Below are positions 1 through 64,000 of a DNA stretch of 64,000 nucleotides, one piece after another. The notes under the pieces are model-generated. The model was not told the origin of the DNA. It saw only the letters and a program-made list of their open reading frames with translations, and made no database searches. Both the position numbers and the translations under genes were made by a program. The stretch spans positions 32,001 to 96,000 of the IMG/VR virus record IMGVR_UViG_3300032280_000753; one strand, given 5' to 3'. The DNA comes from a virus (taxonomy: Duplodnaviria > Caudoviricetes). How positions within the stretch are numbered: position 1 is the stretch's first letter; each line of letters starts with the position of its first letter.

Positions 1-1778
1 GCATCAAAATGATCAAAAAATATACTTTTTAATCTATCAAAAAGATTTTTCATTCCAGCTTCTGGATTTGTTTGTAACTCTTTGAAGAAGGTTTTGAAAA
101 CTCCAACAACTCTATCCATCATTGCTTTCCAACGAGCAGGATTGAATAAGCCTTGTAAACCCTTTACGATATCTTGAACTCCTGGGAATGTTTCAACGAA
201 TGCTCTGCCAACCTGTATGCCAGCTCGCCTTACCGTTCGCAAGACTTGCCGTATTTCCCTGAAGACTTTCAAGAAGTCCCTACTTCGGAATATACCTCTC
301 TCAAAACCTTCAAAGAAGGCTGCAAACAATCCTTTTTGTAATCCACCACCAGATTTAATTAATCTTTCAATTGATCCTGCAAGCTTTTGCATTGATTCCG
401 CTTGTGACAATTGTTTCTTTTCTGCTTCGCCAGATTTTTTCTTAATTTGATCTAAGCTTAATCCTCTGTTTTCTTGTGCAAACGCTAACGCTGCCTCTTC
501 CTGAGACATATTAACAGTTGTTGCCAAGTATTGTTGTTCACGCCTACTTAAACTTTCAAAACTCTTGCCAGTTCTTTCAAGTCCTTGTCGCAAGAGATCT
601 AAACGTTCAGCCGGGCTCTCTGCCCTCATTATTCGTTCAGTTTCTATCTGTATACCAAACTGTTGATTTAACTTCGAAGCGGCTTCGGCTGCTGTATCGA
701 AATTATCAAAGGTATCCATAATACCAGCAAGTGATTTAACTTCAATACCAAGTTTGTGTGCATATACTACAGTTTCTGAGAGAGCCTTTTTACTCATTCC
801 TCCGAAATGTTTCATATCTGCCTCAAGTTCAGCCATATCATGACCAATTACTTGAGCGTTAATTCCAAAAGCTTCTCCCATTTGAATTGCATAATTGGCA
901 GTTTCCCTTAGCTCTTCATCCATGGTTCTGCCAGATATAATAGATTGTCGAGCAACAGCTTTCATGCCTTCAGCACTAATATTAAGACCTTTTTGAAAAG
1001 CTCCTACTGCTTCCGCACTTTTTATTAAGCCGCCGCTAACTATAACACCAAACATGTTTCCAAGATTTTTAGCAAGTTCAGTAAAATACTTCAATCTTTC
1101 TGCTAAGTTGCCAAATGTTTTATAAACAGATAATGTAGTTGGACCAAGAGTGCCACTCATGCTTTTAGCTAAGTCTTGAATTGCTTTAGCACCATTAGTT
1201 CTTAAATCACCAAATTCTTTTCTAATGGCTTCTAAAGCTTCTCTTAATCCACCACCACCACCACCGTCACCGGCAGCTTTTTCAAATAAGAAACTCCATA
1301 AAGCAAATGGAAATCTAATTACTGAAAGCGCAAACTGACCAAAAGTGCTAATAACATTTTTCAATATATTTTTAACACCTCCTAATATATTGAAAGTGGT
1401 TTGAAAACCGGCTATAGCTCCATCAATAGCCATAGCAGCTACATTCATTTTTTCTATATTCTTAGCTGCTTGTCCAGCAGCATCCGAGGCGGAATTAAGA
1501 GCATCTTTCATTTTTTTGCTGCCGCCAGCAACATTTCCTACTGCATTTTGACCGCTCTCTTCCATTTTTTTCAAAGCAGCATCAGCAGCTTCTATCTGAT
1601 CATTGATTTGCTTAAAGTTTTCATTCAACTTTGAAACATCAACGTTGCCCATGGCTTCAGCCATTTGTTGCATAATAGCCAATTGTCCACGCTGAATTTT
1701 AGCTTGCGTAAGATATAACTGATTTTGCTCTAAAAGCATTTTATTCAGTTGTGCCGTTATTTCAATGTTTGATGCCAT
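1..1778 (-). CDS. Tape measure protein, N-terminal part (runs off window start)
   Basis: Open minus-strand frame from ATG 1778 (MASNIEITAQLNKMLLEQ...) to position 1, absent from the ORF track because it has no stop. Ala/Gly/Lys-rich helical sequence, downstream of tube and chaperone genes. Confidence 0.75.
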   Translation of the reverse strand, partial: MASNIEITAQLNKMLLEQNQLYLTQAKIQRGQLAIMQQMAEAMGNVDVSKLNENFKQINDQIEAADAALKKMEESGQNAVGNVAGGSKKMKDALNSASDAAGQAAKNIEKMNVAAMAIDGAIAGFQTTFNILGGVKNILKNVISTFGQFALSVIRFPFALWSFLFEKAAGDGGGGGGLREALEAIRKEFGDLRTNGAKAIQDLAKSMSGTLGPTTLSVYKTFGNLAERLKYFTELAKNLGNMFGVIVSGGLIKSAEAVGAFQKGLNISAEGMKAVARQSIISGRTMDEELRETANYAIQMGEAFGINAQVIGHDMAELEADMKHFGGMSKKALSETVVYAHKLGIEVKSLAGIMDTFDNFDTAAEAASKLNQQFGIQIETERIMRAESPAERLDLLRQGLERTGKSFESLSRREQQYLATTVNMSQEEAALAFAQENRGLSLDQIKKKSGEAEKKQLSQAESMQKLAGSIERLIKSGGGLQKGLFAAFFEGFERGIFRSRDFLKVFREIRQVLRTVRRAGIQVGRAFVETFPGVQDIVKGLQGLFNPARWKAMMDRVVGVFKTFFKELQTNPEAGMKNLFDRLKSIFFDHFD

Positions 1779-1862
1779 GTTTTACTATTTAACTTGTAGT
1801 GTTTATCCGGTCTTCTCATAATTACAATCGGATCTAAAATTTTAAGGTATTGAGGCAATATA

Positions 1863-2222
1863 ATGTCAGATAAAAAATCTAAACAACAACTTAACGAAAT
1901 TCGTCTATCATGGGCAGGTAAATTATTTTTTGCAGGTGTCGCAGCAAGATTAGCTCAAGTTGGACTTAAAAAGCTTGCAAATTCAATGGAAGAACAAGCA
2001 GAAGAAGGTTCTGAACAAGGAGAAATTGGTTTTCCATTTAAGCTTCAAGGAACTCCAGAACAAATTGCAGCAACCCAAGAAGTAATTCGTGCTTCAAAAG
2101 AATATCAAGAAGAACTTAAACGTGACGGCGCAACAGTTGAAACCGTAATGGAAAAACTTAATGCTCAAAATGTTGCTAAAAAATCTTTTGAAGAAAAAAC
2201 TGGCAAAGCTTGGCCACTCTGA
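1863..2222 (+). CDS. Hypothetical protein
   Basis: 119-aa ORF with GAGG upstream; first gene of a 3-gene + strand unit. Confidence 0.7.
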   Translation: MSDKKSKQQLNEIRLSWAGKLFFAGVAARLAQVGLKKLANSMEEQAEEGSEQGEIGFPFKLQGTPEQIAATQEVIRASKEYQEELKRDGATVETVMEKLNAQNVAKKSFEEKTGKAWPL

Positions 2223-2234
2223 TTGGAGCTTAAA

Positions 2235-2819
2235 ATGAAAAACTTAAAAAAACTATTATCTTATCTTCTTGAAAACATCGATGATGAAATTGAAAGCTTA
2301 AATCCATTAACTCGGCTAATAATGAACTATATTGACTCCGTGGATGAAATAGAAACGGCAGCAGAAGAAAATAATACTCAAAAAGTTGAAAGCCTTATAA
2401 CCAAATACGTCAATATTTATATTCCTTTTGAAGAAATACAAAAAGCCGCTGGTATCGTTAAAAATCAACAAGAATTTAATGATAAAATAGATAATGCTAT
2501 TGGTGATGCAACAGAATTTGTTGTAGATTACTATGGCGGATTAGATTTTGAAGGAATCAATGAAGGGGTTCAAGAAGAAAAGGGCTATAGAGGTCCAAAG
2601 AAATACAAAAAGGTTGTCGGTTCTGGCAAGAATAAGAAAACAGTTCGTTACGGAGCTAAAGGTTATTCCATTGCTCCAGGAACATCAAAGGGAGATAGCT
2701 ACTGTGCTCGCTCTTACGGTCAAATGAAAGATCATCCTTCTGCCGCTAAAGATGCTAACAGTCCCCTCAGATTATCACGTAAGAAATGGCGTTGCTCTAA
2801 AGATAAATCAAGAAAATGA
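2235..2819 (+). CDS. Hypothetical protein with acidic N-domain and basic Cys-containing C-domain (YCARS...KWRC)
   Basis: GGAG precedes ATG 2235. Begins MKNLKKLLSYLLE, a leader-like sequence. Confidence 0.7.
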   Translation: MKNLKKLLSYLLENIDDEIESLNPLTRLIMNYIDSVDEIETAAEENNTQKVESLITKYVNIYIPFEEIQKAAGIVKNQQEFNDKIDNAIGDATEFVVDYYGGLDFEGINEGVQEEKGYRGPKKYKKVVGSGKNKKTVRYGAKGYSIAPGTSKGDSYCARSYGQMKDHPSAAKDANSPLRLSRKKWRCSKDKSRK

Positions 2820-3361
2820 AAAAGTTAAAAGAAAAGTTTTATACCTTCTCACACAAACCAACCGGCTACAAGAAAAAGGTCATTCAGAAAACCTTCTTGT
2901 TGCCTAATGGCAAACCTTATACTTCTTTCATTGATAGAACCCCAGATAGCGTCAATATCTTTCCTATGACTGAAGATGGTCAAATAGTGCTCGTAAAACA
3001 GTTTAGACCAGGCATAGAGCGAGTAGAGTTCGAACTACCTGGTGGCATGATAGACCCCGGAGAAAAGCCTTCCAGAGCCGCTGAGAGAGAACTATTAGAA
3101 GAGACTGGATATGAAGGCAATATAGAATTCTTATCAAGCCGAAGCTATTCCCCATATTCATCTGGTCTGCGACACGTGTATATATCTACTGGATGCAAGA
3201 AGGTAGCTAAAGATTTAGACTTAGATGATAATGAGTTTTTAGAAGTTGCCGTTGTAGATATGGAAGACTTAGAAAATCTTTTATTTGATGGAAAAATAAG
3301 AAACCCAGATGGAGCCTATATGGCATTACATCATCTGGGTCTTCTTAAGATACGTTTTTGA
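2816..3361 (+). CDS. NUDIX hydrolase (ADP-ribose pyrophosphatase-like)
   Basis: Nudix box GGMIDPGEKPSRAAERELLEETG preceded by LVKQFR. Confidence 0.9.
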   Translation: MKKLKEKFYTFSHKPTGYKKKVIQKTFLLPNGKPYTSFIDRTPDSVNIFPMTEDGQIVLVKQFRPGIERVEFELPGGMIDPGEKPSRAAERELLEETGYEGNIEFLSSRSYSPYSSGLRHVYISTGCKKVAKDLDLDDNEFLEVAVVDMEDLENLLFDGKIRNPDGAYMALHHLGLLKIRF

Positions 3362-3376
3362 TTGTTAAGATTTGGT

Positions 3377-4168
3377 CTATGAGGCACAGGTATAGTTTTC
3401 CGGCAGTTTCCATCCTTTATGCTGCTTGAAAATACCTTTAAAGACTTTATAAAGTGATTTTCTGTCTAACTTATTCTGTTCGCAAAACTTAAATATTCCA
3501 ACAAATTCAACTATTTCTCCTGCCGGAGAAAGAAGCTTATACCGCTGCTCTCGCCGGCCGCTTGTATTACAACTCTTCATTCCTTCAAGTCTCCGAGCTC
3601 GAATTTCAGGATTTTTCCATTGTTGAGCAGTTAATTCTTTTCTTTTTTCAGAAAGAGCTTTTCTTTCTTCTAAAGAAAGCTTGGCCCACATATGTTTTGA
3701 AGCTTCTCCAATATTATTTCGTCTACAACCATCTTTGCCTTCAATACGCTTCTGACGCTCAACAGGATCTTTCCAGAGTTGTTTTTGAATGTCCGAACAC
3801 TTGGTGAAAGTTTCTTCTGGTGTTTTAGAGAGTTTTCCTTCTCTTGAAATTGCCCGGTCACAGAGATTGTAGCATTGTTTTCCATTGTCAAACAATTGTT
3901 TGAGGTAGACCTCTTCTTTGGCAAGACGTTCTTCTCTGGTTCCCTCTACAACCTCAAGAACCTCAAACAAAAAAGCTTGTTCTCCACACTTAACAAAATC
4001 CGCCTGAAGAAACTTATTATGATGTTTGTTTTCTTTTAAAGATTTAGAATGTTGGCTCCAACGCTCTTTAAATCGTTTTGCAGAGCCAATGTAGATCCTA
4101 CCATTGATTTTATTCGTTATTTTATAAATGCCAGATTTAAGACTGTTTCCTTCAAACTTAAGCTCCAT
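3377..4168 (-). CDS. GIY-YIG homing endonuclease (free-standing, Seg-like)
   Basis: SGIYKITNKINGRIYIGSAK...R...H, followed by basic repeats and a C-terminal HKGW DNA-binding module; AAGGAG SD. Confidence 0.9.
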   Translation of the reverse strand: MELKFEGNSLKSGIYKITNKINGRIYIGSAKRFKERWSQHSKSLKENKHHNKFLQADFVKCGEQAFLFEVLEVVEGTREERLAKEEVYLKQLFDNGKQCYNLCDRAISREGKLSKTPEETFTKCSDIQKQLWKDPVERQKRIEGKDGCRRNNIGEASKHMWAKLSLEERKALSEKRKELTAQQWKNPEIRARRLEGMKSCNTSGRREQRYKLLSPAGEIVEFVGIFKFCEQNKLDRKSLYKVFKGIFKQHKGWKLPENYTCAS

Positions 4169-4214
4169 ATACCTACTCCTTTAAATAAGTATATGTCAGA
4201 GGGCAGGTTTTGTG

Positions 4215-4491
4215 TCAAGTAAAGCGTTGTAAATTATGCGGAACTTGTGATCTTGTTTTCCCAGTAAGGGATCTTATATCTGGGGTATTGTGATGTGGCG
4301 CTTTACTCGGGATATCATTCTGAGATTCGTGAGCTTTACTTATTTCTTTTTCTATTCTCTTAATGAGCCATCTCTTATAGGCGATTGGATAGTTGTAATA
4401 TGTATTCCAATCCATCCCGAAATAATAGCCTAATAAGAAGAATGGCTCAAGGAGAACCGCTTCTTTATCGCTTGAAGTTAGGCCAAAAAAA
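4215..4491 (-). CDS. Tail assembly chaperone downstream segment, likely reached by frameshift
   Basis: Overlaps the end of the 4465-5355 ORF. Plausible coding begins at the T7 run (FFGLTSSDKE...YNYPIAYKRWLIKR) with no good start codon of its own. Confidence 0.65.
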
Positions 4492-5355
4492 CGTCGGACC
4501 CATCGGAAGGGCAACCTCCTCGAAGTGATCGCAACTTGAACAACGGAATTCAACTTTCATATCTACACCGGGTTCATGTGTATCGATATGTTCACGAAGA
4601 AGTAATGAATCACGAGCTGGCATATATTGAACGAAACGTGAGACAAGGCTCTTGTTATCGTTACCATCAATTGCAACAATTGAACGTAAAAGTCGAGAGG
4701 TGATAAGATTAGAATTTAATAGACCCTTTTTCTTTCTAATCTCAGTCTCATTAACAATCTCTTCTTCTTCTCTACCGGTTAGAAACTTAAATGTTATTGT
4801 CTTCTTGGATACAGGCAAGTTGAAATTGAAAAGATTACCAGCAGGAACAACTGGTTCCAATGTTAAAGGCTTAATTCCAAGTTGATTAAGATCAATCTGT
4901 AAATCATTTTTAAATTCACATGATGGACAGGAATATTGAGGTTCATATATGTTACCATAACCGGTAGCACGTATTGCAATCATTAAAGCGTTTCTATCCC
5001 CAGATAAAAGGCTTTGCACATCTATATCTCTATTGATAAGACAAGATTTGATAAGTTCTGTTATAACGGTTCCACGCTTAATAAGAGCCTGAGACATTAG
5101 AATATCTTCTTCTTTTGCAGTCATTGCACGATATTCAACTGACTCAGCTCCACATAATGGATGTCCTTGTGGATAAACTCTACCTTTTGATGGTAAAGGA
5201 ACGGCATCTACTGGAATCTCAACGCCGAGTTCTTGACGAGCATATTGTTGAGCGGATATTGGTTGACCTTCTCCACCGGTTGCACCAACGTTTTGTGAAG
5301 CCATTTGAGCTGCTAAAATCGCATTATGCAACTCTCTATTATCTGTTTCTGACAT
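4465..5355 (-). CDS. Tail/baseplate-hub assembly chaperone (T4 gp26-like, two CxxC motifs)
   Basis: VPLPSKG...YRAMTAKEEDIL, CPSC and CSSC, ends PTFFWP; GGAGG SD before ATG 5355; lies between tube and tape measure. Confidence 0.75.
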   Translation of the reverse strand: MSETDNRELHNAILAAQMASQNVGATGGEGQPISAQQYARQELGVEIPVDAVPLPSKGRVYPQGHPLCGAESVEYRAMTAKEEDILMSQALIKRGTVITELIKSCLINRDIDVQSLLSGDRNALMIAIRATGYGNIYEPQYSCPSCEFKNDLQIDLNQLGIKPLTLEPVVPAGNLFNFNLPVSKKTITFKFLTGREEEEIVNETEIRKKKGLLNSNLITSRLLRSIVAIDGNDNKSLVSRFVQYMPARDSLLLREHIDTHEPGVDMKVEFRCSSCDHFEEVALPMGPTFFWPNFKR

Positions 5356-5429
5356 TATTTCTTCCTCCAATTGATATAACTCTTCAATTGTATAATGACA
5401 GCTTAGTTTGTATAAATCAGTTTATCTAA

Positions 5430-5789
5430 TCAAAGTTCTTTTAAGATATGATGAATATATTCTTTTATTAAAGACATATCGTTAATATCTTTTTGTCCAG
5501 CTCTTATAACGTCTAAATAATATTGTTTTATCTTCGCACGTTCTTCATCACGAGTTAACTTCGCATCAAAGAAGATGTTAATAACCATATCAGGAACCGG
5601 GCTATAACCCTTTTTACGGCTTTCTATTTGCTTCAACCTCTGTAGGTAGCGCCAAGTTTTAATGGGCTCAAAATCCTTTTTAGAGGCTTTTATAATGAGC
5701 TTTGCAATCTTTTGAGCGTCTGTGAATAACCGAGGATATCCTTTACGAATACGCTCATATTGTTTCATTGATTGTTCTATCATATCCAT
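5430..5789 (-). CDS. Hypothetical protein
   Basis: 119-aa ORF; TATTTA 6 nt upstream of ATG. Confidence 0.6.
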   Translation of the reverse strand: MDMIEQSMKQYERIRKGYPRLFTDAQKIAKLIIKASKKDFEPIKTWRYLQRLKQIESRKKGYSPVPDMVINIFFDAKLTRDEERAKIKQYYLDVIRAGQKDINDMSLIKEYIHHILKEL

Positions 5790-5800
5790 ATGCTATAAAT

Positions 5801-5833
5801 AGAAAAACCCAGGAGAACTCTCCCAGGTTTTCT
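5801..5833 (-). terminator. Rho-independent terminator after tail tube
   Basis: AAAACCTGGGAG-AGTT-CTCCTGGGTTTTT on minus strand. Confidence 0.75.
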
Positions 5834-5857
5834 ACGAAAGGATAACTGTATTTGTAA

Positions 5858-6346
5858 TCAGAATTGAAGAACGCAGTTATCGAAGCGAATAGAAAGCTGA
5901 ATATCTGCTGGGTCGTTACCATCATAAGCCATTTCACCGAAATTGGCAGATTTACACCAAGCACCCTTAACGTCCCAAAGCTGAACTACCGTTCCAACAG
6001 GATCAAGCATCTTGATTTGAATGTCACGCTTATAGAAATCGGCATAACCTGCACGACCAGAAACGCTTTCAAAGCACGTGCGGATCCATTCCATTACTTG
6101 TTGAGCACCAGATGGAGCAATTGGGTCATAAAGCGTAACGCTCATTTCTCCCCATGTGCCCTTACCAGCGAGGTAACGTGTGCTATTGATCCATGGAATA
6201 GTAACTTCATCAAATGTCATTTGTGGACGTGCAGCAGACTTGATTAAGAATGCATCTACTCCTTCAATAGCAAATACGAACCGTCTTTTAATAAGTGGTT
6301 CAAACTTTGTTGGTAACATATCTGTTACTGATAGTGTGTCGGCCAT
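5858..6346 (-). CDS. Tail tube protein (T4 gp19-like)
   Basis: FEP...RFVFAIEG...RYLAGKGTW...LYDPI...MEW...YKRDIQIKMLDP...W...GAW; follows the sheath genes. Confidence 0.9.
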   Translation of the reverse strand: MADTLSVTDMLPTKFEPLIKRRFVFAIEGVDAFLIKSAARPQMTFDEVTIPWINSTRYLAGKGTWGEMSVTLYDPIAPSGAQQVMEWIRTCFESVSGRAGYADFYKRDIQIKMLDPVGTVVQLWDVKGAWCKSANFGEMAYDGNDPADIQLSIRFDNCVLQF

Positions 6347-6403
6347 AATCTTTTACCCTTTTTCTTAATAATAAATATATTTGAAATCTGATTTTCTTAA
6401 ACT

Positions 6404-7147
6404 TCAGCTACGTTTTCTGTCTTCGCCAACTTGTTTGTCAGTTAATCCATGGCGCAACATCGCAAGATCACTTGCTTCAATCTCACCATCATCGTCTAAA
6501 TCAAGCTTATCTTGGTCGCCATGAAGTTCTTCTTCCAACCAGGCTTCTAATAAAGCTTCTGCATGACGATTAAAGCGTTCTGCTACCACAGCAGCGCCAG
6601 ATGGTGAAGGAGCTCCTCCGGGACCACTTGGCATTCCTACGGCTACTTGTGTTCCAGGTCCAGAACCGCCAACAGAAGGAGATGATGTGTCACCTTCTTC
6701 AATCACATCTTCTTGTCCTGGACCGAGAATAACAACTTTAGCTACCGGCTCATCATGATGAGTTCTCATGCTTGGTCCTTCAACTTCCCAAGAACCACAT
6801 TCTTCCATTTCATATCCGCATTCTTTCAAATCACGAACATGTTCTTCTGTAAGAATACCATGATTTGTATATATCATTCTTATTTTGTTCTCTGGTAGAA
6901 AATCCCGATCACTTAATGACTTTTCACCATGACGAGATGGTTTTGGATTAGAAAATCCTTGTTCTACTGAAGCGCCTTGTCTGCGACGGGCTGCGAGTTC
7001 TTCTGGCGAGATACCTTTTAAAAGATCACGACTATGTGGATGATTTAATGGATTATTTGTATTTTCTGGATCATCTGGATCCATGAATATACTTTCTTCT
7101 ACAGTTTCACGAATTAAACGTTTAAGTTGTTCTAATGTAATTTTCAT
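6404..7147 (-). CDS. Acidic hypothetical protein with C-terminal EF-hand-like loop; candidate head-internal protein
   Basis: Leader MKITLEQLKRLIRETVEE; DLDDDGEIEASD matches a DxDxDG calcium loop. Confidence 0.65.
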   Translation of the reverse strand: MKITLEQLKRLIRETVEESIFMDPDDPENTNNPLNHPHSRDLLKGISPEELAARRRQGASVEQGFSNPKPSRHGEKSLSDRDFLPENKIRMIYTNHGILTEEHVRDLKECGYEMEECGSWEVEGPSMRTHHDEPVAKVVILGPGQEDVIEEGDTSSPSVGGSGPGTQVAVGMPSGPGGAPSPSGAAVVAERFNRHAEALLEAWLEEELHGDQDKLDLDDDGEIEASDLAMLRHGLTDKQVGEDRKRS

Positions 7148-7171
7148 TTTATATGCCTATTAGATAATATA

Positions 7172-10156
7172 TCAACCTTGACCGAAGTTGCTTGGGTTGT
7201 TGATTACGAAGTCTACAGACAAGAACTCGAGGGTGCGTGTTGGTTGTAAGTAAATCTTACCACGGATCGTCTTGTTCTCAAAGTCTGCTTCAGTTGTTGT
7301 AGATGTATCGATACGAACAAGGAAACGATCAACACCACGTTGATTTTGAACTCTTTGTAGGATTGGGTTAACCAACTGTGAGAAACGTGCGAGCGTCTCT
7401 GGTAGAGTTTGTTCGAAGAGAATTCTGTTCGAAACTTGACGAACTTGTCTACGGATGGAGAGAAGTAGACGACGAACGTTTACACGATCAAGAGCTGATT
7501 GTTGTGCATACATTGTCTTCTGACCCCAGATTACCAATCCTTCAGATCCTGCAAAGGATACGATTGGATTGATATCAACTTCATAGAGATCATCCATGTT
7601 TGTTCTGGATAGTTGTAGAGTTGAACGCTCCGTTGTTGCAAGAGCGCCTCTTGCAAAGCCGGCTGGAGCAAACCATGGGAATGCTACCGAGTCATTGAAA
7701 GAATAAGCTCCAAGAGCAACAACGGAAGATGGAACTTCACGAAGAGTATTAGAGATGCCGTCTTGCATTATTACATCTGGGAAGTAACAAGCTCCGAAAG
7801 AGCTGTTAATGCCACGATCACGGAAATTAAGAGCAGTATATCTTACAGACTCAACCTGATTACTGCTTGTGATAAGCATATTAACTGTATCATATTTTTC
7901 TATATCCATGATATAGATGGCATCAAATCTACCTTCAGCGATTTGCAAAGCTCTATCCGTAATAACTGGATTACGAATACCAGGAACGATGAATGCTTGA
8001 ACATCAATTTCAGTTGCATCAGCTATCAAATCAAGTGCAGTATTGTATGCTATTACAGTTGGTCCCAATTGTAGAAGTCTTGAAGTGTAATCAAGTTCTT
8101 CATTGATTGCTTTGTTTGTCAAATAACGTTCATCATAGTTGAAGATATTAACACCATCAAATCCGCCTTGGATGAAAAGATTGAACTTGGCAAGTTGTCG
8201 TGTTGATGGGTCAGAAAGATCTGCTACTGTCAATGCTCTTGTTGTAACAGTTGGAGTTATCGCTCCATTTCTTACATAGCTCCAATCTACTACTTGCGTA
8301 GTATCAGCCAATCCAGTCGTTGAGTTTATTACGATCTCAACATTCTCAAGAGAGAAGCCGTTGTTATTGAAACGGTCAGCATCAAGAATTCCGTTTGCTG
8401 CCGTATCAAGAACTCCTTCATTGTCCATGACTACGAAGTTAACGCTGTCTTGTTGGAAGTCTGGGAAGTAAGCTGCAAAGCTTTCAACGCTGGTTTCACG
8501 AATTGTGCTTGCATTTGGTTGAAGAGCGTTTATTTTACGTTCAAATTGAACGCCCCAATATAGTCCCTTGTCTGCTACTGTATTTGGAGACTCGCCTCTA
8601 ACCAAGTTCTCACGTAATGGAACTGGGATTTGAACAGTCTTTTGGAATGGATTTGCGACTGTATAACCAGTTGGACCAACTGCGCTGAACGCCGCAAGAG
8701 GAGCAGAACCAGATGTTACTAAGTGGGCTGGACCACGGAAACCAACTGGGAGAGCCGTTGCATCAACATCCGATGCATCTACTGCATCAGCAACCTCTAC
8801 ACGAATGTATTTTGAGTTATTCGTATAGTTTCCAAGAGTGATTAATCTTGCATCTCCATCATTTGCATCAAAGTTATAGAAAGTATTATAATCACCAATA
8901 ACACGAGCAATATAGTTTGGAGATGTTGAATCAAGTGATAATCCACGATATGCTTCAAGAACAACTTTCTTTTTATCATTATCTGCAAAATCTCTTACAA
9001 GAAGATCAAATGTTCCATAAAGATTTACGTCAGAAAGGCTTGGCGCAATGTTTTCAATTGAGATTTTAACTTTATTGTTTGCATATATACCGTCATCCAA
9101 AGAGTGAATGCGGAAAAGATTAACTGGTTTGCCGCCGAACTTTTGAGATATAATCCATGGACTCTTTGGTGAACGATAACGGTCTTCAAAGTTTTCATAG
9201 TTTGGAGCCGTTGTTGTTCCAGTATTTCTTGCTTGAGAACCGGTAATAAGGAATGCAACGTTTTCATAACCAGATGTTCTAAGTGCCAATACTTCGGTAG
9301 AACCGCTAATAACGTTAGCTCCAGTTACAACTGCATATGATGGGTGGATAACCCAATCAGTTTGTAACATATAACCAGCCTGTTCAAGCTTAAGCGGATC
9401 TCTATTCATTATGTTTCCGAAATAATTTGGAGCATCAATATCAAAAGAAGCCGTTATAACATTTCTATACATCGGATCCGTATTGGTTTGACCGGATACG
9501 AACATGACGAATTCTTCAAGAGAGTTTCGAAGATTGACAGAGCCTGTTACGTGACCGGCTGGTGCTACGCCCCCGCCAAATGAAGAAGATAATAATAGTT
9601 GAGTTCCAGAGGCAGCAAACAATACACCACGAACAACTGGGACACCAGCAGCAGATAAACCTGAATCTGTAAATATCGAAGAACTAACAACGGGATTTAC
9701 ACCAAGCAATTCATATTGGCTCATGAATGCGCCAAGGAAATATGTTCTGCCGAGGGGATTACCAACAGTAGCATAAGGATTGTTACCAAGAGCGCCTGCC
9801 CCTTCCGGAAGTTGTTCGCCAACTACGTAGCCACCGCCAGCAACCCTTCCACGAGGAGAATTGACCTGCCGGGCGGCGCCGGAACCCGCACCAAGAACAC
9901 GGATAAACGTTGCAGCTTGAGCGTTTCTTAACCATTCAGAAACAGCTAATGGACCAACATATATGTCATTAGTTGTTTCTCCGAATGTTGCTATAAAATC
10001 GTTTGTAGTGGCTAAGGTTACAGGAACGAAAGCTGGACCAGCGATTGCCGTGCCGATTATACCTGCTGGTATACCGGATGGTTGTATTGCTGTTGGTCCT
10101 GTTAGATCGATTGTTCTGGCTGAAACACCGGCTGATTTGAATGATATCTGTGTCAT
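7172..10156 (-). CDS. Tail sheath protein (T4 gp18-like), copy B
   Basis: N-terminal SAGVSARTIDLT; C-terminal PWFAPAGFARG...INPI...WGQKT...LDRVNVRRL. Confidence 0.95.
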   Translation of the reverse strand: MTQISFKSAGVSARTIDLTGPTAIQPSGIPAGIIGTAIAGPAFVPVTLATTNDFIATFGETTNDIYVGPLAVSEWLRNAQAATFIRVLGAGSGAARQVNSPRGRVAGGGYVVGEQLPEGAGALGNNPYATVGNPLGRTYFLGAFMSQYELLGVNPVVSSSIFTDSGLSAAGVPVVRGVLFAASGTQLLLSSSFGGGVAPAGHVTGSVNLRNSLEEFVMFVSGQTNTDPMYRNVITASFDIDAPNYFGNIMNRDPLKLEQAGYMLQTDWVIHPSYAVVTGANVISGSTEVLALRTSGYENVAFLITGSQARNTGTTTAPNYENFEDRYRSPKSPWIISQKFGGKPVNLFRIHSLDDGIYANNKVKISIENIAPSLSDVNLYGTFDLLVRDFADNDKKKVVLEAYRGLSLDSTSPNYIARVIGDYNTFYNFDANDGDARLITLGNYTNNSKYIRVEVADAVDASDVDATALPVGFRGPAHLVTSGSAPLAAFSAVGPTGYTVANPFQKTVQIPVPLRENLVRGESPNTVADKGLYWGVQFERKINALQPNASTIRETSVESFAAYFPDFQQDSVNFVVMDNEGVLDTAANGILDADRFNNNGFSLENVEIVINSTTGLADTTQVVDWSYVRNGAITPTVTTRALTVADLSDPSTRQLAKFNLFIQGGFDGVNIFNYDERYLTNKAINEELDYTSRLLQLGPTVIAYNTALDLIADATEIDVQAFIVPGIRNPVITDRALQIAEGRFDAIYIMDIEKYDTVNMLITSSNQVESVRYTALNFRDRGINSSFGACYFPDVIMQDGISNTLREVPSSVVALGAYSFNDSVAFPWFAPAGFARGALATTERSTLQLSRTNMDDLYEVDINPIVSFAGSEGLVIWGQKTMYAQQSALDRVNVRRLLLSIRRQVRQVSNRILFEQTLPETLARFSQLVNPILQRVQNQRGVDRFLVRIDTSTTTEADFENKTIRGKIYLQPTRTLEFLSVDFVINNPSNFGQG

Positions 10157-10205
10157 TGTTGTTGTGCCTTTTCTATATTAAACTCTCTTGTATTAACTAT
10201 TATTA

Positions 10206-13200
10206 TCAGCCGAATTGAACGCCTGCTCTGGTGATAATAAAGTCAACTGCGATAAACTCAACTGCCTTAACTGGTAGTAAGTAAATCTTAGCATTCATTC
10301 TATTGTTCTCACGATCAAGTTCTGTGTTATTAGTTGCATCACATACAACCTTGAACTGTCTCAAACCACCTCTGGATTGGACCAAAGCTAATACTGGAGA
10401 AACTTTAGCAACGAAATCTTGATAAAGAGCTGGGGTTAGTTGCTCCCAGATTAATCTATTTCCAATATCGATAACTTGACGTTGAACATCCATAACCATG
10501 CGCTGAACGTTAATGCTCTCAAGAGAAGACTTCTCAGCATTAAGCGTCTTTTGTGCAAAGATTACGTAACCTTCATTTGGGAACTTGACGATTGGATTAA
10601 TTCTTACTTGATATAGCTTCTCACGTTCATTCTGATTTACTCTTGTTCTTGTAAGAGATACGAAGTTGAGTGCAGCACGGTTAAATCCGGCTGGAGCGAA
10701 CCATGGATAAGCGACCTTATCATTATAAGCAATTGCAGCAAGAGAAGCAACAGAAGATGGAACCGTAATTCTTTTCCCGCTTGCTGGATCTGTCATGACA
10801 ACATCTGGGAAATATGCGGCAACGAAATCATTGTTTATTGCACGGCTGTCAAATTGATCTGCCGTATTTTGAACGTTAATGTAACTTCCAGTTCCAGTTG
10901 TTGTTCCATCAAATATTCTATCACCATCAGAGTTGTAATTTGGAATATCCATAGAATATAGAGCTAAACCAAATCCAGCAGCGGCATCAGAAGCATAATC
11001 AGTTACAAATGGTTCACGTTGACCTGGGATTGCCAATAGATTTATATTTGAAGCAATTGGATCTGTAATAATAGTTGTAGCTACTTTGTAAGAATATATT
11101 TGGTTATTTGCAAATCCAACTCCATTTTGATTGAAATTAAATCCTGGGCTATCATAATTCGCATTTGCACCGCCATAACCGCCAATGCCATTTTCTGTTG
11201 AAGTAGAACGATCATCAAAATTTTGTGCGTGTGGGTCAAGAAGATTTACACCGTCAAATCCACCATACATGAATACTGTGTATTTGGCAAAGTTATTAAA
11301 TCTATTGAATTGGATTGGTTGCGTGCCGCTATGAACAAGACTTGCAAAAGTAAGTTGACTGCCAGAAACACAACTTCCGGTTACTGTATAGTCAGAAGGA
11401 TTAACTACTCCATTACGAACATATACAGCATTCTTCATTTGAGTTCCAACAGATGATGTAAGGAATGCAAATCCAGTTGTTCCAAGAGCTACTCTTGCAA
11501 GAGTAAACTTATTATCATTAAAATCGTCCGTTGAAGAACCGGTCACAAGAACGTCAAGCTTTTCAATGCCAGCAAATCTTGTGAAGGATGGAATGATGTT
11601 GTTAAGCTCACCGTTAATATTAGTATTAAGAACGTTATTGTTGTTACGTTCAAACTTAACGCCCCAATATAGTCTTCCATCTGTAATCTCTTGTGCCCCT
11701 GGTAGAGTTACAAGACCACTTCCAGTAACAGCGCCTCGTGTTACTCTGAAACGGTATGGGATTGGTGGAACTATTGCACCATTAAGACCAAACGTATTAG
11801 CAGAACCGCTTCCTGCAAGACGAATGTCTGTTGCCGTTGAAGAACTTACATCTGTTAATAATGGATTTGTATTTAATAGTTGCGGACCTCGGAAACCGAA
11901 TGGTAGCACGGTTCCAGGAACCATCTTTTGTTCTACCATCTCATTCATAACTACACGAATGTAGTTTGACATATTTGGATATTTGCCAGAACGAATGATG
12001 CGTCGATCATTTGGATCTTCTACGTCAAAGTTATAATATGCCTTTGCATCGCCAATAACTTTGGCGATATATTTGTCACTTTCTGGATCAAGGGTAAGAT
12101 CATTGAATTGCTCAATAACAGCTTGATTATAATCCGTATCTCCAAATTGACGAACCGTTAATGTGAATGAACCATATGGATTTGTTGGATTGGTAGAGGC
12201 AATAATATTTTGAATAGAGATTTTAATCTTATCGTTAGAGTAAACGCCATCATCAATGGCTTCAATGTGGAATAGATTATATTCTGTTGAACCATATGGT
12301 TGAGAAATGAAGCTTGGTGTTTTTGGCGTTTTAAAACGTGTGTCAAAACGTCCAAAGAGCTCAATGAATCGAGTTGAAGACAAACCTGATGTAGCAGAAG
12401 TATTGCCAGAACCAGAAGCGATTAGAACGCCAGATACCGTATTTTGAATGACTGTTGCAACTTCATCGTCTACTGCAAAATCTGCATAAACATAATGTTG
12501 TTCTTGTTCAAACTTTGCTGGATCTGTGTTAAGAAGCTTTGCAAAGTAGAGATCGGATGTTGGATTGAAGGAAGCAGATAGAATTCTAATCCCGGCTAAT
12601 CCATCTGCGCTTCCAAAGGTTGAACCAAGAGAAGTAGAGATTACAATCTTGAAATATGGTTCTTCACTGTCTGCTGGAGTAGAATAAACGGCAACGTCAT
12701 CAAGAAGTGGGTTAAACGTTTCGCCAGAACCAGACATGATCATAATCCGGGAACCAGATGCTGCAAATATTACACCACGAATAAGATTAACAAATCCAGA
12801 ACCATCGGCGGCGTCGGCAAAGCTATCATTATCAGTAAACATTGGGAAACCAATGCCTTGATTTGCTTGTAGTTGATGGCGTGCTGCCAAGAACTGCACC
12901 GCACCATGCGCCCGAGCACCTGTATTTGTTGCAACCGTGCCGCTTAATTTAAATCCGGCGCTTTTAACAATGCCAGCCGTATCTGTTGCAGATATATCAG
13001 CAGCAGTTACATTTGCGCCAGCTCCCAATACTCTTACGAATGTAAGCGCATTCCGGTTTTGTAAAAATTTATCTGCCGCATATGGGGCTGGTAACTTTGG
13101 ATCATAGCCACCAAACTTCGTTACGAAATCATTAAATGATCCAAGTGTGTATGGAACGAACGCCGGTCCTTTTTGGACTGCGCCAATTAAACCTGCTGGT

Positions 13201-13283
13201 ATACCAACAGGTCCGGCGGTTCGTGCGGTTAGATCGATTTCACGATCAAAAAAGCCTGGGAAATTAAAAAGTTGTTGCGGCAT
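10206..13283 (-). CDS. Tail sheath protein (T4 gp18-like), copy A
   Basis: FPGFFDREIDLT; PWFAPAGFNR...INPI...AQKT...INVQR. Confidence 0.95.
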   Translation of the reverse strand: MPQQLFNFPGFFDREIDLTARTAGPVGIPAGLIGAVQKGPAFVPYTLGSFNDFVTKFGGYDPKLPAPYAADKFLQNRNALTFVRVLGAGANVTAADISATDTAGIVKSAGFKLSGTVATNTGARAHGAVQFLAARHQLQANQGIGFPMFTDNDSFADAADGSGFVNLIRGVIFAASGSRIMIMSGSGETFNPLLDDVAVYSTPADSEEPYFKIVISTSLGSTFGSADGLAGIRILSASFNPTSDLYFAKLLNTDPAKFEQEQHYVYADFAVDDEVATVIQNTVSGVLIASGSGNTSATSGLSSTRFIELFGRFDTRFKTPKTPSFISQPYGSTEYNLFHIEAIDDGVYSNDKIKISIQNIIASTNPTNPYGSFTLTVRQFGDTDYNQAVIEQFNDLTLDPESDKYIAKVIGDAKAYYNFDVEDPNDRRIIRSGKYPNMSNYIRVVMNEMVEQKMVPGTVLPFGFRGPQLLNTNPLLTDVSSSTATDIRLAGSGSANTFGLNGAIVPPIPYRFRVTRGAVTGSGLVTLPGAQEITDGRLYWGVKFERNNNNVLNTNINGELNNIIPSFTRFAGIEKLDVLVTGSSTDDFNDNKFTLARVALGTTGFAFLTSSVGTQMKNAVYVRNGVVNPSDYTVTGSCVSGSQLTFASLVHSGTQPIQFNRFNNFAKYTVFMYGGFDGVNLLDPHAQNFDDRSTSTENGIGGYGGANANYDSPGFNFNQNGVGFANNQIYSYKVATTIITDPIASNINLLAIPGQREPFVTDYASDAAAGFGLALYSMDIPNYNSDGDRIFDGTTTGTGSYINVQNTADQFDSRAINNDFVAAYFPDVVMTDPASGKRITVPSSVASLAAIAYNDKVAYPWFAPAGFNRAALNFVSLTRTRVNQNEREKLYQVRINPIVKFPNEGYVIFAQKTLNAEKSSLESINVQRMVMDVQRQVIDIGNRLIWEQLTPALYQDFVAKVSPVLALVQSRGGLRQFKVVCDATNNTELDRENNRMNAKIYLLPVKAVEFIAVDFIITRAGVQFG

Positions 13284-13366
13284 TGATTTTATCCTTCTTA
13301 TCTTAGATACGAGCTTTTTGCCTTTTTCTTTTTCTAATTAGGGGCATCTGCTCTACTATTTCCTGT

Positions 13367-14599
13367 TTATTTGGATGATATTAAATATTCTTCCAAGGTT
13401 TCAATATCTGAGGCGGCGAAAACAGTCTCCCCCTTCTTTTGATTGGTATCTAAGATAGATACGTATTTCTTTCTTTTCTTTCCTGTTGATGCATCAAATA
13501 TTGTTTTATTGACCATAAACTTCTGTTTTGTTGTAGGAGTTTGTTTTGTTACGGGGTCCATATCGATATCTGTTAATGTAAAACCGTCATTAGGAGTATC
13601 TTTGATTGGAGGTCTTTCCAAAACGTCTTTTGGTTGTATATCTCCAGCAATACTCATATCAAATACGATGTTTGGACAACTAATCCAACGTCTTACAGGA
13701 ACAGCATTTGTAGGCGCTTGAGCAGCCAATAAATAACCTTTAACGTTAATATTAAAGGTATATTTTATAAGACGCTCCTCACCTTCAAACTGATCGATGT
13801 TTTCTCCATTGGAGAAACTGTCTTCTGTGTATGCAAGAAACCAATAACCTTTATCGGTTTCTAATTTATGCCCTCTAAACTGTGGAAGAAAAGAGGTCAT
13901 ATATGTTTGAATAAGATATGTCATGTGTTGGGTATAATTCGTCCAAAACACAACTTCATACTTCGCAGTAAAAAACTGTGGCTGCGGAATTGTTATTATC
14001 TCATATATGTTATTTGCAGATAGTCTATTTTGTAACAATCCACCTTGAACAACTTCCAATTCATTTTTATCATCGCCGGTAGGTCTATTAGAAGTTGGTA
14101 ATCTAGAAAGAACGCTTTGTAAGTTCTTTAATCCTTGTTTGTTAACAAGGTTTTGATAATCTCTATCTTCTGGAGCTAATTTTCTTTTTATTGTTATAAC
14201 CCCGGTATATTGGTTCATGCCTCTACCGGTAATATCATCAGGAGCTTGTTCTATAGCGGTCCTACGAATGGATATAGCTGGAAGAATAAGGACTTTATTT
14301 TTATCTCTTGGTGGTTTAAGACGTTTTGCAAGAGCAAATCTTTCACCGGTAGCAAAGATAACATATGGTTTCTTTACATTTTGCGGACCTTTTGCGGCGC
14401 TCACCATGAAAGTATTAAAACCAATAGTCTTATCAAATAAACGATGAATGGCAAAATCGATATCTTCTATACCAACTGGAGGGATAGTGAAATCTAAGCT
14501 TGGCTGGTTTTCATAACCACTATCAAGATGATCTTTAGGATTTCTTGGGTCTTGTGGTATGTTCTGTCTTGTGACATTCTCTTTTGGGTCAACAGCCAT
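13367..14599 (-). CDS. Probable tail completion/terminator protein (gp15-like)
   Basis: Between neck and sheath genes; IEDID, LPAISIRR, YEVVFWT and VKGYL motifs. Confidence 0.6.
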   Translation of the reverse strand: MAVDPKENVTRQNIPQDPRNPKDHLDSGYENQPSLDFTIPPVGIEDIDFAIHRLFDKTIGFNTFMVSAAKGPQNVKKPYVIFATGERFALAKRLKPPRDKNKVLILPAISIRRTAIEQAPDDITGRGMNQYTGVITIKRKLAPEDRDYQNLVNKQGLKNLQSVLSRLPTSNRPTGDDKNELEVVQGGLLQNRLSANNIYEIITIPQPQFFTAKYEVVFWTNYTQHMTYLIQTYMTSFLPQFRGHKLETDKGYWFLAYTEDSFSNGENIDQFEGEERLIKYTFNINVKGYLLAAQAPTNAVPVRRWISCPNIVFDMSIAGDIQPKDVLERPPIKDTPNDGFTLTDIDMDPVTKQTPTTKQKFMVNKTIFDASTGKKRKKYVSILDTNQKKGETVFAASDIETLEEYLISSK

Positions 14600-14610
14600 A
14601 TATCTAAGTA

Positions 14611-15351
14611 TCAGTCTTCGTTATAGATATCTGTTGGTTCTACGTAAGTTGGACTATTATTATCAAAAGAACTTGCTTCCTCTGGTTTATGTGTAGGATC
14701 TGGATCCGCATCTATATTAATAATACGAGCGCCTTCGTCTAATGCTATTGGAGCCATATCTTCTGCCAATCTATTACGCATCTGACGTTTGTCCAACGTT
14801 TCTCCTTCAATGTTCTCCGTAAGACCACGTTGTTGTTGCCAAACCTTAGTAACATTACTATCAATATACTTAACGCCTTGATCTTTAAGCATTTGTTTAA
14901 AGACGTTAACATCAAATTGACCTTTTCGTGCTACTTTGCCTTCTAACTTATAACCGGTTGTATATTCTACTTGACCGTATATGTTGTTTATAGGCACGAA
15001 AGTAACTAACTCATATAGTTGGTCGCCATAAAGGAAGAAGTCGCCTTCATTAAGGTTATAGCCCTTGTCTAAGAGGTCACGGGCTTGAACAAACAACTCA
15101 AACTTATTGACTTGCTCATTACCAAATTGGTTCCATTTAGTTTCCCAGTTGGGTTGTCCAGCCATAACATCTAAACGAATTGGATTTTCAAATATCTTCT
15201 CAATTGCTTCTTCATATATTGGATGAATTTGGGTCTTCATCGTAGAAATAGGATAATAAATTATCTGTTGCCCAATTACGTCTTTTACCAATTCCTTGGT
15301 AATGTCATTGATAAACTGGATCTCTCGGCTTGTTATGAATAACCTTGACAT
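14611..15351 (-). CDS. Probable neck/head-closure protein (gp14-like)
   Basis: Synteny; GQQIIYY...IYEE...EGDF. Confidence 0.65.
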   Translation of the reverse strand: MSRLFITSREIQFINDITKELVKDVIGQQIIYYPISTMKTQIHPIYEEAIEKIFENPIRLDVMAGQPNWETKWNQFGNEQVNKFELFVQARDLLDKGYNLNEGDFFLYGDQLYELVTFVPINNIYGQVEYTTGYKLEGKVARKGQFDVNVFKQMLKDQGVKYIDSNVTKVWQQQRGLTENIEGETLDKRQMRNRLAEDMAPIALDEGARIINIDADPDPTHKPEEASSFDNNSPTYVEPTDIYNED

Positions 15352-15388
15352 ATAGATAAATAGGGCAACCTGACATTATAATGTAATT

Positions 15389-16468
15389 TCAAACAGTTCT
15401 TGCAGCCGGATTTGATTGAGCTTTCTTATATCTATCAACAAATACGTTATATAACTCAAATAATCTTTTCATTGTATTTTCAACTTCGGCAGTATCATAA
15501 CGATGTTTAAAGTCATCTGGATTTATATTTGTTAATCCAAGAGATTTTGAATATTCAGTTCTTATCTTTTTTGCCATCTTTGCTGGATTGGATATAATCT
15601 TTCCTTTGGTTACATATTTCGAAATTTCAGCAATCATAGTAACGCCCAGCTCTTCTTCATCTTCAAATGATTGATTGTATTTTATAGGCGGCAATGGAGC
15701 ACGAAAAGGAACATCTGCTTGACTGTAATCAACGAAATTAAAAGGTTTTTTAAATTTTTCATAACCAACATAATATCTTTTACTAAGTCTGCCTGGTGAA
15801 AAATCGTCACCTAAAACCGCCCAATACGTATCCTTACCTAAATTCTTAATATCAAAATCAAATTTACTACTAACATTTTTTTCTTTTTTGTCAGCAAATA
15901 TATCCATAAACCATTTTATATAATCGGATTGGTCCATATTAAAAGGTTTTGTAAAAACTTCTTGCGGCGGATTAAATTTAAATGCTCTTAAAAAAGCATC
16001 ATTATAAAGCTTTATAGCATCTTTATCAAGCCGTGTTCTATTAAATTCTGTAGGAGTTGTAGTATATTGACCACTTTTCTCTATAGACTGTTTTCTTTTG
16101 CCAAATTTTTTAGCTAAATGTCCGGTAAAAGCATGAATAAGATCATGAGTTTCGTCATTGCCAATCATTTCAGGTTTTTTTAAATTCGGATTAAGATAAA
16201 GCTTGAAACTATTACGATCAGATTGAAAACTTACCCCAGCTTTTCTTTCTGTATCTGTTGCCATTGGAGCAGATTGTAGTTTTTGACCAGCATCTATTAT
16301 GTCGATTGGAATAGCTCCAGGTAACGCACCGCCCTCATATATCAATCTATTCATCGCTTGGGCTAAAGAATAAACCCCGATCATTGCAGGAGATAATTTT
16401 TGGATATCAATATCTTCTTCCAATTGCTCTTTGATTATAAGACGTATATATTCTTTTAATAGGTTCAC
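15389..16468 (-). CDS. Hypothetical protein with N-terminal leader
   Basis: GTG start, MNLLKEYIRLIIKEQLEE; HDLIH resembles a degenerate HExxH. Confidence 0.65.
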   Translation of the reverse strand: MNLLKEYIRLIIKEQLEEDIDIQKLSPAMIGVYSLAQAMNRLIYEGGALPGAIPIDIIDAGQKLQSAPMATDTERKAGVSFQSDRNSFKLYLNPNLKKPEMIGNDETHDLIHAFTGHLAKKFGKRKQSIEKSGQYTTTPTEFNRTRLDKDAIKLYNDAFLRAFKFNPPQEVFTKPFNMDQSDYIKWFMDIFADKKEKNVSSKFDFDIKNLGKDTYWAVLGDDFSPGRLSKRYYVGYEKFKKPFNFVDYSQADVPFRAPLPPIKYNQSFEDEEELGVTMIAEISKYVTKGKIISNPAKMAKKIRTEYSKSLGLTNINPDDFKHRYDTAEVENTMKRLFELYNVFVDRYKKAQSNPAARTV

Positions 16469-16551
16469 AGCTTCACCTTTCTAATTGGTAGCGTTCCACT
16501 TATCATTATATATAGTATATATAGATGGATCAGAGGGGGCGTTTTGACTAC

Positions 16552-17823
16552 TCATCCCGTAAATAATGTATATTTTGGGGGGAAAGGCATATGTTGCAAT
16601 AGTTTCATATTATTTTCTGCTCTATTTGCTTCAAGCTCTGCAAGTTTATCGTAGGTCAAGGCATCAAGTTTAGTTATAATGCCCGTATCACCAACCAATA
16701 AGTCTTTTTTATCTTCTCTTCCTTGAGCAAGTAGTTCATCACCGTTAAGAGTTAATTCTGCTCCTGGGATTGGGATTGTCTTCATCTTGGTTCTAACAAG
16801 TCCAAGAAGTTCTTTGGCAACCGCCAAAGTATAAAGAATAATCCAATTTCTACTCCATGGGTTGAGAGAAGAATACGTTATAAAGCCCGCAGGAATGTTT
16901 CCTGGGTTACTGACACCGAATAACACGGAGGACGGTGTAGCAGGATCCTGGAGGCTTCCAGACGCCTCTAATGAGCCGCTGAAGTATGTGCCAGCAATCC
17001 CTGGAACAGCCGAGGGTGGAAAGCCAACTCTTAACCACAATTTATCATTAAAGAATGGAATAAGATTATTTGGAGTTGGGAATATTCGGATACCAGTTCC
17101 AGATATTTTATAAGTATAATGAGAACGTCTTACACGAGAAGCCATATCTAACATTCCAGCTCTCAATACGTCTTCAAACAAGGGAAGAACGTAGAATCGT
17201 GTATCTGGAACGTAGCTTTCTACTGGAAGACCTGAAGCAACGAAATTAGATGCAAGATTGCTATTAAATACATATTGAATTGGAGCATAATGATATACTT
17301 CAAATATTTTCATTCTACCACGAACATCAAGGGAGCCGGTGCCCATATAAGCAGCAAGACGATTGCCTGCTTCATCTTTTAATTCTTCATATATATCATA
17401 ATCTTGACGACCTAATTCCAATTTAATAGAACCAGAATAACTTTGAAGAGATTGACCGTATCCAACTTCTGAAGCATATGGCTCTGCTTGTCTTATGATG
17501 AATTCAAAGTTTGGTTGAACGTAGTTATTAATTAAATTGAGGTTATATTTGCCAGTAGCAGGGTCAATACTTCCGGTAGGGGTTCCAAGAAGAGAAGATA
17601 AATTTGATTTGGCTTGATATTCAATCATGACTGCGTTAAAGTAAAGGGTAGCCTCTTCAAAACAAGCCCAAATCATTTTCTTTGTCAATTCAACGCTTAA
17701 TACGTCTTCTCCAAGCTTTCTTAAAACGAATGTAACGACTTTATCTGCATCATTTTGAAATGCCGTATCACTATCAAAAAATCCAAATGGACACGGGTTC
17801 ATTGTTGTATTAAATGTTGACAT
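16552..17823 (-). CDS. Neck protein / head-tail adaptor (gp13-like)
   Basis: RKLGEDVLSVEL...YTLAVAKELLGLVRTK...IPGAELTLNGDEL. Likely start ATG 17823, 5 nt after TAATTA. Confidence 0.8.
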   Translation of the reverse strand: MSTFNTTMNPCPFGFFDSDTAFQNDADKVVTFVLRKLGEDVLSVELTKKMIWACFEEATLYFNAVMIEYQAKSNLSSLLGTPTGSIDPATGKYNLNLINNYVQPNFEFIIRQAEPYASEVGYGQSLQSYSGSIKLELGRQDYDIYEELKDEAGNRLAAYMGTGSLDVRGRMKIFEVYHYAPIQYVFNSNLASNFVASGLPVESYVPDTRFYVLPLFEDVLRAGMLDMASRVRRSHYTYKISGTGIRIFPTPNNLIPFFNDKLWLRVGFPPSAVPGIAGTYFSGSLEASGSLQDPATPSSVLFGVSNPGNIPAGFITYSSLNPWSRNWIILYTLAVAKELLGLVRTKMKTIPIPGAELTLNGDELLAQGREDKKDLLVGDTGIITKLDALTYDKLAELEANRAENNMKLLQHMPFPPKYTLFTG

Positions 17824-17844
17824 ATTACTAATTAGTATGAGATT

Positions 17845-18396
17845 ATGAGCAATCAACTATTAAAAACTTATATACATGAAATCATCAAAGAAACGTTGCA
17901 AGCTGGAAAGAAATTACGTATATTCGATCTTGATGATACTCTTGTAAAAACAAATAGCAAAGTTCATATTAAAAAAGCTTCGGGTGAGCTGTTAGATTTA
18001 AATCCAGCAGAATATGCGGTATATGAAAAAGAACCCGGCGATGAATTTGATTATTCCGACTTTCAAGGATTAAAAGATCCTAAAGCTATACGTTGGACAA
18101 CAAAAATATTAAAGCTTGTTATTGCAAAACATGGAACTGACAGCGCAGTTATTCTTACCGCACGTGGAAGTGAAGAACCAGCTCGGGAATTCTTTCGTTT
18201 AAACGATATCCCAGAAATTCCTGTTGTTGCCCTCGGCAATAGCGATCCGGAAATGAAAGCTCAATGGATTAAGATGGTAGCTATGAAGTTTGGATATAAA
18301 GAGATTGAGTTCTTTGATGATAGCACAAAAAACATAGCCGCAGTTCAAAGATTAAAAGTTCCTGGCGTTAAAATAATTGCAAGAAAAGTCGGTTAA
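17845..18396 (+). CDS. HAD-superfamily phosphatase (PNKP/RNA-repair 3'-phosphatase-like) with N-terminal leader
   Basis: Motif I FDLDDT, motif II LTAR, motif III K, motif IV FFDDS. Confidence 0.8.
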   Translation: MSNQLLKTYIHEIIKETLQAGKKLRIFDLDDTLVKTNSKVHIKKASGELLDLNPAEYAVYEKEPGDEFDYSDFQGLKDPKAIRWTTKILKLVIAKHGTDSAVILTARGSEEPAREFFRLNDIPEIPVVALGNSDPEMKAQWIKMVAMKFGYKEIEFFDDSTKNIAAVQRLKVPGVKIIARKVG

Positions 18397-18782
18397 AATT
18401 CAATTTTAGATCCGGATGCAATTCCATTACTCTCACACCAACCCGCCTTTAATTCTAAAACATAACGACACGGAAGCTTGATCTTACAAGTTCTCTCGTC
18501 ATTAGCTAACAGTCTATGAATTCCCAATACACGACCTCCATCACTTAAAGGCACAAGATCCAAATCAAAAGGAACGTTCCGCATCCAAAAACCTAATTCT
18601 TTTGGCTCGGGATAAACGAAAAAAAGCCCAAAGCCATCATCCGGCTCGGGCTCAAACATAAATCCTTTTTCCTGCTCTTCTGGAGTTGTTAACATACGTA
18701 GTCTTAAAGGAATTCCTCCTAACGTGGCTTCACAGTTGGATCGTTGTTTCCATATGGAAAATATATCTCGCATTGTTTGCAT
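18393..18782 (-). CDS. DUF192-family protein
   Basis: EQEKGFMF...FWMRNVPFDLD...YVLELKAG. Confidence 0.85.
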   Translation of the reverse strand: MQTMRDIFSIWKQRSNCEATLGGIPLRLRMLTTPEEQEKGFMFEPEPDDGFGLFFVYPEPKELGFWMRNVPFDLDLVPLSDGGRVLGIHRLLANDERTCKIKLPCRYVLELKAGWCESNGIASGSKIEF

Positions 18783-18794
18783 ACGGGATAAATA

Positions 18795-19046
18795 TTAAAG
18801 CGGTTCCAAATACGTATACGATATATTAATCAGCTTTTCATTGATCAATACGTCGAAAGAATTCTTATCCCATTCTCCTACGATAATCCCAATGCTATTA
18901 ATAGGCATCCAATCCCAACGCAATTGCCTTGTTTCTTGCCCATATCCATCAATGATATATACACGCACGTCAGGCATATCATCAAGCACAGCATTAACGT
19001 TAATGTGCTTTAAACGAACAAGCTGTCCAACTTTAAATTTAGACAT
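18795..19046 (-). CDS. Small hypothetical protein (SH3/KOW-like)
   Basis: MSKFKVGQLV start overlaps the upstream stop codon. Confidence 0.55.
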   Translation of the reverse strand: MSKFKVGQLVRLKHINVNAVLDDMPDVRVYIIDGYGQETRQLRWDWMPINSIGIIVGEWDKNSFDVLINEKLINISYTYLEPL

Positions 19047-19221
19047 CTTCCTCGTTAACAAGTTCCCAATCCGTGTTAAAATGATCGACGTTTTTATCAT
19101 ATGAAGAAGCAATCATATAAGTTGCATAATCTACCAACTCCTCATATGACATTCGGTTAACGATAAGTTCTGCAAGCGCCGTGCGGTTCTTCTCCGTATA
19201 TAGCGGTCTAATATTACTCAT
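19039..19221 (-). CDS. Small hypothetical protein
   Basis: MSNIRPLY...; ATGA overlap with the upstream gene. Confidence 0.55.
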   Translation of the reverse strand: MSNIRPLYTEKNRTALAELIVNRMSYEELVDYATYMIASSYDKNVDHFNTDWELVNEEDV

Positions 19222-19379
19222 AGATATACAACCAAAATAAGCAAAGCCATTAGAACAACAAAAGTGGCAAGAGGCCAAACAAACTCAAGCATAAACTCCG
19301 AAAGAATGTCTCCACCCTGGTCGGGACGAAGGTCACGCTGAATATCCCCAATACGACGATTACGACGATCACGAACCAT
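19218..19379 (-). CDS. Small membrane protein
   Basis: GGAGG SD, MVRDRRNRR..., C-terminal hydrophobic helix. Confidence 0.55.
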   Translation of the reverse strand: MVRDRRNRRIGDIQRDLRPDQGGDILSEFMLEFVWPLATFVVLMALLILVVYL

Positions 19380-19381
19380 GT

Positions 19382-19636
19382 TCAACCCTCCACCGAGGAA
19401 AGCGTGGCAGGGACAATTTTCAGTCTTCCATGGAAATCGAAGTTGCCGCAAGTAAGTGCAACGTAAATATCATCATAGCCCTGCGGAAGACCATTCTCGT
19501 CCAGAGGAAACTCACTCACAAAACGCTCGGCATCACGCTCAAGCTCAAAGACCTTAAGGATCTCGCTCGACACGTCACTCACGATCCCTCGCACAATATA
19601 AACGTGCTTCATCAACCGGCTCTTTTCATTCTTCAT
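19382..19636 (-). CDS. Small early hypothetical protein
   Basis: ATG directly after a sigma70-type promoter. Confidence 0.6.
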   Translation of the reverse strand: MKNEKSRLMKHVYIVRGIVSDVSSEILKVFELERDAERFVSEFPLDENGLPQGYDDIYVALTCGNFDFHGRLKIVPATLSSVEG

Positions 19637-19671
19637 ATTATCAGCATAACATTGATTATAAGATATTTCAA
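19637..19671 (-). promoter_or_regulatory. Sigma70-type promoter, leaderless
   Basis: TTGAAA-17-TATGCT (TG extended -10), then 6 nt to ATG. Confidence 0.75.
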
Positions 19672-19692
19672 GGGATTAATTATTGAATAATA

Positions 19693-20913
19693 TTAAGGAG
19701 TTATATCGCAAGGATCACGAATAATGTCCCTTAAGGCTTCTGCCATTGCAATTGGATCACTCGTTAACTCAAACTCTATTCCACATTCATTATATGTTCT
19801 TGCAACTACAGGATCTACAACATATGCAAATACTTCCCCATGAGTTAATGCAGAACACATATCAGTTTCCGTTATTCTTGGCTCTCTATAACTTTGCCCA
19901 GCTTCATCAGTAAACAATATAATAATCCTTACTGCATTCTCTCTCCATCCAATACGTAATTCATCATCCATCCCTAACATATATACCGCATCATATGAAG
20001 GTTCACTTCCTCCTCCAATACCAAGAAAGCTTGAATTCAATATTGGATTAAATATAGAAAAAGGAACAAGACGAGTAACTACACTAACTTGTCCGTCTAT
20101 GGAACCCGGCACCAATACAAGTCCAAATCGGAATGATGTATCTCCACTAAACGTGCTTGTAAAGGCGTCTGTAGCCCTTTTAACGGCTGCTATTCTTAAT
20201 GCCATACTACCAGACGTATCTATCGCATAAACAACGTCAAAGCCCTCTGAGGGAAATGGAACGCAACCCGTAGAACTTAACACGCCGTCAACACAACCAT
20301 CACAATCATTATCTATGTCGTCACAAGCGTATGTCCCACTCTCTATACGAGGAGGAATAGAACCTATGCATTCATCCCAATAGCCTTCATAACATACTTG
20401 AACACCACGCTCACATGGAGGATTTAATACTTCTGTCGCACCTAAATCTCTATCGTAACACCAACGAGATACTGGACCACGACTATCTCCATCAATCGTT
20501 CCATCACAATCATTATCAAGATTATCACAAACTTCTGGAACACATTCTATACGAGTGCAATGTCCTATAATGCATCCATATCCAGAACTCGGATATCCAC
20601 ATTGATCATCAAACTCACATACCGCACCAGTAACATCGGTTGGTCTACAAACTCCAAAACGACACTCTTCCGTGTTGTAATCACACGCAGGACTATTACC
20701 ACAATTACATTCGTTTAAATTACAACGATCAGTTATAGTAAATGGACAAACGTGGTCGCACCCGCCGCAATTGTTAATGTCGTTATCAATTCCACCATCC
20801 TCACTACATATCGTGCCAGCATCGGGAACATATGTTCCAGCATCCAATACGTCAGTTGTTCTATCGGTACAACCAACAAACAAAACCGCTAAAAATATTA
20901 AAACCTGTCTCAT
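19693..20913 (-). CDS. Cys-rich lipoprotein with putative metal-binding repeats and a C-terminal vWA domain
   Basis: Lipobox LFVGC; DAG repeats; CDNLDNDCDGTID and CDDIDNDCDGCVD; MIDAS DTSGS...FTDE. Confidence 0.85.
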   Translation of the reverse strand: MRQVLIFLAVLFVGCTDRTTDVLDAGTYVPDAGTICSEDGGIDNDINNCGGCDHVCPFTITDRCNLNECNCGNSPACDYNTEECRFGVCRPTDVTGAVCEFDDQCGYPSSGYGCIIGHCTRIECVPEVCDNLDNDCDGTIDGDSRGPVSRWCYDRDLGATEVLNPPCERGVQVCYEGYWDECIGSIPPRIESGTYACDDIDNDCDGCVDGVLSSTGCVPFPSEGFDVVYAIDTSGSMALRIAAVKRATDAFTSTFSGDTSFRFGLVLVPGSIDGQVSVVTRLVPFSIFNPILNSSFLGIGGGSEPSYDAVYMLGMDDELRIGWRENAVRIIILFTDEAGQSYREPRITETDMCSALTHGEVFAYVVDPVVARTYNECGIEFELTSDPIAMAEALRDIIRDPCDITP

Positions 20914-20957
20914 ATCGTTTATAATGAGACAGGTTTCTTTAAATTTATAAGGTATAT

Positions 20958-21620
20958 TCAGCTATTCTTTTCTTCTGCTCGCTTCTGTGCGTTTTCAATA
21001 TGACGCCGAATGTCGTTTACCGCCCACTTAGCGGTGCTAAGATACCGGCGACGACTGTGGTAATAAGGAAATGCACGATCAATGCCGCCCTTCGCCATAA
21101 GGCGAATAGCATTTTCAATATCTTCCTTAAGACGGACAAGTTCCGGTCCAATCTCAAGCATCTGTGACATAATAAGGGCAGTCTTTTGTGCCTTACGTTC
21201 GGCTGCTTGCTCCTTACGAAGCTTCCATGCCTCTGCCCGTTCTGCCTTAACTACCGCACGCTGTTCCGGCGGAAGGGAATTAAAATGCTCACGGCGACCT
21301 CGGTCAAGTCTCTTGCGGCGTGCAAGCCTCCATTCCTCACGGGCTGCAAGTAGCGCCTTATTAAAAGAGGAACCATTGTCGTAATAATTGCTGATTAGAT
21401 TATAACTGACGTTATATAGTGACCAGACGCTATCCTCCTCAAACCAAGTCTGTCCATCATCCACGGAAAGATGAACCTTGGTACGGATATACTGCGGGCC
21501 CGGTACCGTCCACTTTAAACGATAATTGCCATAGACAGTCTCGGTGTCAGGCTCGGATGCAAAAACACGCCAGCCAGTAATAGTATCAAAACGATGATGG
21601 GGAGGATTATACTTGCTCAT
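20958..21620 (-). CDS. Hypothetical early protein
   Basis: 220-aa ORF; TTTATA-17-CATGAT lies 8 nt upstream of ATG. Confidence 0.7.
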   Translation of the reverse strand: MSKYNPPHHRFDTITGWRVFASEPDTETVYGNYRLKWTVPGPQYIRTKVHLSVDDGQTWFEEDSVWSLYNVSYNLISNYYDNGSSFNKALLAAREEWRLARRKRLDRGRREHFNSLPPEQRAVVKAERAEAWKLRKEQAAERKAQKTALIMSQMLEIGPELVRLKEDIENAIRLMAKGGIDRAFPYYHSRRRYLSTAKWAVNDIRRHIENAQKRAEEKNS

Positions 21621-21675
21621 ATGCTTTTATCATGTCACATAAAACAATGAATATAAACTATTAATTTCTCTTATA

Positions 21676-22023
21676 TCATATAGGCTTTAGGAACTCTGCT
21701 TTAATAAGCATCAAACGTTCATCAAGCAAGCAAGGAATGTAGTTTCCATCTGGAACATACTTTCCTTTTATCGTTGCACTAAACCGTTCTAACTCTTTTC
21801 CTTTTATACTTTCTTCAAGTTGCAGAACAACCGAATTAGGCTCGATAAAAGAATATTCTTCTAAATCAGGCTCAATATCTCTTGTGTTAATATCGGATAT
21901 TTCATCGTAACATATGCTCGCCCATTGTCCTTTTTCCGTTTTCTTGACGAGAAAACCATATGGAGCAGCGACATCAAATGGATGAAATCTACCGGTGCGT
22001 CTTATTTTGAATAATTTGCCCAT
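21676..22023 (-). CDS. Hypothetical protein
   Basis: 115-aa ORF filling the gap. Confidence 0.6.
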   Translation of the reverse strand: MGKLFKIRRTGRFHPFDVAAPYGFLVKKTEKGQWASICYDEISDINTRDIEPDLEEYSFIEPNSVVLQLEESIKGKELERFSATIKGKYVPDGNYIPCLLDERLMLIKAEFLKPI

Positions 22024-22082
22024 TGTTTCTTAAATAACAAGGTTCTACAATTAATACTATCAGAATTCAATATTGTTGTATC

Positions 22083-22120
22083 AAAAGAAAAAGGACCGGC
22101 ATTTCTGCCAGTCCCTCTTC
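22083..22120 (-). terminator. Rho-independent terminator after major capsid gene
   Basis: GGGACTGGCA-GAAA-TGCCGGTCCT followed by a T tract. Confidence 0.85.
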
Positions 22121-22139
22121 AGATTATCCTACGTTATTT

Positions 22140-24050
22140 TCAGATAAGATTTAGATCGAGAACTGTAACGGTTCCGTAGAAGTCGTTACGAACCATTCTC
22201 TTGCCGTATCTCGTCATTACGCCCTTACGTGGGGTGAAGTCGTCTTGAGCGTAAATGACTGGCGTGAGGATTAGTGGAACGTATGGTGCGTATATATAAC
22301 CGCTCTCAAGGAACGTATTACCCTTAAGACCAACAAGGATCTTGTTAGCTGGGAAGTATGGATCCTTATAGACTGTGTAACGGTTATTAAGCGTACCAAC
22401 GGCTTCTGCGCCTACGGTCATGCTGTCACGTACTTGACCATCGGAGTCAAGACGGTAAGCTGGCTTGTAGGATACAAGATGCTCAAGGATCGTGCAAACG
22501 TCTGGTGACGTGACAAGGAAGTTTGCAGAACCACGAAGCGTCTTCTTGTAGATCGTGTTAGCAACGTCAGATACTGTCTCGATAAGGGTTTGATACCATT
22601 CTTGAATATTGACGAATGCCATTGGACCTGGGGATAGATTGGAGCTTTGAAGAGCCTCTGCACCCGTGAGCTTATTGACGATCTTGCCTGGAGCTCTGGA
22701 CCAGTAAAGGTTTGCTGCGCCAGCTTGTGTAAGAAGGTCGTTAAGGATTTCACGGTCGATCTCAAGCGTGATCATTTCGGAGAGGATGTTCGTAAGTTCT
22801 ACTTCGATATCGATTGAGTAGAAAGCCGTAAGGTCTTGTGCCATTTCTGGTGACCAACGTGCTCTGAGCTTACGGGTCGTTGCAGTTACTGAGGTTGATT
22901 CGATGCGGATATCAACTTCTGGGATTACTGGAGAAGCTGGGTTAACTCCGAAATCAGACTCGAAGGATGGGATCGTAAGAGTTGCGCCAGTTCCAGCGGA
23001 CGTGTCAAGTTTGTCAGCAAGAGCTGCGGATCCGGAAATTACGTCCGCTGCTGCTGGACCGAGCGTTGGGACGACGCCGCCGTTGCCAAGACGTAGTACG
23101 AATAGTACGTGGGAGCCGTTTAGTGGATCTGGCGTGAATACTTTGTCATTCCAGTTACCACGACGATTAAGCTTACGAAGATTAAGTACGCCGGAACCAC
23201 CTTGATATTGCTCGCCCCAGGCAACTTGGGTACCTGGATTGCCGAAGCCGGTGAGCGTAATTTGTTCAAGTGAATCTAGATCAGCACCCGTGATATTGGA
23301 CGTAATTACTGACGTGCTCATAAATAGGAAGCAGTAATCAAGTACGCCGTCAGTAAGGTCATTTTCAACCTTGCCATCGTAGTTGACATAACGAGCGTTG
23401 AAACCAACGAACTCTGCTGCTGTTGCTACGGTATCTGCTGGCGTCCACGTTGTTCCTGCTGCGCCCCATGCACCGATTGCAAAGTTTGAAGAAGATAGAG
23501 CGACAGAGCTCTTGTGGACTTTGGAGTAACCAGCGCCGACGAGATCATACATACCGCCAGTTGCAAGGGATCCGGAACGGACACCTGCGCCACGTGGGTT
23601 ATTGTATACTGAGGTACCATCAGCGTAAGTTGATGGGGTTCCGCCGCCTAGGTTTACGCCTGCGTTGCCACCGACGTTGTTACCATAGGTGTAATCGAGG
23701 TAGAAGAGTAGACCGGCTGGAAGGCTCATTGGCTGAACGGATACGATCTCGTTAGCGATAAGACCAGCGAATACTCTACGAACGATTGGGAATGCAACGT
23801 TGGTGAAACCAACTACTTGACCAGAGGAAGCAAGACCTGCGCCGCCGGTAGAAAGTGAGTTTGCGGTTTCCTTAAGAAGCTCTGCTGCTTGGTTTTCAAG
23901 AAGACGAGCCATATTGTCTTTATTGACGCCCTTAAGTCCTTCAAGAAGACCCGTGGCTTGCCACTTCTTTTGAAGTCTTGGAGCATCGGCTCCAAGTGAA
24001 CGGCGATGAACGCCTTCTGCTAATTGTGATAATGTGAACGAAGATTTCAT
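22140..24050 (-). CDS. Major capsid protein (T4 gp23-like)
   Basis: KW..TGLLEGL...LLENQ; FPIVRRVF...SVQPMSLPAGLLFYLD; TRKLRARWSPE.AQDL; YAPYVPL...FTPRKGVMTRYG; CAGGAG SD. Confidence 0.97.
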   Translation of the reverse strand: MKSSFTLSQLAEGVHRRSLGADAPRLQKKWQATGLLEGLKGVNKDNMARLLENQAAELLKETANSLSTGGAGLASSGQVVGFTNVAFPIVRRVFAGLIANEIVSVQPMSLPAGLLFYLDYTYGNNVGGNAGVNLGGGTPSTYADGTSVYNNPRGAGVRSGSLATGGMYDLVGAGYSKVHKSSVALSSSNFAIGAWGAAGTTWTPADTVATAAEFVGFNARYVNYDGKVENDLTDGVLDYCFLFMSTSVITSNITGADLDSLEQITLTGFGNPGTQVAWGEQYQGGSGVLNLRKLNRRGNWNDKVFTPDPLNGSHVLFVLRLGNGGVVPTLGPAAADVISGSAALADKLDTSAGTGATLTIPSFESDFGVNPASPVIPEVDIRIESTSVTATTRKLRARWSPEMAQDLTAFYSIDIEVELTNILSEMITLEIDREILNDLLTQAGAANLYWSRAPGKIVNKLTGAEALQSSNLSPGPMAFVNIQEWYQTLIETVSDVANTIYKKTLRGSANFLVTSPDVCTILEHLVSYKPAYRLDSDGQVRDSMTVGAEAVGTLNNRYTVYKDPYFPANKILVGLKGNTFLESGYIYAPYVPLILTPVIYAQDDFTPRKGVMTRYGKRMVRNDFYGTVTVLDLNLI

Positions 24051-24089
24051 TTTAATATACTCCTGTATTTTTTTGTTATTCGGCTTTTA

Positions 24090-26183
24090 TCAATCATTAT
24101 TTCTCTTGATGTTAGCTAGGATCTGCCATTTCTCAAACGTTCCGATTACTGGTTCAGAACCATTCGAAGATGCAGCTCTGGTTACGCCTTCATTAAGACG
24201 TGCGCTGCCAGCAGTCGTTGGCTTTGATGCCGAACCAACTACAGGAGCAGTGTGCGCTGCTGCTGCTTCATCAAGCTTTCTTACAATCTTTCCGTAGATA
24301 TCTTTAGCTTCTGCGATTGTTGAAGCACGATCAAGATGTTCTACGATTTGTTGCTTAACCTTACGGCTAAGGTCTTCTCTCACGAGGAACTTGTTTAGAT
24401 AAACAAGCTTGGAGAGGAAAAGGTTTGTTTCTGCCATTTCCTTTTTAAGTGTGGCAGTTTCTGCACGCTTTGCTTCTGCAAGGCGGCGTGACTTAACTTC
24501 ACGTGTGCGGGACTCGAGAAGAGCTTTGCGAACACGACGAGATTCCATCATTGGTGAATGTGGTTTCATTGCCATTTCATCCATCTCTTCTTCGCCACCC
24601 TCTTCATCGGTAAGAAGCATTTCTTCTTCTTCAGAGCCCATGCCTTCATCACCGGCTGCTGACATATCAAGGTCAACTACTTCTTCGTCGTCGCCCATGT
24701 CTTCGTCGCCCATGTCTTCTTCTTCTTCGCCGGAGAACATAAGATCAACTTCAAGATCTTCATCTGCGAGTTGTTCTTCAACTTCATCTGGAAGTTCAAC
24801 AGAAAGAACAAGATCCTCATCCATGCCACCTGGAGCTGCTGCTCCCATCATTTCAAGAAGCTTTTTACGTGCAGCTTCTTTGATTGCGGACTTGGAGGTT
24901 GTCTTCTTAGCAGCGGCTTCCTTACGGATCTTAGCAACTGCTTCTTTAAGAGCTGCTTCGCTGATTTCGAAGTAACCGGAATCGGAAACAGCGGCTGGAA
25001 CTTCGCCAGCTTCTGGTTCTTCGTGGGCATCAAGTTCATCACGGAGAGCTGCTTCTACTTCTTCAAGTAGAGCTTGTTCCCATGGACCTTCTTCTCCATC
25101 AAGACCTTCAAGTTCGTCAGCATCTACTGAGCCTGCTGCTGCGAGCTTTTCTGTGGTCTTTGAACCGCCGCCAAAAAGATCAGCGTGAACGCCAGACGCT
25201 TTCATGGCATGAGCAGTTGCTGCTTTATGTACTGCTACACCGGTTTCACCGGAGCTTTTGCTGTCTTGTGCAAGACGTTCGTTGTCTGCACCTTCGAAAA
25301 GTTTTGCTGCGAATTCTTTAAGAGTTGTCATAGTTGTATCCTTGTCCTTTTGCTTGTTATAACTATTGTTCAAATTTGCTTCTTTCAAGTGTAAGAACAA
25401 AAATTCTAATCTATTTTCGTTCAATTGTGCTTGTTTAGGTGAAATAACCTTGTTCGCAGCAAGACTATCAAGCTGCTCTAATAATGAAAAAAGCTTAGTT
25501 TTGTAGGCATCTTCTGTAAGAGCCGTAACTTTTGTTGTATACATACGGTCAATCTTAACTGCCATTTCAGCAAGTTGACGTTCAAATTGTTTTATTGTTT
25601 TTGCTTCTGCAATTGGTGCTGCTGGTGCAACTTCTTCTTCAGCGGCTGCTCCTGCGGTTTCTGGGGCTGGCGTTGGACCAGCAGTAGCTGGAGCAGCAGC
25701 GGCAGCTTCTGGAGCTGGCATTTCTGCTGGTGGTGTTTCTACTGGGGCGCTCGAGGCTGGCATTTCTGGTGCAGCCTCAATTGCTGGTGTAGTAGTTGCA
25801 ACTTCCATGGATGAAGCCTGCGACATATCAGTTGGATTAACAATGTCGCTACCTTCAGAAGCAAACAAATCATCGAAGCTTAAAGTAATTTTTCCATCTG
25901 TGCCACTTGGCATTGGAACATTAACAACATCAGAACCACCGGCAGGAGTTATAGGCATTTCAGATGGTGCCATAGCATCAGGCATTGCCATTGCTGCATC
26001 AGGTGCAGGAGCTTCTGGTGTCATATCTTCTTGTTCTAATAAGAAAGAGTTTGAAGCTTCCTTAGCAATCATTTGTTTGATATATGGATTAATTCTTTCA
26101 AGAATAGCACTACGAGCATCTTGCTCTGCTATCTCACGAATTTTTGCTGCATCAGCTAATGCTTCTTTATATAAATCACTCAT
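24090..26183 (-). CDS. Prohead scaffold/core protein (gp22-like)
   Basis: Directly upstream of capsid gene; very acidic; LYKEALADAAKIRE and ETNLFLSKLVYLNK; many L-x-E sites. Confidence 0.8.
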   Translation of the reverse strand: MSDLYKEALADAAKIREIAEQDARSAILERINPYIKQMIAKEASNSFLLEQEDMTPEAPAPDAAMAMPDAMAPSEMPITPAGGSDVVNVPMPSGTDGKITLSFDDLFASEGSDIVNPTDMSQASSMEVATTTPAIEAAPEMPASSAPVETPPAEMPAPEAAAAAPATAGPTPAPETAGAAAEEEVAPAAPIAEAKTIKQFERQLAEMAVKIDRMYTTKVTALTEDAYKTKLFSLLEQLDSLAANKVISPKQAQLNENRLEFLFLHLKEANLNNSYNKQKDKDTTMTTLKEFAAKLFEGADNERLAQDSKSSGETGVAVHKAATAHAMKASGVHADLFGGGSKTTEKLAAAGSVDADELEGLDGEEGPWEQALLEEVEAALRDELDAHEEPEAGEVPAAVSDSGYFEISEAALKEAVAKIRKEAAAKKTTSKSAIKEAARKKLLEMMGAAAPGGMDEDLVLSVELPDEVEEQLADEDLEVDLMFSGEEEEDMGDEDMGDDEEVVDLDMSAAGDEGMGSEEEEMLLTDEEGGEEEMDEMAMKPHSPMMESRRVRKALLESRTREVKSRRLAEAKRAETATLKKEMAETNLFLSKLVYLNKFLVREDLSRKVKQQIVEHLDRASTIAEAKDIYGKIVRKLDEAAAAHTAPVVGSASKPTTAGSARLNEGVTRAASSNGSEPVIGTFEKWQILANIKRNND

Positions 26184-26201
26184 TGTTACAATCCTTTATA
26201 A

Positions 26202-26696
26202 TCAGCCTGATGTTCTTGAGCTTTTTCCTACTGGTGGTAAGCTGCCAATTGTTAATTTAGAAACGTTTTTAGATGTGTCACTTGGATTTGCGAGTCCATC
26301 GCCGGAGAATGGCGCACCTGAGCCTTGGGCTTTTGCGGTGGCGGATACGCCAGATGAAGGAATATCTGCTGGGTTTTGACCGCTTGGAGGAGATGCGATA
26401 TTTGGAGCATATGGTGAACCAGGAAGTCCACCACCACCAGTTACTACATCAGCGAGATTTGGAGCGCCAGTATAATTTAAATCAACGGCTCCAAACATAT
26501 GACCTTTATCATCAACTGTGGCATCTGTAACTATATCGATATATTGTTTAGCTACGGTTTCATCATTTATTTCACCAGAATATACTGGAGATCCTGGGAA
26601 GGCATCTTGAAGTGATGAATAATTTGCAGAGCCTAATCCACCATTTCCTCTATTTTTTGGTAGTTCAACTAATATTTGTTTTGGTGCATATGCCAT
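26202..26696 (-). CDS. Gly/Pro/Ser-rich hypothetical virion protein
   Basis: AAGGA SD and TATTTA upstream; within the head module. Confidence 0.65.
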   Translation of the reverse strand: MAYAPKQILVELPKNRGNGGLGSANYSSLQDAFPGSPVYSGEINDETVAKQYIDIVTDATVDDKGHMFGAVDLNYTGAPNLADVVTGGGGLPGSPYAPNIASPPSGQNPADIPSSGVSATAKAQGSGAPFSGDGLANPSDTSKNVSKLTIGSLPPVGKSSRTSG

Positions 26697-26765
26697 AGTT
26701 TGATCCTTTACTAACAACTAAATATGTTGCAAATATAACTTAGTTGCTGGGAAAGAATTAAATAA

Positions 26766-27317
26766 TCATTTTCCGAACGCTAATTTAGCCCAATGACCAA
26801 TATCTCCGGATGGTGCAATAGCTTGTAATTGCTCCGGAGCGATCTTTTCTTGAGCACCTTGCATACCAGCAGCAGCCATGGCACCATAACCACCATTTCT
26901 GGAAGGATCTTGTGCCATTTGTTGTGGAAGAGTATGCATAGCGGTATCAGCTAATATTGCAGCATATGCATTAGCCATTTTATTATCGCCTTTACTCATT
27001 TGATTTGATGCTGCTTCAACCAATTTTTGCATATTTTGGTTCATTGGAGCAGAAGAGATTTGCATATCTGAATTTTCAGAAGAACCAAAACCCATATCAT
27101 CATAGCCTGCAATACGTGCGGCGGCGGCTCTGGTTCTGGCAGCATCAACAGGAGATTTTTGATTAATCATATCACGTGAAGCAACTCTATTTGTAGAAGG
27201 AGCTGTTCTTGTTCCTTCAGACATTACAGCGCCTACTTCGTTGAATGCGCCTTCTTTAATAAGTTCACGAATACAATCTTTAATCATTCCTTTGAAGTCT
27301 GATTTTGTCATCTTCAT
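26766..27317 (-). CDS. Hypothetical head-module protein with leader
   Basis: MKMTKSDFKGMIKDCIRELIKE; overlaps the protease stop codon. Confidence 0.7.
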   Translation of the reverse strand: MKMTKSDFKGMIKDCIRELIKEGAFNEVGAVMSEGTRTAPSTNRVASRDMINQKSPVDAARTRAAAARIAGYDDMGFGSSENSDMQISSAPMNQNMQKLVEAASNQMSKGDNKMANAYAAILADTAMHTLPQQMAQDPSRNGGYGAMAAAGMQGAQEKIAPEQLQAIAPSGDIGHWAKLAFGK

Positions 27318-27919
27318 ACACGACCCTTTTTAATTCCAAGAATATCATTTGCAATGCGATCAAGACGATCACTCTTTGAGAATATCTTATTAAGAATGCG
27401 TGGATCTACTTCTTTTGCCTCACGCATCATGTAAGCACCTGGAGTAGAAGGTTCAGAAACTAAGTCCCAGCAGATAAGATGAAGGTCATCTTGAACGATA
27501 TCTGCATCGCCACGGCTTCTTACAGAACCAAGGGCACGAGATGAAATACCAACTTTAACATTACTTTCAATAAGATTACGAGCGATGTTACCCATTGGAG
27601 TTGGAAGGATTTCAATCTTTCCAAAGATAACTTCATCGTCTGCCCAAATATCTGTAATAAGATGGGAAACGTTTTTAAGATTAACAACTGGATCATCGGC
27701 ATGGTCTAACTCACCCATTGCACGACGTTCCATAACAACCTTCTTATAATTTTCCATTTCTTTAAAAAGGATATCTTTTGGATAGATACGCCCATTTTGA
27801 TTAAGGGTGTCTGCACGTTGAATAACGCCTTTTACGAAGAGCTTACCTGGCTTGCCATCAGATGCATCTTCTTTAATAATTTCGTAGTTGAATTCTTTAA
27901 ATTCTTTTAGGAGTTTCAT
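27314..27919 (-). CDS. Prohead protease (T4 gp21-like)
   Basis: NQNGRIYP, GELDH, VSH, GISSRALGS, WDLVSEPSTPGA. Confidence 0.95.
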   Translation of the reverse strand: MKLLKEFKEFNYEIIKEDASDGKPGKLFVKGVIQRADTLNQNGRIYPKDILFKEMENYKKVVMERRAMGELDHADDPVVNLKNVSHLITDIWADDEVIFGKIEILPTPMGNIARNLIESNVKVGISSRALGSVRSRGDADIVQDDLHLICWDLVSEPSTPGAYMMREAKEVDPRILNKIFSKSDRLDRIANDILGIKKGRV

Positions 27920-28779
27920 GATTTATTCTCCATCTCTTCCTTTAGCTTTGCAATTGACATATAGAATGTAATTGTTTCATCGGTTATGTTGGTTAAATCG
28001 CTACCCTCGAGTAAAGAAACAACTTCTCCTAATTTGCTCTTGATACCTTTATCTAAACCTTCAGTCATAACTGGGGACTTAAGAGCCTTTAAAGTGCGAA
28101 CTTTTATATTCTCAAGTAATGAAACCAACACTTCTTTATTTTCTTTGCTGTTGTGACTTAGCATATAAAGATTAACGATTTCTTTTTGAGCTTCATTTAA
28201 TAGCCCGTTATATTTGGCATTAAATTTCTCTGTCATAAGTTTAACAACAAGACTATTGACTTCTGAAGTGGTTACGTCTGATGCATCAAGTTCTGGTTTA
28301 GCCTTTGGAGACAATATATGTTCAAGTATCATTTCTTCAAGTTGAGCCATTTCAGAGATGGAACCTTTAAATCCAGTTCCTCTCCATGCATTCATTAATA
28401 CTTGAACAGAAGCAAATGATTTATATTCTGGAACTGCACGATCAAAGAAACTTTTATCTCCAAGAACAGAACTTACTTCATTAATAAGAGAAGCTTTTTC
28501 TTCATCAAGTTTAAGTTGAGATTGTTTTCTGCAAACGACTTTTGCTTTTTCTAACATTGAAAAAGCAATGTCTTTAGATTTAAGACTGCTCTCATGCAAT
28601 GCATTGAATATTTGCAATTCCGTGTATGTTGCGGATTTTGGATGAACATGTTTTTCCCAAAGCTGACGAGCCTTAGTAATGTCATCGTGTCGTTCATCAA
28701 TAAATGCTTCTGCAATATAACGTGAAAAGAATTCACTAATCAAACCAATGTTACGTTTTTTGTTATGTTTAAATTCCAT
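27916..28779 (-). CDS. Hypothetical head-module protein
   Basis: KHNKKRNIGL N-terminus; between portal and protease. Confidence 0.75.
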   Translation of the reverse strand: MEFKHNKKRNIGLISEFFSRYIAEAFIDERHDDITKARQLWEKHVHPKSATYTELQIFNALHESSLKSKDIAFSMLEKAKVVCRKQSQLKLDEEKASLINEVSSVLGDKSFFDRAVPEYKSFASVQVLMNAWRGTGFKGSISEMAQLEEMILEHILSPKAKPELDASDVTTSEVNSLVVKLMTEKFNAKYNGLLNEAQKEIVNLYMLSHNSKENKEVLVSLLENIKVRTLKALKSPVMTEGLDKGIKSKLGEVVSLLEGSDLTNITDETITFYMSIAKLKEEMENKS

Positions 28780-28851
28780 CTCAAATTACCCATTCTCTTA
28801 TAGGTCAATTCCTGATATAAATAGGGAAGAACTATAGTAAAAATTAAATGA

Positions 28852-30969
28852 TTATAGATTGCTTAAATCTAAATCGTCGTTTTCTTCCTCTTTTTTATCT
28901 TTGTTTGCATTTTCAATCAAGATATCGTCGCCTACCATATCCATCTCAAATAAACGATCATCATTCAAATCATCAAGTCTAACTTCATTTTCTGTGAGAA
29001 TTTTCTTATTTCTTCTTGCACCGGTATTTGCAAAATGATCATCGAGCTTATTCATTAGATTTTTCATATCACGTGATACAACCGGTGGTGGCTTGTAATC
29101 AAGTTCAAAATCTTCGGTTTTTGTTTCTTCAGAAAGAGAGAATTGGCTTTTAAGATTGAGAGCTCCTTTGTCATTAATATCTGTAAGATACTTGTTATTA
29201 CCAGACAACATATCTTTAAAGTCTGGCATTGATAGATTTCCTTTTCCAGCCATTCCTACACGTCTACGGTCATTGTGTTTAGCTGCCGAAAGAAATGGGG
29301 TTGCTTTAATTGGAAGCCCTACAGACGCCTCTGGAGAAGCCGATGGTTGTCCTGCTACAGAAACACCGCTCGTAGCTACAGCCTGCATATCATTGGTTAC
29401 ATTAACCGGATGCATATTGGTATTGGCATTACCGGCTATTGGTTCTCCAAGAGGAGCATTCTTCTTAACATTTGATCCTGGCATCACATAGTTGCTTGGG
29501 TCAAATGGATCCGTAGTTGTATTTTTCTCTGGGAGATTTTCTTTAACAGCAATTGCTTCAATCTCAACTTCACGGATTTTATCTCTACGAACGCCGGCTT
29601 CAATCCTAATAATATCGTCATCAGTAAGATCAAGGATTTTCTTTTGGATCCAGTCTTGATCAACAAGCTTGGTTTCTTTTGCTTTACCAGCAATATCAAA
29701 CTTTGTAGACATTGCTTCCAGCTTTTGCTGCATTGCAACTGTAGATGGATTGCTCAATCTTAGTTCAAAGGCAATGAGATCCTCGCCATCAAATCCTTTC
29801 GTATAAAGATGAACCATTGCCATCTTATTCAATTCGCTGAGAATAACTCTCTGCAATACTGATATGGTTCTGGAGAAGCGAACGTCCTGCTGGGCAAGAG
29901 ATGCCTTGGCAGAAAGGTTTTCATCAAAGTTCAAATATGGCTTTGGAACTTGAATAGCTGCAAAGAGTTTCTGTTGAAGATATTTTACGTCATCAACTGC
30001 TGTAGCGTTTTGACCACCAGCAAGAGTTTCGATTTTTGTTCCAGTTTGACCACCACGGACAGGAATGAAATAATCTTCATCAATGCTTAATGGATTGAAA
30101 CGTTGATCCATTCTACCATCTTGACGATTAACAACATCTTTAGAACGCATGGTTTGCTTAACAGCTTCCATGAAGCTTGGAACGTCATTAGGAGCTACGT
30201 TACCAACGTCAATATAGAATACACGACGTTCTGGGGAACGAACAACACGATAGACTAACATACTGTCTTCCATCATAACAAGTTGTCGCCAAACCCTTCT
30301 GGCAGGCTCCAAGATAGAAGTTCCATAGGGTAAGAATAGATCGTTACCCAAAATTCTCATATGGGTTATTTGCCAGTTCTCTAAATAACGATTACCTCTC
30401 GTTATCCATTTATAACGAACCGCATATGGATCACGCTGATCAAATCCTTCTTCTCTTTCAAGTTCATTTACAGGGATTGGCTGGACGTTAACGATACCAA
30501 TATCTGGGATTACTTCGTTATAAAGAAAGAAATCTCCATATTTGACCAAGTTACGGATCCAGGGACGGAGATTAAAGTCTATATTAAGAATATCATAGAA
30601 TAGCTCTTCAAGTGCTTTCTTGACTTCTGGGTTCTTAGAATATAAATGGAAAGCTTTTCCCTTTTCATCACCGGCCGCAGTTTCATCGGCAAAGATATTT
30701 AATGCTGCGGCGATCTCTGGCTGATATTCCATTTCAGCAAATTCAGAGTAGCGAGCCATGCGGTCAAGTATACCGTAGGCTCCGAGAACAGAGAATGGAG
30801 AGCTTTCACGACCAAACGGAAATGGACCACGATAACCTAAGTTACCACGGACTAATTGATTGTCATAATAGCTTTTATAGTCATATCCTTTGACACGACG
30901 TTGGATTGCGGGTCCAGACCTGAATAATTTGGTTAGTCTGGTGAAAAATGGATCATTTCGATTGGCCAA
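28852..30969 (-). CDS. Portal protein (T4 gp20-like)
   Basis: MEDSMLVYRVVRSPERRVFYIDVGN; EDYFIPVRGG; IETLAGG; TTG start with GAGG SD. Confidence 0.97.
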   Translation of the reverse strand: MANRNDPFFTRLTKLFRSGPAIQRRVKGYDYKSYYDNQLVRGNLGYRGPFPFGRESSPFSVLGAYGILDRMARYSEFAEMEYQPEIAAALNIFADETAAGDEKGKAFHLYSKNPEVKKALEELFYDILNIDFNLRPWIRNLVKYGDFFLYNEVIPDIGIVNVQPIPVNELEREEGFDQRDPYAVRYKWITRGNRYLENWQITHMRILGNDLFLPYGTSILEPARRVWRQLVMMEDSMLVYRVVRSPERRVFYIDVGNVAPNDVPSFMEAVKQTMRSKDVVNRQDGRMDQRFNPLSIDEDYFIPVRGGQTGTKIETLAGGQNATAVDDVKYLQQKLFAAIQVPKPYLNFDENLSAKASLAQQDVRFSRTISVLQRVILSELNKMAMVHLYTKGFDGEDLIAFELRLSNPSTVAMQQKLEAMSTKFDIAGKAKETKLVDQDWIQKKILDLTDDDIIRIEAGVRRDKIREVEIEAIAVKENLPEKNTTTDPFDPSNYVMPGSNVKKNAPLGEPIAGNANTNMHPVNVTNDMQAVATSGVSVAGQPSASPEASVGLPIKATPFLSAAKHNDRRRVGMAGKGNLSMPDFKDMLSGNNKYLTDINDKGALNLKSQFSLSEETKTEDFELDYKPPPVVSRDMKNLMNKLDDHFANTGARRNKKILTENEVRLDDLNDDRLFEMDMVGDDILIENANKDKKEEENDDLDLSNL

Positions 30970-31002
30970 TGTAATTTACCTCTTCGTGATTGTAATTATT
31001 GA

Positions 31003-31323
31003 GTGAAAACGTATGGAGTGTCCAAAGTGAATAAAAAGTCAAATTTAGAAAAGTTACTTCTTGAGCTTTTAAATACTGATGAACAGTTGAAAACCCCAGA
31101 TGCTGGAAAAGACATACAGACAACAGAAGAAGAGTCTAAAGGTCCAAGCATAGTATTACAACCTCCTAAAGAAGAAACAGAACACCAAATGTCGGATGAA
31201 GAGATGGCATCCTATTTAGAAGGAGGAAATATTGACACTTCTTCACAAGGAGTTGCAACTGGATTAGAAGAAGTGAATATAGGACTTAATGAAATCGAAA
31301 ACACATATTCGATAAAGATGTGA
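31003..31323 (+). CDS. Acidic hypothetical protein
   Basis: KSNLEKLLLELL leader-like motif; divergent from portal and sharing a palindromic TAATTA. Confidence 0.6.
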   Translation: MKTYGVSKVNKKSNLEKLLLELLNTDEQLKTPDAGKDIQTTEEESKGPSIVLQPPKEETEHQMSDEEMASYLEGGNIDTSSQGVATGLEEVNIGLNEIENTYSIKM

Positions 31324-31326
31324 TAT

Positions 31327-32619
31327 ATGGCAAACACAATAGATATTCCAAAAGACGCTGATTTAGGTTATGTTTGTGAAGTAGCATTGCAAGCTGCTAT
31401 AGCTAAAAATTATAACTTAGCTCCAACACGTATAAGAACAAATCAAGATAAAATACAAGCAATCAGATTCTTTGATCATGATATACGTCGCAAGACTCAA
31501 ATTATATCTAAGTTGGAATCTGAATCAAATGTCTATATTGAACACGTTTGCAACTTTTATAATGAGGCTTTACGTATAACAATTGACTCCATTAATAATG
31601 GAAGTGTCAATGTATGTCAAAACGGCAAATATGTAGCTACCAAATTGATCAATATTATCGGTGATCAAGTTACAAGCACTACTGGTGGTGGAACCGCTGT
31701 TTATGATGTTGAAACCAAAACAGCAAACCTACACGTGAAATTAAATCAATCAAAGCCAGGTCAAAGATTAGTCGGTTTTCAGATATCTGGCAAAAAAGAA
31801 ATATTAGATTTGGCAAATACAACTGTTGATAATCTAAGGCAGCTTAAGGGAAGTAAATTTGGGATATCATTTATTCAGAATATGCAAACTTCTTTTGCCG
31901 GTCTTAAGTCTAAAGGTCAATTAGAAATGATGGAAGATATCAAATCACAATTGGCTGTTCCGGAAAGTGAAAAAAATGCTATCGGTGCATTCATGCTTTC
32001 AAAATGTGTAGCTTCCAGCGGTAAAATATCAAAACCAGCAGGCTTTTCTTCAAAAAAGAAAAATTATGTTGTGTATGAAGATGCCATCCAAGTAAAAAAC
32101 AAATTATATAATTTCGAAATTGACTGGGATCAATGGTGGCCAGAAATTAAAAACTCTTATAAGCGTTCTGTAAAGAAACAATTTTTACAGATAATGCCAA
32201 AAGATACCAGTTGGCATTATTTGCTACAAGATATCAAAGCAAAGGTTGTAGGAGAAGGAACCGTAATTCAAGGAAAGACAATTGGCAAAACAGTTCTGTT
32301 TTTTAATTACGTTGGAGGCTTGAACTCACTTAATTTAGAAATTAACAAATATCAAATTGAAAATTGTGGAGTTGGTGCTGCACCAGAATTAACTTTAGAA
32401 TGGCTTGGTCTAAATCCAGAAGATTCAAAACAGCCTTATGGTATAATTTATATTAAAGATTCTGGGACCAACACAAATAGAAACAATCCGCTGTTCTATA
32501 TAGAAATAAGAACAGATGGCGAAGGGCATCCACCTCAATTGAAAATTGGTCCGGGTCTTAAAGATCCAAAATTTGTAGCATCTTACATATATAAACAAAC
32601 ACTTAAGAATAAAGACTAA
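31327..32619 (+). CDS. Hypothetical protein, possibly PD-(D/E)xK nuclease-like
   Basis: 430-aa AT-rich ORF; weak E...YDV...HVK pattern only. Confidence 0.5.
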   Translation: MANTIDIPKDADLGYVCEVALQAAIAKNYNLAPTRIRTNQDKIQAIRFFDHDIRRKTQIISKLESESNVYIEHVCNFYNEALRITIDSINNGSVNVCQNGKYVATKLINIIGDQVTSTTGGGTAVYDVETKTANLHVKLNQSKPGQRLVGFQISGKKEILDLANTTVDNLRQLKGSKFGISFIQNMQTSFAGLKSKGQLEMMEDIKSQLAVPESEKNAIGAFMLSKCVASSGKISKPAGFSSKKKNYVVYEDAIQVKNKLYNFEIDWDQWWPEIKNSYKRSVKKQFLQIMPKDTSWHYLLQDIKAKVVGEGTVIQGKTIGKTVLFFNYVGGLNSLNLEINKYQIENCGVGAAPELTLEWLGLNPEDSKQPYGIIYIKDSGTNTNRNNPLFYIEIRTDGEGHPPQLKIGPGLKDPKFVASYIYKQTLKNKD

Positions 32620-32621
32620 TA

Positions 32622-33185
32622 TTAGGTCTTAAGCATATCAAATATAGCTGGACCATAGAGCTTAACTGGCTCTGGTAATCCCGCTATAAATGCTTTTACA
32701 TTGCCCTTGGCTAATGCCTTACGCATAACTGTTCCAGAGATACCACCCGTCTCGCCTCTATCAATCATTATAAGTTCAAATTGATCGTTCTCTACAAGAC
32801 GTGGCCAATATTTCATTTGCTTTTCTTGGGAATAGTTGCTTGCTGCATCTTCCGGATCTGAATAGATATAATAGCTATTATAATTGTTTGCATCTGCGTT
32901 GGCATCTATTAATAGTTCCATAATAGAACGAATTGGAGTGCGAGCATATATAACATCAACGTTACCAAGCTTTACAATTGCAGGTTCAAGGTATTGGTTC
33001 CAGACCGGTTGCATTTGTGCCCATACAAGAGGAAGTTCTCCTTCACGCTTTCTGTCTCCAATTGAAACAAAAAGTTTAACTTCATCACATTCACTTGAAG
33101 CTTTTTGAACTAAATTGTAGTGACCAGCGGTGAAAGGTTTAAAGCCACCAGCAATAAGACCAATTGTTTTGCGAACACTTTTCAT
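32622..33185 (-). CDS. HIGH-superfamily nucleotidyltransferase (cytidylyltransferase-like)
   Basis: GGFKPFTAGH and ISGTVMR motifs. Confidence 0.8.
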   Translation of the reverse strand: MKSVRKTIGLIAGGFKPFTAGHYNLVQKASSECDEVKLFVSIGDRKREGELPLVWAQMQPVWNQYLEPAIVKLGNVDVIYARTPIRSIMELLIDANADANNYNSYYIYSDPEDAASNYSQEKQMKYWPRLVENDQFELIMIDRGETGGISGTVMRKALAKGNVKAFIAGLPEPVKLYGPAIFDMLKT

Positions 33186-33236
33186 GTATAACCTTCTCTA
33201 ATTGGTAGGGTTCCACAAACTAATTATTATAATACC

Positions 33237-33602
33237 ATGAATAATATACACGATATACCGGATAACATTTGGGAAGCTATTAATTATGTTTTGCAATATG
33301 CCAATACATCAGAAGATTGGTTGGCAGTTAAAAAAGAAATATTATGGCTATTAACAAATGAACACCGTCACTATTTCTCTCGTAGACACTACTCAACTAA
33401 AAAACATTCCATAAATGATTTTGAAAAACTCGTGATCGAATACTGGTACTCGGAGACAGGCAAACGTTTAACAATAACTGATAATCTTATACACAATCCT
33501 GAGTGGGTAAGGCATAGACGTGGCTGGGGTCTTAAGAAATACAACAAAGAGAGACAGAAGAATGCACTCAAACTCAAAAGAAAAAATAAAGAAAATCCGT
33601 GA
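33237..33602 (+). CDS. Hypothetical protein
   Basis: TTGGTA-17-TATTAT-6-ATG promoter geometry. Confidence 0.6.
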   Translation: MNNIHDIPDNIWEAINYVLQYANTSEDWLAVKKEILWLLTNEHRHYFSRRHYSTKKHSINDFEKLVIEYWYSETGKRLTITDNLIHNPEWVRHRRGWGLKKYNKERQKNALKLKRKNKENP

Positions 33603-34854
33603 ACGAGCTTTGTTAAGAGAATATCTTTCTTTGTTGATGGAACAAAAAAATCTTCTCAATGAAGAAGGTGATTTCTTTCAAACAGATTTTGCCAGAATGT
33701 TTGGTTTGGATTCTGTCAAAAACATTGTTGACACTTCATTAATGGGAGTAAAAAAATTAGCGACTGTTGGAGCCGGTGAGGCAAAGATCGCAGCAAAAAG
33801 TTTGGCTTTTGCATTAATACCTGGCATAGTTCCAGATGCCGGCAGCATTGCTAAAATGGGCGATGAAGATAGAGAAGATTTGAAAGACAAATTGAGAAAT
33901 ATTGATAGTCAATATGCAGAAGTCATAAAGAAAAATGAAGAAATATTTGATAACCCAGATTTTAACATGGCTCTGTTTATAGCCAACCCCGGTATCGCAC
34001 TTGGAAAATGGGCATCAAATCACGTGCCTGGAGAAGCGAAAGAAATTGTAGAATCAATTATAGGTTCTGAAGAAGATTTACAAAAATTAGATCGTGAAAC
34101 ATCTGAACTTGTAAGAAAATTTACCGGCACCAGCGAAGAAGATTTAAGAAAACAAGAAGAATTATACAGACAAAATAAACAATTAGCACAGGGCGCACGT
34201 GCTGCCGCAGCGGAAACACAAGTTAGTGATACCAGTCGTGCTTACGTAGAGGAGATAGGAAGTTTACGTAAAGACTTGGGTATACAGCTATTCGGATCGG
34301 AACGAGAAGCCCGTAAGGCAGGATTCTTAAAAGAAGCAAATCAACCAGTTCAGCAACCAGTTCAGCAACCAGTTCAGCAACCAGTTCAGCAACCAGCAGT
34401 TAAAACATTAACACCTGCTCAAAGACAAGAGTTTATGAAGAGTTGGAATGCATTGAAACAAAGATGGGTAGCGGCTCTTCAATCGACAAAAATACAAACC
34501 AAATTGTTGCAATCTCCCATGGTTCAAAAGGGACAACAAATATTAATTGATGAAATAATGAATAAAGCTCGTGGAACTTTGAATAATATTAACTTTGAAA
34601 ATATAAAGCAAAAATATAAAGCTAATATAGAACAATATTTTAAATCTAAAAAGATCAATCCGGAAGAGCAACAGAAACAGTTAGAAAATCCGGAGATACA
34701 AAAAGAGTTGGTAGCTACAATAAGGGCAGCACTTAAGCCAGCATATGTCGAACAACTAAATGCATTAAAAAAACAAAATCCTGCATTATCTGGAAAAGTT
34801 GATATAGCAATTAAAGAGCTTGAACAAATCGCACCAGGAAATATCAAACAGTAA
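33562..34854 (+). CDS. Helical hypothetical protein with leader and QPVQ linker; candidate head-internal polyprotein
   Basis: LLREYLSLLMEQKNLLNE near the N-terminus; FLKE followed by (QPVQ)4. Start uncertain (33520 or 33562). Confidence 0.7.
   Translation: MHSNSKEKIKKIRERALLREYLSLLMEQKNLLNEEGDFFQTDFARMFGLDSVKNIVDTSLMGVKKLATVGAGEAKIAAKSLAFALIPGIVPDAGSIAKMGDEDREDLKDKLRNIDSQYAEVIKKNEEIFDNPDFNMALFIANPGIALGKWASNHVPGEAKEIVESIIGSEEDLQKLDRETSELVRKFTGTSEEDLRKQEELYRQNKQLAQGARAAAAETQVSDTSRAYVEEIGSLRKDLGIQLFGSEREARKAGFLKEANQPVQQPVQQPVQQPVQQPAVKTLTPAQRQEFMKSWNALKQRWVAALQSTKIQTKLLQSPMVQKGQQILIDEIMNKARGTLNNINFENIKQKYKANIEQYFKSKKINPEEQQKQLENPEIQKELVATIRAALKPAYVEQLNALKKQNPALSGKVDIAIKELEQIAPGNIKQ
34342..34396 (+). 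repeat. 12-bp tandem repeat CAACCAGTTCAG, about 4.5 copies (QPVQ)
   Basis: Read directly from the sequence. Confidence 0.95.
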
Positions 34855-34921
34855 TTTCATATAGATTTCATCCATTTAAAAAACTTGCTATTATCCTCTT
34901 TCAAAAAAGGAGTGATATATA

Positions 34922-35191
34922 ATGGCATTAGATGGAGCAGAACGTCAACCCGATGAATTAGGTGCGCTTACCGCATTGGTAAGTGAATTCGTGGATAGAC
35001 TTAAATCAATTGAAGCTGAAATAGATACTCTCAAGCAAGATCAAAAAGAACTTGTAGAAGAGTATAGTGACCGCCTTGATGTTAAAACTCTTCAGGCGGC
35101 TATGAGAACTGTCAAGATTAAAAAGAAGGTCGGGTATAAAGATACCTTTGACACCTTCGTTGATATCTTGGAAGAGAAAGAAAATCTATGA
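34922..35191 (+). CDS. GapR/DUF2312-like or T4 DsbA-like DNA-binding protein
   Basis: EFVDRLKSIEAEIDTLKQDQKEL...LDVKTL; AAGGAG SD; TTTCAT-17-TATTAT promoter. Confidence 0.7.
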   Translation: MALDGAERQPDELGALTALVSEFVDRLKSIEAEIDTLKQDQKELVEEYSDRLDVKTLQAAMRTVKIKKKVGYKDTFDTFVDILEEKENL

Positions 35192-35646
35192 ACACCACAA
35201 AAGCAGTAAGTAAGCAACCTCAATTACCAGTTATTCTTTATGAAGAACCTTCTGGTAAAAATGACAAAGGCATTTCAATGCCATACATTGAAGTCCAAAA
35301 AGAAGGTCAGATGCCTCCAATGTTATTCATCTTTGAATATAAACATACCGGAGAGACAGAACCAGATGACCGTGGTAGAGAAGTCGCTATCGTTGATCAA
35401 ATCCCACACAAGTATGTGGATATGGAATATCTTAAAGATAGACTTTCACCAGAACTAAATGATCAAATTCGTGTTGCACTTGGTATGAAACCATTACAAG
35501 TTGCAAAAGAAGAAGGTCAAAAAATAATGGATAAAGTAATGTTCCAGGTTTCACTTATTAAAGATGATGCTGAAAAAGAGAAACTTGAAAAAAGAGATTT
35601 AGTAGAAAAAGAATTAGAAAAGAAAACAAAGGAGATAATGCAATGA
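35188..35646 (+). CDS. Hypothetical protein
   Basis: ATGA-coupled ORF. Confidence 0.7.
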   Translation: MNTTKAVSKQPQLPVILYEEPSGKNDKGISMPYIEVQKEGQMPPMLFIFEYKHTGETEPDDRGREVAIVDQIPHKYVDMEYLKDRLSPELNDQIRVALGMKPLQVAKEEGQKIMDKVMFQVSLIKDDAEKEKLEKRDLVEKELEKKTKEIMQ

Positions 35647-35831
35647 AACTACACCCACACGTTGTTGAGAAACTCGTTTATCTATACGAAAACTATGGCG
35701 GACATCTTAATAACTCAAAACTAAAAGCTAAGTTAGAACAACTTGATCTATCAGCTTATGAACGCAAAACCGGCGAACAAGATGTTGTTCTCGTTCTTAC
35801 GGAAGATATGATGAAAGCTCTTCGTCGGTGA
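35643..35831 (+). CDS. Small hypothetical protein
   Basis: AAGGAG SD; ATGA coupling. Confidence 0.65.
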   Translation: MKLHPHVVEKLVYLYENYGGHLNNSKLKAKLEQLDLSAYERKTGEQDVVLVLTEDMMKALRR

Positions 35832-36400
35832 GTAAATCTATGCCAATTGGAGAAAATAATTCTTTATCTATCGGACAAATAATCTACGTTCTTTCCAATA
35901 AAACGCAAAAGATTATTCCAGCGATAGTTGTTGAAGAAATGACTGTCAAAAAAATTGATGGCAACGAAACCTCTTGGAAAGTTTCGGTAGGTCCACAAGG
36001 CAAAGAAAAAATTATAGATTCTAAACGTCTGGATGGAGAACTTTACGCAAATCTTGATGAAATACAAAGAGTAATGCAAGAACGCTTAAGTGAATTCATT
36101 ACTCAAATAGTTTCCGATGCCCGATCTCGTGCTGAGACTTGGTATGGTCAAAAAACAAAATTAATTCAACAACAAGTTAATAACGATAAAATAGATCCTA
36201 ATACCTTGTTTGATGAAGATGTTCCGGAGACAAGCACAAAACCATCTGGTTTAAATAAAGCACAAGCGGCTAAAGAAGCACGTAACAAGCTATTGGCTGC
36301 AATGTCAGATGAACAGAAAAATAGTTCTGGCGAAATAGTAGATTCAGAAGAAATTCAGTTACCTGATGGACAAGTAGTAAAGGTTAATATTAGAACATGA
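35828..36400 (+). CDS. Hypothetical protein
   Basis: Coupled ORF directly upstream of groEL. Confidence 0.7.
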   Translation: MSKSMPIGENNSLSIGQIIYVLSNKTQKIIPAIVVEEMTVKKIDGNETSWKVSVGPQGKEKIIDSKRLDGELYANLDEIQRVMQERLSEFITQIVSDARSRAETWYGQKTKLIQQQVNNDKIDPNTLFDEDVPETSTKPSGLNKAQAAKEARNKLLAAMSDEQKNSSGEIVDSEEIQLPDGQVVKVNIRT

Positions 36401-38142
36401 GTAATCAAGTAGGTGCCCCCAGTCAACGGGTTGTATTTTTTCCTAAAGCCCATGAAGAGCTTTTCAAAGGCGCAACGGTTCTTGCAAATGCAGTAGCTTC
36501 TACAATGGGACCATCTGGGCATTCAGTTATCATAGATATGGAAACCGGTCCTCCACTAATAACTAAAGACGGTGTAACGGTAGCTAAATCTATTAATCTT
36601 AAAGATAAGCTTCAATCAATGGGTGCCGAGCTCCTTAAGGAAGTTGCTTCTAAGACAAATGACATTGCTGGAGATGGGACAACGACTGCAACTGTTCTTG
36701 GTCATGCTATATTTGCAGAAGGTCTTAAGATGATATCTACGGGACGTTCTGCAATTGATATCAAAAAGGGAATGGATAAATCCGCAGATATAATAGTTGA
36801 TTATCTTAAAAAAACTGCCATTCCACTTTCATCACGAGAAGATATTATTAATGTAGGGACAATATCAGCCAATGGAGATCGTTCTATTGGTGAGCTATTA
36901 GCCAAAGCTATTGAACGTGTTGGTAATGATGGTATTATAACGGTAGAACCAGCTAAAAGCGTTGAGACTACTCTTGACATTGTTGAGGGTATGCAGTTAG
37001 ACGCCGGATATGTTTCTCCATTTTTTATCACAAATTCCGAGAGAGCTACGTGTGAACTCGATAACCCATATATCTTAATAACTCCTAACAAGATATCTTC
37101 AATACAAGATATTGTTGGTTTGTTAGAGGGTGTTCTTAGAACTTCTCGTCCACTTCTTATCGTCGCAGATGATGTAGAAGGTGAAGCTCTTCATACTCTT
37201 ATTGTTAATAAGACTAAGGGTGTTGTTAAGGTATGCGCTATAAAGGCTCCAAGTTATGGAGAACACAGAGCAGATATTCTTTCAGATATTCAAGTTCTTA
37301 CTGGTGGAACTGTTTTTAACGCCACCACCGATCTTACTCTTAAGAAAGCATCTCTTAGTCATATGGGTTCTGCTAAAAAGGTTATTATCGGGCGGTCCTC
37401 TACTACAATCATTAGTGACCTTGATGTAGATCGTAAGAACGCTTTAGAAGACCGTATACGGTCGCTTAGAACCTCTCTAACAGAAGATAAGACGCTTGAT
37501 GCCCTTCACGTAGACAAATACCGTAAAAGGCTTGCAAGGCTCTCTGGCGGGGTAGCTGTTATTAAGGTTGGTGGCTCTACAGAAGTAGAGATTTTGGAAA
37601 AGAAAGATAGAGTAGAGGATGCTGTAAACGCAACCTTAGCTGCTACACAAGAAGGCATTGTTCCTGGTGGTGGCACGGCTCTTTTCTATGCCGCTAATCA
37701 TCTTAGAGAACATATTAAGTTAAAACAAGCAAATGCATCAGGCGATTATACGCAAGATGAATTAGCCGGTATGGAAATTATCGCTAACGTCTGTGAATAT
37801 CCTTTAAACACAATCGTAAGTAATACTGGTGCTTCGCCAGATGTTATTAAAGAAAGACTTAAAGCCGCCACTACCGGACATAAGGTTTTTTATATAGACA
37901 CAGAAAATGCTGATGTTGAAGACCTTGTATCTGCGGTTAGACATTTTAAGAATAAATCTGAGACAAAGAAAAATGATAGAAGATATGGATATAATGCTGC
38001 CAAGGGCACATATGGCGATTTGGTTTCAGAAGGCATTATAGATCCAGTAAAAGTTACAAGATTTGCGCTACAACACGCAGTTAGCGTCATCGGTTTGACG
38101 TTATCTTGCAATTCCGTAATAGTAAACGAAGAGGAGAATTGA
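36397..38142 (+). CDS. groEL: Group I chaperonin
   Basis: ITKDGVTVAK, AGDGTTTATVL, EGIVPGGG, GIIDPVKV. Confidence 0.97.
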   Translation: MSNQVGAPSQRVVFFPKAHEELFKGATVLANAVASTMGPSGHSVIIDMETGPPLITKDGVTVAKSINLKDKLQSMGAELLKEVASKTNDIAGDGTTTATVLGHAIFAEGLKMISTGRSAIDIKKGMDKSADIIVDYLKKTAIPLSSREDIINVGTISANGDRSIGELLAKAIERVGNDGIITVEPAKSVETTLDIVEGMQLDAGYVSPFFITNSERATCELDNPYILITPNKISSIQDIVGLLEGVLRTSRPLLIVADDVEGEALHTLIVNKTKGVVKVCAIKAPSYGEHRADILSDIQVLTGGTVFNATTDLTLKKASLSHMGSAKKVIIGRSSTTIISDLDVDRKNALEDRIRSLRTSLTEDKTLDALHVDKYRKRLARLSGGVAVIKVGGSTEVEILEKKDRVEDAVNATLAATQEGIVPGGGTALFYAANHLREHIKLKQANASGDYTQDELAGMEIIANVCEYPLNTIVSNTGASPDVIKERLKAATTGHKVFYIDTENADVEDLVSAVRHFKNKSETKKNDRRYGYNAAKGTYGDLVSEGIIDPVKVTRFALQHAVSVIGLTLSCNSVIVNEEEN

Positions 38143-38143
38143 T

Positions 38144-38503
38144 ATGAAAGGTGATAGAGTTACAATTAGTTCAGCAGTATTACATACGCAGGCAGATGAA
38201 GTTCTTCCTGTATATAGTCCATCCAAGCTTGGCAATGGTCAGCTTAAAGAAAGCTATGATGGTTCGTATGAGTTTGCAAAAATGGGTGGAGTTAAAGCGG
38301 GTTCTACTGGAACAATCCAGGGACCACCACTTAAAATTCATCGCACCCAATTGATGCATCTACAAAATACGCCAGCTACAGCAGCCCTTGGAGGAACAAA
38401 CGATTTCGTCAGTATGTTCCCCATATTCCTCGATCATTATCAGCAGATAGGATGGTTTCCATCCGATCATATCCGAATTGTATCGGGCGACGTATTACGT
38501 TGA
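38144..38503 (+). CDS. Hypothetical protein (not recognisably GroES)
   Basis: GAGGAG SD; 119 aa. Confidence 0.65.
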   Translation: MKGDRVTISSAVLHTQADEVLPVYSPSKLGNGQLKESYDGSYEFAKMGGVKAGSTGTIQGPPLKIHRTQLMHLQNTPATAALGGTNDFVSMFPIFLDHYQQIGWFPSDHIRIVSGDVLR

Positions 38504-39001
38504 TCAGGAACCAGTTACTCTTTGCTTAAGAAGATACAAAGCACCTTCATGAGTATCTAAGATTGTGCCAAGTAGCTGTTCAACGCCTCGAGTAAGTAAT
38601 CCCTGGCTCTTAAGTCGATCCATAAGTTTCTCACCGGCTGTTATAAAAGATTTCTCCGCAAGGAGGGATCTTTTTGCCAATTTAAGGGCTGGTGCATCCA
38701 TAAGGTCAGCGTCCTCTAATGCTTCAATATAACGACGAACGTTCTCAATTGAATGCTTTGACATTACAAGATCAATCGAACCTAATCCTACTGCCTTCTC
38801 ACCAACGCCATCAATCTGTCCATCAGCTAACTCATACAATCTCTGATAAAGAAGGTGGTCCCCGTAATACTGAGAACCTTGGACTTGCCAATGGTGGGTA
38901 TGATGAAGTAAAGAAAGCGCACGTAATAGATCAAGGAATATTCCAAGTTCAGCATACTTTGCATCGCCATACGTAATAAATAAATCTTCTATTTTAAGCA
39001 T
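38504..39001 (-). CDS. Dps/ferritin-like protein
   Basis: HHWQVQGSQYYGDHLLYQRLYE...D...E ferroxidase pattern. Confidence 0.8.
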   Translation of the reverse strand: MLKIEDLFITYGDAKYAELGIFLDLLRALSLLHHTHHWQVQGSQYYGDHLLYQRLYELADGQIDGVGEKAVGLGSIDLVMSKHSIENVRRYIEALEDADLMDAPALKLAKRSLLAEKSFITAGEKLMDRLKSQGLLTRGVEQLLGTILDTHEGALYLLKQRVTGS

Positions 39002-39022
39002 TATGAAATCCTTTGGGGTTAA

Positions 39023-39388
39023 TTATTGTGCTATTAGCTTCTTAAGAACATTTTCTACGGATTTACATATATCATATGCTTCCTGTATATGTTTTCTAAT
39101 GGCTCGATTTTTAATGTGACCTTTATTACTAATAGTAGCGGTGTATAGGTCTTGTGTCCAATTTTCATATAACGTAACAATGTTAACAATGTTCATTGGA
39201 ACCTTTTGGTTCTTACTGAACTGTTGTATTACGTTTGGAATTATTTGAATGACATTATCTTCTGGATCGCTTGGATCTTTAGCTTCCGAATTTATAATCT
39301 CATTTATATCTTTGAGCATTGCCGCTATATCCTGCACTTTTTTCAGCAGGATCATAATTTCTTTTTTTGTTAGCGTGTCAAAACTCAT
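39023..39388 (-). CDS. Hypothetical protein
   Basis: Likely start MSFDTL, 8 nt after TACTTA. Confidence 0.6.
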   Translation of the reverse strand: MSFDTLTKKEIMILLKKVQDIAAMLKDINEIINSEAKDPSDPEDNVIQIIPNVIQQFSKNQKVPMNIVNIVTLYENWTQDLYTATISNKGHIKNRAIRKHIQEAYDICKSVENVLKKLIAQ

Positions 39389-39395
39389 ATATAGC

Positions 39396-39632
39396 TTAAG
39401 TATGCGAAAATACAAAAGAAAAAGCCACCGCAGAGGTGGCTCTTAACTGATATATATCTTTTTTTATTTCGTGATCTACATCTTCATAGATGCCATCGTA
39501 ACCGTTATTATAATTTGATGGAGGAATTGAAGGAATTGGTAATTGTATTTCAATCTGTAACGGTTGCTGCTCTTCCCGTTCCTTGATTTTATTTTTTACC
39601 CACTCCCAGAAATCAGGTGTATTTGTTTCCAT
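39396..39632 (-). CDS. Small hypothetical protein
   Basis: Strong AGGAGG SD held inside a hairpin. Confidence 0.55.
   Translation of the reverse strand: METNTPDFWEWVKNKIKEREEQQPLQIEIQLPIPSIPPSNYNNGYDGIYEDVDHEIKKDIYQLRATSAVAFSFVFSHT
39414..39443 (-). terminator. Rho-independent terminator
   Basis: AGCCACC-TCTGC-GGTGGCT followed by TTTTCTTTT. Confidence 0.7.
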
Positions 39633-39668
39633 AAACCCTCCTACTATAAATAGGAGGGGCTTTAAAGC

Positions 39669-40199
39669 TTATACTCTGGAACTCTTCTGATACCAATCAT
39701 ACAAAGCAATGCCAGAAGAAACTGTAACGTTATGATCGTTATTAAGACCAAGCATGGGAATGGTTACGATGCTATGGGATGCCGCAAGGATTTGATCCGG
39801 AACGCCCGTCTTCTCACTACCGAAGAATAGAACCGGATTTTCTGGATACCTAAAAGAACGAATATCATAACAATCCAAGTTGTCTCGACGTTCAAAACTA
39901 ACCAGATTGCGTCCCTTCATTCCATGAAGAAAACTATCAAGAGTAGACCAACGCTTAAGGTGGCGCTTCTCATACTTTAGCGTTGATAGAGCACCCTTCT
40001 CATAAAACCACTCAACCTCTACAAGATGAATATCTCGCACAAGAAAGTTATGAGCGGTTCTAATCATTCCACCAACATTAAACTCATTCTTTGAACCAAA
40101 GATTGCAATGCTTACAGGTTGACGAACTTCATCCAAGGCATCACAAATTTCATCACGAGTAAAACCAGAAAGATCCGGTGCGTTTGACATATTAATCAA
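39669..40199 (-). CDS. SpoU/TrmH-family RNA 2'-O-methyltransferase
   Basis: NVGGMIRTA, FGSEKTGV, IPMLG...NV SPOUT motifs. Confidence 0.9.
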   Translation of the reverse strand: MINMSNAPDLSGFTRDEICDALDEVRQPVSIAIFGSKNEFNVGGMIRTAHNFLVRDIHLVEVEWFYEKGALSTLKYEKRHLKRWSTLDSFLHGMKGRNLVSFERRDNLDCYDIRSFRYPENPVLFFGSEKTGVPDQILAASHSIVTIPMLGLNNDHNVTVSSGIALYDWYQKSSRV

Positions 40200-40516
40200 T
40201 CTTCATCGCTGTTGCGACTACGAACCCGCTGCTTACGACGTGGAATGACACCGCCAATTGGAGCACGATCATCACCTTCAAGAGAAGCATAGTATTCACG
40301 ACTACTACTAATACGGAAAGTAATACGTCCCATACCAGTATCATAAGGCGATACTTCAAGCTTAACCCTATCACCAACCTGCAAATCAATCTTATTCTGA
40401 CGCATCTTGCCAGATAGCTTTGCAGTCACAATCTGATCGGTCCCCTCAACCTTAACACGGAAAATATCACGAGAATGATCAAGAACAAAACCAATCAATT
40501 CCATACGATCTGTCAT
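40196..40516 (-). CDS. infA: Translation initiation factor IF-1 with basic C-terminal extension
   Basis: FRVKVE...AKLSGKMRQNKI...GDRVKLEVSPYDTGMGRITFR. Confidence 0.92.
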   Translation of the reverse strand: MTDRMELIGFVLDHSRDIFRVKVEGTDQIVTAKLSGKMRQNKIDLQVGDRVKLEVSPYDTGMGRITFRISSSREYYASLEGDDRAPIGGVIPRRKQRVRSRNSDED

Positions 40517-40562
40517 TAGCTATTTACCTTTTCTATCTTTCTTTTTTGTTTAGTATCCGAAA

Positions 40563-40635
40563 CGTTCCCGGCAGGAGTCGAACCTGCGACCGACGAGGTA
40601 GAAGCTCGTAGCTCTATCCTCTGAGCTACAGGAAC
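40563..40635 (-). tRNA. tRNA-Arg(TCT), no encoded CCA
   Basis: GTTCCTG/CGGGAAC acceptor; ACGAG-CTTCTAC-CTCGT anticodon arm; TTCGACT T-loop; TTTACA-17-TATATT promoter upstream. Confidence 0.93.
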
Positions 40636-40683
40636 CTGATACACCTAATATAGCACGCTCTATGTCAGGTGTAAACTATATAT

Positions 40684-41064
40684 TCACCAATTATAAAAAA
40701 AGGAATTATCACTATGTTGAGGGCGCAAGGTATTAGTTCCAGAACTACGCATCAAAATATACATCCATGCAGGTTCATTTTCATCACGTAGCTGCACAAG
40801 CTCACGCTTATAAAAACTACCATTGGCTTCCAATCGGTCAAGCCTCTCCAAAGTAGAATTGTCCACTTCGTATAGCTCACCATTAATCGCCGCAGCTTCT
40901 CCATTCTCCGAATTCTTAATGACGCCTGGAAACGCACCAAACGAAATCATATGATAAATTTCTTCGCTTGTAAGACGTGAACCAATATAGTTCGCTTCCA
41001 ATAGCAATGAATGATTACCACGACCCTGCTTCAAGCTTCCATAAACAAAAACACGATGCTTCAT
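40684..41064 (-). CDS. Gamma-glutamylcyclotransferase (AIG2-like)
   Basis: VFVYGSLKQG...GELYEV...LDRLE...YKR...AWMY. Confidence 0.9.
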   Translation of the reverse strand: MKHRVFVYGSLKQGRGNHSLLLEANYIGSRLTSEEIYHMISFGAFPGVIKNSENGEAAAINGELYEVDNSTLERLDRLEANGSFYKRELVQLRDENEPAWMYILMRSSGTNTLRPQHSDNSFFYNW

Positions 41065-41072
41065 ATTAAACC

Positions 41073-41315
41073 TCAATTTGTTTCGCAACGGTCAATCTTA
41101 AGATATCCAACTTTAATCATATCATTCACGAATGTAACGGAATTCGTAGTACGAATATAATCACCATAAGCCTTATAGGCTCGCTCTGCCACTTCCTCCA
41201 TATACCGGCGCAACGTGGGTGCCTCAGTCAAACTGCCCATCCAGAGACGCTCCACGAAGTCACGATGATTAGCAGCGTTAATATTCCAATGAAAGAAACG
41301 GTAGGTATTAATCAC
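41073..41315 (-). CDS. Small protein coupled to amidoligase
   Basis: GTGA overlap with the amidoligase stop; GGAG SD. Confidence 0.6.
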   Translation of the reverse strand: MINTYRFFHWNINAANHRDFVERLWMGSLTEAPTLRRYMEEVAERAYKAYGDYIRTTNSVTFVNDMIKVGYLKIDRCETN

Positions 41316-42391
41316 GCCGCAAGCTCCATCGCTCGCTCATTGAAGTAGCTAACCACACCCGCCGACAAACCACTAAGCGCATGATCGTCAACGCTAACCG
41401 TGGGCATCCCAACCGCCGCACGAACCACCGGGGTAGACGTGCCCGTGGTGACACTCTGCTCAATCGTAAGGAAGGTGGTGTAGCTGATATTCGCCCGATA
41501 CGTGCCCCAAAGGCGGCTCTTCGTAACCCGCAGCGACCACTTGCGCCGGATCTCGCTGATGCACGCCGGGATGCTCGTCACCGAATAACCCGACACCTCT
41601 GCGAGACGTGCCTGGCTTGCCGAGCCAGCGGTGTGAAGCTCACGGACGATCTTGAACAACCCCTTGTCCCGAGCGTTCGTGCGACCAGCAGGGCGTCCAC
41701 GACGACGAGCCACCGGAGCCGGGCTAACCGACGCCACAAGCTGACGGCTCACCTCAACGAAGTTAAGGACAAAGAGAACCCAATTCCCGATCTTCTCCGA
41801 ACTAACCGAGCCGCTGTGCTGGCGGAATTCAATCGTGCCCTGACGAACAAAGGCAGCGAGATTGATCTTGTAATAACGATCCCAGCCCCGAGCCGACATA
41901 GCCGCCACGGTCTGGCATTCCGCAAGGGCGGCACCATAATACGCCGACCAATCGCTCATGCTCTTAAGATACTGATTATTGCTCGCCCGCCGGGAAACCG
42001 GCATATAGCTATCGATAACCGTCTCGAAAGACGAATAACGCTTGACGATCATCTTGATTTCATCGATGGACAGATCCGACGCACCGACGTGAACGTGAAT
42101 GCCGCACGTCTTATTAGCCGTCGCACCGGCAGCGTTCAATGCATCGGCAACCGTCTTAAGCGCCGTCATGCCCGCCGTTCCCGAAAGGATAGGGGAAACA
42201 ATCTCGATGCCGGGATTTCCACGGTTATCACGCACCGAGCTATCGGTCGTAATCTTCCAATGCGACCGAGTGTTATGATTATAACCTTCGATCTCGCAGG
42301 GCAGACCCGTCGCACGGATCGCAGAAAGAGCGACCTCCGCCGTGATCCCGATGCATTCAATCTCCACCCCAAACGTCCTGTTCGTCATCAT
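41312..42391 (-). CDS. Putative amidoligase (COOH-NH2 ligase, Amidoligase_2-like) with AT-hook/wHTH insertion
   Basis: TFGVEIE, WKITTDSS, EIVSPIL, CGIHVH, RYYKIN, TIEFRQHSG. Confidence 0.9.
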   Translation of the reverse strand: MMTNRTFGVEIECIGITAEVALSAIRATGLPCEIEGYNHNTRSHWKITTDSSVRDNRGNPGIEIVSPILSGTAGMTALKTVADALNAAGATANKTCGIHVHVGASDLSIDEIKMIVKRYSSFETVIDSYMPVSRRASNNQYLKSMSDWSAYYGAALAECQTVAAMSARGWDRYYKINLAAFVRQGTIEFRQHSGSVSSEKIGNWVLFVLNFVEVSRQLVASVSPAPVARRRGRPAGRTNARDKGLFKIVRELHTAGSASQARLAEVSGYSVTSIPACISEIRRKWSLRVTKSRLWGTYRANISYTTFLTIEQSVTTGTSTPVVRAAVGMPTVSVDDHALSGLSAGVVSYFNERAMELAA

Positions 42392-42426
42392 GTATACAGA
42401 ATAGCAGGTGTATAAGATTTTTTAAA
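42392..42426 (-). promoter_or_regulatory. Sigma70-type promoter, leaderless
   Basis: TTTAAA-17-TATTCT (TG extended -10), then 6 nt to ATG; AT-rich UP-like tract upstream. Confidence 0.8.
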
Positions 42427-42500
42427 GGTATTAATTTTTATTTTTATTTTATTTTTATTCCCTTATTTTATAAGGGGTTTGTGAGATTGGGAAGGTATCA

Positions 42501-42573
42501 AGCGGTGGATGGGGCACGATCCCACAACAATCAGTTTGGAAAACTGAGACTCTACCAATTGAGCTACCACCGC
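42501..42573 (-). tRNA. tRNA-Gly(TCC), no CCA, atypical T-loop
   Basis: GCGGTGG/CCACCGC acceptor; TCAGT-TTTCCAA-ACTGA; discriminator T. Confidence 0.9.
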
Positions 42574-42588
42574 AGAACAAACATTAAA

Positions 42589-42660
42589 TTGCGGGTGACG
42601 GATTTGCACCGTCGATCTTCTGATTATGAGCCAGACGAGTTACTACTTCTCCAACCCGCT
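42589..42660 (-). tRNA. tRNA-Met(CAT), initiator-like (1:72 mismatch), no CCA
   Basis: AGCGGGT/ACCCGCA acceptor with A:A mismatch; TCTGG-CTCATAA-TCAGA. Confidence 0.85.
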
Positions 42661-42692
42661 ATATAAAGATAGAACAACTCTATCTTTTTGTA

Positions 42693-43058
42693 TCAGCTTC
42701 TGCCGTAATCGTCTTGATAACGGTGGATATCTTTTTCATCACAAACACCCATCTGAACCTCAATAATTTCCATATCTTTGACGGCAGTTATTCTGTGTTT
42801 GTGTTTTTTTGGAACAAATATATGACCACCTGTTCCAAGATGCCTTTCCATATCATCAAGCTCTACTGTACCAAATCCGCTTATAACAACCCAATGCTCA
42901 TCACGTTGATCATGCGATTGCAATGAAATGCGACAACCTTTCTTGATGAATAACTTTTTTACTTTGTATTTTTCACCTTCTTGGATTGTCTCAAACCATC
43001 CCCAGGGTCTTTCTTCCCGGTTTGTTACTACTTCGGTTTTTTCTTTAGATTTTGCCAT
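42693..43058 (-). CDS. Mannose-6-phosphate isomerase type II cupin domain
   Basis: ERPWG...SLQSH...EHWVV...HRI...IIEVQ...DI.R.QDDYGR. Confidence 0.9.
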   Translation of the reverse strand: MAKSKEKTEVVTNREERPWGWFETIQEGEKYKVKKLFIKKGCRISLQSHDQRDEHWVVISGFGTVELDDMERHLGTGGHIFVPKKHKHRITAVKDMEIIEVQMGVCDEKDIHRYQDDYGRS

Positions 43059-43081
43059 GTGTGTAAATATGCAGTTATATA

Positions 43082-44098
43082 CTACAGACGATCTACAAAA
43101 CTCATATCGTCTGCGCCTTCTGAAAAAACAGTATCATTCATATCCATAGAAAATGTCTGATAATCTATCCAATTACGAAACTGAAATTTATTGTCAAAAC
43201 GAATTACTTCATTATTATATAGAATTGCCCATTCTGCAACTTGATCTAAAATATCTCCCTTGTTAACAATAAGAGTTGTAACGCCATTCATACGAATTCC
43301 ACGTTCAATAATATTCCAGTTAAGCCAGTTAACTTGACGCTTTCTTCCCGTAGTCGCTCCAAACTCTTGTCCTGCCTCCTGAATGCGGTTAAAAACCTCT
43401 CCAGCGGGTTGAAAGGACTTGGCTCCTACATAAGTGTCATAAGCCTTTACAACGCCATATACGTTCCTTATATGCTTATGATGAAACCCATTGTTCAGAA
43501 CACCTCCAATGCCACAATGACTGCTGGTGACATATGGATAATCGCCCCAATCAATATCTAAATTAAAAGATTGAGCGCCTTCGGCAAGAATTCTAACCGG
43601 CTGATCCCCATAAAACTCTTCATACATATCGGTAAGATAATTTTGCAGAAGAGGATCTGTAGATGCTCTTACACCTTTACGAGAATATTTTGCAGAATAT
43701 GCTGGACCGTTTCCGGTCTTGGTTGTCCCAATGCGGGTATCGCTACTGTCCTCGGTTAAATGCTCTTCGGTTACAAGATGAACGTTGTTTGCAATACCAA
43801 CATTAATCTTCTTACCAAGATTATCCTCAAGATACTTTACTTCTTCGAGAAGTTTTGAAGTACTGGCAACACAACCGGGACCGATTACAGAACGAATACC
43901 ATGAAATACTCCAGAAGGAATAAGATGGGTTACAAACTTCTTTCCTTCATGGTAAATGGTATGACCCGCATTACCTCCACCATTAAAACGTAAACAATGG
44001 GTATAATCACGTTTAGCCATTAATGCGTGGGAAACTTTTCCTTTCCCACTATCTCCATGTGCTAAATCAACTACTACATCAATCTTAATATTGCTCAT
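43082..44098 (-). CDS. purA: Adenylosuccinate synthetase (short form)
   Basis: GDSGKGK, GGGNAGHT, IGTT, EGAQ...GDYPYVTSS, EFGATTGRKR. Confidence 0.93.
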   Translation of the reverse strand: MSNIKIDVVVDLAHGDSGKGKVSHALMAKRDYTHCLRFNGGGNAGHTIYHEGKKFVTHLIPSGVFHGIRSVIGPGCVASTSKLLEEVKYLEDNLGKKINVGIANNVHLVTEEHLTEDSSDTRIGTTKTGNGPAYSAKYSRKGVRASTDPLLQNYLTDMYEEFYGDQPVRILAEGAQSFNLDIDWGDYPYVTSSHCGIGGVLNNGFHHKHIRNVYGVVKAYDTYVGAKSFQPAGEVFNRIQEAGQEFGATTGRKRQVNWLNWNIIERGIRMNGVTTLIVNKGDILDQVAEWAILYNNEVIRFDNKFQFRNWIDYQTFSMDMNDTVFSEGADDMSFVDRL

Positions 44099-44139
44099 GT
44101 GCTAAACATACATGAACATGTTTTTTCTTTAAACACTAA

Positions 44140-44334
44140 TCAAGGAGACGATTCGGTAGGAAGTGTTCCTACAAGATTATCTGCACCTTGAACTTTGCTC
44201 TTTACAGTCTCACCAAACTGTTTCCAGATGGCAAAACAAACAACGGCTATTAAACAAAGAATAATAATATATTCAACGGTAGAAAGACCTTTTGTGTCTT
44301 TTAATAGTTTACGCATTTTTCTTGTTGTTAACAT
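44140..44334 (-). CDS. Flp/Tad (type IVc) pilin
   Basis: Basic leader, prepilin site G|LSTVEY with E+5 and Y+6, hydrophobic helix, 64 aa. Confidence 0.85.
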   Translation of the reverse strand: MLTTRKMRKLLKDTKGLSTVEYIIILCLIAVVCFAIWKQFGETVKSKVQGADNLVGTLPTESSP

Positions 44335-44348
44335 ATGTTTATAAGTAG

Positions 44349-44422
44349 TCGGAATAACAGGATTCGAACTTGTGACTTCCGCATCCCAAATGCGGCGCTC
44401 TACCAGGCTGAGCTATACTCCG
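44349..44422 (-). tRNA. tRNA-Pro(TGG), no CCA
   Basis: CGGAGTA/TATTCCG acceptor; CCGCA-TTTGGGA-TGCGG; TTCGAAT. Confidence 0.93.
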
Positions 44423-44464
44423 ATTAACATAGATTATCTAACGAACTTAGAAAAGTTTAAAATA

Positions 44465-44998
44465 TTAACTGGTTTTTGTTTGACCGTCTAATGTTTGCAA
44501 AGTAGTTAACGTTTTTTTAAGTTCATCTGAGGTTTTCTTAGTTCCATCAGATGCAGTTCCAAGTCCAGTTGCTTGATCAGCCTGAGCTTTAGTAAATGTA
44601 GCTTGAGTTTGTTCTGGTTTCGCCAAATCTTTTGAAGCTTTAGATGCGTTAGCTAAACCGGTAGAGGTTTTGTCAGTAGATGATATCATGTTATTAGTAT
44701 ATGATGTCATTTTATGTGCAGCAGTATTAATAGCTTTTTGATTTTTATTAATTAATTCACTGTTTGCGGCTACAGCATCTTCTATGTTTGATATCGTGCT
44801 TTCCGTATCATCATCTGTTGAACGTCCACCAGTTGATTTTGTTGTTTCTGTAGAGCTGGCTCCGGTTGTTGTGCCGGATGAACTTGTTGAACTGGTTCCA
44901 AAAGACGTTACTCCTCCAGAACTTCCTATAGTTCCTGCTTCTTTCAAAGCTTGTTGAACAATCAAACCGATATATTCTTTTAAAAGTTGTCTATTCAT
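44465..44998 (-). CDS. Ser/Thr-rich protein with leader; candidate head-internal protein
   Basis: MNRQLLKEYIGLIVQQALKE; TATTTA 6 nt upstream. Confidence 0.7.
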   Translation of the reverse strand: MNRQLLKEYIGLIVQQALKEAGTIGSSGGVTSFGTSSTSSSGTTTGASSTETTKSTGGRSTDDDTESTISNIEDAVAANSELINKNQKAINTAAHKMTSYTNNMISSTDKTSTGLANASKASKDLAKPEQTQATFTKAQADQATGLGTASDGTKKTSDELKKTLTTLQTLDGQTKTS

Positions 44999-45003
44999 AT
45001 GCA

Positions 45004-45441
45004 TTAAATATTAGGACGTTTAGCAGAATATATTTTTTCTAATATATCATTGCTGTAAGCATCTCTTTCGCCGCCGCCTAAACCCCAAACACAGACAATA
45101 CCAAGATCATTGCAAAGTTGACGTTCTGGAGTATTTCTGTCTACTCTTAATCCGCCGTTTCCAAACACATTAGGTTTTAGCCTTCTTAGTGCTTCACATA
45201 CCGTTCCATCGCTGTCGTTAACACGCTCTACAGCTTCTATACCCTTTATAGATAATAAGATTTCTTTACGCTCGTGCCATGGCATCATTACGATACCTCT
45301 CTTTTTTAAAACCCATTCATCGCTGTTAAGCAATATTACAACACGCCCAAAGTTTTGAGCACCGGTTATCATCCGGATATGACCGGGATGAATAATGTCA
45401 AATCCGCCAGATAATGCTATTGTTTGATTTTCTATTGTCAT
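45004..45441 (-). CDS. Cytidylyltransferase (TagD/RfaE-like)
   Basis: SGGFDIIHPGH, LNSDEW..KKRG, GNGG.R...NTPE. Confidence 0.88.
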   Translation of the reverse strand: MTIENQTIALSGGFDIIHPGHIRMITGAQNFGRVVILLNSDEWVLKKRGIVMMPWHERKEILLSIKGIEAVERVNDSDGTVCEALRRLKPNVFGNGGLRVDRNTPERQLCNDLGIVCVWGLGGGERDAYSNDILEKIYSAKRPNI

Positions 45442-45476
45442 GTTTATAGTTTATTATTTAACTTAACATTTTCTTA

Positions 45477-47525
45477 TCACATTACGAAAACTTTACCAAT
45501 AGATGCACCAAGAATAATTTCTAAATCACCTTCTATTTCCAAAGCAATACTTTCCAGTTCTGATGTGTTGATTGCTTCACGGGCTTCTTCATCTTTACTG
45601 TAACGAGTTTGTTTGCGACCCCAACCTGCAATTCCAGTAATAATAGATTGTGGCAATGGATTAAACGTAATCTTACCAGTTAAAAGATATTGAGCCAATA
45701 ACTCATAAGCAAACTCATACCAATTACGCATTTTATTGTCACGAGCACTCTTCATCGTGCCAAGTTGTTGAGCTACATATTTTAATATTTTGTCTCGACC
45801 GGCATTACCTTGGAAATCATATGTTTTGCCATAAACATCAATTCCATAAACTTCTTTTAGTATATCTGCGATACGTTTACGCAAATCTTTAATAAATTCT
45901 TGCCATTTCTCCGCTGGAAATCCTCTTCCCCTTGCGAGAGCATGACCTAAACGATGTGCCAATATCCATCCAGATGACATATAACGTTCAGCACCCGTGT
46001 TACTTGTATATATAATCGTTATTGTGTTGCCGTCAGGATCTGGAATTTCATCAGCAGTAAGTTTCATCTTGTCTCTTACGAAACTCATATCAACTAAACC
46101 GACTTCTCTAAACTGGGATTTGTTAACTCTTGGATCGTTAACAAGATACATATCAAAATCAAATGGAGTTTTTTCCCATTGTCGTTTAATCTTTTCTACA
46201 CCTCGTGGAGACGTTAAGATTTTTCTATCAACATCTCCGAAAGAAGAACGCCGACCCCAATCTCCAACAGTCTTAAACTGTCTGATCGCCATTTCATCTA
46301 CTTCTTCTGAGAATAGACTTTCCATCAATTTTTCAAGATTAGTTTTATTTTCTTTTAGCATTTCTTCGAATTTTTCTTTTTCACGATTTGCGATTGCAAT
46401 TCCAAGTTCTCTTCCGCTTAGTTCTGGAAATTCATTGCTTGAAACTGTTGGCTCATATTCCAAAAATGATTGAATTGTTTTATTTGATATTCCCAAGGCT
46501 TCGGCAAAATATTTCAATGATGCATCTTTTAATCCACTAATTTTATATATTTTTTTCAATTTTAAAGCTATTTCCGGAGAAATGTTTTTGAAGTCGAGTA
46601 AAAATTGAACCTGTCTGATTTCATCTCCAGTATATTTTGCTTTATTTAGTTTTATAGCTACAGCTTTTGCATCATTGTTTTGCAATAAAAGTGCTAAAGC
46701 TACTGGGATATCACTTGTTTCTGAATATTCTTTGTTAACAACCAGTCCTGGGAATATTTGCTCCCATAGATTGTAACGTTCTATCAGTTGATAAAAACTA
46801 ATAGGACTAATTGCAGATTTTATTCCTTTTAAGAATTCATCTCTTATTCTTTCCCCTGATACTCCTTCTAAAGAATTATCATCGGATATTGCTTCATCTG
46901 CTTCTTTATCTAATTTAGTCCCAAAACGAGCAGCAAATCTTAATGCTCTTAATATTCTTAATCTATCTTCATCAAATCTTTCTTTTGCATTGCCTACGGT
47001 TTTTACAACTTTGTTTTCTATGTCTTGTATGCCGCCTACATAGTCAACAATCTCTTTATTTGAGATATCATAAAAAAGAGCATTCATTGTTAAATCCCGA
47101 CGATTGACATCTTTTTCAATTGTTGCAAATTCAACACTATCAGGTCTTCTGCCTTTTCCTATGTCCGTTCTAAAAGTAGCGATTTCATAATCATTTCCTT
47201 CTGGAGTGATTATTTTAACAATACCAAATGCCCTACCCAATTCTAAAACTCTATACTCTGGATAAGCTTTTAGAATTTCTTCTACTTCATCTGGAGTAGC
47301 ATTCGTGGTTACATCAAAATCTTTAGGAGATTTACCAAGTAATGCATCTCTTACAGAGCCACCTACTAAATAAAAGTCTTTTCCAGAGCTTTTAAAAATA
47401 TCTGACAATGTTTCTAAATCAGTCGGCAAAGTAATTTCAAATTTTTGTCTTACTTGTTCTGATAGTATTGTAGATATGTTTAATTCTTGCAGAAGTTTTA
47501 CAAGATTAGTTTTATTAATTGCCAT
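45477..47525 (-). CDS. cca: Class II tRNA nucleotidyltransferase (CCA-adding) fused to an unknown C-terminal domain
   Basis: VGGSVRD, KDFD, RRDLTMNA, EDRLRILRALRF, SGERI; about 280 extra C-terminal residues containing HRLGH. Confidence 0.88.
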   Translation of the reverse strand: MAINKTNLVKLLQELNISTILSEQVRQKFEITLPTDLETLSDIFKSSGKDFYLVGGSVRDALLGKSPKDFDVTTNATPDEVEEILKAYPEYRVLELGRAFGIVKIITPEGNDYEIATFRTDIGKGRRPDSVEFATIEKDVNRRDLTMNALFYDISNKEIVDYVGGIQDIENKVVKTVGNAKERFDEDRLRILRALRFAARFGTKLDKEADEAISDDNSLEGVSGERIRDEFLKGIKSAISPISFYQLIERYNLWEQIFPGLVVNKEYSETSDIPVALALLLQNNDAKAVAIKLNKAKYTGDEIRQVQFLLDFKNISPEIALKLKKIYKISGLKDASLKYFAEALGISNKTIQSFLEYEPTVSSNEFPELSGRELGIAIANREKEKFEEMLKENKTNLEKLMESLFSEEVDEMAIRQFKTVGDWGRRSSFGDVDRKILTSPRGVEKIKRQWEKTPFDFDMYLVNDPRVNKSQFREVGLVDMSFVRDKMKLTADEIPDPDGNTITIIYTSNTGAERYMSSGWILAHRLGHALARGRGFPAEKWQEFIKDLRKRIADILKEVYGIDVYGKTYDFQGNAGRDKILKYVAQQLGTMKSARDNKMRNWYEFAYELLAQYLLTGKITFNPLPQSIITGIAGWGRKQTRYSKDEEAREAINTSELESIALEIEGDLEIILGASIGKVFVM

Positions 47526-47556
47526 AGAGTTAAATATTGCGTTTATTTCCTATGAC

Positions 47557-47592
47557 CAAAAGAAAAACCCCGATACTTTTAATATCGGGGTC
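47557..47592 (-). terminator. Terminator closing the tRNA/ncRNA unit
   Basis: ACCCCGATATT-AA-AAGTATCGGGGT followed by TTTTCTTTT. Confidence 0.8.
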
Positions 47593-47597
47593 GAAAA

Positions 47598-47786
47598 GTG
47601 ATAGTGTAGTCCTGATTTCATCAGATGGGTTAATCCTCCATCGGTGTCTACTTCGCTGCTATCACAACGAGCCTTCCAGGCTTTGGGGCTTTTTTTACGG
47701 AAGCTACTCCGCTTCATTCATAAGGAAACCAACCTTATTAGTCATACAGCTTATATGACACGTCAAACTCCGAGACGTGGAGTGGA
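47598..47786 (-). ncRNA. Candidate structured ncRNA (about 190 nt)
   Basis: Contiguous hairpins and a multibranch 3' domain directly before a terminator; no credible ORF. Confidence 0.55.
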
Positions 47787-47815
47787 AAAATGATTTTCAA
47801 AACATATTTATATAT

Positions 47816-48460
47816 ATGATAAAAATACAATGCACTTGCGATTTTTGCAATCAATCTTTCTTAAGGGAAAAAAAACAGTTTTATAAAAAACGTAAAAATA
47901 TTTTTTGTAGTATTGAATGCTCCAATCAATATTATAACAAAGCAGTTATAACAGAATGCGGACATTGTAAAAAAACAGTTATCAAAAAACTAACAGAATA
48001 TAAATCTTCAAAATCTGGCATGGTATTCTGCAACCATTCATGTTCTGCGACTTACAACAATACTCATAAATCTAAAGGAACAAGAGTATCTAAACTTGAA
48101 ATATTCCTACGAGAAGAAATTACTAAAGAATATGCACAATTAGATATTCGTTATAACGAAAAAAATGCTATTAACTCTGAGCTTGACATATACATACCAT
48201 CACTCAAGCTTGCTTTTGAGCTAAATGGAATATTTCATTATGAACCAATATATGGTTCTGATAAGTTGGAAAAAATACAAAACAATGACAATCGTAAAAT
48301 GCAAGCTTGTTTAGAACAGAACATTGAGTTGTGCATTATTGATACTTCATCTTTATCATATTTTAAAAAAGATAAAGCTTTGAAATATTATCAAATCGTT
48401 AAAAACTTGGTTGATGCAAAACTGCCAGGGCTGGGATCGAACCAGCGCCCATTCCGTTAA
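47816..48460 (+). CDS. Zn-ribbon plus PD-(D/E)xK (Vsr/DUF559-like) putative homing endonuclease
   Basis: CxxC and FCS..C repeats; SKLE...ELDIYIPSLKLAFELNGIFHY. Start ATG 47816 lies 5 nt after TATTTA. Confidence 0.8.
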   Translation: MIKIQCTCDFCNQSFLREKKQFYKKRKNIFCSIECSNQYYNKAVITECGHCKKTVIKKLTEYKSSKSGMVFCNHSCSATYNNTHKSKGTRVSKLEIFLREEITKEYAQLDIRYNEKNAINSELDIYIPSLKLAFELNGIFHYEPIYGSDKLEKIQNNDNRKMQACLEQNIELCIIDTSSLSYFKKDKALKYYQIVKNLVDAKLPGLGSNQRPFR

Positions 48461-48493
48461 CAGCGGAACGCTCTTCCTCTGAGCTACCTGGCA
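48422..48493 (-). tRNA. tRNA-Asn(GTT), no CCA
   Basis: TGCCAGG/CCTGGCA acceptor; TTCCG-CTGTTAA-CGGAA; discriminator G. Confidence 0.93.
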
Positions 48494-48545
48494 ATATAAA
48501 CCCAGCATATCATACATCGCACATACTATATACTGAATTCATAAC

Positions 48546-48896
48546 AATGATAGATACAAGTTCCATAAACATTATAAAGTAGGCTTGCTTGCTTAACGCT
48601 TCTATCTGCGTTCTCTTTCCCGAGAAGGGGCTTTGTCACCATTGCTTTTTAGAAAGGAACACCTAAACCCTCATGGTTAGTCAGGTCGCTTCTGACTATC
48701 TCTAATCATCATGTTAGAGCTTATAATATATTATTTCCGATTTACAAGATTGCTCTTGATTTTCCCCAACCAGCATTATAGACCCAAATATTAAATTAGT
48801 GTGCTGGAGGCTACTTACGGCTCCTTTTATCCCATTGCCTTATCGGACCTCAAAGACGATGAACGGTCCATCGGATAGGATAGAAAACTTATCATT
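48546..48896 (-). ncRNA. Candidate large structured ncRNA (about 350 nt) between two tRNAs
   Basis: Ends pair (AATGATA/TATCATT) and enclose about 8 stems, including a GCAA tetraloop hairpin. Confidence 0.6.
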
Positions 48897-48911
48897 TTTT
48901 AAAGAACAATT

Positions 48912-48982
48912 TGGATCGGGTGAGAATCGAACTCACAAGTGCGCCGTGCAAAGGCACCAGTTTCCCATTAGCTTACCGACCC
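48912..48982 (-). tRNA. tRNA-Ala(TGC), no CCA
   Basis: G3:U70 identity pair; GTGCC-TTTGCAC-GGCGC; discriminator A. Confidence 0.9.
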
Positions 48983-49116
48983 GTTTAACTTACTCAATAA
49001 ATATAGTGGAGCAAGTTAAGTTTGTAAACTATTTTTTTCAGCCGATCCAAAAAACTGTTAGTGTAGTAAGAAAAAATGCAACACTAATAATAATGATCAT
49101 TGTTCTATCTTGCATA

Positions 49117-49944
49117 TCACTCCCCTCCCTTCTTTGCAATTTCCTTAACCTTCTTGCCACCAGGAATACGAACATCGCTATTTAGCAGCTTTTGATTGCG
49201 ACTCTGAACATAGGTGAAGTTCTGAAAATCATTGTGAACTTCATCAAACATCTTCTCTGCTTCATGTGCAGTATGAACATTCCCAATACGATTACGATAG
49301 GTTTCAAGCTTTGCAGTAAGACTTGCAACACTCATGGCAATGTCCATGATAGCCTGGGTATGCTGGGCACGCTTTGCCATAACAAACTCATTAACACTAT
49401 CACTATCAAGAGTAGCCTTTAGTTCAGCAACACGACGACGCTTAAGATCAAGCCATGCGTTTTCATACTGCTTATAAAGATACCTGTAAAGCTTATCGTG
49501 ATCTGTGTTGCTGCCCCAAGTATTTGTTACGTTATAACGAAGGAAATTGCGAACGGAACGCTCTGCATATGCCATACCATTAGGAGCAAATGCAATAACG
49601 GGATCATCGTGATTAAATGAATTCGTGCTGGAATTAATGGGATAACGAATAACGTGTCCAACGTTGGAGTTGACATATCGGAACGTAACAGAATTAATTG
49701 TATGATTACCCCACTTGATATTCTCAAAGGTAAGAGTTCGTCCAGCCTGATCATCAATTAGATTATCCATGATGCTATTACCGCCCCAACGATATAGACC
49801 CCGCCGTGAACGAAACTTATTCAGATACTCAATCTGCTCAAGCGTAGTCTTTGATGTAAACTTTTCCTCAGAACAAATACGTTCAAGTAGATTGCTATTG
49901 TCGATCTTAAAAATGGACTTAGGCATATTGTTTTCTTTCTTCAC
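49117..49944 (-). CDS. Hypothetical protein
   Basis: 275-aa ORF in an early operon. Confidence 0.7.
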   Translation of the reverse strand: MKKENNMPKSIFKIDNSNLLERICSEEKFTSKTTLEQIEYLNKFRSRRGLYRWGGNSIMDNLIDDQAGRTLTFENIKWGNHTINSVTFRYVNSNVGHVIRYPINSSTNSFNHDDPVIAFAPNGMAYAERSVRNFLRYNVTNTWGSNTDHDKLYRYLYKQYENAWLDLKRRRVAELKATLDSDSVNEFVMAKRAQHTQAIMDIAMSVASLTAKLETYRNRIGNVHTAHEAEKMFDEVHNDFQNFTYVQSRNQKLLNSDVRIPGGKKVKEIAKKGGE

Positions 49945-50384
49945 TTAACAGGGGAACAGTAATGACGGGGACTGAGATTTTTGTTCAACTGGATCCAGCC
50001 AATCTTTTCGTTACAGAGAACCTTGATTTGATAGGCTTCGCAAAGATCATGCGTCGTATTATTAGTGCCGATAATGGTTTTATAGTCAGGCTTTCCAAGT
50101 AGGATAAAGATAGAACCCTTATCGATACGTGTAAAAAATATCTGTTTATTGGGGTAATCTATTAGATCATTACCTCGCCAACGAACATTAGTGCGTCGGC
50201 GTCTCTTACGATTAGTTTCTATAAGTTCAATCTTTGCGCTGGCGATTGCTACAGCGACATTAACTTGGTAAATCCCGCCCATCTTCCAGAAACGTTTGCC
50301 GCCTGGAATATGATCAATATGAGACAACCGCCCACGTTGAGGCAGCTTTTCTGCTATAACGATAGGACTATACACGGGGATCAC
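49941..50384 (-). CDS. Hypothetical protein
   Basis: GTGA-coupled ORF. Confidence 0.6.
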   Translation of the reverse strand: MIPVYSPIVIAEKLPQRGRLSHIDHIPGGKRFWKMGGIYQVNVAVAIASAKIELIETNRKRRRRTNVRWRGNDLIDYPNKQIFFTRIDKGSIFILLGKPDYKTIIGTNNTTHDLCEAYQIKVLCNEKIGWIQLNKNLSPRHYCSPVK

Positions 50385-50533
50385 CAGTTATCAGAAATAC
50401 GATAATCGTGCTTCTTTGCCTTGTCACGACGTGACCGGCGATCTCGCATAGGACCGCCCTTAAGATTGAAAAGCATAAACTCCGTGATAGCGGAGCGGCG
50501 CTTAGGTTCATTCTGCTTACGCTTATTGGACAT
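50381..50533 (-). CDS. 50-aa basic leaderless protein (not in ORF track)
   Basis: MSNKRKQNEPKRRSAITEF...; TTTAAA-17-TATATT-6-ATG. Confidence 0.65.
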   Translation of the reverse strand: MSNKRKQNEPKRRSAITEFMLFNLKGGPMRDRRSRRDKAKKHDYRISDNW

Positions 50534-50734
50534 ACAGTTAATATAACACGTCATTAACCGGTTTTAAACCAATTAATCTTTAAAGCCTAACATGGCAAAT
50601 GTGCAAAAAGGATATGTTAAACCGAAGCCTATCCAACGGATCCATGTATATTTTGACTTTAAAAGAAAATAACCTCCCCAAGCATATGGAAAGGTTATAA
50701 ACATCAATAATATTGAAACAAGTTGTAGCATTGA

Positions 50735-50809
50735 TAGCCCCAACGGGGTATGATCCCGTAGTCTCACGCCTTGAAAGGGCGGTGATTTAGCCAATTAATC
50801 TATGGAGCC
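50735..50809 (-). tRNA. tRNA-Glu(TTC), no CCA, atypical T-loop
   Basis: GGCTCCA/TGGGGCT acceptor; CGCC-CTTTCAA-GGCG; T-loop ATCATAC. Confidence 0.88.
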
Positions 50810-50880
50810 AGTTGATGATTAAATATAACAAGTAACCAACAATTTGTAAACTCATTTTTATTCAATCATCAAAAAAATAA

Positions 50881-51531
50881 TCAGTCTGGTAAACTCCAAA
50901 ATTGATTTAAAGTTTCACCGCATTCTATAGGTGTCCAGCCATTTCTGATATGTCTGTTTCTACGAAAATATCTTGCACCCCAATGGTCTATGCGGATATT
51001 GCAAGGATTTTCTGGACGTGTTCTTAATAACATACCGACGTGCTCATAAACTTGTCGGAAACCTTCACGTCTTGTAGACCAAGGTATTGATACCGTTTCA
51101 CTCCATCCTTTTGGTTCTCTAAAGTTGTGAGTTAAGTGAGCAACCCATCTATGGTTGTCGGTTCTATTGAGATTGAAGGATAAAGGGGCATATGCTCTCA
51201 TAATGCCCATTGATATATCGCCTGTATTGCTTCTTGTTCTTAGAGCATGATATATCATAGTGCAATCATTTGTTCTAACTTGGAAGCCGCTCTCGCTTAT
51301 GCATATACGTGCAAGAGCTAATTGAATGTCTCTTGGTGCTGGACGCTCTACCTGCACCGGATTTGTAGCTGGGACTTCTAATGATGGGTCAGTTGATATA
51401 TCATTAGACCGGTCTTCGCAGCTTACGTTATTTGGCAATATTGGCTCTGGTCTTACCGGAGTAGGCTCAGTTATAAAACTGGCTCCGGTGAGGGCAAATA
51501 ATGCTGTGAGCATTAATAGTAATTTTCTCAT
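50881..51531 (-). CDS. Secreted protein, possibly SleB/Hydrolase_2-like cell wall hydrolase
   Basis: Signal peptide, Pro-rich linker, LALARICISES; AAGGAG SD. Confidence 0.55.
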   Translation of the reverse strand: MRKLLLMLTALFALTGASFITEPTPVRPEPILPNNVSCEDRSNDISTDPSLEVPATNPVQVERPAPRDIQLALARICISESGFQVRTNDCTMIYHALRTRSNTGDISMGIMRAYAPLSFNLNRTDNHRWVAHLTHNFREPKGWSETVSIPWSTRREGFRQVYEHVGMLLRTRPENPCNIRIDHWGARYFRRNRHIRNGWTPIECGETLNQFWSLPD

Positions 51532-51544
51532 AATTTTTCTCCTT

Positions 51545-51584
51545 AAAAAACAAAAAACAGGCTATTTGTTTGGAATAGCCCGTT
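51545..51584 (-). terminator. Rho-independent terminator downstream of lysS
   Basis: GGCTATT...AATAGCC followed by TGTTTTTTGTTTTTT. Confidence 0.65.
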
Positions 51585-51620
51585 CGTTGCTATTTGTTGG
51601 TTAAACTTAATTATAGTCCA

Positions 51621-52934
51621 TCAATCCGAATTTGACTTTAGTGTAGGGAAGAAGACTACATCACGTAGATTAGGAACGCCAAAGAGAAGCGAAACCATTC
51701 TATCAATTCCAAAGCCAGCACCACTCTGAGGAGGAATGCCATGCTCCATGCACTCAAGGAAATCTTCCTCAATCATCATGGCTTCATCATCGCCATTAGC
51801 TCTGTCCTGCATCTGCTGTTCCAATAGCTGACGCTGTAGAACCGGATCCGTAAGCTCCGTGTAGCACTTAACCACTTCCCATCCATCCACAATAAACTGC
51901 CATTGCTGAACCGTATTGGGATCGTTAGAATGCCTTGCTGCCATAGGAGACATATGAGCGGGATAATCAGTTACAAAAATAGGACCAATAAGCTTTGGAC
52001 GAACGTCCGTCTTAAATAGTTGATCCGCTTCCTTGGCACTCATATCATCCGGATAACGTCCAGTATGCTCATTAAACAACTTACGATATTCTACAACTGG
52101 TGCCTTATGCCAAGCTTCAAGCTTTTCCTTAATATCCTCATTATGAGCAAAGGTATTATGCAGCCTATAAATCAAATCTCTAAAAAGCTTCATATTGTCG
52201 CAATAATCCCAATACGAAGCATACCATTCAAGAGAAGTAAATTCCTGCAAATGAGAAGGATCAATACCTTCATTACGGAACTGCTTGCCAATCTCAAATA
52301 CACGATCAAAACCAGCCGCAGTCATACGCTTAAGATATGTCTCTGGTGCAATACGCAAATAGAAGTCTGCATCAAGAGCATTATGATGGGTTACGAATGG
52401 ACGAGCCTGAGCACCGCTTGCCTGTGGAGTTAGAACAGGAGTTTCTACTTCCATGAAGTTAGTTTCTTCAAAAAAACGACGGATAGAAGAAATCAATTCG
52501 CTACGAAAACGAAACAGCTTACGGCTTGCCGGATGGATAGCACATTCCAGCCACCGCTTACGTCTCATAAGCTCTGGGTCAGTCATGCCATGCCACTTAT
52601 CAGGAAAGCCACCACAAGCCTTCTGGAGCCTCTTAAAGCCCTTGTTAACCAATACGGTGCGCTCACCCGTTGAAGAAGTCCAAACCTCTCCTTGGATGCC
52701 TACAATGTCTCCGATGCGAGGGACAGAAGACCATTCCTTGAATTCCTCTTCATTCATCATCTTCTTATTGAAAGAAAATTGAACCTTTACATCGCTATTG
52801 TCTGAGATATGACCAAATGCAACGCCGCCCATCTTACGATAAGACAACACTCTGCCAACAAGAGAAATAGGATCTCCATCCTTAAGGTAAGTGATATCAT
52901 ACGCCAACTGATTATTTTCGGTATTCCAAAACAT
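51621..52934 (-). CDS. lysS: Lysyl-tRNA synthetase class II (compact)
   Basis: OB anticodon domain; EVETP, ARPFVTHHNAL, YLRIAPE, FRNEGID..H..EFT, G.GIDR. Confidence 0.93.
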   Translation of the reverse strand: MFWNTENNQLAYDITYLKDGDPISLVGRVLSYRKMGGVAFGHISDNSDVKVQFSFNKKMMNEEEFKEWSSVPRIGDIVGIQGEVWTSSTGERTVLVNKGFKRLQKACGGFPDKWHGMTDPELMRRKRWLECAIHPASRKLFRFRSELISSIRRFFEETNFMEVETPVLTPQASGAQARPFVTHHNALDADFYLRIAPETYLKRMTAAGFDRVFEIGKQFRNEGIDPSHLQEFTSLEWYASYWDYCDNMKLFRDLIYRLHNTFAHNEDIKEKLEAWHKAPVVEYRKLFNEHTGRYPDDMSAKEADQLFKTDVRPKLIGPIFVTDYPAHMSPMAARHSNDPNTVQQWQFIVDGWEVVKCYTELTDPVLQRQLLEQQMQDRANGDDEAMMIEEDFLECMEHGIPPQSGAGFGIDRMVSLLFGVPNLRDVVFFPTLKSNSD

Positions 52935-53001
52935 AATGTTCCTAAAACGTTAAAACCCTGCTATAAGCATAGCAAGGTTAAGTTAGATTATAAACTATTA
53001 A

Positions 53002-53442
53002 TCAAGCCGCCAGGAAATGACCACGGGCATTGTTAACAAGACGCTCAAAATTAATGGGGAAAATCTTACGGAAAAGATTAACGCTCCACTTGCAAGCCTC
53101 ATGCTCTGAACGTCCCTTAAGAACGTGACCCCATTCATGCAAAAACGTAAGAACAGAAAAACGACCATGAAGAGTAATCGTGCTATTCGCAGGACAAAAA
53201 TTTGACCTACCACTACCCTCGTTAAGAACAATGCTCGGATCAAAATCCAAGCTAACGTTAACATTATAAATCTGACAAAGAGCATCATGGAGTTGACGGA
53301 ACTTTTCCATTCGCATCGGCACCGATCCCCTCCAGGGGTTCGAGCTTTTAAACTGGTTCAAAGCTGCAATCGTTTCACGCTTATACTTTACGTCTGCAAT
53401 AACTTCATCCAGCGAACGAGGATAATCAGCGGCGGCAGTCAT
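53002..53442 (-). CDS. HExxH zinc metallopeptidase-like protein
   Basis: FLHEWGH...HE; GGAGG SD. Confidence 0.7.
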   Translation of the reverse strand: MTAAADYPRSLDEVIADVKYKRETIAALNQFKSSNPWRGSVPMRMEKFRQLHDALCQIYNVNVSLDFDPSIVLNEGSGRSNFCPANSTITLHGRFSVLTFLHEWGHVLKGRSEHEACKWSVNLFRKIFPINFERLVNNARGHFLAA

Positions 53443-53506
53443 ACTTCACAACCTCCAAAACAATTCCGAAAAACGTGAACGAACCGAATAGAAGAAAAAA
53501 TCCCAT

Positions 53507-53977
53507 TCAGTCACCACTATCAATTTCAAAGGTGACGCCACAATCATTGCACTTATAACGATTGTAACAACGACCGAGATTAGCTACGAAAGCATGATTA
53601 TTGTGCTTACACGCATTAAGCTTTTCATTACGAAAACTAATGAGGCTGGCGAGCGCAGCGGGAAGCTGGTCAGCAGAATAAATCTCAACGCTACGGTTGT
53701 TACCATACATCGTAGCATCCTTGACATTGACGCTAATACGAAGCCCCTTGAACTTCATATAGCCAATGGGTTGATTAAAGATCGGATTACATGAAAACCT
53801 CCAATCCGGAACGATGCTACGTCCACCACGATCCGCCTCAAAAGTGGGTTGGAAACTGCTATTATTCCAAGGCTGCGGTGCAGGGCACGGGAGAGAGATA
53901 TCCCCCATTTCACTCAAACGAGCGAAAATATCGGTGATGGTGTCAACAAACTGCTCAATGGTTTCGATCTTGTTCAT
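53507..53977 (-). CDS. Hypothetical early protein with C-terminal Zn-ribbon
   Basis: CKH...CNDC; TTGAAA-17-TATTCT-6-ATG. Confidence 0.7.
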   Translation of the reverse strand: MNKIETIEQFVDTITDIFARLSEMGDISLPCPAPQPWNNSSFQPTFEADRGGRSIVPDWRFSCNPIFNQPIGYMKFKGLRISVNVKDATMYGNNRSVEIYSADQLPAALASLISFRNEKLNACKHNNHAFVANLGRCYNRYKCNDCGVTFEIDSGD

Positions 53978-54033
53978 GCTATTAGAATAACATAAATAAT
54001 TTGATATTTCAAGTAAATAAAAATCTAATGATA

Positions 54034-54612
54034 TCAGCTATTTACATCAAATTTTATATTTGAAACCATATGGGTGCCACCTGCATCGCCTGTGAAGGAA
54101 GAAAAGCAAAGCATGAATGGTTCATTAACCAAGCCAAAGAATGGCATATCATGGAAAGCATATGCCACTATAGACATATCGTTAACACGAACAACTACGG
54201 TTTCAAGTTCGTGATCATAAATTACGTTTACTTCTTTTTCTTTGCCGTCGTTAAAGCGTTCATTGCAAGAAGCTTGTGCAACTTTTGTTCCTTCAAAATA
54301 AACAACGACTTCATTTCCGCTATTGTTTTCTAAATTTTTGAAAGTATCTAAAGAAACGGCAAAAAGCTCTTGTCTATCTTTTGAACAAAGCTTCATACGT
54401 ATACCATCGCCACCTTTTCCATCAGCATCAGAAATGCCTTTTGGATTTGTAATGTTAGCTACGAAGGAACATACCCATGATGCATCTGAAACAGAGATAG
54501 GTGCAAGGATTGTCATTTCACCATCCGAATGAAGACCAGACGTTAATATAACTCCAACGCCTTCCTTCTTTGCATCACCTTTAAGTTGAATTTTTGTATC
54601 TTTTTGTGCCAT
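54034..54612 (-). CDS. Legume (L-type) lectin/ConA-like beta-sandwich protein
   Basis: GGDGI, FAVSLDTF.N, FSSFTG..GGTH.V pattern. Confidence 0.6.
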   Translation of the reverse strand: MAQKDTKIQLKGDAKKEGVGVILTSGLHSDGEMTILAPISVSDASWVCSFVANITNPKGISDADGKGGDGIRMKLCSKDRQELFAVSLDTFKNLENNSGNEVVVYFEGTKVAQASCNERFNDGKEKEVNVIYDHELETVVVRVNDMSIVAYAFHDMPFFGLVNEPFMLCFSSFTGDAGGTHMVSNIKFDVNS

Positions 54613-54660
54613 ATAGTTTTTAAAATATATTTCGTCTTAGCTTAAGTATAATAAACACAT

Positions 54661-55314
54661 ATGAAAATAATAAAATTAATCAATCAACATATTCCTATAT
54701 GGTCAATGCTTTGCGGAGATCATGCTTTAAAGGCAGTAGTTGAGAACATTAATCCTAAACTTTTATCAGCCCCGAATTTTCTAAATCCTTTGGAAAACAA
54801 ATTGCGGTTAGATGTTTTTATAGACAGACGTGAATGGATATGGAATTCCATGAAAGATAATGTTGCATTCGCATTGGTTGAATTTGACATAGAAGAACTA
54901 ATGACATTTAAAACTTGTTTTACAAACGTTTCTTTTAAAGAGTTTTCTGAAGAATATCAAAAAGCTTGTAAAAAAGGAAAAGGCTTTATTATTAAACGCC
55001 CAAGGCACAGCACCGATTTAGAAAAATCTAAAGAAAATGTTGAACACGTTTGCAAAGAACTAACTACAAAAATAGAAAACGATTTTTTAAAGATACAAAA
55101 AATAAAAGCAAAAGATGTTTTAAATCCAATGCTTAATAATGAAAACAATATATATTTGGCAAGTAATCGTGGATTGGTGATGAAATCGAAAAGCTCGAAT
55201 AACGTTACAATTATGGATGCTACACATAGATTGACTGCATATGCCGTTTCGAAAATGAATAAAAAAAGCTGCCTCCCTGATAAGCTATATGCTTTCTATT
55301 GGGAGGAAGCTTAA
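54661..55314 (+). CDS. Hypothetical protein with ParB/Srx-like motif
   Basis: IMDATHRLTA resembles the DGxHR motif; TATAAT 8 nt upstream of ATG. Confidence 0.55.
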   Translation: MKIIKLINQHIPIWSMLCGDHALKAVVENINPKLLSAPNFLNPLENKLRLDVFIDRREWIWNSMKDNVAFALVEFDIEELMTFKTCFTNVSFKEFSEEYQKACKKGKGFIIKRPRHSTDLEKSKENVEHVCKELTTKIENDFLKIQKIKAKDVLNPMLNNENNIYLASNRGLVMKSKSSNNVTIMDATHRLTAYAVSKMNKKSCLPDKLYAFYWEEA

Positions 55315-55316
55315 TT

Positions 55317-55691
55317 TTATCCACGACGTTTTTCCATATAAGGGAAGATGCTGTAAGTAGTGCCATGTTTCTTGAAAACAAACGTCCCTAATACATTTCC
55401 ATATATTATAGATTTATTCTTCAATAAAGCCGCAAGTCCACTTTGGTTCATCCAATATCTTGCGCCGGTTTCAGTATCCTCCCAAAGTATCTTACCACCG
55501 TAATACATATTGATAAATTTTAAATTAGCATCAAAACGAATATTCTCTCGCCAATCATATTTTGCTTCCCAATTTGGTTTACGCATTTCATAATGAGTAA
55601 TCTGGTGAGGAACGCTTCCAATTGGAAGATTATTGGCTTTATCAGCTTCTTTTATAAAAGGAACCCTGTAATCTACTTTTTTTCTTGGCAT
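55317..55691 (-). CDS. Hypothetical protein
   Basis: 124-aa ORF. Confidence 0.65.
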   Translation of the reverse strand: MPRKKVDYRVPFIKEADKANNLPIGSVPHQITHYEMRKPNWEAKYDWRENIRFDANLKFINMYYGGKILWEDTETGARYWMNQSGLAALLKNKSIIYGNVLGTFVFKKHGTTYSIFPYMEKRRG

Positions 55692-55746
55692 AAAACCGCT
55701 AATACCATATCTGTTTTATATGCTTGGAATAAGTAGATAGCATCCG

Positions 55747-56214
55747 TCATTCTAAAATACGTATTTTTTGCAGGGATATGCCCCGACGCTTCCACATATA
55801 TCTACGCCAACGTCGCATCAATCTACGTAGCCACCAAAAAGGACGGCGCTGATATCCATCTTTCTTTTCATGGCAAGGAACACAAAGAGGCTGAACGTTA
55901 TCTGGTGTATTTGTGCCTCCTGCGTTAATAGACAAAATATGATCGAGCGTTAACTTGTTTCGCCCTTTAATGTTGCAATTGGCGCAACTCCAATTACATT
56001 TTTGCAATACTGTTAACCATTCACGAGTAGTAATCCGTCCGGTAGGATATCTCTTGTTCCTCTTAGAACGATTATTGGAACGCAGACGCAAACGTTCTGA
56101 ATTCCAACACTCTCGACATATATGTTCTGAAAATTGGGAAGCAGCCTCTTGCTTTCGCTTATCGCAAAAACACAACTGACACGTATGTTCCTTTTTTCTA
56201 AACCAATGTAGCAT
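55747..56214 (-). CDS. HNH endonuclease
   Basis: CANC...LTLDHI...GGTN...NVQPLCVPCH. Confidence 0.88.
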   Translation of the reverse strand: MLHWFRKKEHTCQLCFCDKRKQEAASQFSEHICRECWNSERLRLRSNNRSKRNKRYPTGRITTREWLTVLQKCNWSCANCNIKGRNKLTLDHILSINAGGTNTPDNVQPLCVPCHEKKDGYQRRPFWWLRRLMRRWRRYMWKRRGISLQKIRILE

Positions 56215-56654
56215 CAGTAAACAATATCCGTGGTATCGCCGTTAGGCTTAATTAGCATCTTACCATACTGTTCCTCATTGATAGTATAATAAGCCTTTCG
56301 GATGCCATAGCTATGCAAAGCGTTTTCGCAAATAGGACACGGGCGAGCCATACCTGGACTACCATCAATCTTCTTACGCCGAGCGACAAAAATTTTACAA
56401 CCTCGGAGGTTAACCTTTCCACGAGCCTTGAGAATTGCATCCTGTTCTGCATGAGTAGAAAGACAAAAATCTCTGCCACGTCCTCGGGCAAGATCCGTAT
56501 AATGCTCTACAAAAGCGTTTGTATTAACCTTGTTAAATCCAACGGAAATTACCGATCCCCCTCGGATAATAATAGCCGCCAAATGATAGTCTGCCGCATT
56601 ATCATAACGATTGTCGGTGGCATACTGCATAGCAAGTCGCAAATATCTGTGCAT
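56214..56654 (-). CDS. Zn-dependent cytidine/dCMP deaminase-fold protein
   Basis: HAE...PCPIC; TTTAAA-17-TATTAT-6-ATG. Confidence 0.85.
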   Translation of the reverse strand: MHRYLRLAMQYATDNRYDNAADYHLAAIIIRGGSVISVGFNKVNTNAFVEHYTDLARGRGRDFCLSTHAEQDAILKARGKVNLRGCKIFVARRKKIDGSPGMARPCPICENALHSYGIRKAYYTINEEQYGKMLIKPNGDTTDIVY

Positions 56655-56715
56655 AAAGGTATAATAACATATTATGAAGTTATTTTAAACCAATATATCA
56701 GAGGGCAGGTTTTCT

Positions 56716-58452
56716 CTATTTCAAAATCCAGTCAAATTGTCGCCAATACGGATTGCGAAAATCTTGTGAGCCGCCGCCGTGTTTTTGAGCATCTTGCTTA
56801 TTTTTCATATCTTGGAAATTTGCATATTCTTTAACTCCATCGGAAGTCATGACCGGAGGAAGATTAACGTTATTTTGTCCGAATTGATTTCCTGTAGGCG
56901 ACATTGTGGTATTTGACTTACTCATACCGGCGAGCATTGCCATCGTTAACGCTTTATCATCCCATGCATTAACACCTGCTGCCTCATAGAGTGAGTTACC
57001 AATTGCTAAGGCTATAATCAAATCATCGTTATAACTTTTCATAGCCTGGGCTTTATTGTTCTTCCATACGAAGGTTTTAAATTCTTCTACGGTTCTGGAT
57101 GAATATATTTTAAGACGCCGAGTTCTTATTACCGTTTCAAGCTTTGCAAGAATTTCATCACGGTTCTTTGGACCTGTTGTAAAGCCTGGTAAATCACTGG
57201 CAATATCTGCCGTAGTATAACTCATATATGCATTACTACGATGAATTTTCTCGTAATATATGTTTGGATATTGTGCCTTCTTAATATCAGTAGCAACGAT
57301 AAGACCGAATGAATTAAGTTCTGGACATAAAAGGGCTTGGTTATATTTAAATCCCAAATCCATCATCAATTCTGATAATCTTTCTGGAGGGCACTTGCCC
57401 TGATATTCACAAACCACTTCATCGGTATTTGTATCTATAACATGAAGGGTAGAATAATCATCAGCATCGCCACGGGACACGTCTCCGGAGATAATATATT
57501 TATGTCCTGCTTCGGCATATTTCCAAATCCATACGTCGCCTCGATCTCCGTATGTAGCCACAGGAACTTTCATTTGACGTTCCATGTCCTCAATAACATC
57601 ACCTGACAAGAAGTTTTCACCAGATGCTGCGAACGAGCATAAAAGTTCTTGTGCTACGCCACGTTCACCTTTGGCTGGTAAAATCTCTGCTCTTTGAGCT
57701 TCGTACCATTCCTTATCTCTTTCTGGATGAACGGTCCAAGGAAGTTCTATGCGATAGAAGTTATTTTGTCCTTTACCGGGCAAAGGTTTTCCTTCTCCAT
57801 CTTCTCCATCTTTGGCTCCGACCCAAATCTTATGGAACAGAGTTCCTACGCCAGAAGGAGAAGAGATTAGAATGGCATTACCACCGGTAGATAGGGTAGG
57901 CCAAAGACCTAACCATAAATCATCAATACCATCAACGTGGGCAGCTTCGTCAATGATTAGCAAAGATAGAGCTTCAGAACGACCTGCGTCTGTGCCAGTT
58001 GGAACAGCTTGAACTTTTGAGCCATTAGAGAACTCAAGGTATCTGACGGAACGTGCTTTAATCTGGGGCATGACAAGCCATTTAGGAAGGCTATCATACA
58101 TTCCGTTTACCTTTTTAATAAAGTTTTTTGCAACTTCAAGACGAGTAGCGATAACGAGAATATTCTTTTCACGTTGAAACAAAGCCATCCAAAGAGAATA
58201 AGCCGCAGAGAGGGTTGATAGACCCAACTGACGGCTTTTGTTTGTGATTACGAAACGATGTGATTGGAAAGCTTTTAGGCAGTTATCCTGATATGGGAAA
58301 GTTTCAAAAGGAACTGGACCTTTAACTGGATGGGATATTTTAACGTATTTAGAAATAAAATAGGATGCGTCGGTGCCACAGCGCATGATTTCTTTCATCT
58401 GTGCGGCACGATTTGGAACAGTTCCTAACGTTAAATTCTTTTTAGCGGGCAT
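56716..58452 (-). CDS. Terminase large subunit (T4 gp17-like)
   Basis: KSRQLGLST Walker A, LLIIDEAA Walker B, D(VSRG)...DYS, NDDLIIA nuclease motif. Confidence 0.97.
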   Translation of the reverse strand: MPAKKNLTLGTVPNRAAQMKEIMRCGTDASYFISKYVKISHPVKGPVPFETFPYQDNCLKAFQSHRFVITNKSRQLGLSTLSAAYSLWMALFQREKNILVIATRLEVAKNFIKKVNGMYDSLPKWLVMPQIKARSVRYLEFSNGSKVQAVPTGTDAGRSEALSLLIIDEAAHVDGIDDLWLGLWPTLSTGGNAILISSPSGVGTLFHKIWVGAKDGEDGEGKPLPGKGQNNFYRIELPWTVHPERDKEWYEAQRAEILPAKGERGVAQELLCSFAASGENFLSGDVIEDMERQMKVPVATYGDRGDVWIWKYAEAGHKYIISGDVSRGDADDYSTLHVIDTNTDEVVCEYQGKCPPERLSELMMDLGFKYNQALLCPELNSFGLIVATDIKKAQYPNIYYEKIHRSNAYMSYTTADIASDLPGFTTGPKNRDEILAKLETVIRTRRLKIYSSRTVEEFKTFVWKNNKAQAMKSYNDDLIIALAIGNSLYEAAGVNAWDDKALTMAMLAGMSKSNTTMSPTGNQFGQNNVNLPPVMTSDGVKEYANFQDMKNKQDAQKHGGGSQDFRNPYWRQFDWILK

Positions 58453-58862
58453 CAGTCAACTTCTACAAGGCAACCAAAGCGATAGTATGCCTTGCGATTA
58501 CCGGTATAATTGTAATATGATATATATTCTATATCTTCTCCAACTGTTTCTTCTTCCAAGTTAAAGTTAGGAACTTTTTGACCTGGGAATTCTTTAGCAT
58601 AATTTTCTTTTACGTTTTTAAGAGCGGCTTCAATCATAGAAATGGCTTCTTGTCTATAACGAACCATTAGCTCTCGCATCATTGTATCGGAACCAAAGTT
58701 AACAATTGTAAGGTAACGGATTTTAATTAAGCCATCATCAAGTATGTCAAATTTAATTGATTGGGTTTGATACACCCTATTGTGATTGCTGCTATCTGCG
58801 CCAAAGCTTGTATTTAAGAGCCTTGATAGATTGATGAATTTTTGATAATCTTTAACAAGCAT
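58452..58862 (-). CDS. Hypothetical protein
   Basis: TGATG-coupled to terminase; GAGG SD. Confidence 0.7.
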   Translation of the reverse strand: MLVKDYQKFINLSRLLNTSFGADSSNHNRVYQTQSIKFDILDDGLIKIRYLTIVNFGSDTMMRELMVRYRQEAISMIEAALKNVKENYAKEFPGQKVPNFNLEEETVGEDIEYISYYNYTGNRKAYYRFGCLVEVD

Positions 58863-58891
58863 ATTTGCCTCTTTTTCTAATTAGAGCCCTT

Positions 58892-59185
58892 TCACCGGAA
58901 ACTTATTGGAGAACGAGCACTTATTCTTCTTATCTCTATATATTCATCCCACTCTTCCCAATCCGGCTCTGGAAGCTTTTCAGTTTCCCAATCTACACGC
59001 CGGTCGTTTGTCCATCTACCATCACAATGAGAACAAACTCCTACCTTACGATAAGAGATGCTATCTTCAATTGTTTTCATGGGATATTGACAAACTTTGC
59101 AAAATAGAGGAACTATATTGCTTGTGTCAGTAGGTTTAACAACAATAATCTTACCGTTATGTAAGCTTTCTATCTTCTTTTCCAT
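58892..59185 (-). CDS. Small Zn-finger protein
   Basis: CKVC...CSHC. Confidence 0.65.
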   Translation of the reverse strand: MEKKIESLHNGKIIVVKPTDTSNIVPLFCKVCQYPMKTIEDSISYRKVGVCSHCDGRWTNDRRVDWETEKLPEPDWEEWDEYIEIRRISARSPISFR

Positions 59186-59201
59186 AGAAGATATTATGTT
59201 G

Positions 59202-59537
59202 TCAATTGGTCTTTTTGTTTCCCCTCATTACAACCATAGGGTTTTCCTTTATAATCCAAAACTCTTTCTCTAATGGCGGTTCTTCTCCATCCTTGAACCA
59301 CATTAGCTTTCTTCCAGCCGTAGTCTTATATACCCCTATAATGGTTATCTCACCGGCATGAACGAGATCATGACAGGAATGACATATTACAGCAAGATTG
59401 TGATTATCATTTGTGGATCTTGGATCGCATTGAGGAATGATATGATGGAGATTTAATGCAGCACTCCTATCAAAGCTACATATCTCACATTTATCTTTGA
59501 CTAACTTTTCTTGACCAGTTTTTCTTCTTTGTTTCAT
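59202..59537 (-). CDS. HNH endonuclease (possibly packaging-associated)
   Basis: CEIC...HHIIP...NLAVICHSCHDLVH; near terminase. Confidence 0.8.
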   Translation of the reverse strand: MKQRRKTGQEKLVKDKCEICSFDRSAALNLHHIIPQCDPRSTNDNHNLAVICHSCHDLVHAGEITIIGVYKTTAGRKLMWFKDGEEPPLEKEFWIIKENPMVVMRGNKKTN

Positions 59538-59599
59538 AAATGGAAAACCCAAGAGACATTATATCCCTTGGGTCTTGAATTCTAACCTATATATCTTGT

Positions 59600-59926
59600 T
59601 CAGCGGTTTGTTTTCGTCTGTTGCTTCTGAATATTAAGAGCAATACGCTCGCAACCAAGAATGGTGCTTTGAAGAGAACCATCCGTATAAGCCTCGGTCA
59701 TTAGAGAACCCAACTCACGATGCGTATCAAGGTCAATATGCATACTAAGCTCATTTAGAATACGAGCAGCCTGGGTCCAAGTTTCCTCATTGTAACCCAT
59801 GCATAGGGTTTCTTGATAAACTGCAATAAGCTCCAAAGCACGATCTGATGGACTTATCCTACGAACGTTATTGTTGCGGTTATGGTTGAAGTTTCGGTTT
59901 TTCTTGAAGTTGTTGTTCTTAATCAT
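59600..59926 (-). CDS. Hypothetical protein
   Basis: 108-aa ORF with Asn/Arg-rich N-terminus. Confidence 0.6.
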   Translation of the reverse strand: MIKNNNFKKNRNFNHNRNNNVRRISPSDRALELIAVYQETLCMGYNEETWTQAARILNELSMHIDLDTHRELGSLMTEAYTDGSLQSTILGCERIALNIQKQQTKTNR

Positions 59927-59962
59927 TTTTAAAAATCTTGTTAGAGGTTAATGTTTATAGGT

Positions 59963-60583
59963 TCAGAATTCAATTCCATCAACGTTAATTGTTTGATATG
60001 ATAACTCAACTGCGCCTTCGCTTGGCTCGGCTTTCTCATAAGCTGCGCTTCCAAAGTCAATACCTTGAATGCGAGCACCGCCAAATACCCATTCAGAACT
60101 AATGTTGCCCTTTTCATCAAGCCACTTAATAGAAACCTTAACTACATTCTTCTTACAGGCTTCAAATAACTGCTTATATGGATATAACTGATTTCCCTTG
60201 TCCGCTGGCATGGTGTAAAAATATACCATTACCGTGCTCTTCTCTTTAATAGATTGACTATTCTTGTGTTGAGCAAAAATAATCTTCGGTAACTCTACAT
60301 TCTTAATCCGAAATGCTTCTATACCTTCAAATTGAAGAACAAAACGATCTGTAAAAACTGGCGGGCCGTCAGCTTCACTTTCTTCTCCTTCTTCCTTTTC
60401 TTCAGAGGAACCCTTCTTATTCGTCTTCTTCTTTAGCTTTTCAAGATCCGTTGGAGGTCTTGGTTGAGGCTCTTCTTCAACTTCTTCTTCCTCTTCATCA
60501 ATTGGAGGAGGTGGAATGGTTACTGTTCTACCACGACTTCGTGGAACTCGGATTTGTGTCTTCTTTGTGTTAATTGCTGTCAT
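59963..60583 (-). CDS. Divergent tail-tube paralog with disordered N-terminal extension
   Basis: C-terminal ~130 aa align by eye to the 5858-6346 tube protein. Confidence 0.7.
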   Translation of the reverse strand: MTAINTKKTQIRVPRSRGRTVTIPPPPIDEEEEEVEEEPQPRPPTDLEKLKKKTNKKGSSEEKEEGEESEADGPPVFTDRFVLQFEGIEAFRIKNVELPKIIFAQHKNSQSIKEKSTVMVYFYTMPADKGNQLYPYKQLFEACKKNVVKVSIKWLDEKGNISSEWVFGGARIQGIDFGSAAYEKAEPSEGAVELSYQTINVDGIEF

Positions 60584-63500
60584 ACTTCTACTTTCGATTC
60601 TAACCCGTCGTTGTAAATGTCTATAATCTTATCTGCTACTTCTTTAATTGGGTCTACGTGTGTTATAACAAGTATTGTGCGGAAATATGATTTGAACATG
60701 GTCAACAGATCCATACATTTTATCATACTATCTTGATCAAGAGAACCAAATCCTTCATCTATTATGAAGATATCTGGGCGAGATAGACTGGATAGATTGA
60801 TAAGAGCTACTCGTAGTGCAAGAGAACATATCATCTTTTCCATTCCAGATGCCAACTCAATAATCCGTCTTGAATGGCTATCTTCTATGTATACATCCAT
60901 TACATTAGAAGATATATCAGTTTCCAAACTTACTGTGAAATCAACAACACTATCCAATATCTTCGCCAATTCCATATTAATCGCTGGCATTTGTGTCTTT
61001 AACACCATCGCTGGTATGCCATTCTTGGAAAATGCTTGTTGAACCGTCTCATATATTTTAAGCTTTTCCAAGTCAGATTTACACTCAATACGATCTTTTG
61101 TTAAAAGTTTTAGTTTTTCGTTCTTTCCACCGAGAGAAACAAACAAATCCCTTTGTTCTCGCTCCCTTGCCTCAATATTTTCTACTATAACATCAAGCGT
61201 TAATTGCCTTTTTTCAAATTCCTTACGTTCGTTAGAAGATAGCAGATCGCCAATGGTCTTTTTTTCTCCTTCAAATTTCTCCAAAGTAGATTTAATAATG
61301 GATATTTCTTTCTCCCTAACGTTCTTATCGGAAATTATCTTGTTAAGCTTCGTCTCCAACTCATATTCAAGACGTGATGCCTTTTCGTCAAGCTTGAGAC
61401 TTTCTGCAATCTTTTCTTGAATTAGAACCTCTGTAATTCTATCAAGCTCTGCAATACTCTCCTGTAGCTCATTAACTTTATTTTCCTGATTTGGACGAAG
61501 CTTTTTGTCTGCGTGACTATCCTTGATGAAACGACACGTGGGAAAGCTGTCACCACAAGGAACTGTTTCAAGACGCTTAATAGACTTCTTTTGCTGTTCA
61601 AGAGTTTCAGTCTCTTTAACAAAGGATTGCTTAAGAGAAGATAGATCATTCTTTACACGATCAAGCTTTTCAAGCTTCTCATGCAATACCTTGATATCAT
61701 ACTTTGAACGGGTAGACTTAACATCATCTAATTCATTTTTGATATTGCGAACCGTATTATCATGTTCGTCTTCAAGACGCAATAGATATGCAAGGGTCTT
61801 TTCTTTAGCTTCAATATCATTCTTAAGCTCATTAAACCGAGTTAATGAAACCGTCTGCATGACACTTTGATGCTGCATCATCCACAAACGCAGTTCATCA
61901 CGCTCTTGTAGATTGCTCTGCTGCTGTGATTGAATACTGGAAATCTTCTTTTCAATTTCTTCTACTTCTTGATGCCCACGCTTAAGAGCAGATGCCCAAT
62001 CAAAACCGATATACTTCTTGGTCTTCTCTGTTAGAACAGAATAATCATCCTTAGCATACACGTTGAGTTTATCAAAAAGCTCCAGGTCAAGGAAACGAGA
62101 CAGAATAGCCTTTCTCTGTGTGGCACCTTCTTCAATAAACTTATTTATGCCGCCCTGATTTGACAAAGCAGTCATAAGAAAATCTTGAGGTTGACCAACA
62201 AGCTTTCGGATCTCTCTATCGGTTTCATCTCTGGAAATAGAGTTCTTCTCTGTAAGAGTTCCATCCATTTCAATCTTATAAAGGTTAAGACTGGTTACTG
62301 TCTTATCATCATCCTTCTTTGTAGCCTTCTTTGGAGTATTGCGGATCGTTTCTCTCTTAACGAGATAATCTTCTCCGCCTACAGAGAACGTTAGTTCAGC
62401 AGAACAATGCTTCTTATTTTTGTTAATGATATGAGCGCCCTTAAGCGGTCCTCTGTCCGTAGTATTGAATAGAGCATACATGATAGCCGCAATGATAGAG
62501 CTCTTTCCAATCTTGTTGGGACCAAAGATACCAACAATACCTTCAAGTCCTGCAAAGTCTACTTGATTACCTTCCCCATAACGGAAAATGTTATCAAACT
62601 TAAGCTTCTTTAGGGACCAAGATACATCACGAACAGCATTGTCAATGTCTTCTTGGTTAAGACGATTGAGATAGCTACGAATGACCGTAGAAGCCTCTAC
62701 AAGCTGCTCTTCGTTTAGGACATAGCTTTCCTTGTGCGCTTCGACAAACTCTCTGTAAAGCCGGATTAGGGCGTCAGGATCGTTACGTAGATTGTTCTTG
62801 AGAACTTGTTCTCCAGTTGTTTCAATCGTTTCCATCCGATTGATAAGATCATATTTGTATACAACCTCAGAAGCACCCTTGTGCTCCTTAAGCTCATTCA
62901 AAAGTTGACGAGCCTCAACCTGCTGAATAGGTTGATTGCTAATAATACGAAAACGACTGCCTGGAATATATGAACGTTCCTTACGCTCTTTTTCGATAGA
63001 GCGCAAAGTTGTATTTACCGTTCCAGCCCAATTAACCGAAACATATGGTGCTCTATTCTCATGCTCATGGAACTCAACGTCCCATTCCTTCTCGTTCTTA
63101 ATATCCCAAACAAGAAATCCCTTTGTTTCCGCTTCACCAAAGTTCTGCTGAATAAATGAACCGGGATATCCAACCCATGGCTTAGGGGTGCCCTTCTTGT
63201 CCAAACGGTAAGCAAGAAACTGTTGCTTATGAATATCACCAAGCATTGTGAAATCCATTCCTGTAAAGAATGAAACATCACGTTCACCATGCTCCATCTT
63301 CCATTCCGTGTCCGTCTTGCAGCCACTAATAGAACCGTGAAACAAAGCAATATTAACCTTGTCTTGAATTGGCTTAATAGCCTTCCAACCATCTTCGTCA
63401 AATGGTGAAAATACGTGAAGAGCAAAACGATTACTCCCCTTCACATCACGGGGAAGAGGATACGTTCCTGACTTCTTAAAAAGATAAGCGTCTGAATGAT

Positions 63501-63810
63501 TGATAGCCTCATGAATTGGTGAAATGATATCCTGACGATCAGAGTTGGTTAGATTGCCGTCATGATTACCAAGAATTGTAATAGATGGAGCGATATCAGC
63601 AAGGCTACGAAACATCCATGAAAGCTTCTCAATAACCTCGGGCGTAATCCCTTGGGTCTTCGTATGGAATGTATCTCCAGTATTAATGATAAGGTCAGGC
63701 TTAATCCTACGCCGGAGAGTATCAAAAAGTCTTTCAAAGCTTTCTGTATATTCGTCATGACGAGCAATACCACGCCAATGGATATCCGAAATCTGAACTA
63801 TTTTTGTCAT
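60580..63810 (-). CDS. Fused Mre11/SbcD nuclease and Rad50/SbcC ATPase (T4 gp47+gp46-like)
   Basis: SDIH, GD, GNHD, GDIH phosphoesterase motifs; GPNKIGKSS, coiled coil, SGME, IDEGFG, ITH. Confidence 0.93.
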   Translation of the reverse strand: MTKIVQISDIHWRGIARHDEYTESFERLFDTLRRRIKPDLIINTGDTFHTKTQGITPEVIEKLSWMFRSLADIAPSITILGNHDGNLTNSDRQDIISPIHEAINHSDAYLFKKSGTYPLPRDVKGSNRFALHVFSPFDEDGWKAIKPIQDKVNIALFHGSISGCKTDTEWKMEHGERDVSFFTGMDFTMLGDIHKQQFLAYRLDKKGTPKPWVGYPGSFIQQNFGEAETKGFLVWDIKNEKEWDVEFHEHENRAPYVSVNWAGTVNTTLRSIEKERKERSYIPGSRFRIISNQPIQQVEARQLLNELKEHKGASEVVYKYDLINRMETIETTGEQVLKNNLRNDPDALIRLYREFVEAHKESYVLNEEQLVEASTVIRSYLNRLNQEDIDNAVRDVSWSLKKLKFDNIFRYGEGNQVDFAGLEGIVGIFGPNKIGKSSIIAAIMYALFNTTDRGPLKGAHIINKNKKHCSAELTFSVGGEDYLVKRETIRNTPKKATKKDDDKTVTSLNLYKIEMDGTLTEKNSISRDETDREIRKLVGQPQDFLMTALSNQGGINKFIEEGATQRKAILSRFLDLELFDKLNVYAKDDYSVLTEKTKKYIGFDWASALKRGHQEVEEIEKKISSIQSQQQSNLQERDELRLWMMQHQSVMQTVSLTRFNELKNDIEAKEKTLAYLLRLEDEHDNTVRNIKNELDDVKSTRSKYDIKVLHEKLEKLDRVKNDLSSLKQSFVKETETLEQQKKSIKRLETVPCGDSFPTCRFIKDSHADKKLRPNQENKVNELQESIAELDRITEVLIQEKIAESLKLDEKASRLEYELETKLNKIISDKNVREKEISIIKSTLEKFEGEKKTIGDLLSSNERKEFEKRQLTLDVIVENIEAREREQRDLFVSLGGKNEKLKLLTKDRIECKSDLEKLKIYETVQQAFSKNGIPAMVLKTQMPAINMELAKILDSVVDFTVSLETDISSNVMDVYIEDSHSRRIIELASGMEKMICSLALRVALINLSSLSRPDIFIIDEGFGSLDQDSMIKCMDLLTMFKSYFRTILVITHVDPIKEVADKIIDIYNDGLESKVEV

Positions 63811-63814
63811 TCTT

Positions 63815-64000
63815 TTATGCCTTTAGTAATTTTGATATCTTTGCCCTTAGCAAATAGTCCTTACTAAATGGTGTAACATTTCCTAATAACGAGTTAAACT
63901 GACTTTGCGTTAGCTCTCCAACATCTTTATATGGCGCAGGAATATCCATAATAGATACTGATATATCATATTCACTTAACATATCAGCAATCTTAAGAAC
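63815..64000 (-). CDS. Probable DNA primase C-terminus (partial)
   Basis: Open frame from the window end; ...PAPYKDVGE resembles the Toprim C-terminus. Confidence 0.6.
   Translation of the reverse strand, partial: VLKIADMLSEYDISVSIMDIPAPYKDVGELTQSQFNSLLGNVTPFSKDYLLRAKISKLLKA

Follow-up and report, generated by a model that had tools for sequence, protein, structure and literature searches.

Exchangeable N-terminal leader helices on otherwise unrelated proteins of a giant T4-like phage as candidate capsid-targeting propeptides

A T4-type head module in a giant freshwater phage

Judged from its sequence, the window, by which we mean the whole stretch of 64,000 nucleotides that was analyzed, derives from a giant, uncultured, T4-like freshwater phage in which a T4-type head module is present. 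From its upstream end, the module contains the following genes:

28852-30969, minus strand: portal protein, gp20 family (PF07230 at 4.5e-74)
27314-27919, minus strand: prohead protease, T4 gp21 family (Peptidase_S77; PF03420 at 4.8e-23, PHROG 207 at 1.4e-47)
26766-27317, minus strand: prohead-core candidate of 183 aa, encoded directly after the protease
24090-26183, minus strand: scaffold candidate of 697 aa, acidic (pI 4.5), assigned by position and composition
22140-24050, minus strand: major capsid protein, gp23 family (PF07068 at 4.9e-78)

The protease, flanked by the portal and capsid genes, aligns with T4 gp21 at 32% identity, and the catalytic motifs GELDH and SSRALGS are conserved. In the capsid protein, a candidate maturation site reads ELLKE61/TANS (here and below, a slash marks the position after the motif), and the LTE65/A site of T4 gp23 aligns within a few residues of LKE61. 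The 697-aa protein, whose gene sits between the core-protein and capsid genes and whose N-terminal region includes INPYIKQMIAKE followed by A, had no match in family-profile searches; it is named here as a scaffold candidate from position and composition. The window also contains a GroEL-like gene at 36397-38142.

Three classes of leader open otherwise unrelated proteins

About ten otherwise unrelated ORFs in the window begin with short leader helices. The original prediction had assigned such N-termini to a single shared family, and the eight that it cited are all present where it placed them. They are alike far beyond chance, but they fall into three motif classes instead of one. The leaders and internal or remnant copies that we located are as follows:

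16415-16468 (gene 15389-16468), minus strand: class I leader MNLLKEYIRLIIKEQLEE of a 359-aa protein; 27.4 bits, A1 profile
44939-44998 (gene 44465-44998), minus strand: class I leader MNRQLLKEYIGLIVQQALKE, followed by A, of a 177-aa Ser/Thr-rich protein; 29.2 bits
17845-17892 (gene 17845-18396), plus strand: class I leader MSNQLLKTYIHEIIKE of a 183-aa HAD-type phosphatase; 29.5 bits
33598-33663 (gene 33562-34854), plus strand: class I leader RERALLREYLSLLMEQKNLLNE in a 430-aa coiled-coil/Gln-Pro-repeat protein; 18.4 bits
5433-5477, minus strand: class I leader remnant MSLIKEYIHHILKEL, followed by a stop, at the C-terminus of ORF 5430-5789; 20.4 bits
27252-27317, minus strand: class III/I leader MKMTKSDFKGMIKDCIRELIKE, followed by G, of the 183-aa prohead-core candidate; 18.8 bits, class III profile
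7094-7147 (gene 6404-7147), minus strand: class III leader MKITLEQLKRLIRETVEE of an acidic 247-aa protein; 20.8 bits, E 7e-5, G007-only profile
47457-47525 (gene 45477-47525), minus strand: class II leader MAINKTNLVKLLQELNISTILSE of a 682-aa CCA-adding enzyme fusion; class II pattern
46302-46352, minus strand: internal class II copy LKE/NKTNLEKLMESLFSEE, at the junction of the CCA domain and a C-terminal domain of ~290 aa; 9.4 bits
31033-31077, plus strand: class II leader KKSNLEKLLLELLNT of a 106-aa acidic ORF (31003-31323); class II pattern
2235-2273, plus strand: class II leader MKNLKKLLSYLLE of a 194-aa ORF (2235-2819); class II pattern

Domain and family searches, together with profile-profile comparison, found no family in common among the proteins that carry these leaders. 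Their genes are dispersed over both strands, in keeping with the claim that tagging is independent of gene location. That the cargoes are enzymes held for the HAD and CCA proteins only; the rest either lack an assigned function or, being rich in Ser/Thr or coiled coil, resemble internal or scaffold proteins more closely than enzymes.

Class I is described by LL[KR]xY[IL]xxhhxE (h, hydrophobic) and has five copies in the six-frame translation of the window, four of which open unrelated ORFs (starts 16468, 44998, 17845 and 33562), the fifth being the C-terminal remnant. A strict form of the pattern, LL[KR].Y[IL]..[ILVM][ILVM], has four matches across all six frames, and these lie 7 to 33 residues past a stop, always in a real ORF. 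The prediction had named an HMM or motif search of N-termini as one check. A profile built from the class I leaders (A1) gave five matches at 18 to 29.5 bits in the window, and everything else scored 3.0 bits or less. When the N-terminal 35 residues of 66 ORFs were compared all against all, with internal segments as the control, four pairs scored at least 35 compared to 0 expected; three of these pairs are class I, and one consists of homologous tail-sheath paralogs.

Class II (NLxKLLxxL) opens the ORFs at 2235, 31003 and 47525, and a further copy lies within the CCA enzyme. Among ORFs longer than 60 aa, NL.KLL..L occurs three times, always at the N-terminus (2241, 31042 and 47507), against ~0.05 expected by a rough residue-frequency estimate. 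Class III (MK[IV]T..[QE]L[KR]...) stands at the start of the ORF at 7147 and of the 183-aa core candidate, whose gene directly follows that of the protease. Here the profile was built solely from leaders of a related 320-kb phage (G007), and it recovered both window leaders, at 7147 (20.8 bits) and at 27317 (18.8 bits), with the next best match at 4.8 bits.

Leaders on head proteins

Classes I and III overlap on the 183-aa prohead-core candidate. Orthologs of this protein also match the class I profile (14.6 bits, E about 3e-3 per record), and their leaders are 95% identical compared to 77% for the rest of the protein. The N-terminus of the protease itself, MKLLKEFKEFNYEIIKE followed by D, is class I-like: its first 12 residues score 32 against the HAD leader, although it reaches only 3.0 bits with the A1 profile. 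For class II, a profile search of the head proteins found no counterpart. A link between class II and a 287-aa head-module protein was considered and rejected, as there was no profile match.

Class I cargoes and their orthologs

The leader of the 359-aa protein is nearly identical across orthologs that share 41 to 52% identity. In the AlphaFold2 (AF2) model of this protein the leader forms a helix at residues 2 to 12, and pLDDT is below 50 over residues 1 to 17, implying that the leader would not be packed on the fold. The HAD model is similar, with a leader helix at residues 3 to 15 whose pLDDT is 57 to 59 compared to 80 to 93 for the core. In both models, then, the leader is predicted to be a loosely attached, low-confidence appended helix. 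The 359-aa fold (pLDDT 68) had no significant match in PDB (Foldseek E of 0.4 or above; VIA Z of 5.4 or below) or in BFVD; peptidase-like names recurred weakly in the fold search and serve as a lead only. Neither the 359-aa ORF as a protein query nor the 13.4- to 17.9-kb region as a nucleotide query found a match in the phage collection, and a homolog search with residues 1 to 40 returned orthologs only, with a word index that needs more shared words than the leader offers. Homology between the 359-aa family and the C-terminal domain of the CCA enzyme, both of which contain H-x-x-x-H, was rejected (hhalign probability 0.2).

The HAD-type protein belongs to PHROG 415 and weakly matches Acid_PPase, and Glu16 of its leader is invariant in 11 homologs. 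Across five orthologs of the 177-aa protein, the leader is 62% identical compared to 36% for the rest, and it terminates in L-x-E in all of them. In the 430-aa protein, the leader is preceded by MHSNSKEKIKKIRE, with I-R-E directly ahead of it; orthologs retain the leader, one of them with IRD instead of IRE. Overall, the leader was more conserved than its cargo in four of the five families compared.

Several of the tagged genes had been said to follow a late TAnTTA motif, and this applied in part. TATTTA[TA] lies 6 to 20 nt before the ATG of the 179-aa, CCA and 5789 genes (for the gene of the 177-aa protein, TATTTAAT stands 6 nt ahead of the upstream ATG), whereas the 359-aa and HAD genes have [CT][CT]AATTAG[AT] instead. 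The HAD gene is in addition preceded by a TTGACA-containing upstream region.

Leaders behave as exchangeable cassettes

The leader was described as a portable tag, and comparison with related phages agrees that it is modular with respect to its cargo. In G007, the syntenic ortholog of the HAD protein is without a leader, and the homologs of the 430-aa protein and the CCA enzyme each carry a leader of another class. The leader of the 106-aa ORF heads another protein, of 421 to 423 aa, in both G001 (the nearest record) and G005. From these comparisons, the leaders are exchangeable cassettes: a given cargo bears one class in one phage of the clade and another class, or no leader, in the next.

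The CCA enzyme has its PolyA_pol domain at residues 51 to 174. Its homologs in other viral contigs have varied leaders of at least four types, one of them near the T4 sequence (YQQFITE), and in 15 of 16 an [LIVMF]xE stands 5 to 11 residues before a conserved IPLPxDL. Homologs outside the three nearest records stop at about residue 390, implying that the junction at which the internal class II copy lies is the fusion point.

The class I remnant is absent from the list of leaders in the original prediction. In G001, the ORF matching 5430-5789 continues to 509 aa as an N-terminal domain followed by two units of leader plus ~200-aa module, with no stop, no start codon and no obvious ribosome-binding site between the units. 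Homology between the window and G001 breaks within the leader at this ORF, and G001 has an additional 457-aa paralog with a basic PAPARPTKK tail. As read from this alignment, cargo genes are gained or lost at the leader, the 509-aa polyprotein and the extra paralog of G001 standing against a remnant in the window. An atlas search with the ~200-aa module gave no usable match.

Beyond these records, a search of viral contigs with the class I leader alignment gave 125 pattern matches, approximately the number expected by chance on a rough residue-frequency estimate, and the three that were confirmed were all orthologs of the 179-aa protein, suggesting that class I is restricted to the present clade. 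A profile search of 1.84 billion representatives, limited to E values of 1e-3 or less and so beyond the reach of a 20-position profile, returned an unrelated repeat protein (LPELKEYIASLVKE, five copies) and a HAD fragment. Literature searches with the leader motif strings found nothing relevant.

A putative cutting motif at the leaders

The T4 prohead protease gp21 cleaves after L/I-X-E (PMC9026906), and the leaders had been said to end in that motif. Most do, at no single fixed position. Taken more broadly as hydrophobic-x-Glu, the motif is present after nearly all leaders at a variable position, and in class I it falls at motif positions 10 to 12 and/or 14 to 16; it is short, and any Lys/Glu-rich amphipathic helix tends to contain such sites. 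All four internal copies of the leader are directly preceded by [LI]xE (IRE/RA-LL, INE/MS-LL, IKE/VA-LI and LKE/NKTNL), for which a post hoc estimate from a background of 1.34% per position gives about 2.5e-6. In the remnant copy of the window itself, Asp replaces Glu ahead of the leader (IND/MS).

DISCUSSION

Two of the tag classes are found on the capsid-core protein of the phage itself, and those tags therefore probably act like the load-then-cut signal of T4. In that system, gp21 removes a capsid-targeting sequence from IPI, IPII, IPIII and Alt (Mullaney and Black 1996; see PMC9026906, PMC3012670 and PMC5694885 for reviews). Although the link of the leaders to the head is circumstantial, we think it probable that the leaders of classes I and III are T4-type capsid-targeting propeptides. 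Class II may work likewise, with lower confidence, as it is without a link to a head protein. The T4-type packaging tag of the original prediction is in part favored by the S77 protease, the tag on the core protein, modularity, conservation and the flanking hydrophobic-x-Glu, and falls short at class II, which has no detectable head link.

If so, an amphipathic helix of 12 to 22 residues would dock the tagged protein onto the assembling prohead core, which would include the 183-aa protein bearing the same helix. Once the shell had closed, the gp21-type serine protease would cut after the Glu of the hydrophobic-x-Glu at the leader end, and for internal copies it would make an extra cut just ahead of the leader. 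The mature cargo would then be free inside the head and could exit with the DNA. Core binding, cleavage, packaging and injection are each steps that we infer.

As in T4, the putative N-terminal propeptide here is short (10 to 22 aa) and amphipathic, stands on unrelated proteins from scattered genes, resembles the N-termini of prohead-core proteins and mostly terminates in hydrophobic-x-Glu, and the protease is likewise of family PF03420. In T4 itself, the core protein gp22 begins with MLKEQLIAEA and the internal proteins begin alike, with MKTYQEFIAEA (NC_000866); this shared N-terminus parallels the leader on the 183-aa core candidate. The cargo set also varies between related phages in both cases: T4 internal proteins differ from phage to phage (PMC3012670), and the cassette turnover between the window and G001 resembles that. 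T4 proteins nevertheless score below 5 bits against the leader profile, which makes the relation to the IPIII, IPI and Alt peptides a likeness of kind (KTYQEFIAE compared to KTYIHEIIKE) and not homology. Unlike T4, this phage has at least three leader classes, has leader copies inside polyproteins with a predicted cutting motif on both sides, and counts among its putative cargoes a HAD phosphatase and a CCA-adding enzyme. A literature search found no experiment in which a small phosphatase or a tRNA CCA-adding enzyme was packaged.

In phiKZ, 201phi2-1 and SPN3US, head and ejection proteins have propeptides that gp21-like proteases cleave at S/A/G-x-E (PMC5694885, PMC9026906). As points of resemblance, those giant phages have many processed inner-head proteins, paralogs with identical N-termini (SPN3US gp53 and gp54) and propeptides with multiple cutting sites. 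Their propeptides are mostly longer than 100 residues with an A/S-x-E motif, whereas here they are short as in T4 and P3 is Leu, Ile, Val or Met. The polyvalent proteins of phages and conjugative elements, reportedly described by Iyer, Burroughs, Anand, de Souza and Aravind in 2017, are said to string together unrelated modules that would enter along with the DNA and then be cut apart. In contrast, the proteins here are mostly single modules, each with its own leader, and no MuF or zincin domain was detected. The 359-aa protein was placed weakly (0.85 to 0.87) near the LPD1 and LPD23 clusters in a protein atlas, at scores below the level of evidence.

The leaders could instead be docking helices for another shared partner, with the hydrophobic-x-Glu incidental. 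That partner might be a phage chaperonin (the GroEL-like gene is a candidate), an assembly at the membrane or cytoskeleton, a factor for building the tail or baseplate, or a modifying enzyme that reads a common tag as in RiPP-like systems. Amphipathic helices do serve many types of interaction, no head protein could be linked to class II, and several tagged genes adjoin sheath, tube or neck genes (that of the 247-aa protein adjoins sheath genes), so that their position beside tail rather than head genes counts against a capsid role. Such a partner leaves unexplained why the product of the gene right after the prohead protease carries classes I and III, why the N-terminus of the protease is class I-like and why the protease motif brackets the internal copies, and we regard it as unlikely. 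The radical-SAM domain PF04055 had no match in the leader-bearing fragments G001, G002, G005 and G006, which are fragmentary records; in G007, its one match and the closest leader gene found there are about 170 kb apart, and the match sits amid another gene family.

It is less plausible still, and in our judgment improbable, that the leaders have no targeting role and are a conserved junction spread by recombination between copies that shuffles gene cassettes, or a cap helix inherited from ancient domain shuffling. The indel between the window and G001 that breaks within a leader would be expected of such shuffling, as would the tandem leader-module repeats and extra paralog of G001 and the DNA-level similarity of leader codons in this AT-rich genome. 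Synonymous codons, however, differ between copies, the leader is kept at the protein level across orthologs that share 41 to 52% identity and is more conserved than the cargo, and classes swap on the same cargo while the distance to the hydrophobic-x-Glu stays fixed; this combination of conservation and swapping points to selection on the peptide. Chance similarity of Lys/Glu/Leu/Ile-rich N-termini, for which one could cite the AT-rich genome (35 to 45% G+C) and how common helix-forming N-termini are, is effectively refuted by the strict-pattern count, the gap in profile scores, the internal-segment control and the cross-validation of two window leaders by a profile from another phage.

Returning to capsid targeting, the loading of proteins by a leader is in itself textbook T4 biology. 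Phage proteins that are injected usually hold anti-defense and host-takeover functions and are otherwise found only through virion proteomics of cultured phages. That T4-like phages in general load proteins by means of a capsid-targeting sequence has already been proposed (PMC9026906). Recurrent tagging of the CCA enzyme, the swapping of leaders on one cargo and the copies at polyprotein joints would together suggest a modular loading system wider than that of T4. More tentatively, a small alphabet of exchangeable, protease-bracketed helices might form a plug-in capsid address system in giant freshwater T4-like phages, by which the product of any gene, on its own or within a polyprotein, could enter the head and be delivered along with the DNA; the CCA-adding enzyme, which serves translation repair, and the polynucleotide-phosphatase-like HAD enzyme would be examples. 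We consider this possible but doubtful. If leaders do mark head-packaged proteins, the proteins injected by uncultured giant phages could be listed from their genomes, and such an address system, if true, could reveal the "first-strike" proteome of these phages from sequence alone.

The head module and its relatives

The window derives from an uncultured giant myophage of which T4 is a distant relative. Three genes of its head module are the following:

22140-24050, minus strand, capsid protein of the gp23 family (PF07068 at 4.9e-78)
27314-27919, minus strand, prohead protease, Peptidase_S77 (PF03420 at 4.8e-23; PHROG 207 at 1.4e-47)
28852-30969, minus strand, portal (PF07230)

On the minus strand the order is portal, a 287-aa ORF, protease, 183-aa, 171-aa and acidic 697-aa ORFs, and the capsid gene. 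The capsid protein is 41-48% identical, over aligned parts, to those of Flavobacterium phage immuto and an uncultured 484-kb phage; the protease shares 32% identity with T4 gp21 and retains the His and Ser motifs (GELDH, SSRALGS). The nearest record, G001, is a 50.9-kb viral contig. Elsewhere in the window, two tandem ORFs of ∼1000 aa (7172-10156 and 10206-13283, minus strand) have similar N-termini (…GIPAGIIG and …GIPAGLIG) and are read, from position and N-terminal sequence only, as putative tail-sheath paralogs; the related 320-kb phage G007 has a matching pair at 104253-110349. The N-terminus of a 581-aa ORF (36397-38142, plus strand) looks, by eye, like a GroEL-type chaperonin.

Three classes of N-terminal leader

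The original prediction held that unrelated proteins, eight of them cited as examples, share one N-terminal leader ending in L/I-x-E, a proposed capsid-packaging tag. All eight cited N-termini were found in the window and shared N-termini are indeed present, but not as a single family: there are three classes, I (LL[KR]xY[IL]xxhhxE, where h is hydrophobic), II (NLxKLLxxL) and III (MK[IV]T..[QE]L[KR]...). The pattern and profile results below validate each listed leader within its own class. The pattern-matched leaders are as follows:

16468, class I, 359-aa ORF
44998, class I, 177-aa ORF
17845, class I, HAD phosphatase
33562, class I, 430-aa ORF (from residue 17)
2235, class II, 194-aa ORF
31003, class II, 106-aa ORF
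47525, class II, CCA enzyme

In the whole six-frame translation of the window, the class I pattern LL[KR].Y[IL]..[ILVM][ILVM] occurs four times, each time opening a real ORF. A profile (A1) built from the class I leaders of window proteins and their orthologs gave five matches at 18-29.5 bits, with the next best at 3.0 bits; the fifth, absent from the original list, lies at the C-terminus of ORF 5430-5789. In an all-against-all comparison of N-termini (35 residues each) from the 66 ORFs of at least 90 aa, four pairs scored at least 35, versus 0 expected from internal segments used as a control. Three of these pairs are class I and the fourth is formed by the two homologous ORFs read as tail-sheath paralogs; also joining the class I cluster are the 183-aa protein of the head module and the N-terminus of the protease. 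The class II pattern NL.KLL..L occurs three times in window ORFs longer than 60 aa, always N-terminally, against ∼0.05 expected by our own rough residue-frequency estimate. Class III occurs in G007, whose head module is syntenic and where at least seven ORFs, including the one directly after the protease, open with MK[IV]T..[QE]L[KR].[LM][IV].E[AT]V...L.E. A profile of G007 sequences only found window N-termini 7147 (20.8 bits) and 27317 (18.8 bits), the next best being 4.8.

A 29-residue unit (IPAPKDGSSVTAEDVLPELKEYIASLVKE), repeated five times in tandem in an unrelated 334-aa metagenomic protein (P0006), matches the leader profile through chance of composition, a caution for motif-only searches. 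ORFs of 70-130 aa at ∼240-310 kb in G007 (L111-L115) form one very large family with an N-terminal …[KR]VGDL[IV]… motif, and this family dominates the all-against-all comparison of N-termini. The only radical-SAM gene of G007 (294683-295051) sits among these ORFs; across the records searched (G001, G002, G005, G006 and G007), no radical-SAM gene was found close to the leaders.

The proteins behind the leaders include the HAD phosphatase, of polynucleotide-kinase-phosphatase type (PHROG 415), the CCA-adding enzyme (PF01743), a Ser/Thr-rich 177-aa protein with conservation confined to the leader, a 430-aa protein with a coiled coil and QPVQ repeats, and an acidic 247-aa protein. Sequence family and fold searches with the 359-aa protein returned no match.

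Most leaders are more conserved than their cargo

Leader copies vary in their codons at synonymous sites. Among 359-aa protein orthologs (41-52% identity) the leader is almost identical. Of the five families compared, four have a leader more conserved than the rest of the protein; the strongly conserved HAD enzyme reverses this.

Mean pairwise identity, leader versus rest
177-aa family: 0.62 versus 0.36
359-aa family: 0.78 versus 0.55
430-aa family: 0.59 versus 0.40
183-aa core protein: 0.95 versus 0.77
HAD enzyme: 0.75 versus 0.87

AlphaFold2 models of the 359-aa protein and HAD enzyme place the leader as a low-confidence helix apart from the fold (pLDDT below 50 over residues 1-17 of the former; 57-59 at residues 3-15 of the latter, versus 80-93 in its core).

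Leaders on head proteins and the protease motif

The 183-aa core protein, whose gene comes immediately after that of the protease, has the N-terminus MKMTKSDFKGMIKDCIRELIKE; residues 1-18 fit class III and residues 11-22 class I. Its orthologs (…FKGLIKECIRELIKE) score 14.6 bits against the class I profile (E ∼3e-3 per record). In the protease itself, which starts MKLLKEFKEFNYEIIKE, the 12-mer YEIIKEDASDGK reaches a score of 32 with the HAD leader. These N-termini parallel T4, in which scaffold gp22 starts MLKEQLIAEA and internal proteins start MKTYQEFIAEA (read from NC_000866). T4 internal head proteins all enter the core via a capsid targeting sequence of 10-20 residues (PMC5694885; PMC9026906).

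The class I leader was not found in the 237-kb complete record G003 (L059), a more distant T4-like phage with an S77 protease. There, a 99-aa protein just before the protease has a class III-like start, MGKLTREALKGIVREVMKE. The best cultured match is Tenacibaculum phage pT24, in which that place carries the annotation "DNA ligase 1," probably in error.

T4 gp21 cleaves after the Glu of L/I-X-E (PMC9026906). In class I leaders, hydrophobic-x-Glu falls at motif positions 10-12 (IIKE, LINE, ILQE, ILSE) and/or 14-16 (QLEE, ALKE, LLNE), and HAD Glu16 is invariant in 11 homologs at identities down to 46%. In addition, [LI]-x-E directly precedes all four leader copies not at an N-terminus (arrows follow the Glu):

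430-aa protein: IRE↓RA-LLREY
G001 polyprotein: INE↓MS-LLKEY and IKE↓VA-LIKEY
inside the CCA protein: LKE↓NKTNL

With a background of 1.34% per position in window proteins, the chance of four in four is ∼2.5e-6, a post hoc figure good to an order of magnitude only. Aligning the capsid protein with T4 gp23 places the T4 maturation site LTE65↓A within a few residues of ELLKE61↓TANS. Leaders, HAD Glu16, internal copies and capsid protein would all fit the gp21 cutting rule.

Leaders are exchanged and cassettes turn over

The HAD ortholog in G007, in the same place beside a 434-aa neck-region gene, has no leader and starts at the fold's first strand, while the G007 homolog of the 430-aa family starts MTKVNLENVIRLVVEEVLDE, its class I leader replaced. 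In G001 and G005, the class II leader seen on the 106-aa ORF stands at the start of another protein, of 421-423 aa. CCA enzyme homologs occur in 30 viral contigs, among which the 290-aa C-terminal domain is confined to the three nearest records; the remaining homologs stop at about residue 390, the exact site of the internal class II leader. Their N-terminal extensions vary widely (LLKEMIHVV…, KLLNEFVSLLVTE, ILLSEFVNKYVDE, KKNIKKLLREGLLTE and the T4-like MKIKRYQQFITE), and [LIVMF]-x-E lies 5-11 residues ahead of the conserved IPLPxDL in 15 of 16 distinct sequences. The C-terminal region (∼290 aa; 45480-46352, minus strand) is a separate domain with a conserved AHRLGHAL stretch and gave no family match.

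The G001 counterpart of ORF 5430-5789 is 509 aa long: a 104-aa N-domain, then two ∼200-aa modules (53% identical), both with a class I leader in front. The units are not separated by a stop, a start codon or any obvious ribosome-binding site. Homology between window and G001 (95%) breaks off after nine codons of the first leader and picks up again immediately past the polyprotein stop codon, leaving MSLIKEYIHHILKEL-stop in the window. Between its 434-aa and 359-aa genes, G001 also has an additional leader-bearing paralog of 457 aa whose tail is a strongly basic PAPARPTKK repeat. Leader-bearing paralogs of the 359-aa protein (L007:7262-8632, L005:1602-2948, L026:7333-8643) have strongly basic Pro/Ala/Lys/Arg repeat ends (…PARPTKKAPARRTKR), which look like DNA-binding tails as on internal head proteins. 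Directly after a 449-aa paralog lies a 65-aa ORF (L005:2965-3159) that retains ∼40 N-terminal and ∼25 C-terminal residues of the 359-aa protein and is therefore an in-frame variant with an internal deletion.

Upstream motifs

TATTTA[TA] lies 6-20 nt ahead of the start codon in ∼10 minus-strand genes of the window (for example at 5801, 15362, 18794, 28823, 45010 and 47536), a spacing that implies very short mRNA leaders. Three are tagged genes (45004, 47525, 5789), and those at 15351, 28779 and 6346 are likely virion genes, 15351 and 6346 by position and N-terminal sequence only. [CT][CT]AATTAG[AT] (for example at 13341, 16488, 17828, 33205 and 58884, with GGAAC ahead of it in two cases) lies ∼20 nt ahead of the 359-aa, HAD, 33185 and 58862 genes; ahead of a sheath gene the distance is 58 nt. 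The two motifs are probably two classes of promoter or translation signal.

Interpretation

A T4-type capsid-targeting and processing system is the most economical reading of classes I and III, and we consider it somewhat probable; that the leader is instead a docking helix for another shared partner, the main rival, seems unlikely. Extending the T4-type reading to class II is tentative and rather doubtful. Class II shares the modular behavior and its internal copy has LKE at its edge, but a profile search of the window gave no match to it among head proteins, and our confidence is held down for that reason.

The principle is already known from T4, and its generality has been suggested by reviewers of that field (PMC9026906). 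The new elements are three specific leader classes and their overlap on a single core protein, the swapping of leaders while the cargo stays fixed, polyprotein joints in which leader copies are flanked by cutting motifs, and the recurrent tagging of phage CCA enzymes.

Follow-up and report, generated by a model that had tools for sequence, protein, structure and literature searches.

Nature offers few large RNAs with complex tertiary folds, and every class added so far has brought fresh insight into RNA biology. Simpler RNAs are released by tRNA-type processing in phage T4, where RNAC and RNAD measure roughly 120–140 nt. These two small stable RNAs come from the T4 tRNA region, and their role is unknown (PMC3014915). 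GOLLD and ROOL are phage RNAs found 'often near tRNA islands' (PMC12286853). ROOL occurs in phages and prophages, contains multiple pseudoknots and has no known protein partner or function, and GOLLD was first found in lake metagenomes and can have tRNAs lying inside it (PMC12286853). Both are held together by kissing loops, for which covariation had first suggested intramolecular contacts (PMC12286853).

Here we describe an RNA from the window, by which we mean the whole 64,000-nt stretch of phage DNA analysed (positions 32,001 to 96,000 of IMG/VR record IMGVR_UViG_3300032280_000753). Its core occupies positions 48548–48882 on the minus strand, about 335 nt, between a tRNA-Ala gene and a tRNA-Asn gene. 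This core RNA is a real, intricately folded non-coding RNA of an uncultivated giant freshwater phage, and it represents a family that is new, although its setting, that of the large structured phage RNAs of tRNA islands, is known.

The core RNA is like GOLLD in being phage-encoded, in lying among or next to tRNA genes, in its elaborate build with pseudoknots and loop contacts and in having no known function. GOLLD, however, is more than 800 nt long and has two domains and a linker, whereas the core RNA has 335 nt (417 nt between the tRNAs) and does not match the GOLLD model; GOLLD also forms an RNA-only nanocage, whereas the core RNA is known here from sequence comparison alone. With ROOL it shares a phage location near tRNA islands, but it does not match the Rfam model, falls short of ROOL in size and arranges its helices differently. 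T4 RNAC and RNAD, compared here by setting and description only, come from a tRNA cluster, a gene position that the core RNA shares, but the core RNA has about 335 nt and long-range pseudoknots. It recalls tmRNA, a pseudoknot-rich RNA of comparable size with ties to alanine tRNA identity, in that it directly follows a tRNA-Ala gene; yet it lacks a tRNA-like domain and a conserved tag frame, and neither ARAGORN nor Rfam gave a tmRNA match. Group I introns, too, can be phage-borne, measure a few hundred nucleotides, have a pseudoknotted core and often lie near homing endonuclease genes (here at 47777–48460), but there is no Rfam match and the helix order of the core RNA misfits the P3–P9 scheme. 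An intron identity was rejected, as both flanking tRNA genes are complete (49–67 bits) and no gene is interrupted. RNase P RNA was rejected as well, with no match at E ≤ 10 to the Rfam models of its conserved P4 core.

The initial annotation had recognised no family and called for an Rfam search. Searching the whole window with the 4227 families of Rfam 15 gave the core RNA no match at the gathering score, and at E ≤ 10 with permissive filters the element, RNA B (a second conserved block described below), the contiguous L003 unit, L031 and L006 returned only tRNAs and noise. At this sensitivity, GOLLD, ROOL, OLE, HEARO, group I and II introns, RNase P RNA, tmRNA, SRP RNA, 6S RNA and the small ribozymes are excluded. 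The same searches bear on whether the RNA might be a ribozyme, with tRNA precursors or its own boundaries as possible substrates. Its size, multi-pseudoknot architecture and long invariant core resemble those of large ribozymes, and it lies among tRNA-maturation genes. However, no Rfam ribozyme matches (group I and II introns, RNase P and small self-cleavers), the intact flanking tRNA genes show that it is not an intron, and no conserved cleavage-site signature was found, so we consider a ribozyme very unlikely.

Genomic setting and distribution

Both flanking genes lie on the minus strand and were called by ARAGORN and by the Rfam tRNA model: tRNA-Ala (UGC) at 48912–48982 with 49.3 bits and tRNA-Asn (GUU) at 48421–48494 with 66.9 bits, neither with an encoded CCA. 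The gap between them is 417 nt and contains no credible gene, in keeping with the ORF-free stretch pointed out initially. The order tRNA-Ala, RNA, tRNA-Asn is kept wherever both tRNA genes were detected (the window, L003, L013, L014, L015, L016, L025 and L006), which bears out the phage tRNA-cluster setting that had been proposed. Just upstream of the core RNA, tRNA-Ala is also found in L002, L004, L011, L019 and L027; in the 13 loci where one was detected, it lies 0–70 nt away.

Other genes nearby encode a CCA-adding enzyme (45477–47525) and a class II aminoacyl-tRNA synthetase (51621–52934). Against the phage GenBank collection, the synthetase had matches only below 60% identity, at about 35–38% among the matches listed. 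Three neighbouring proteins of 275, 147 and 216 aa belong to no Pfam or PHROG family and have protein atlas scores below 0.9, and no recognisable RNA-binding family was found among the neighbours; a tblastn search of the phage GenBank collection with the 275-aa protein found nothing. Just upstream of the candidate promoter of tRNA-Ala, a 45-codon minus-strand ORF (49038–49175) overlaps the end of the 275-aa gene and, translated by eye, encodes a short hydrophobic peptide.

Homologous loci were collected through the 275-aa protein, through exact patterns of conserved blocks and through the nearest virus record, G001. They hold 16 distinct versions of the core RNA, all on related uncultivated freshwater phage contigs (alignment A3). 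A profile search found one copy per locus, and BLAST of the core against five whole records placed it at a single position in each, split into two nearby pieces in G005. Pattern scans returned the same six IMG/VR contigs each time, together with three metagenome contigs. The invariant core had no match in 185,579 GTDB species genomes; a looser pattern matched three times there, and these matches, none of which extends past the pattern, were taken as chance. We found no cultured relative of the genome, and a distant blastn search of the phage GenBank collection with the stretch from tRNA-Ala to tRNA-Asn matched tRNAs only. CheckV rates contigs of 42–103 kb as 11–25% complete, which implies genomes of roughly 400 kb, and one homolog of the 275-aa protein lies on a 290-kb contig.

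The core RNA is conserved in a mosaic pattern: across all 16 sequences, stretches as long as about 50 nt have almost no variable base, and the sequence between them changes freely. In the most distant loci that carry the core RNA, the adjacent 275-aa protein is only 42–46% identical.

Covariation and the fold of the RNA

We built a structure model from RNAalifold, a covarying-run scan over all column pairs and inspection, and counted its support on alignment A3. It comprises 75 pairs arranged in 13 helices; of its 1161 cells, 97.2% are standard pairs, a level reached in none of 500 shuffles. Thirty of the 75 pairs change on both sides, compared with 14.1 in shuffles and 4–9 when partners are slid by 1–3 columns; several of the compensatory counts depend on a single deep division of the sequences into two groups, and the family represents one phage clade, which limits the number of independent evolutionary events. 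The covariation score is 0.246, against 0.03–0.07 in the slid controls.

About 100 paired cells hold G-U, which on the plus strand would read as A-C mismatches, so the RNA strand is the minus strand; position, covariation and G-U cells together thus bear out the initial placement of a minus-strand RNA between the two tRNA genes. The nearest virus record, G001 (L001), is 98% identical to the window, with seven differences over a 457-nt BLAST match. Six of the seven are C-to-U in the RNA sense and fall within 14 nt (window 48797–48810), on or beside the 5′ strand of the long helix described below, and those that fall in pairs all leave G-U pairs. This cluster in L001, C-to-T at the DNA level, looks like a local hypermutation or editing-type event or like strong selection for changes that G-U pairing tolerates.

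The core RNA is not coding. A minus-strand ORF of 38 aa (48526–48642) overlaps blocks that are invariant at all codon positions, without synonymous variation; its ATG is lost in L003, it spans indels that are not multiples of three and, downstream of the invariant block, indels in the 16-sequence alignment disrupt every reading frame. A plus-strand ORF (48799–49185) has no family match and overlaps a tRNA. These observations, with the pattern of substitutions, also speak to the reading that there is no RNA feature here at all, and that homing endonucleases have homogenised the locus at the DNA level or a small gene is encoded. HNH endonuclease genes are indeed inserted at different points of the locus in different phages, and the 38-codon ORF does overlap an invariant block. 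Gene conversion, however, yields neither compensatory nor G-U-preserving changes, and the ORF shows the defects just given, in its lack of synonymous variation, its lost start and its non-triplet indels. Because of the compensatory and G-U-preserving changes, we regard a DNA-level or coding reading as essentially excluded.

Read from 5′ to 3′ on the minus strand, tRNA-Ala is followed by a leader (48883–48911) that is A/U-rich and variable in sequence, with no conserved pairing or partner. The 5′ domain (48828–48882) consists of two nested helices. The outer one, helix 1 (48878–48882 with 48828–48832), is 94.7% paired and the inner one, helix 2 (48865–48870 with 48844–48849), is 100% paired, each with two compensatory pairs, and the loop of the inner helix contains a conserved segment at 48856–48862. 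A linker at 48821–48827 leads from this domain to an invariant single-stranded segment (48811–48820), in which nine of the ten bases are invariant in the 16 sequences and position 48811 varies; the partner initially proposed for this segment gained no support from the counts. Helix 5 is a long helix with a top of variable length (48766–48810; 48802–48810 with 48766–48775) and four compensatory pairs. Its complementary sequences differ from one lineage to the next, and the helix always begins right after the invariant segment and ends right before a conserved A-rich linker.

Next comes a GNRA-tetraloop hairpin (48745–48758), assessed by eye; its columns are misaligned, so it stands outside the column count. 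A hairpin occurs at this position in all lineages with stems unrelated in sequence, and its loop is GCAA or GAAA in most. Two further hairpins follow. That of helix 6 (48700–48719) has a 6-bp stem (48714–48719 with 48700–48705; 100% paired, four compensatory pairs) and a nearly invariant 8-nt loop (48706–48713), and that of helix 7 (48678–48698) has a 7-bp stem (48692–48698 with 48678–48684; 98.2% paired, three compensatory pairs) and a conserved 7-nt loop (48685–48691). Helices 8 and 9 form a two-tier hairpin (48638–48677), with 48673–48677 paired to 48638–48642 and 48663–48667 paired to 48648–48652; compensatory changes support both, in three and four pairs, respectively. A block of about 45 nt (48593–48637) is almost entirely invariant in the 16 sequences and contains two small hairpins (48611–48626 and 48597–48610) whose pairs never vary across the alignment. 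A run of C in this block could form, with the first small loop, a compact H-type pseudoknot. Helix 13 (48556–48592; 48588–48592 with 48556–48560) is 100% paired and encloses a variable 27-nt loop; one of its pairs occurs as A-U (11 sequences) or as G-C (five).

The best-supported element of the core RNA is not a local hairpin but a 7-bp pseudoknot (helix 4), in which the linker 48821–48827 pairs with the hairpin loop 48653–48659. Paired cells make up 97.3% of this main pseudoknot, compensatory changes occur in five of the seven pairs, and the sequence pairs of L003/L013, of L031 and of L019 are entirely different and fully complementary. Two more long-range contacts are candidates. Helix 3, a 7-bp loop–loop contact between 48856–48862 and 48706–48712, is 98.2% paired and has one compensatory pair. 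Helix 12, a loop–tail pseudoknot between the loop 48601–48606 and the 3′ tail 48549–48554, is 100% paired, and the only substitutions in its blocks occur together in L005, where an A-U pair becomes a complementary U-A pair. An alternative partner of the 3′ tail, 48707–48712, fits equally well, and we therefore treat the two extra contacts as provisional. Pairings of a CCGAU-type segment with 48737–48741, of the tail with 48707–48712 and of the C-run with the first small loop are compatible with the data, but nothing varies in them.

These contacts could also be read as joining separate copies of the RNA. In a self-assembling, RNA-only multimer of the GOLLD or ROOL type, 48856–48862 with 48706–48712 and 48601–48606 with 48549–48554 would link copies into a ring or cage. 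GOLLD and ROOL share the tRNA-island setting and their kissing loops were first read as intramolecular; two of the three long-range contacts here are loop–loop or loop–tail contacts between nearly invariant sequences, and covariation is blind to the difference between intramolecular and intermolecular pairing. At 335 nt, however, the core RNA is much smaller than ROOL or GOLLD, and neither Rfam model matches it. By comparison with GOLLD and ROOL, a multimer seems unlikely.

With 16 homologs in hand, the structured non-coding RNA that the initial annotation had proposed is supported by covariation and conservation, and parts of its fold are not, as the real long-range contacts differ from those noted. 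The stems GGACC/GGUCC, CCAGCA/UGCUGG, CUCUAA/UUAGAG and UAGUCAG/CUGACUA all covary in the 16 homologs, as does the UAUCC/GGAUA part, rather than the whole, of the proposed TATCCTA/TGGGATA stem. The noted GNRA hairpin corresponds by eye to the hairpin of differing sequence present at that place in every lineage. The UUCUC/GAGAA stem is invariant and so neither supported nor refuted. Three other proposals did not hold. The halves of the terminal closing stem are 62% and 69% paired; the A-U pair of a GGAG/CUCC stem fails in 10 of 15 sequences, and its GGAG segment belongs to the main pseudoknot; and an AAGUAG/CUACUU pseudoknot shows no covariation and is absent from the three most divergent lineages. 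Together, these three are 72.7% paired, compared with 72.0% in shuffles, with no excess covariation. Terminal closure by leader–tail duplexes was tried and rejected, as the predictions differ from lineage to lineage, and the description of the RNA as closed falls with it, the leader 48883–48911 having no conserved partner.

Folding no better than shuffled sequence had been named in advance as evidence against the RNA. The folding energy is indeed no better than that of shuffles (z = −1.24 for the 417 nt and −0.17 for the core) and is not significant on either strand. The structural evidence for the core RNA, drawn from aligned sequences, is comparative, not thermodynamic, and the comparative evidence outweighs this result.

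The tRNA operon, its turnover and RNA B

The best promoter-like site of the region lies at 49000–49028 on the minus strand, about 17 nt upstream of tRNA-Ala. It is a candidate sigma-70-like promoter by consensus match alone, with 10 of 12 hexamer matches and a 17-nt spacer. Downstream, the region has a single terminator-like site, at 47566–47592. The conserved 3′ tail of the core RNA in L003 runs right up to the first base of tRNA-Asn, where cleavage by RNase P would set the 3′ end of the core RNA. Release of the core RNA by tRNA end-processing is plausible from this arrangement of genes.

A G-U-rich hairpin of 47 nt is predicted between the core and tRNA-Asn in the window (48496–48542, minus strand) and is optional. 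It is present in several relatives, with mostly one-sided changes that keep the pairing, and is absent from L003 and L013; L027 and L019 diverge right after the tail.

Beyond tRNA-Asn, a plus-strand ORF (47777–48460) lies antisense to the operon, between tRNA-Asn and RNA B, and resembles HNH or homing endonucleases (PHROG matches, E 9e-13). Its final 40 nt overlap the 3′ half of tRNA-Asn, and a remnant of an L003-type tRNA-Asn 3′ end lies just beyond the ORF (47770–47790), which suggests that the endonuclease arrived with a replacement tRNA-Asn. Homing endonuclease genes seem to have a hotspot at the tRNA-Ala/tRNA-Asn locus.

Several side observations concern the same locus. The tRNA-Asn downstream of the core RNA seems interrupted or replaced in the relatives G001, L002 and L004. 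G001 diverges from the window inside the D-loop of tRNA-Asn (L001:1480–1500), and L004 (5400–5500) keeps the 5′ half of tRNA-Asn up to the anticodon loop and then diverges, perhaps by an insertion or intron; ARAGORN called no tRNA-Asn in L002 (5400–5500) or L004 (5400–5500). L006 (100–200 and 620–640, minus strand) has a 14-nt 3′ fragment of the window-type tRNA-Ala directly upstream of the RNA, a complete, different tRNA-Ala farther upstream and a remnant like a 5′ half-tRNA after the optional hairpin, and we read these remnants as traces of repeated tRNA gene replacement at the locus. Between the 275-aa gene and tRNA-Ala, minus-strand ORFs of 180 aa lie in L014 (4418–4960), L019 (4442–4984), L022 (4508–5050) and L027 (1753–2301); they are absent from the window, and the L014 copy has a faint HNH_3 match. 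In L013 (12468–12548), ARAGORN called a tRNA with a four-base anticodon (ttta), which could be a frameshift-suppressor-type tRNA or a mis-call.

The operon context raises the question of whether the RNA acts only in cis and has no role once excised, for instance as a structured spacer that steers precursor processing or its timing, shields the transcript or tunes read-through. The core RNA is always flanked by two tRNA genes of its own strand, and some lineages carry the optional G-U-rich hairpin directly before tRNA-Asn; both points speak for such a role. Such a part would, however, have no need of eleven helices, a 7-bp long-range pseudoknot and near-invariant blocks of about 45 nt. The invariant blocks are more conserved than the flanking tRNAs, and the RNA is unchanged where tRNA-Asn has been swapped (the window) or is broken or was not detected (G001, L002 and L004). 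We find a purely cis-acting role quite unlikely.

Comparison of records also revealed RNA B, a second conserved non-coding block on the minus strand (47594–47775 in the window; L003:5452–5640), which has no Rfam match. In L003, it directly follows tRNA-Asn and ends at the operon terminator, and in the window it lies behind the antisense HNH endonuclease gene at 47777–48460. RNA B is 83–96% identical across records whose proteins are about 45–65% identical. BLAST found it in three of the five records that carry the core RNA and not in G002 or G006; the two RNAs are therefore separable and not obligate halves of one molecule.

The same absence weighs on the reading of the core RNA as the 5′ half of a two-domain RNA, a very divergent GOLLD-like molecule with RNA B as its 3′ half and tRNA-Asn in the linker. 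In its favour, RNA, tRNA-Asn, RNA B and terminator follow one another in L003 without an intervening gene, RNA B keeps its high identity across distant records, and tRNAs sometimes sit in the GOLLD linker. But RNA B as a GOLLD-like second domain fails, being missing from two of the five core-RNA records; the window has 680 nt of an antisense endonuclease gene between the parts; neither part, nor the contiguous L003 unit, matches GOLLD in Rfam; and each part has its own internal pairing. A two-domain RNA is, in our judgement, highly improbable.

Proposed mode of action and meaning

Taking this evidence together, we think it somewhat more probable than the converse that the core RNA belongs to a new family of stable, structured non-coding RNAs that are borne on a tRNA operon, excised and act in trans as a particle in one clade of very large freshwater phages. 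On this account, the RNA would be co-transcribed on the minus strand with tRNA-Ala and tRNA-Asn from the candidate promoter at 49000–49028, and it would be excised after tRNA-Ala by RNase Z or exonucleases and before tRNA-Asn by RNase P. The core (48548–48882) is predicted to fold into eleven helices, tied together by at least one 7-bp pseudoknot and probably by two more loop contacts. The covarying helices and pseudoknots would serve as a scaffold on which the invariant unpaired segments are exposed, and the functional surface would comprise 48812–48820, the 7-nt loop 48685–48691 and the block 48593–48637.

The excised, stable RNA would then act in trans as a compact particle, and its invariant surface may bind a conserved partner during infection. 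This partner most likely belongs to the translation or tRNA-maturation machinery, which the phage re-equips in other ways too, because the neighbours of the RNA are tRNAs, a CCA-adding enzyme and an aminoacyl-tRNA synthetase. We also entertain, as possible though unlikely, a further-reaching interpretation in which the core RNA, independent of GOLLD and ROOL, makes up a third class of 'ornate' phage tRNA-island RNA. It would then be either an RNA-only multimer that assembles through its invariant loop contacts, in the manner of GOLLD and ROOL, or a new ribozyme engaged in the takeover of tRNAs or translation by giant phages.

GOLLD and ROOL are two of the few known classes of large RNA, and both occur in phage tRNA islands with functions that are unknown. 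At about 335 nt and with a well-defined pseudoknotted core, the RNA described here is within reach of chemical probing and cryo-EM and makes a more tractable model for the function of such RNAs. With it, the 'translation toolkit' of giant phages gains an RNA component, alongside their tRNAs, CCA-adding enzyme and aminoacyl-tRNA synthetase. If it is an unrelated third RNA in the same setting, the tRNA operons of large phages would be a general home for such RNAs.
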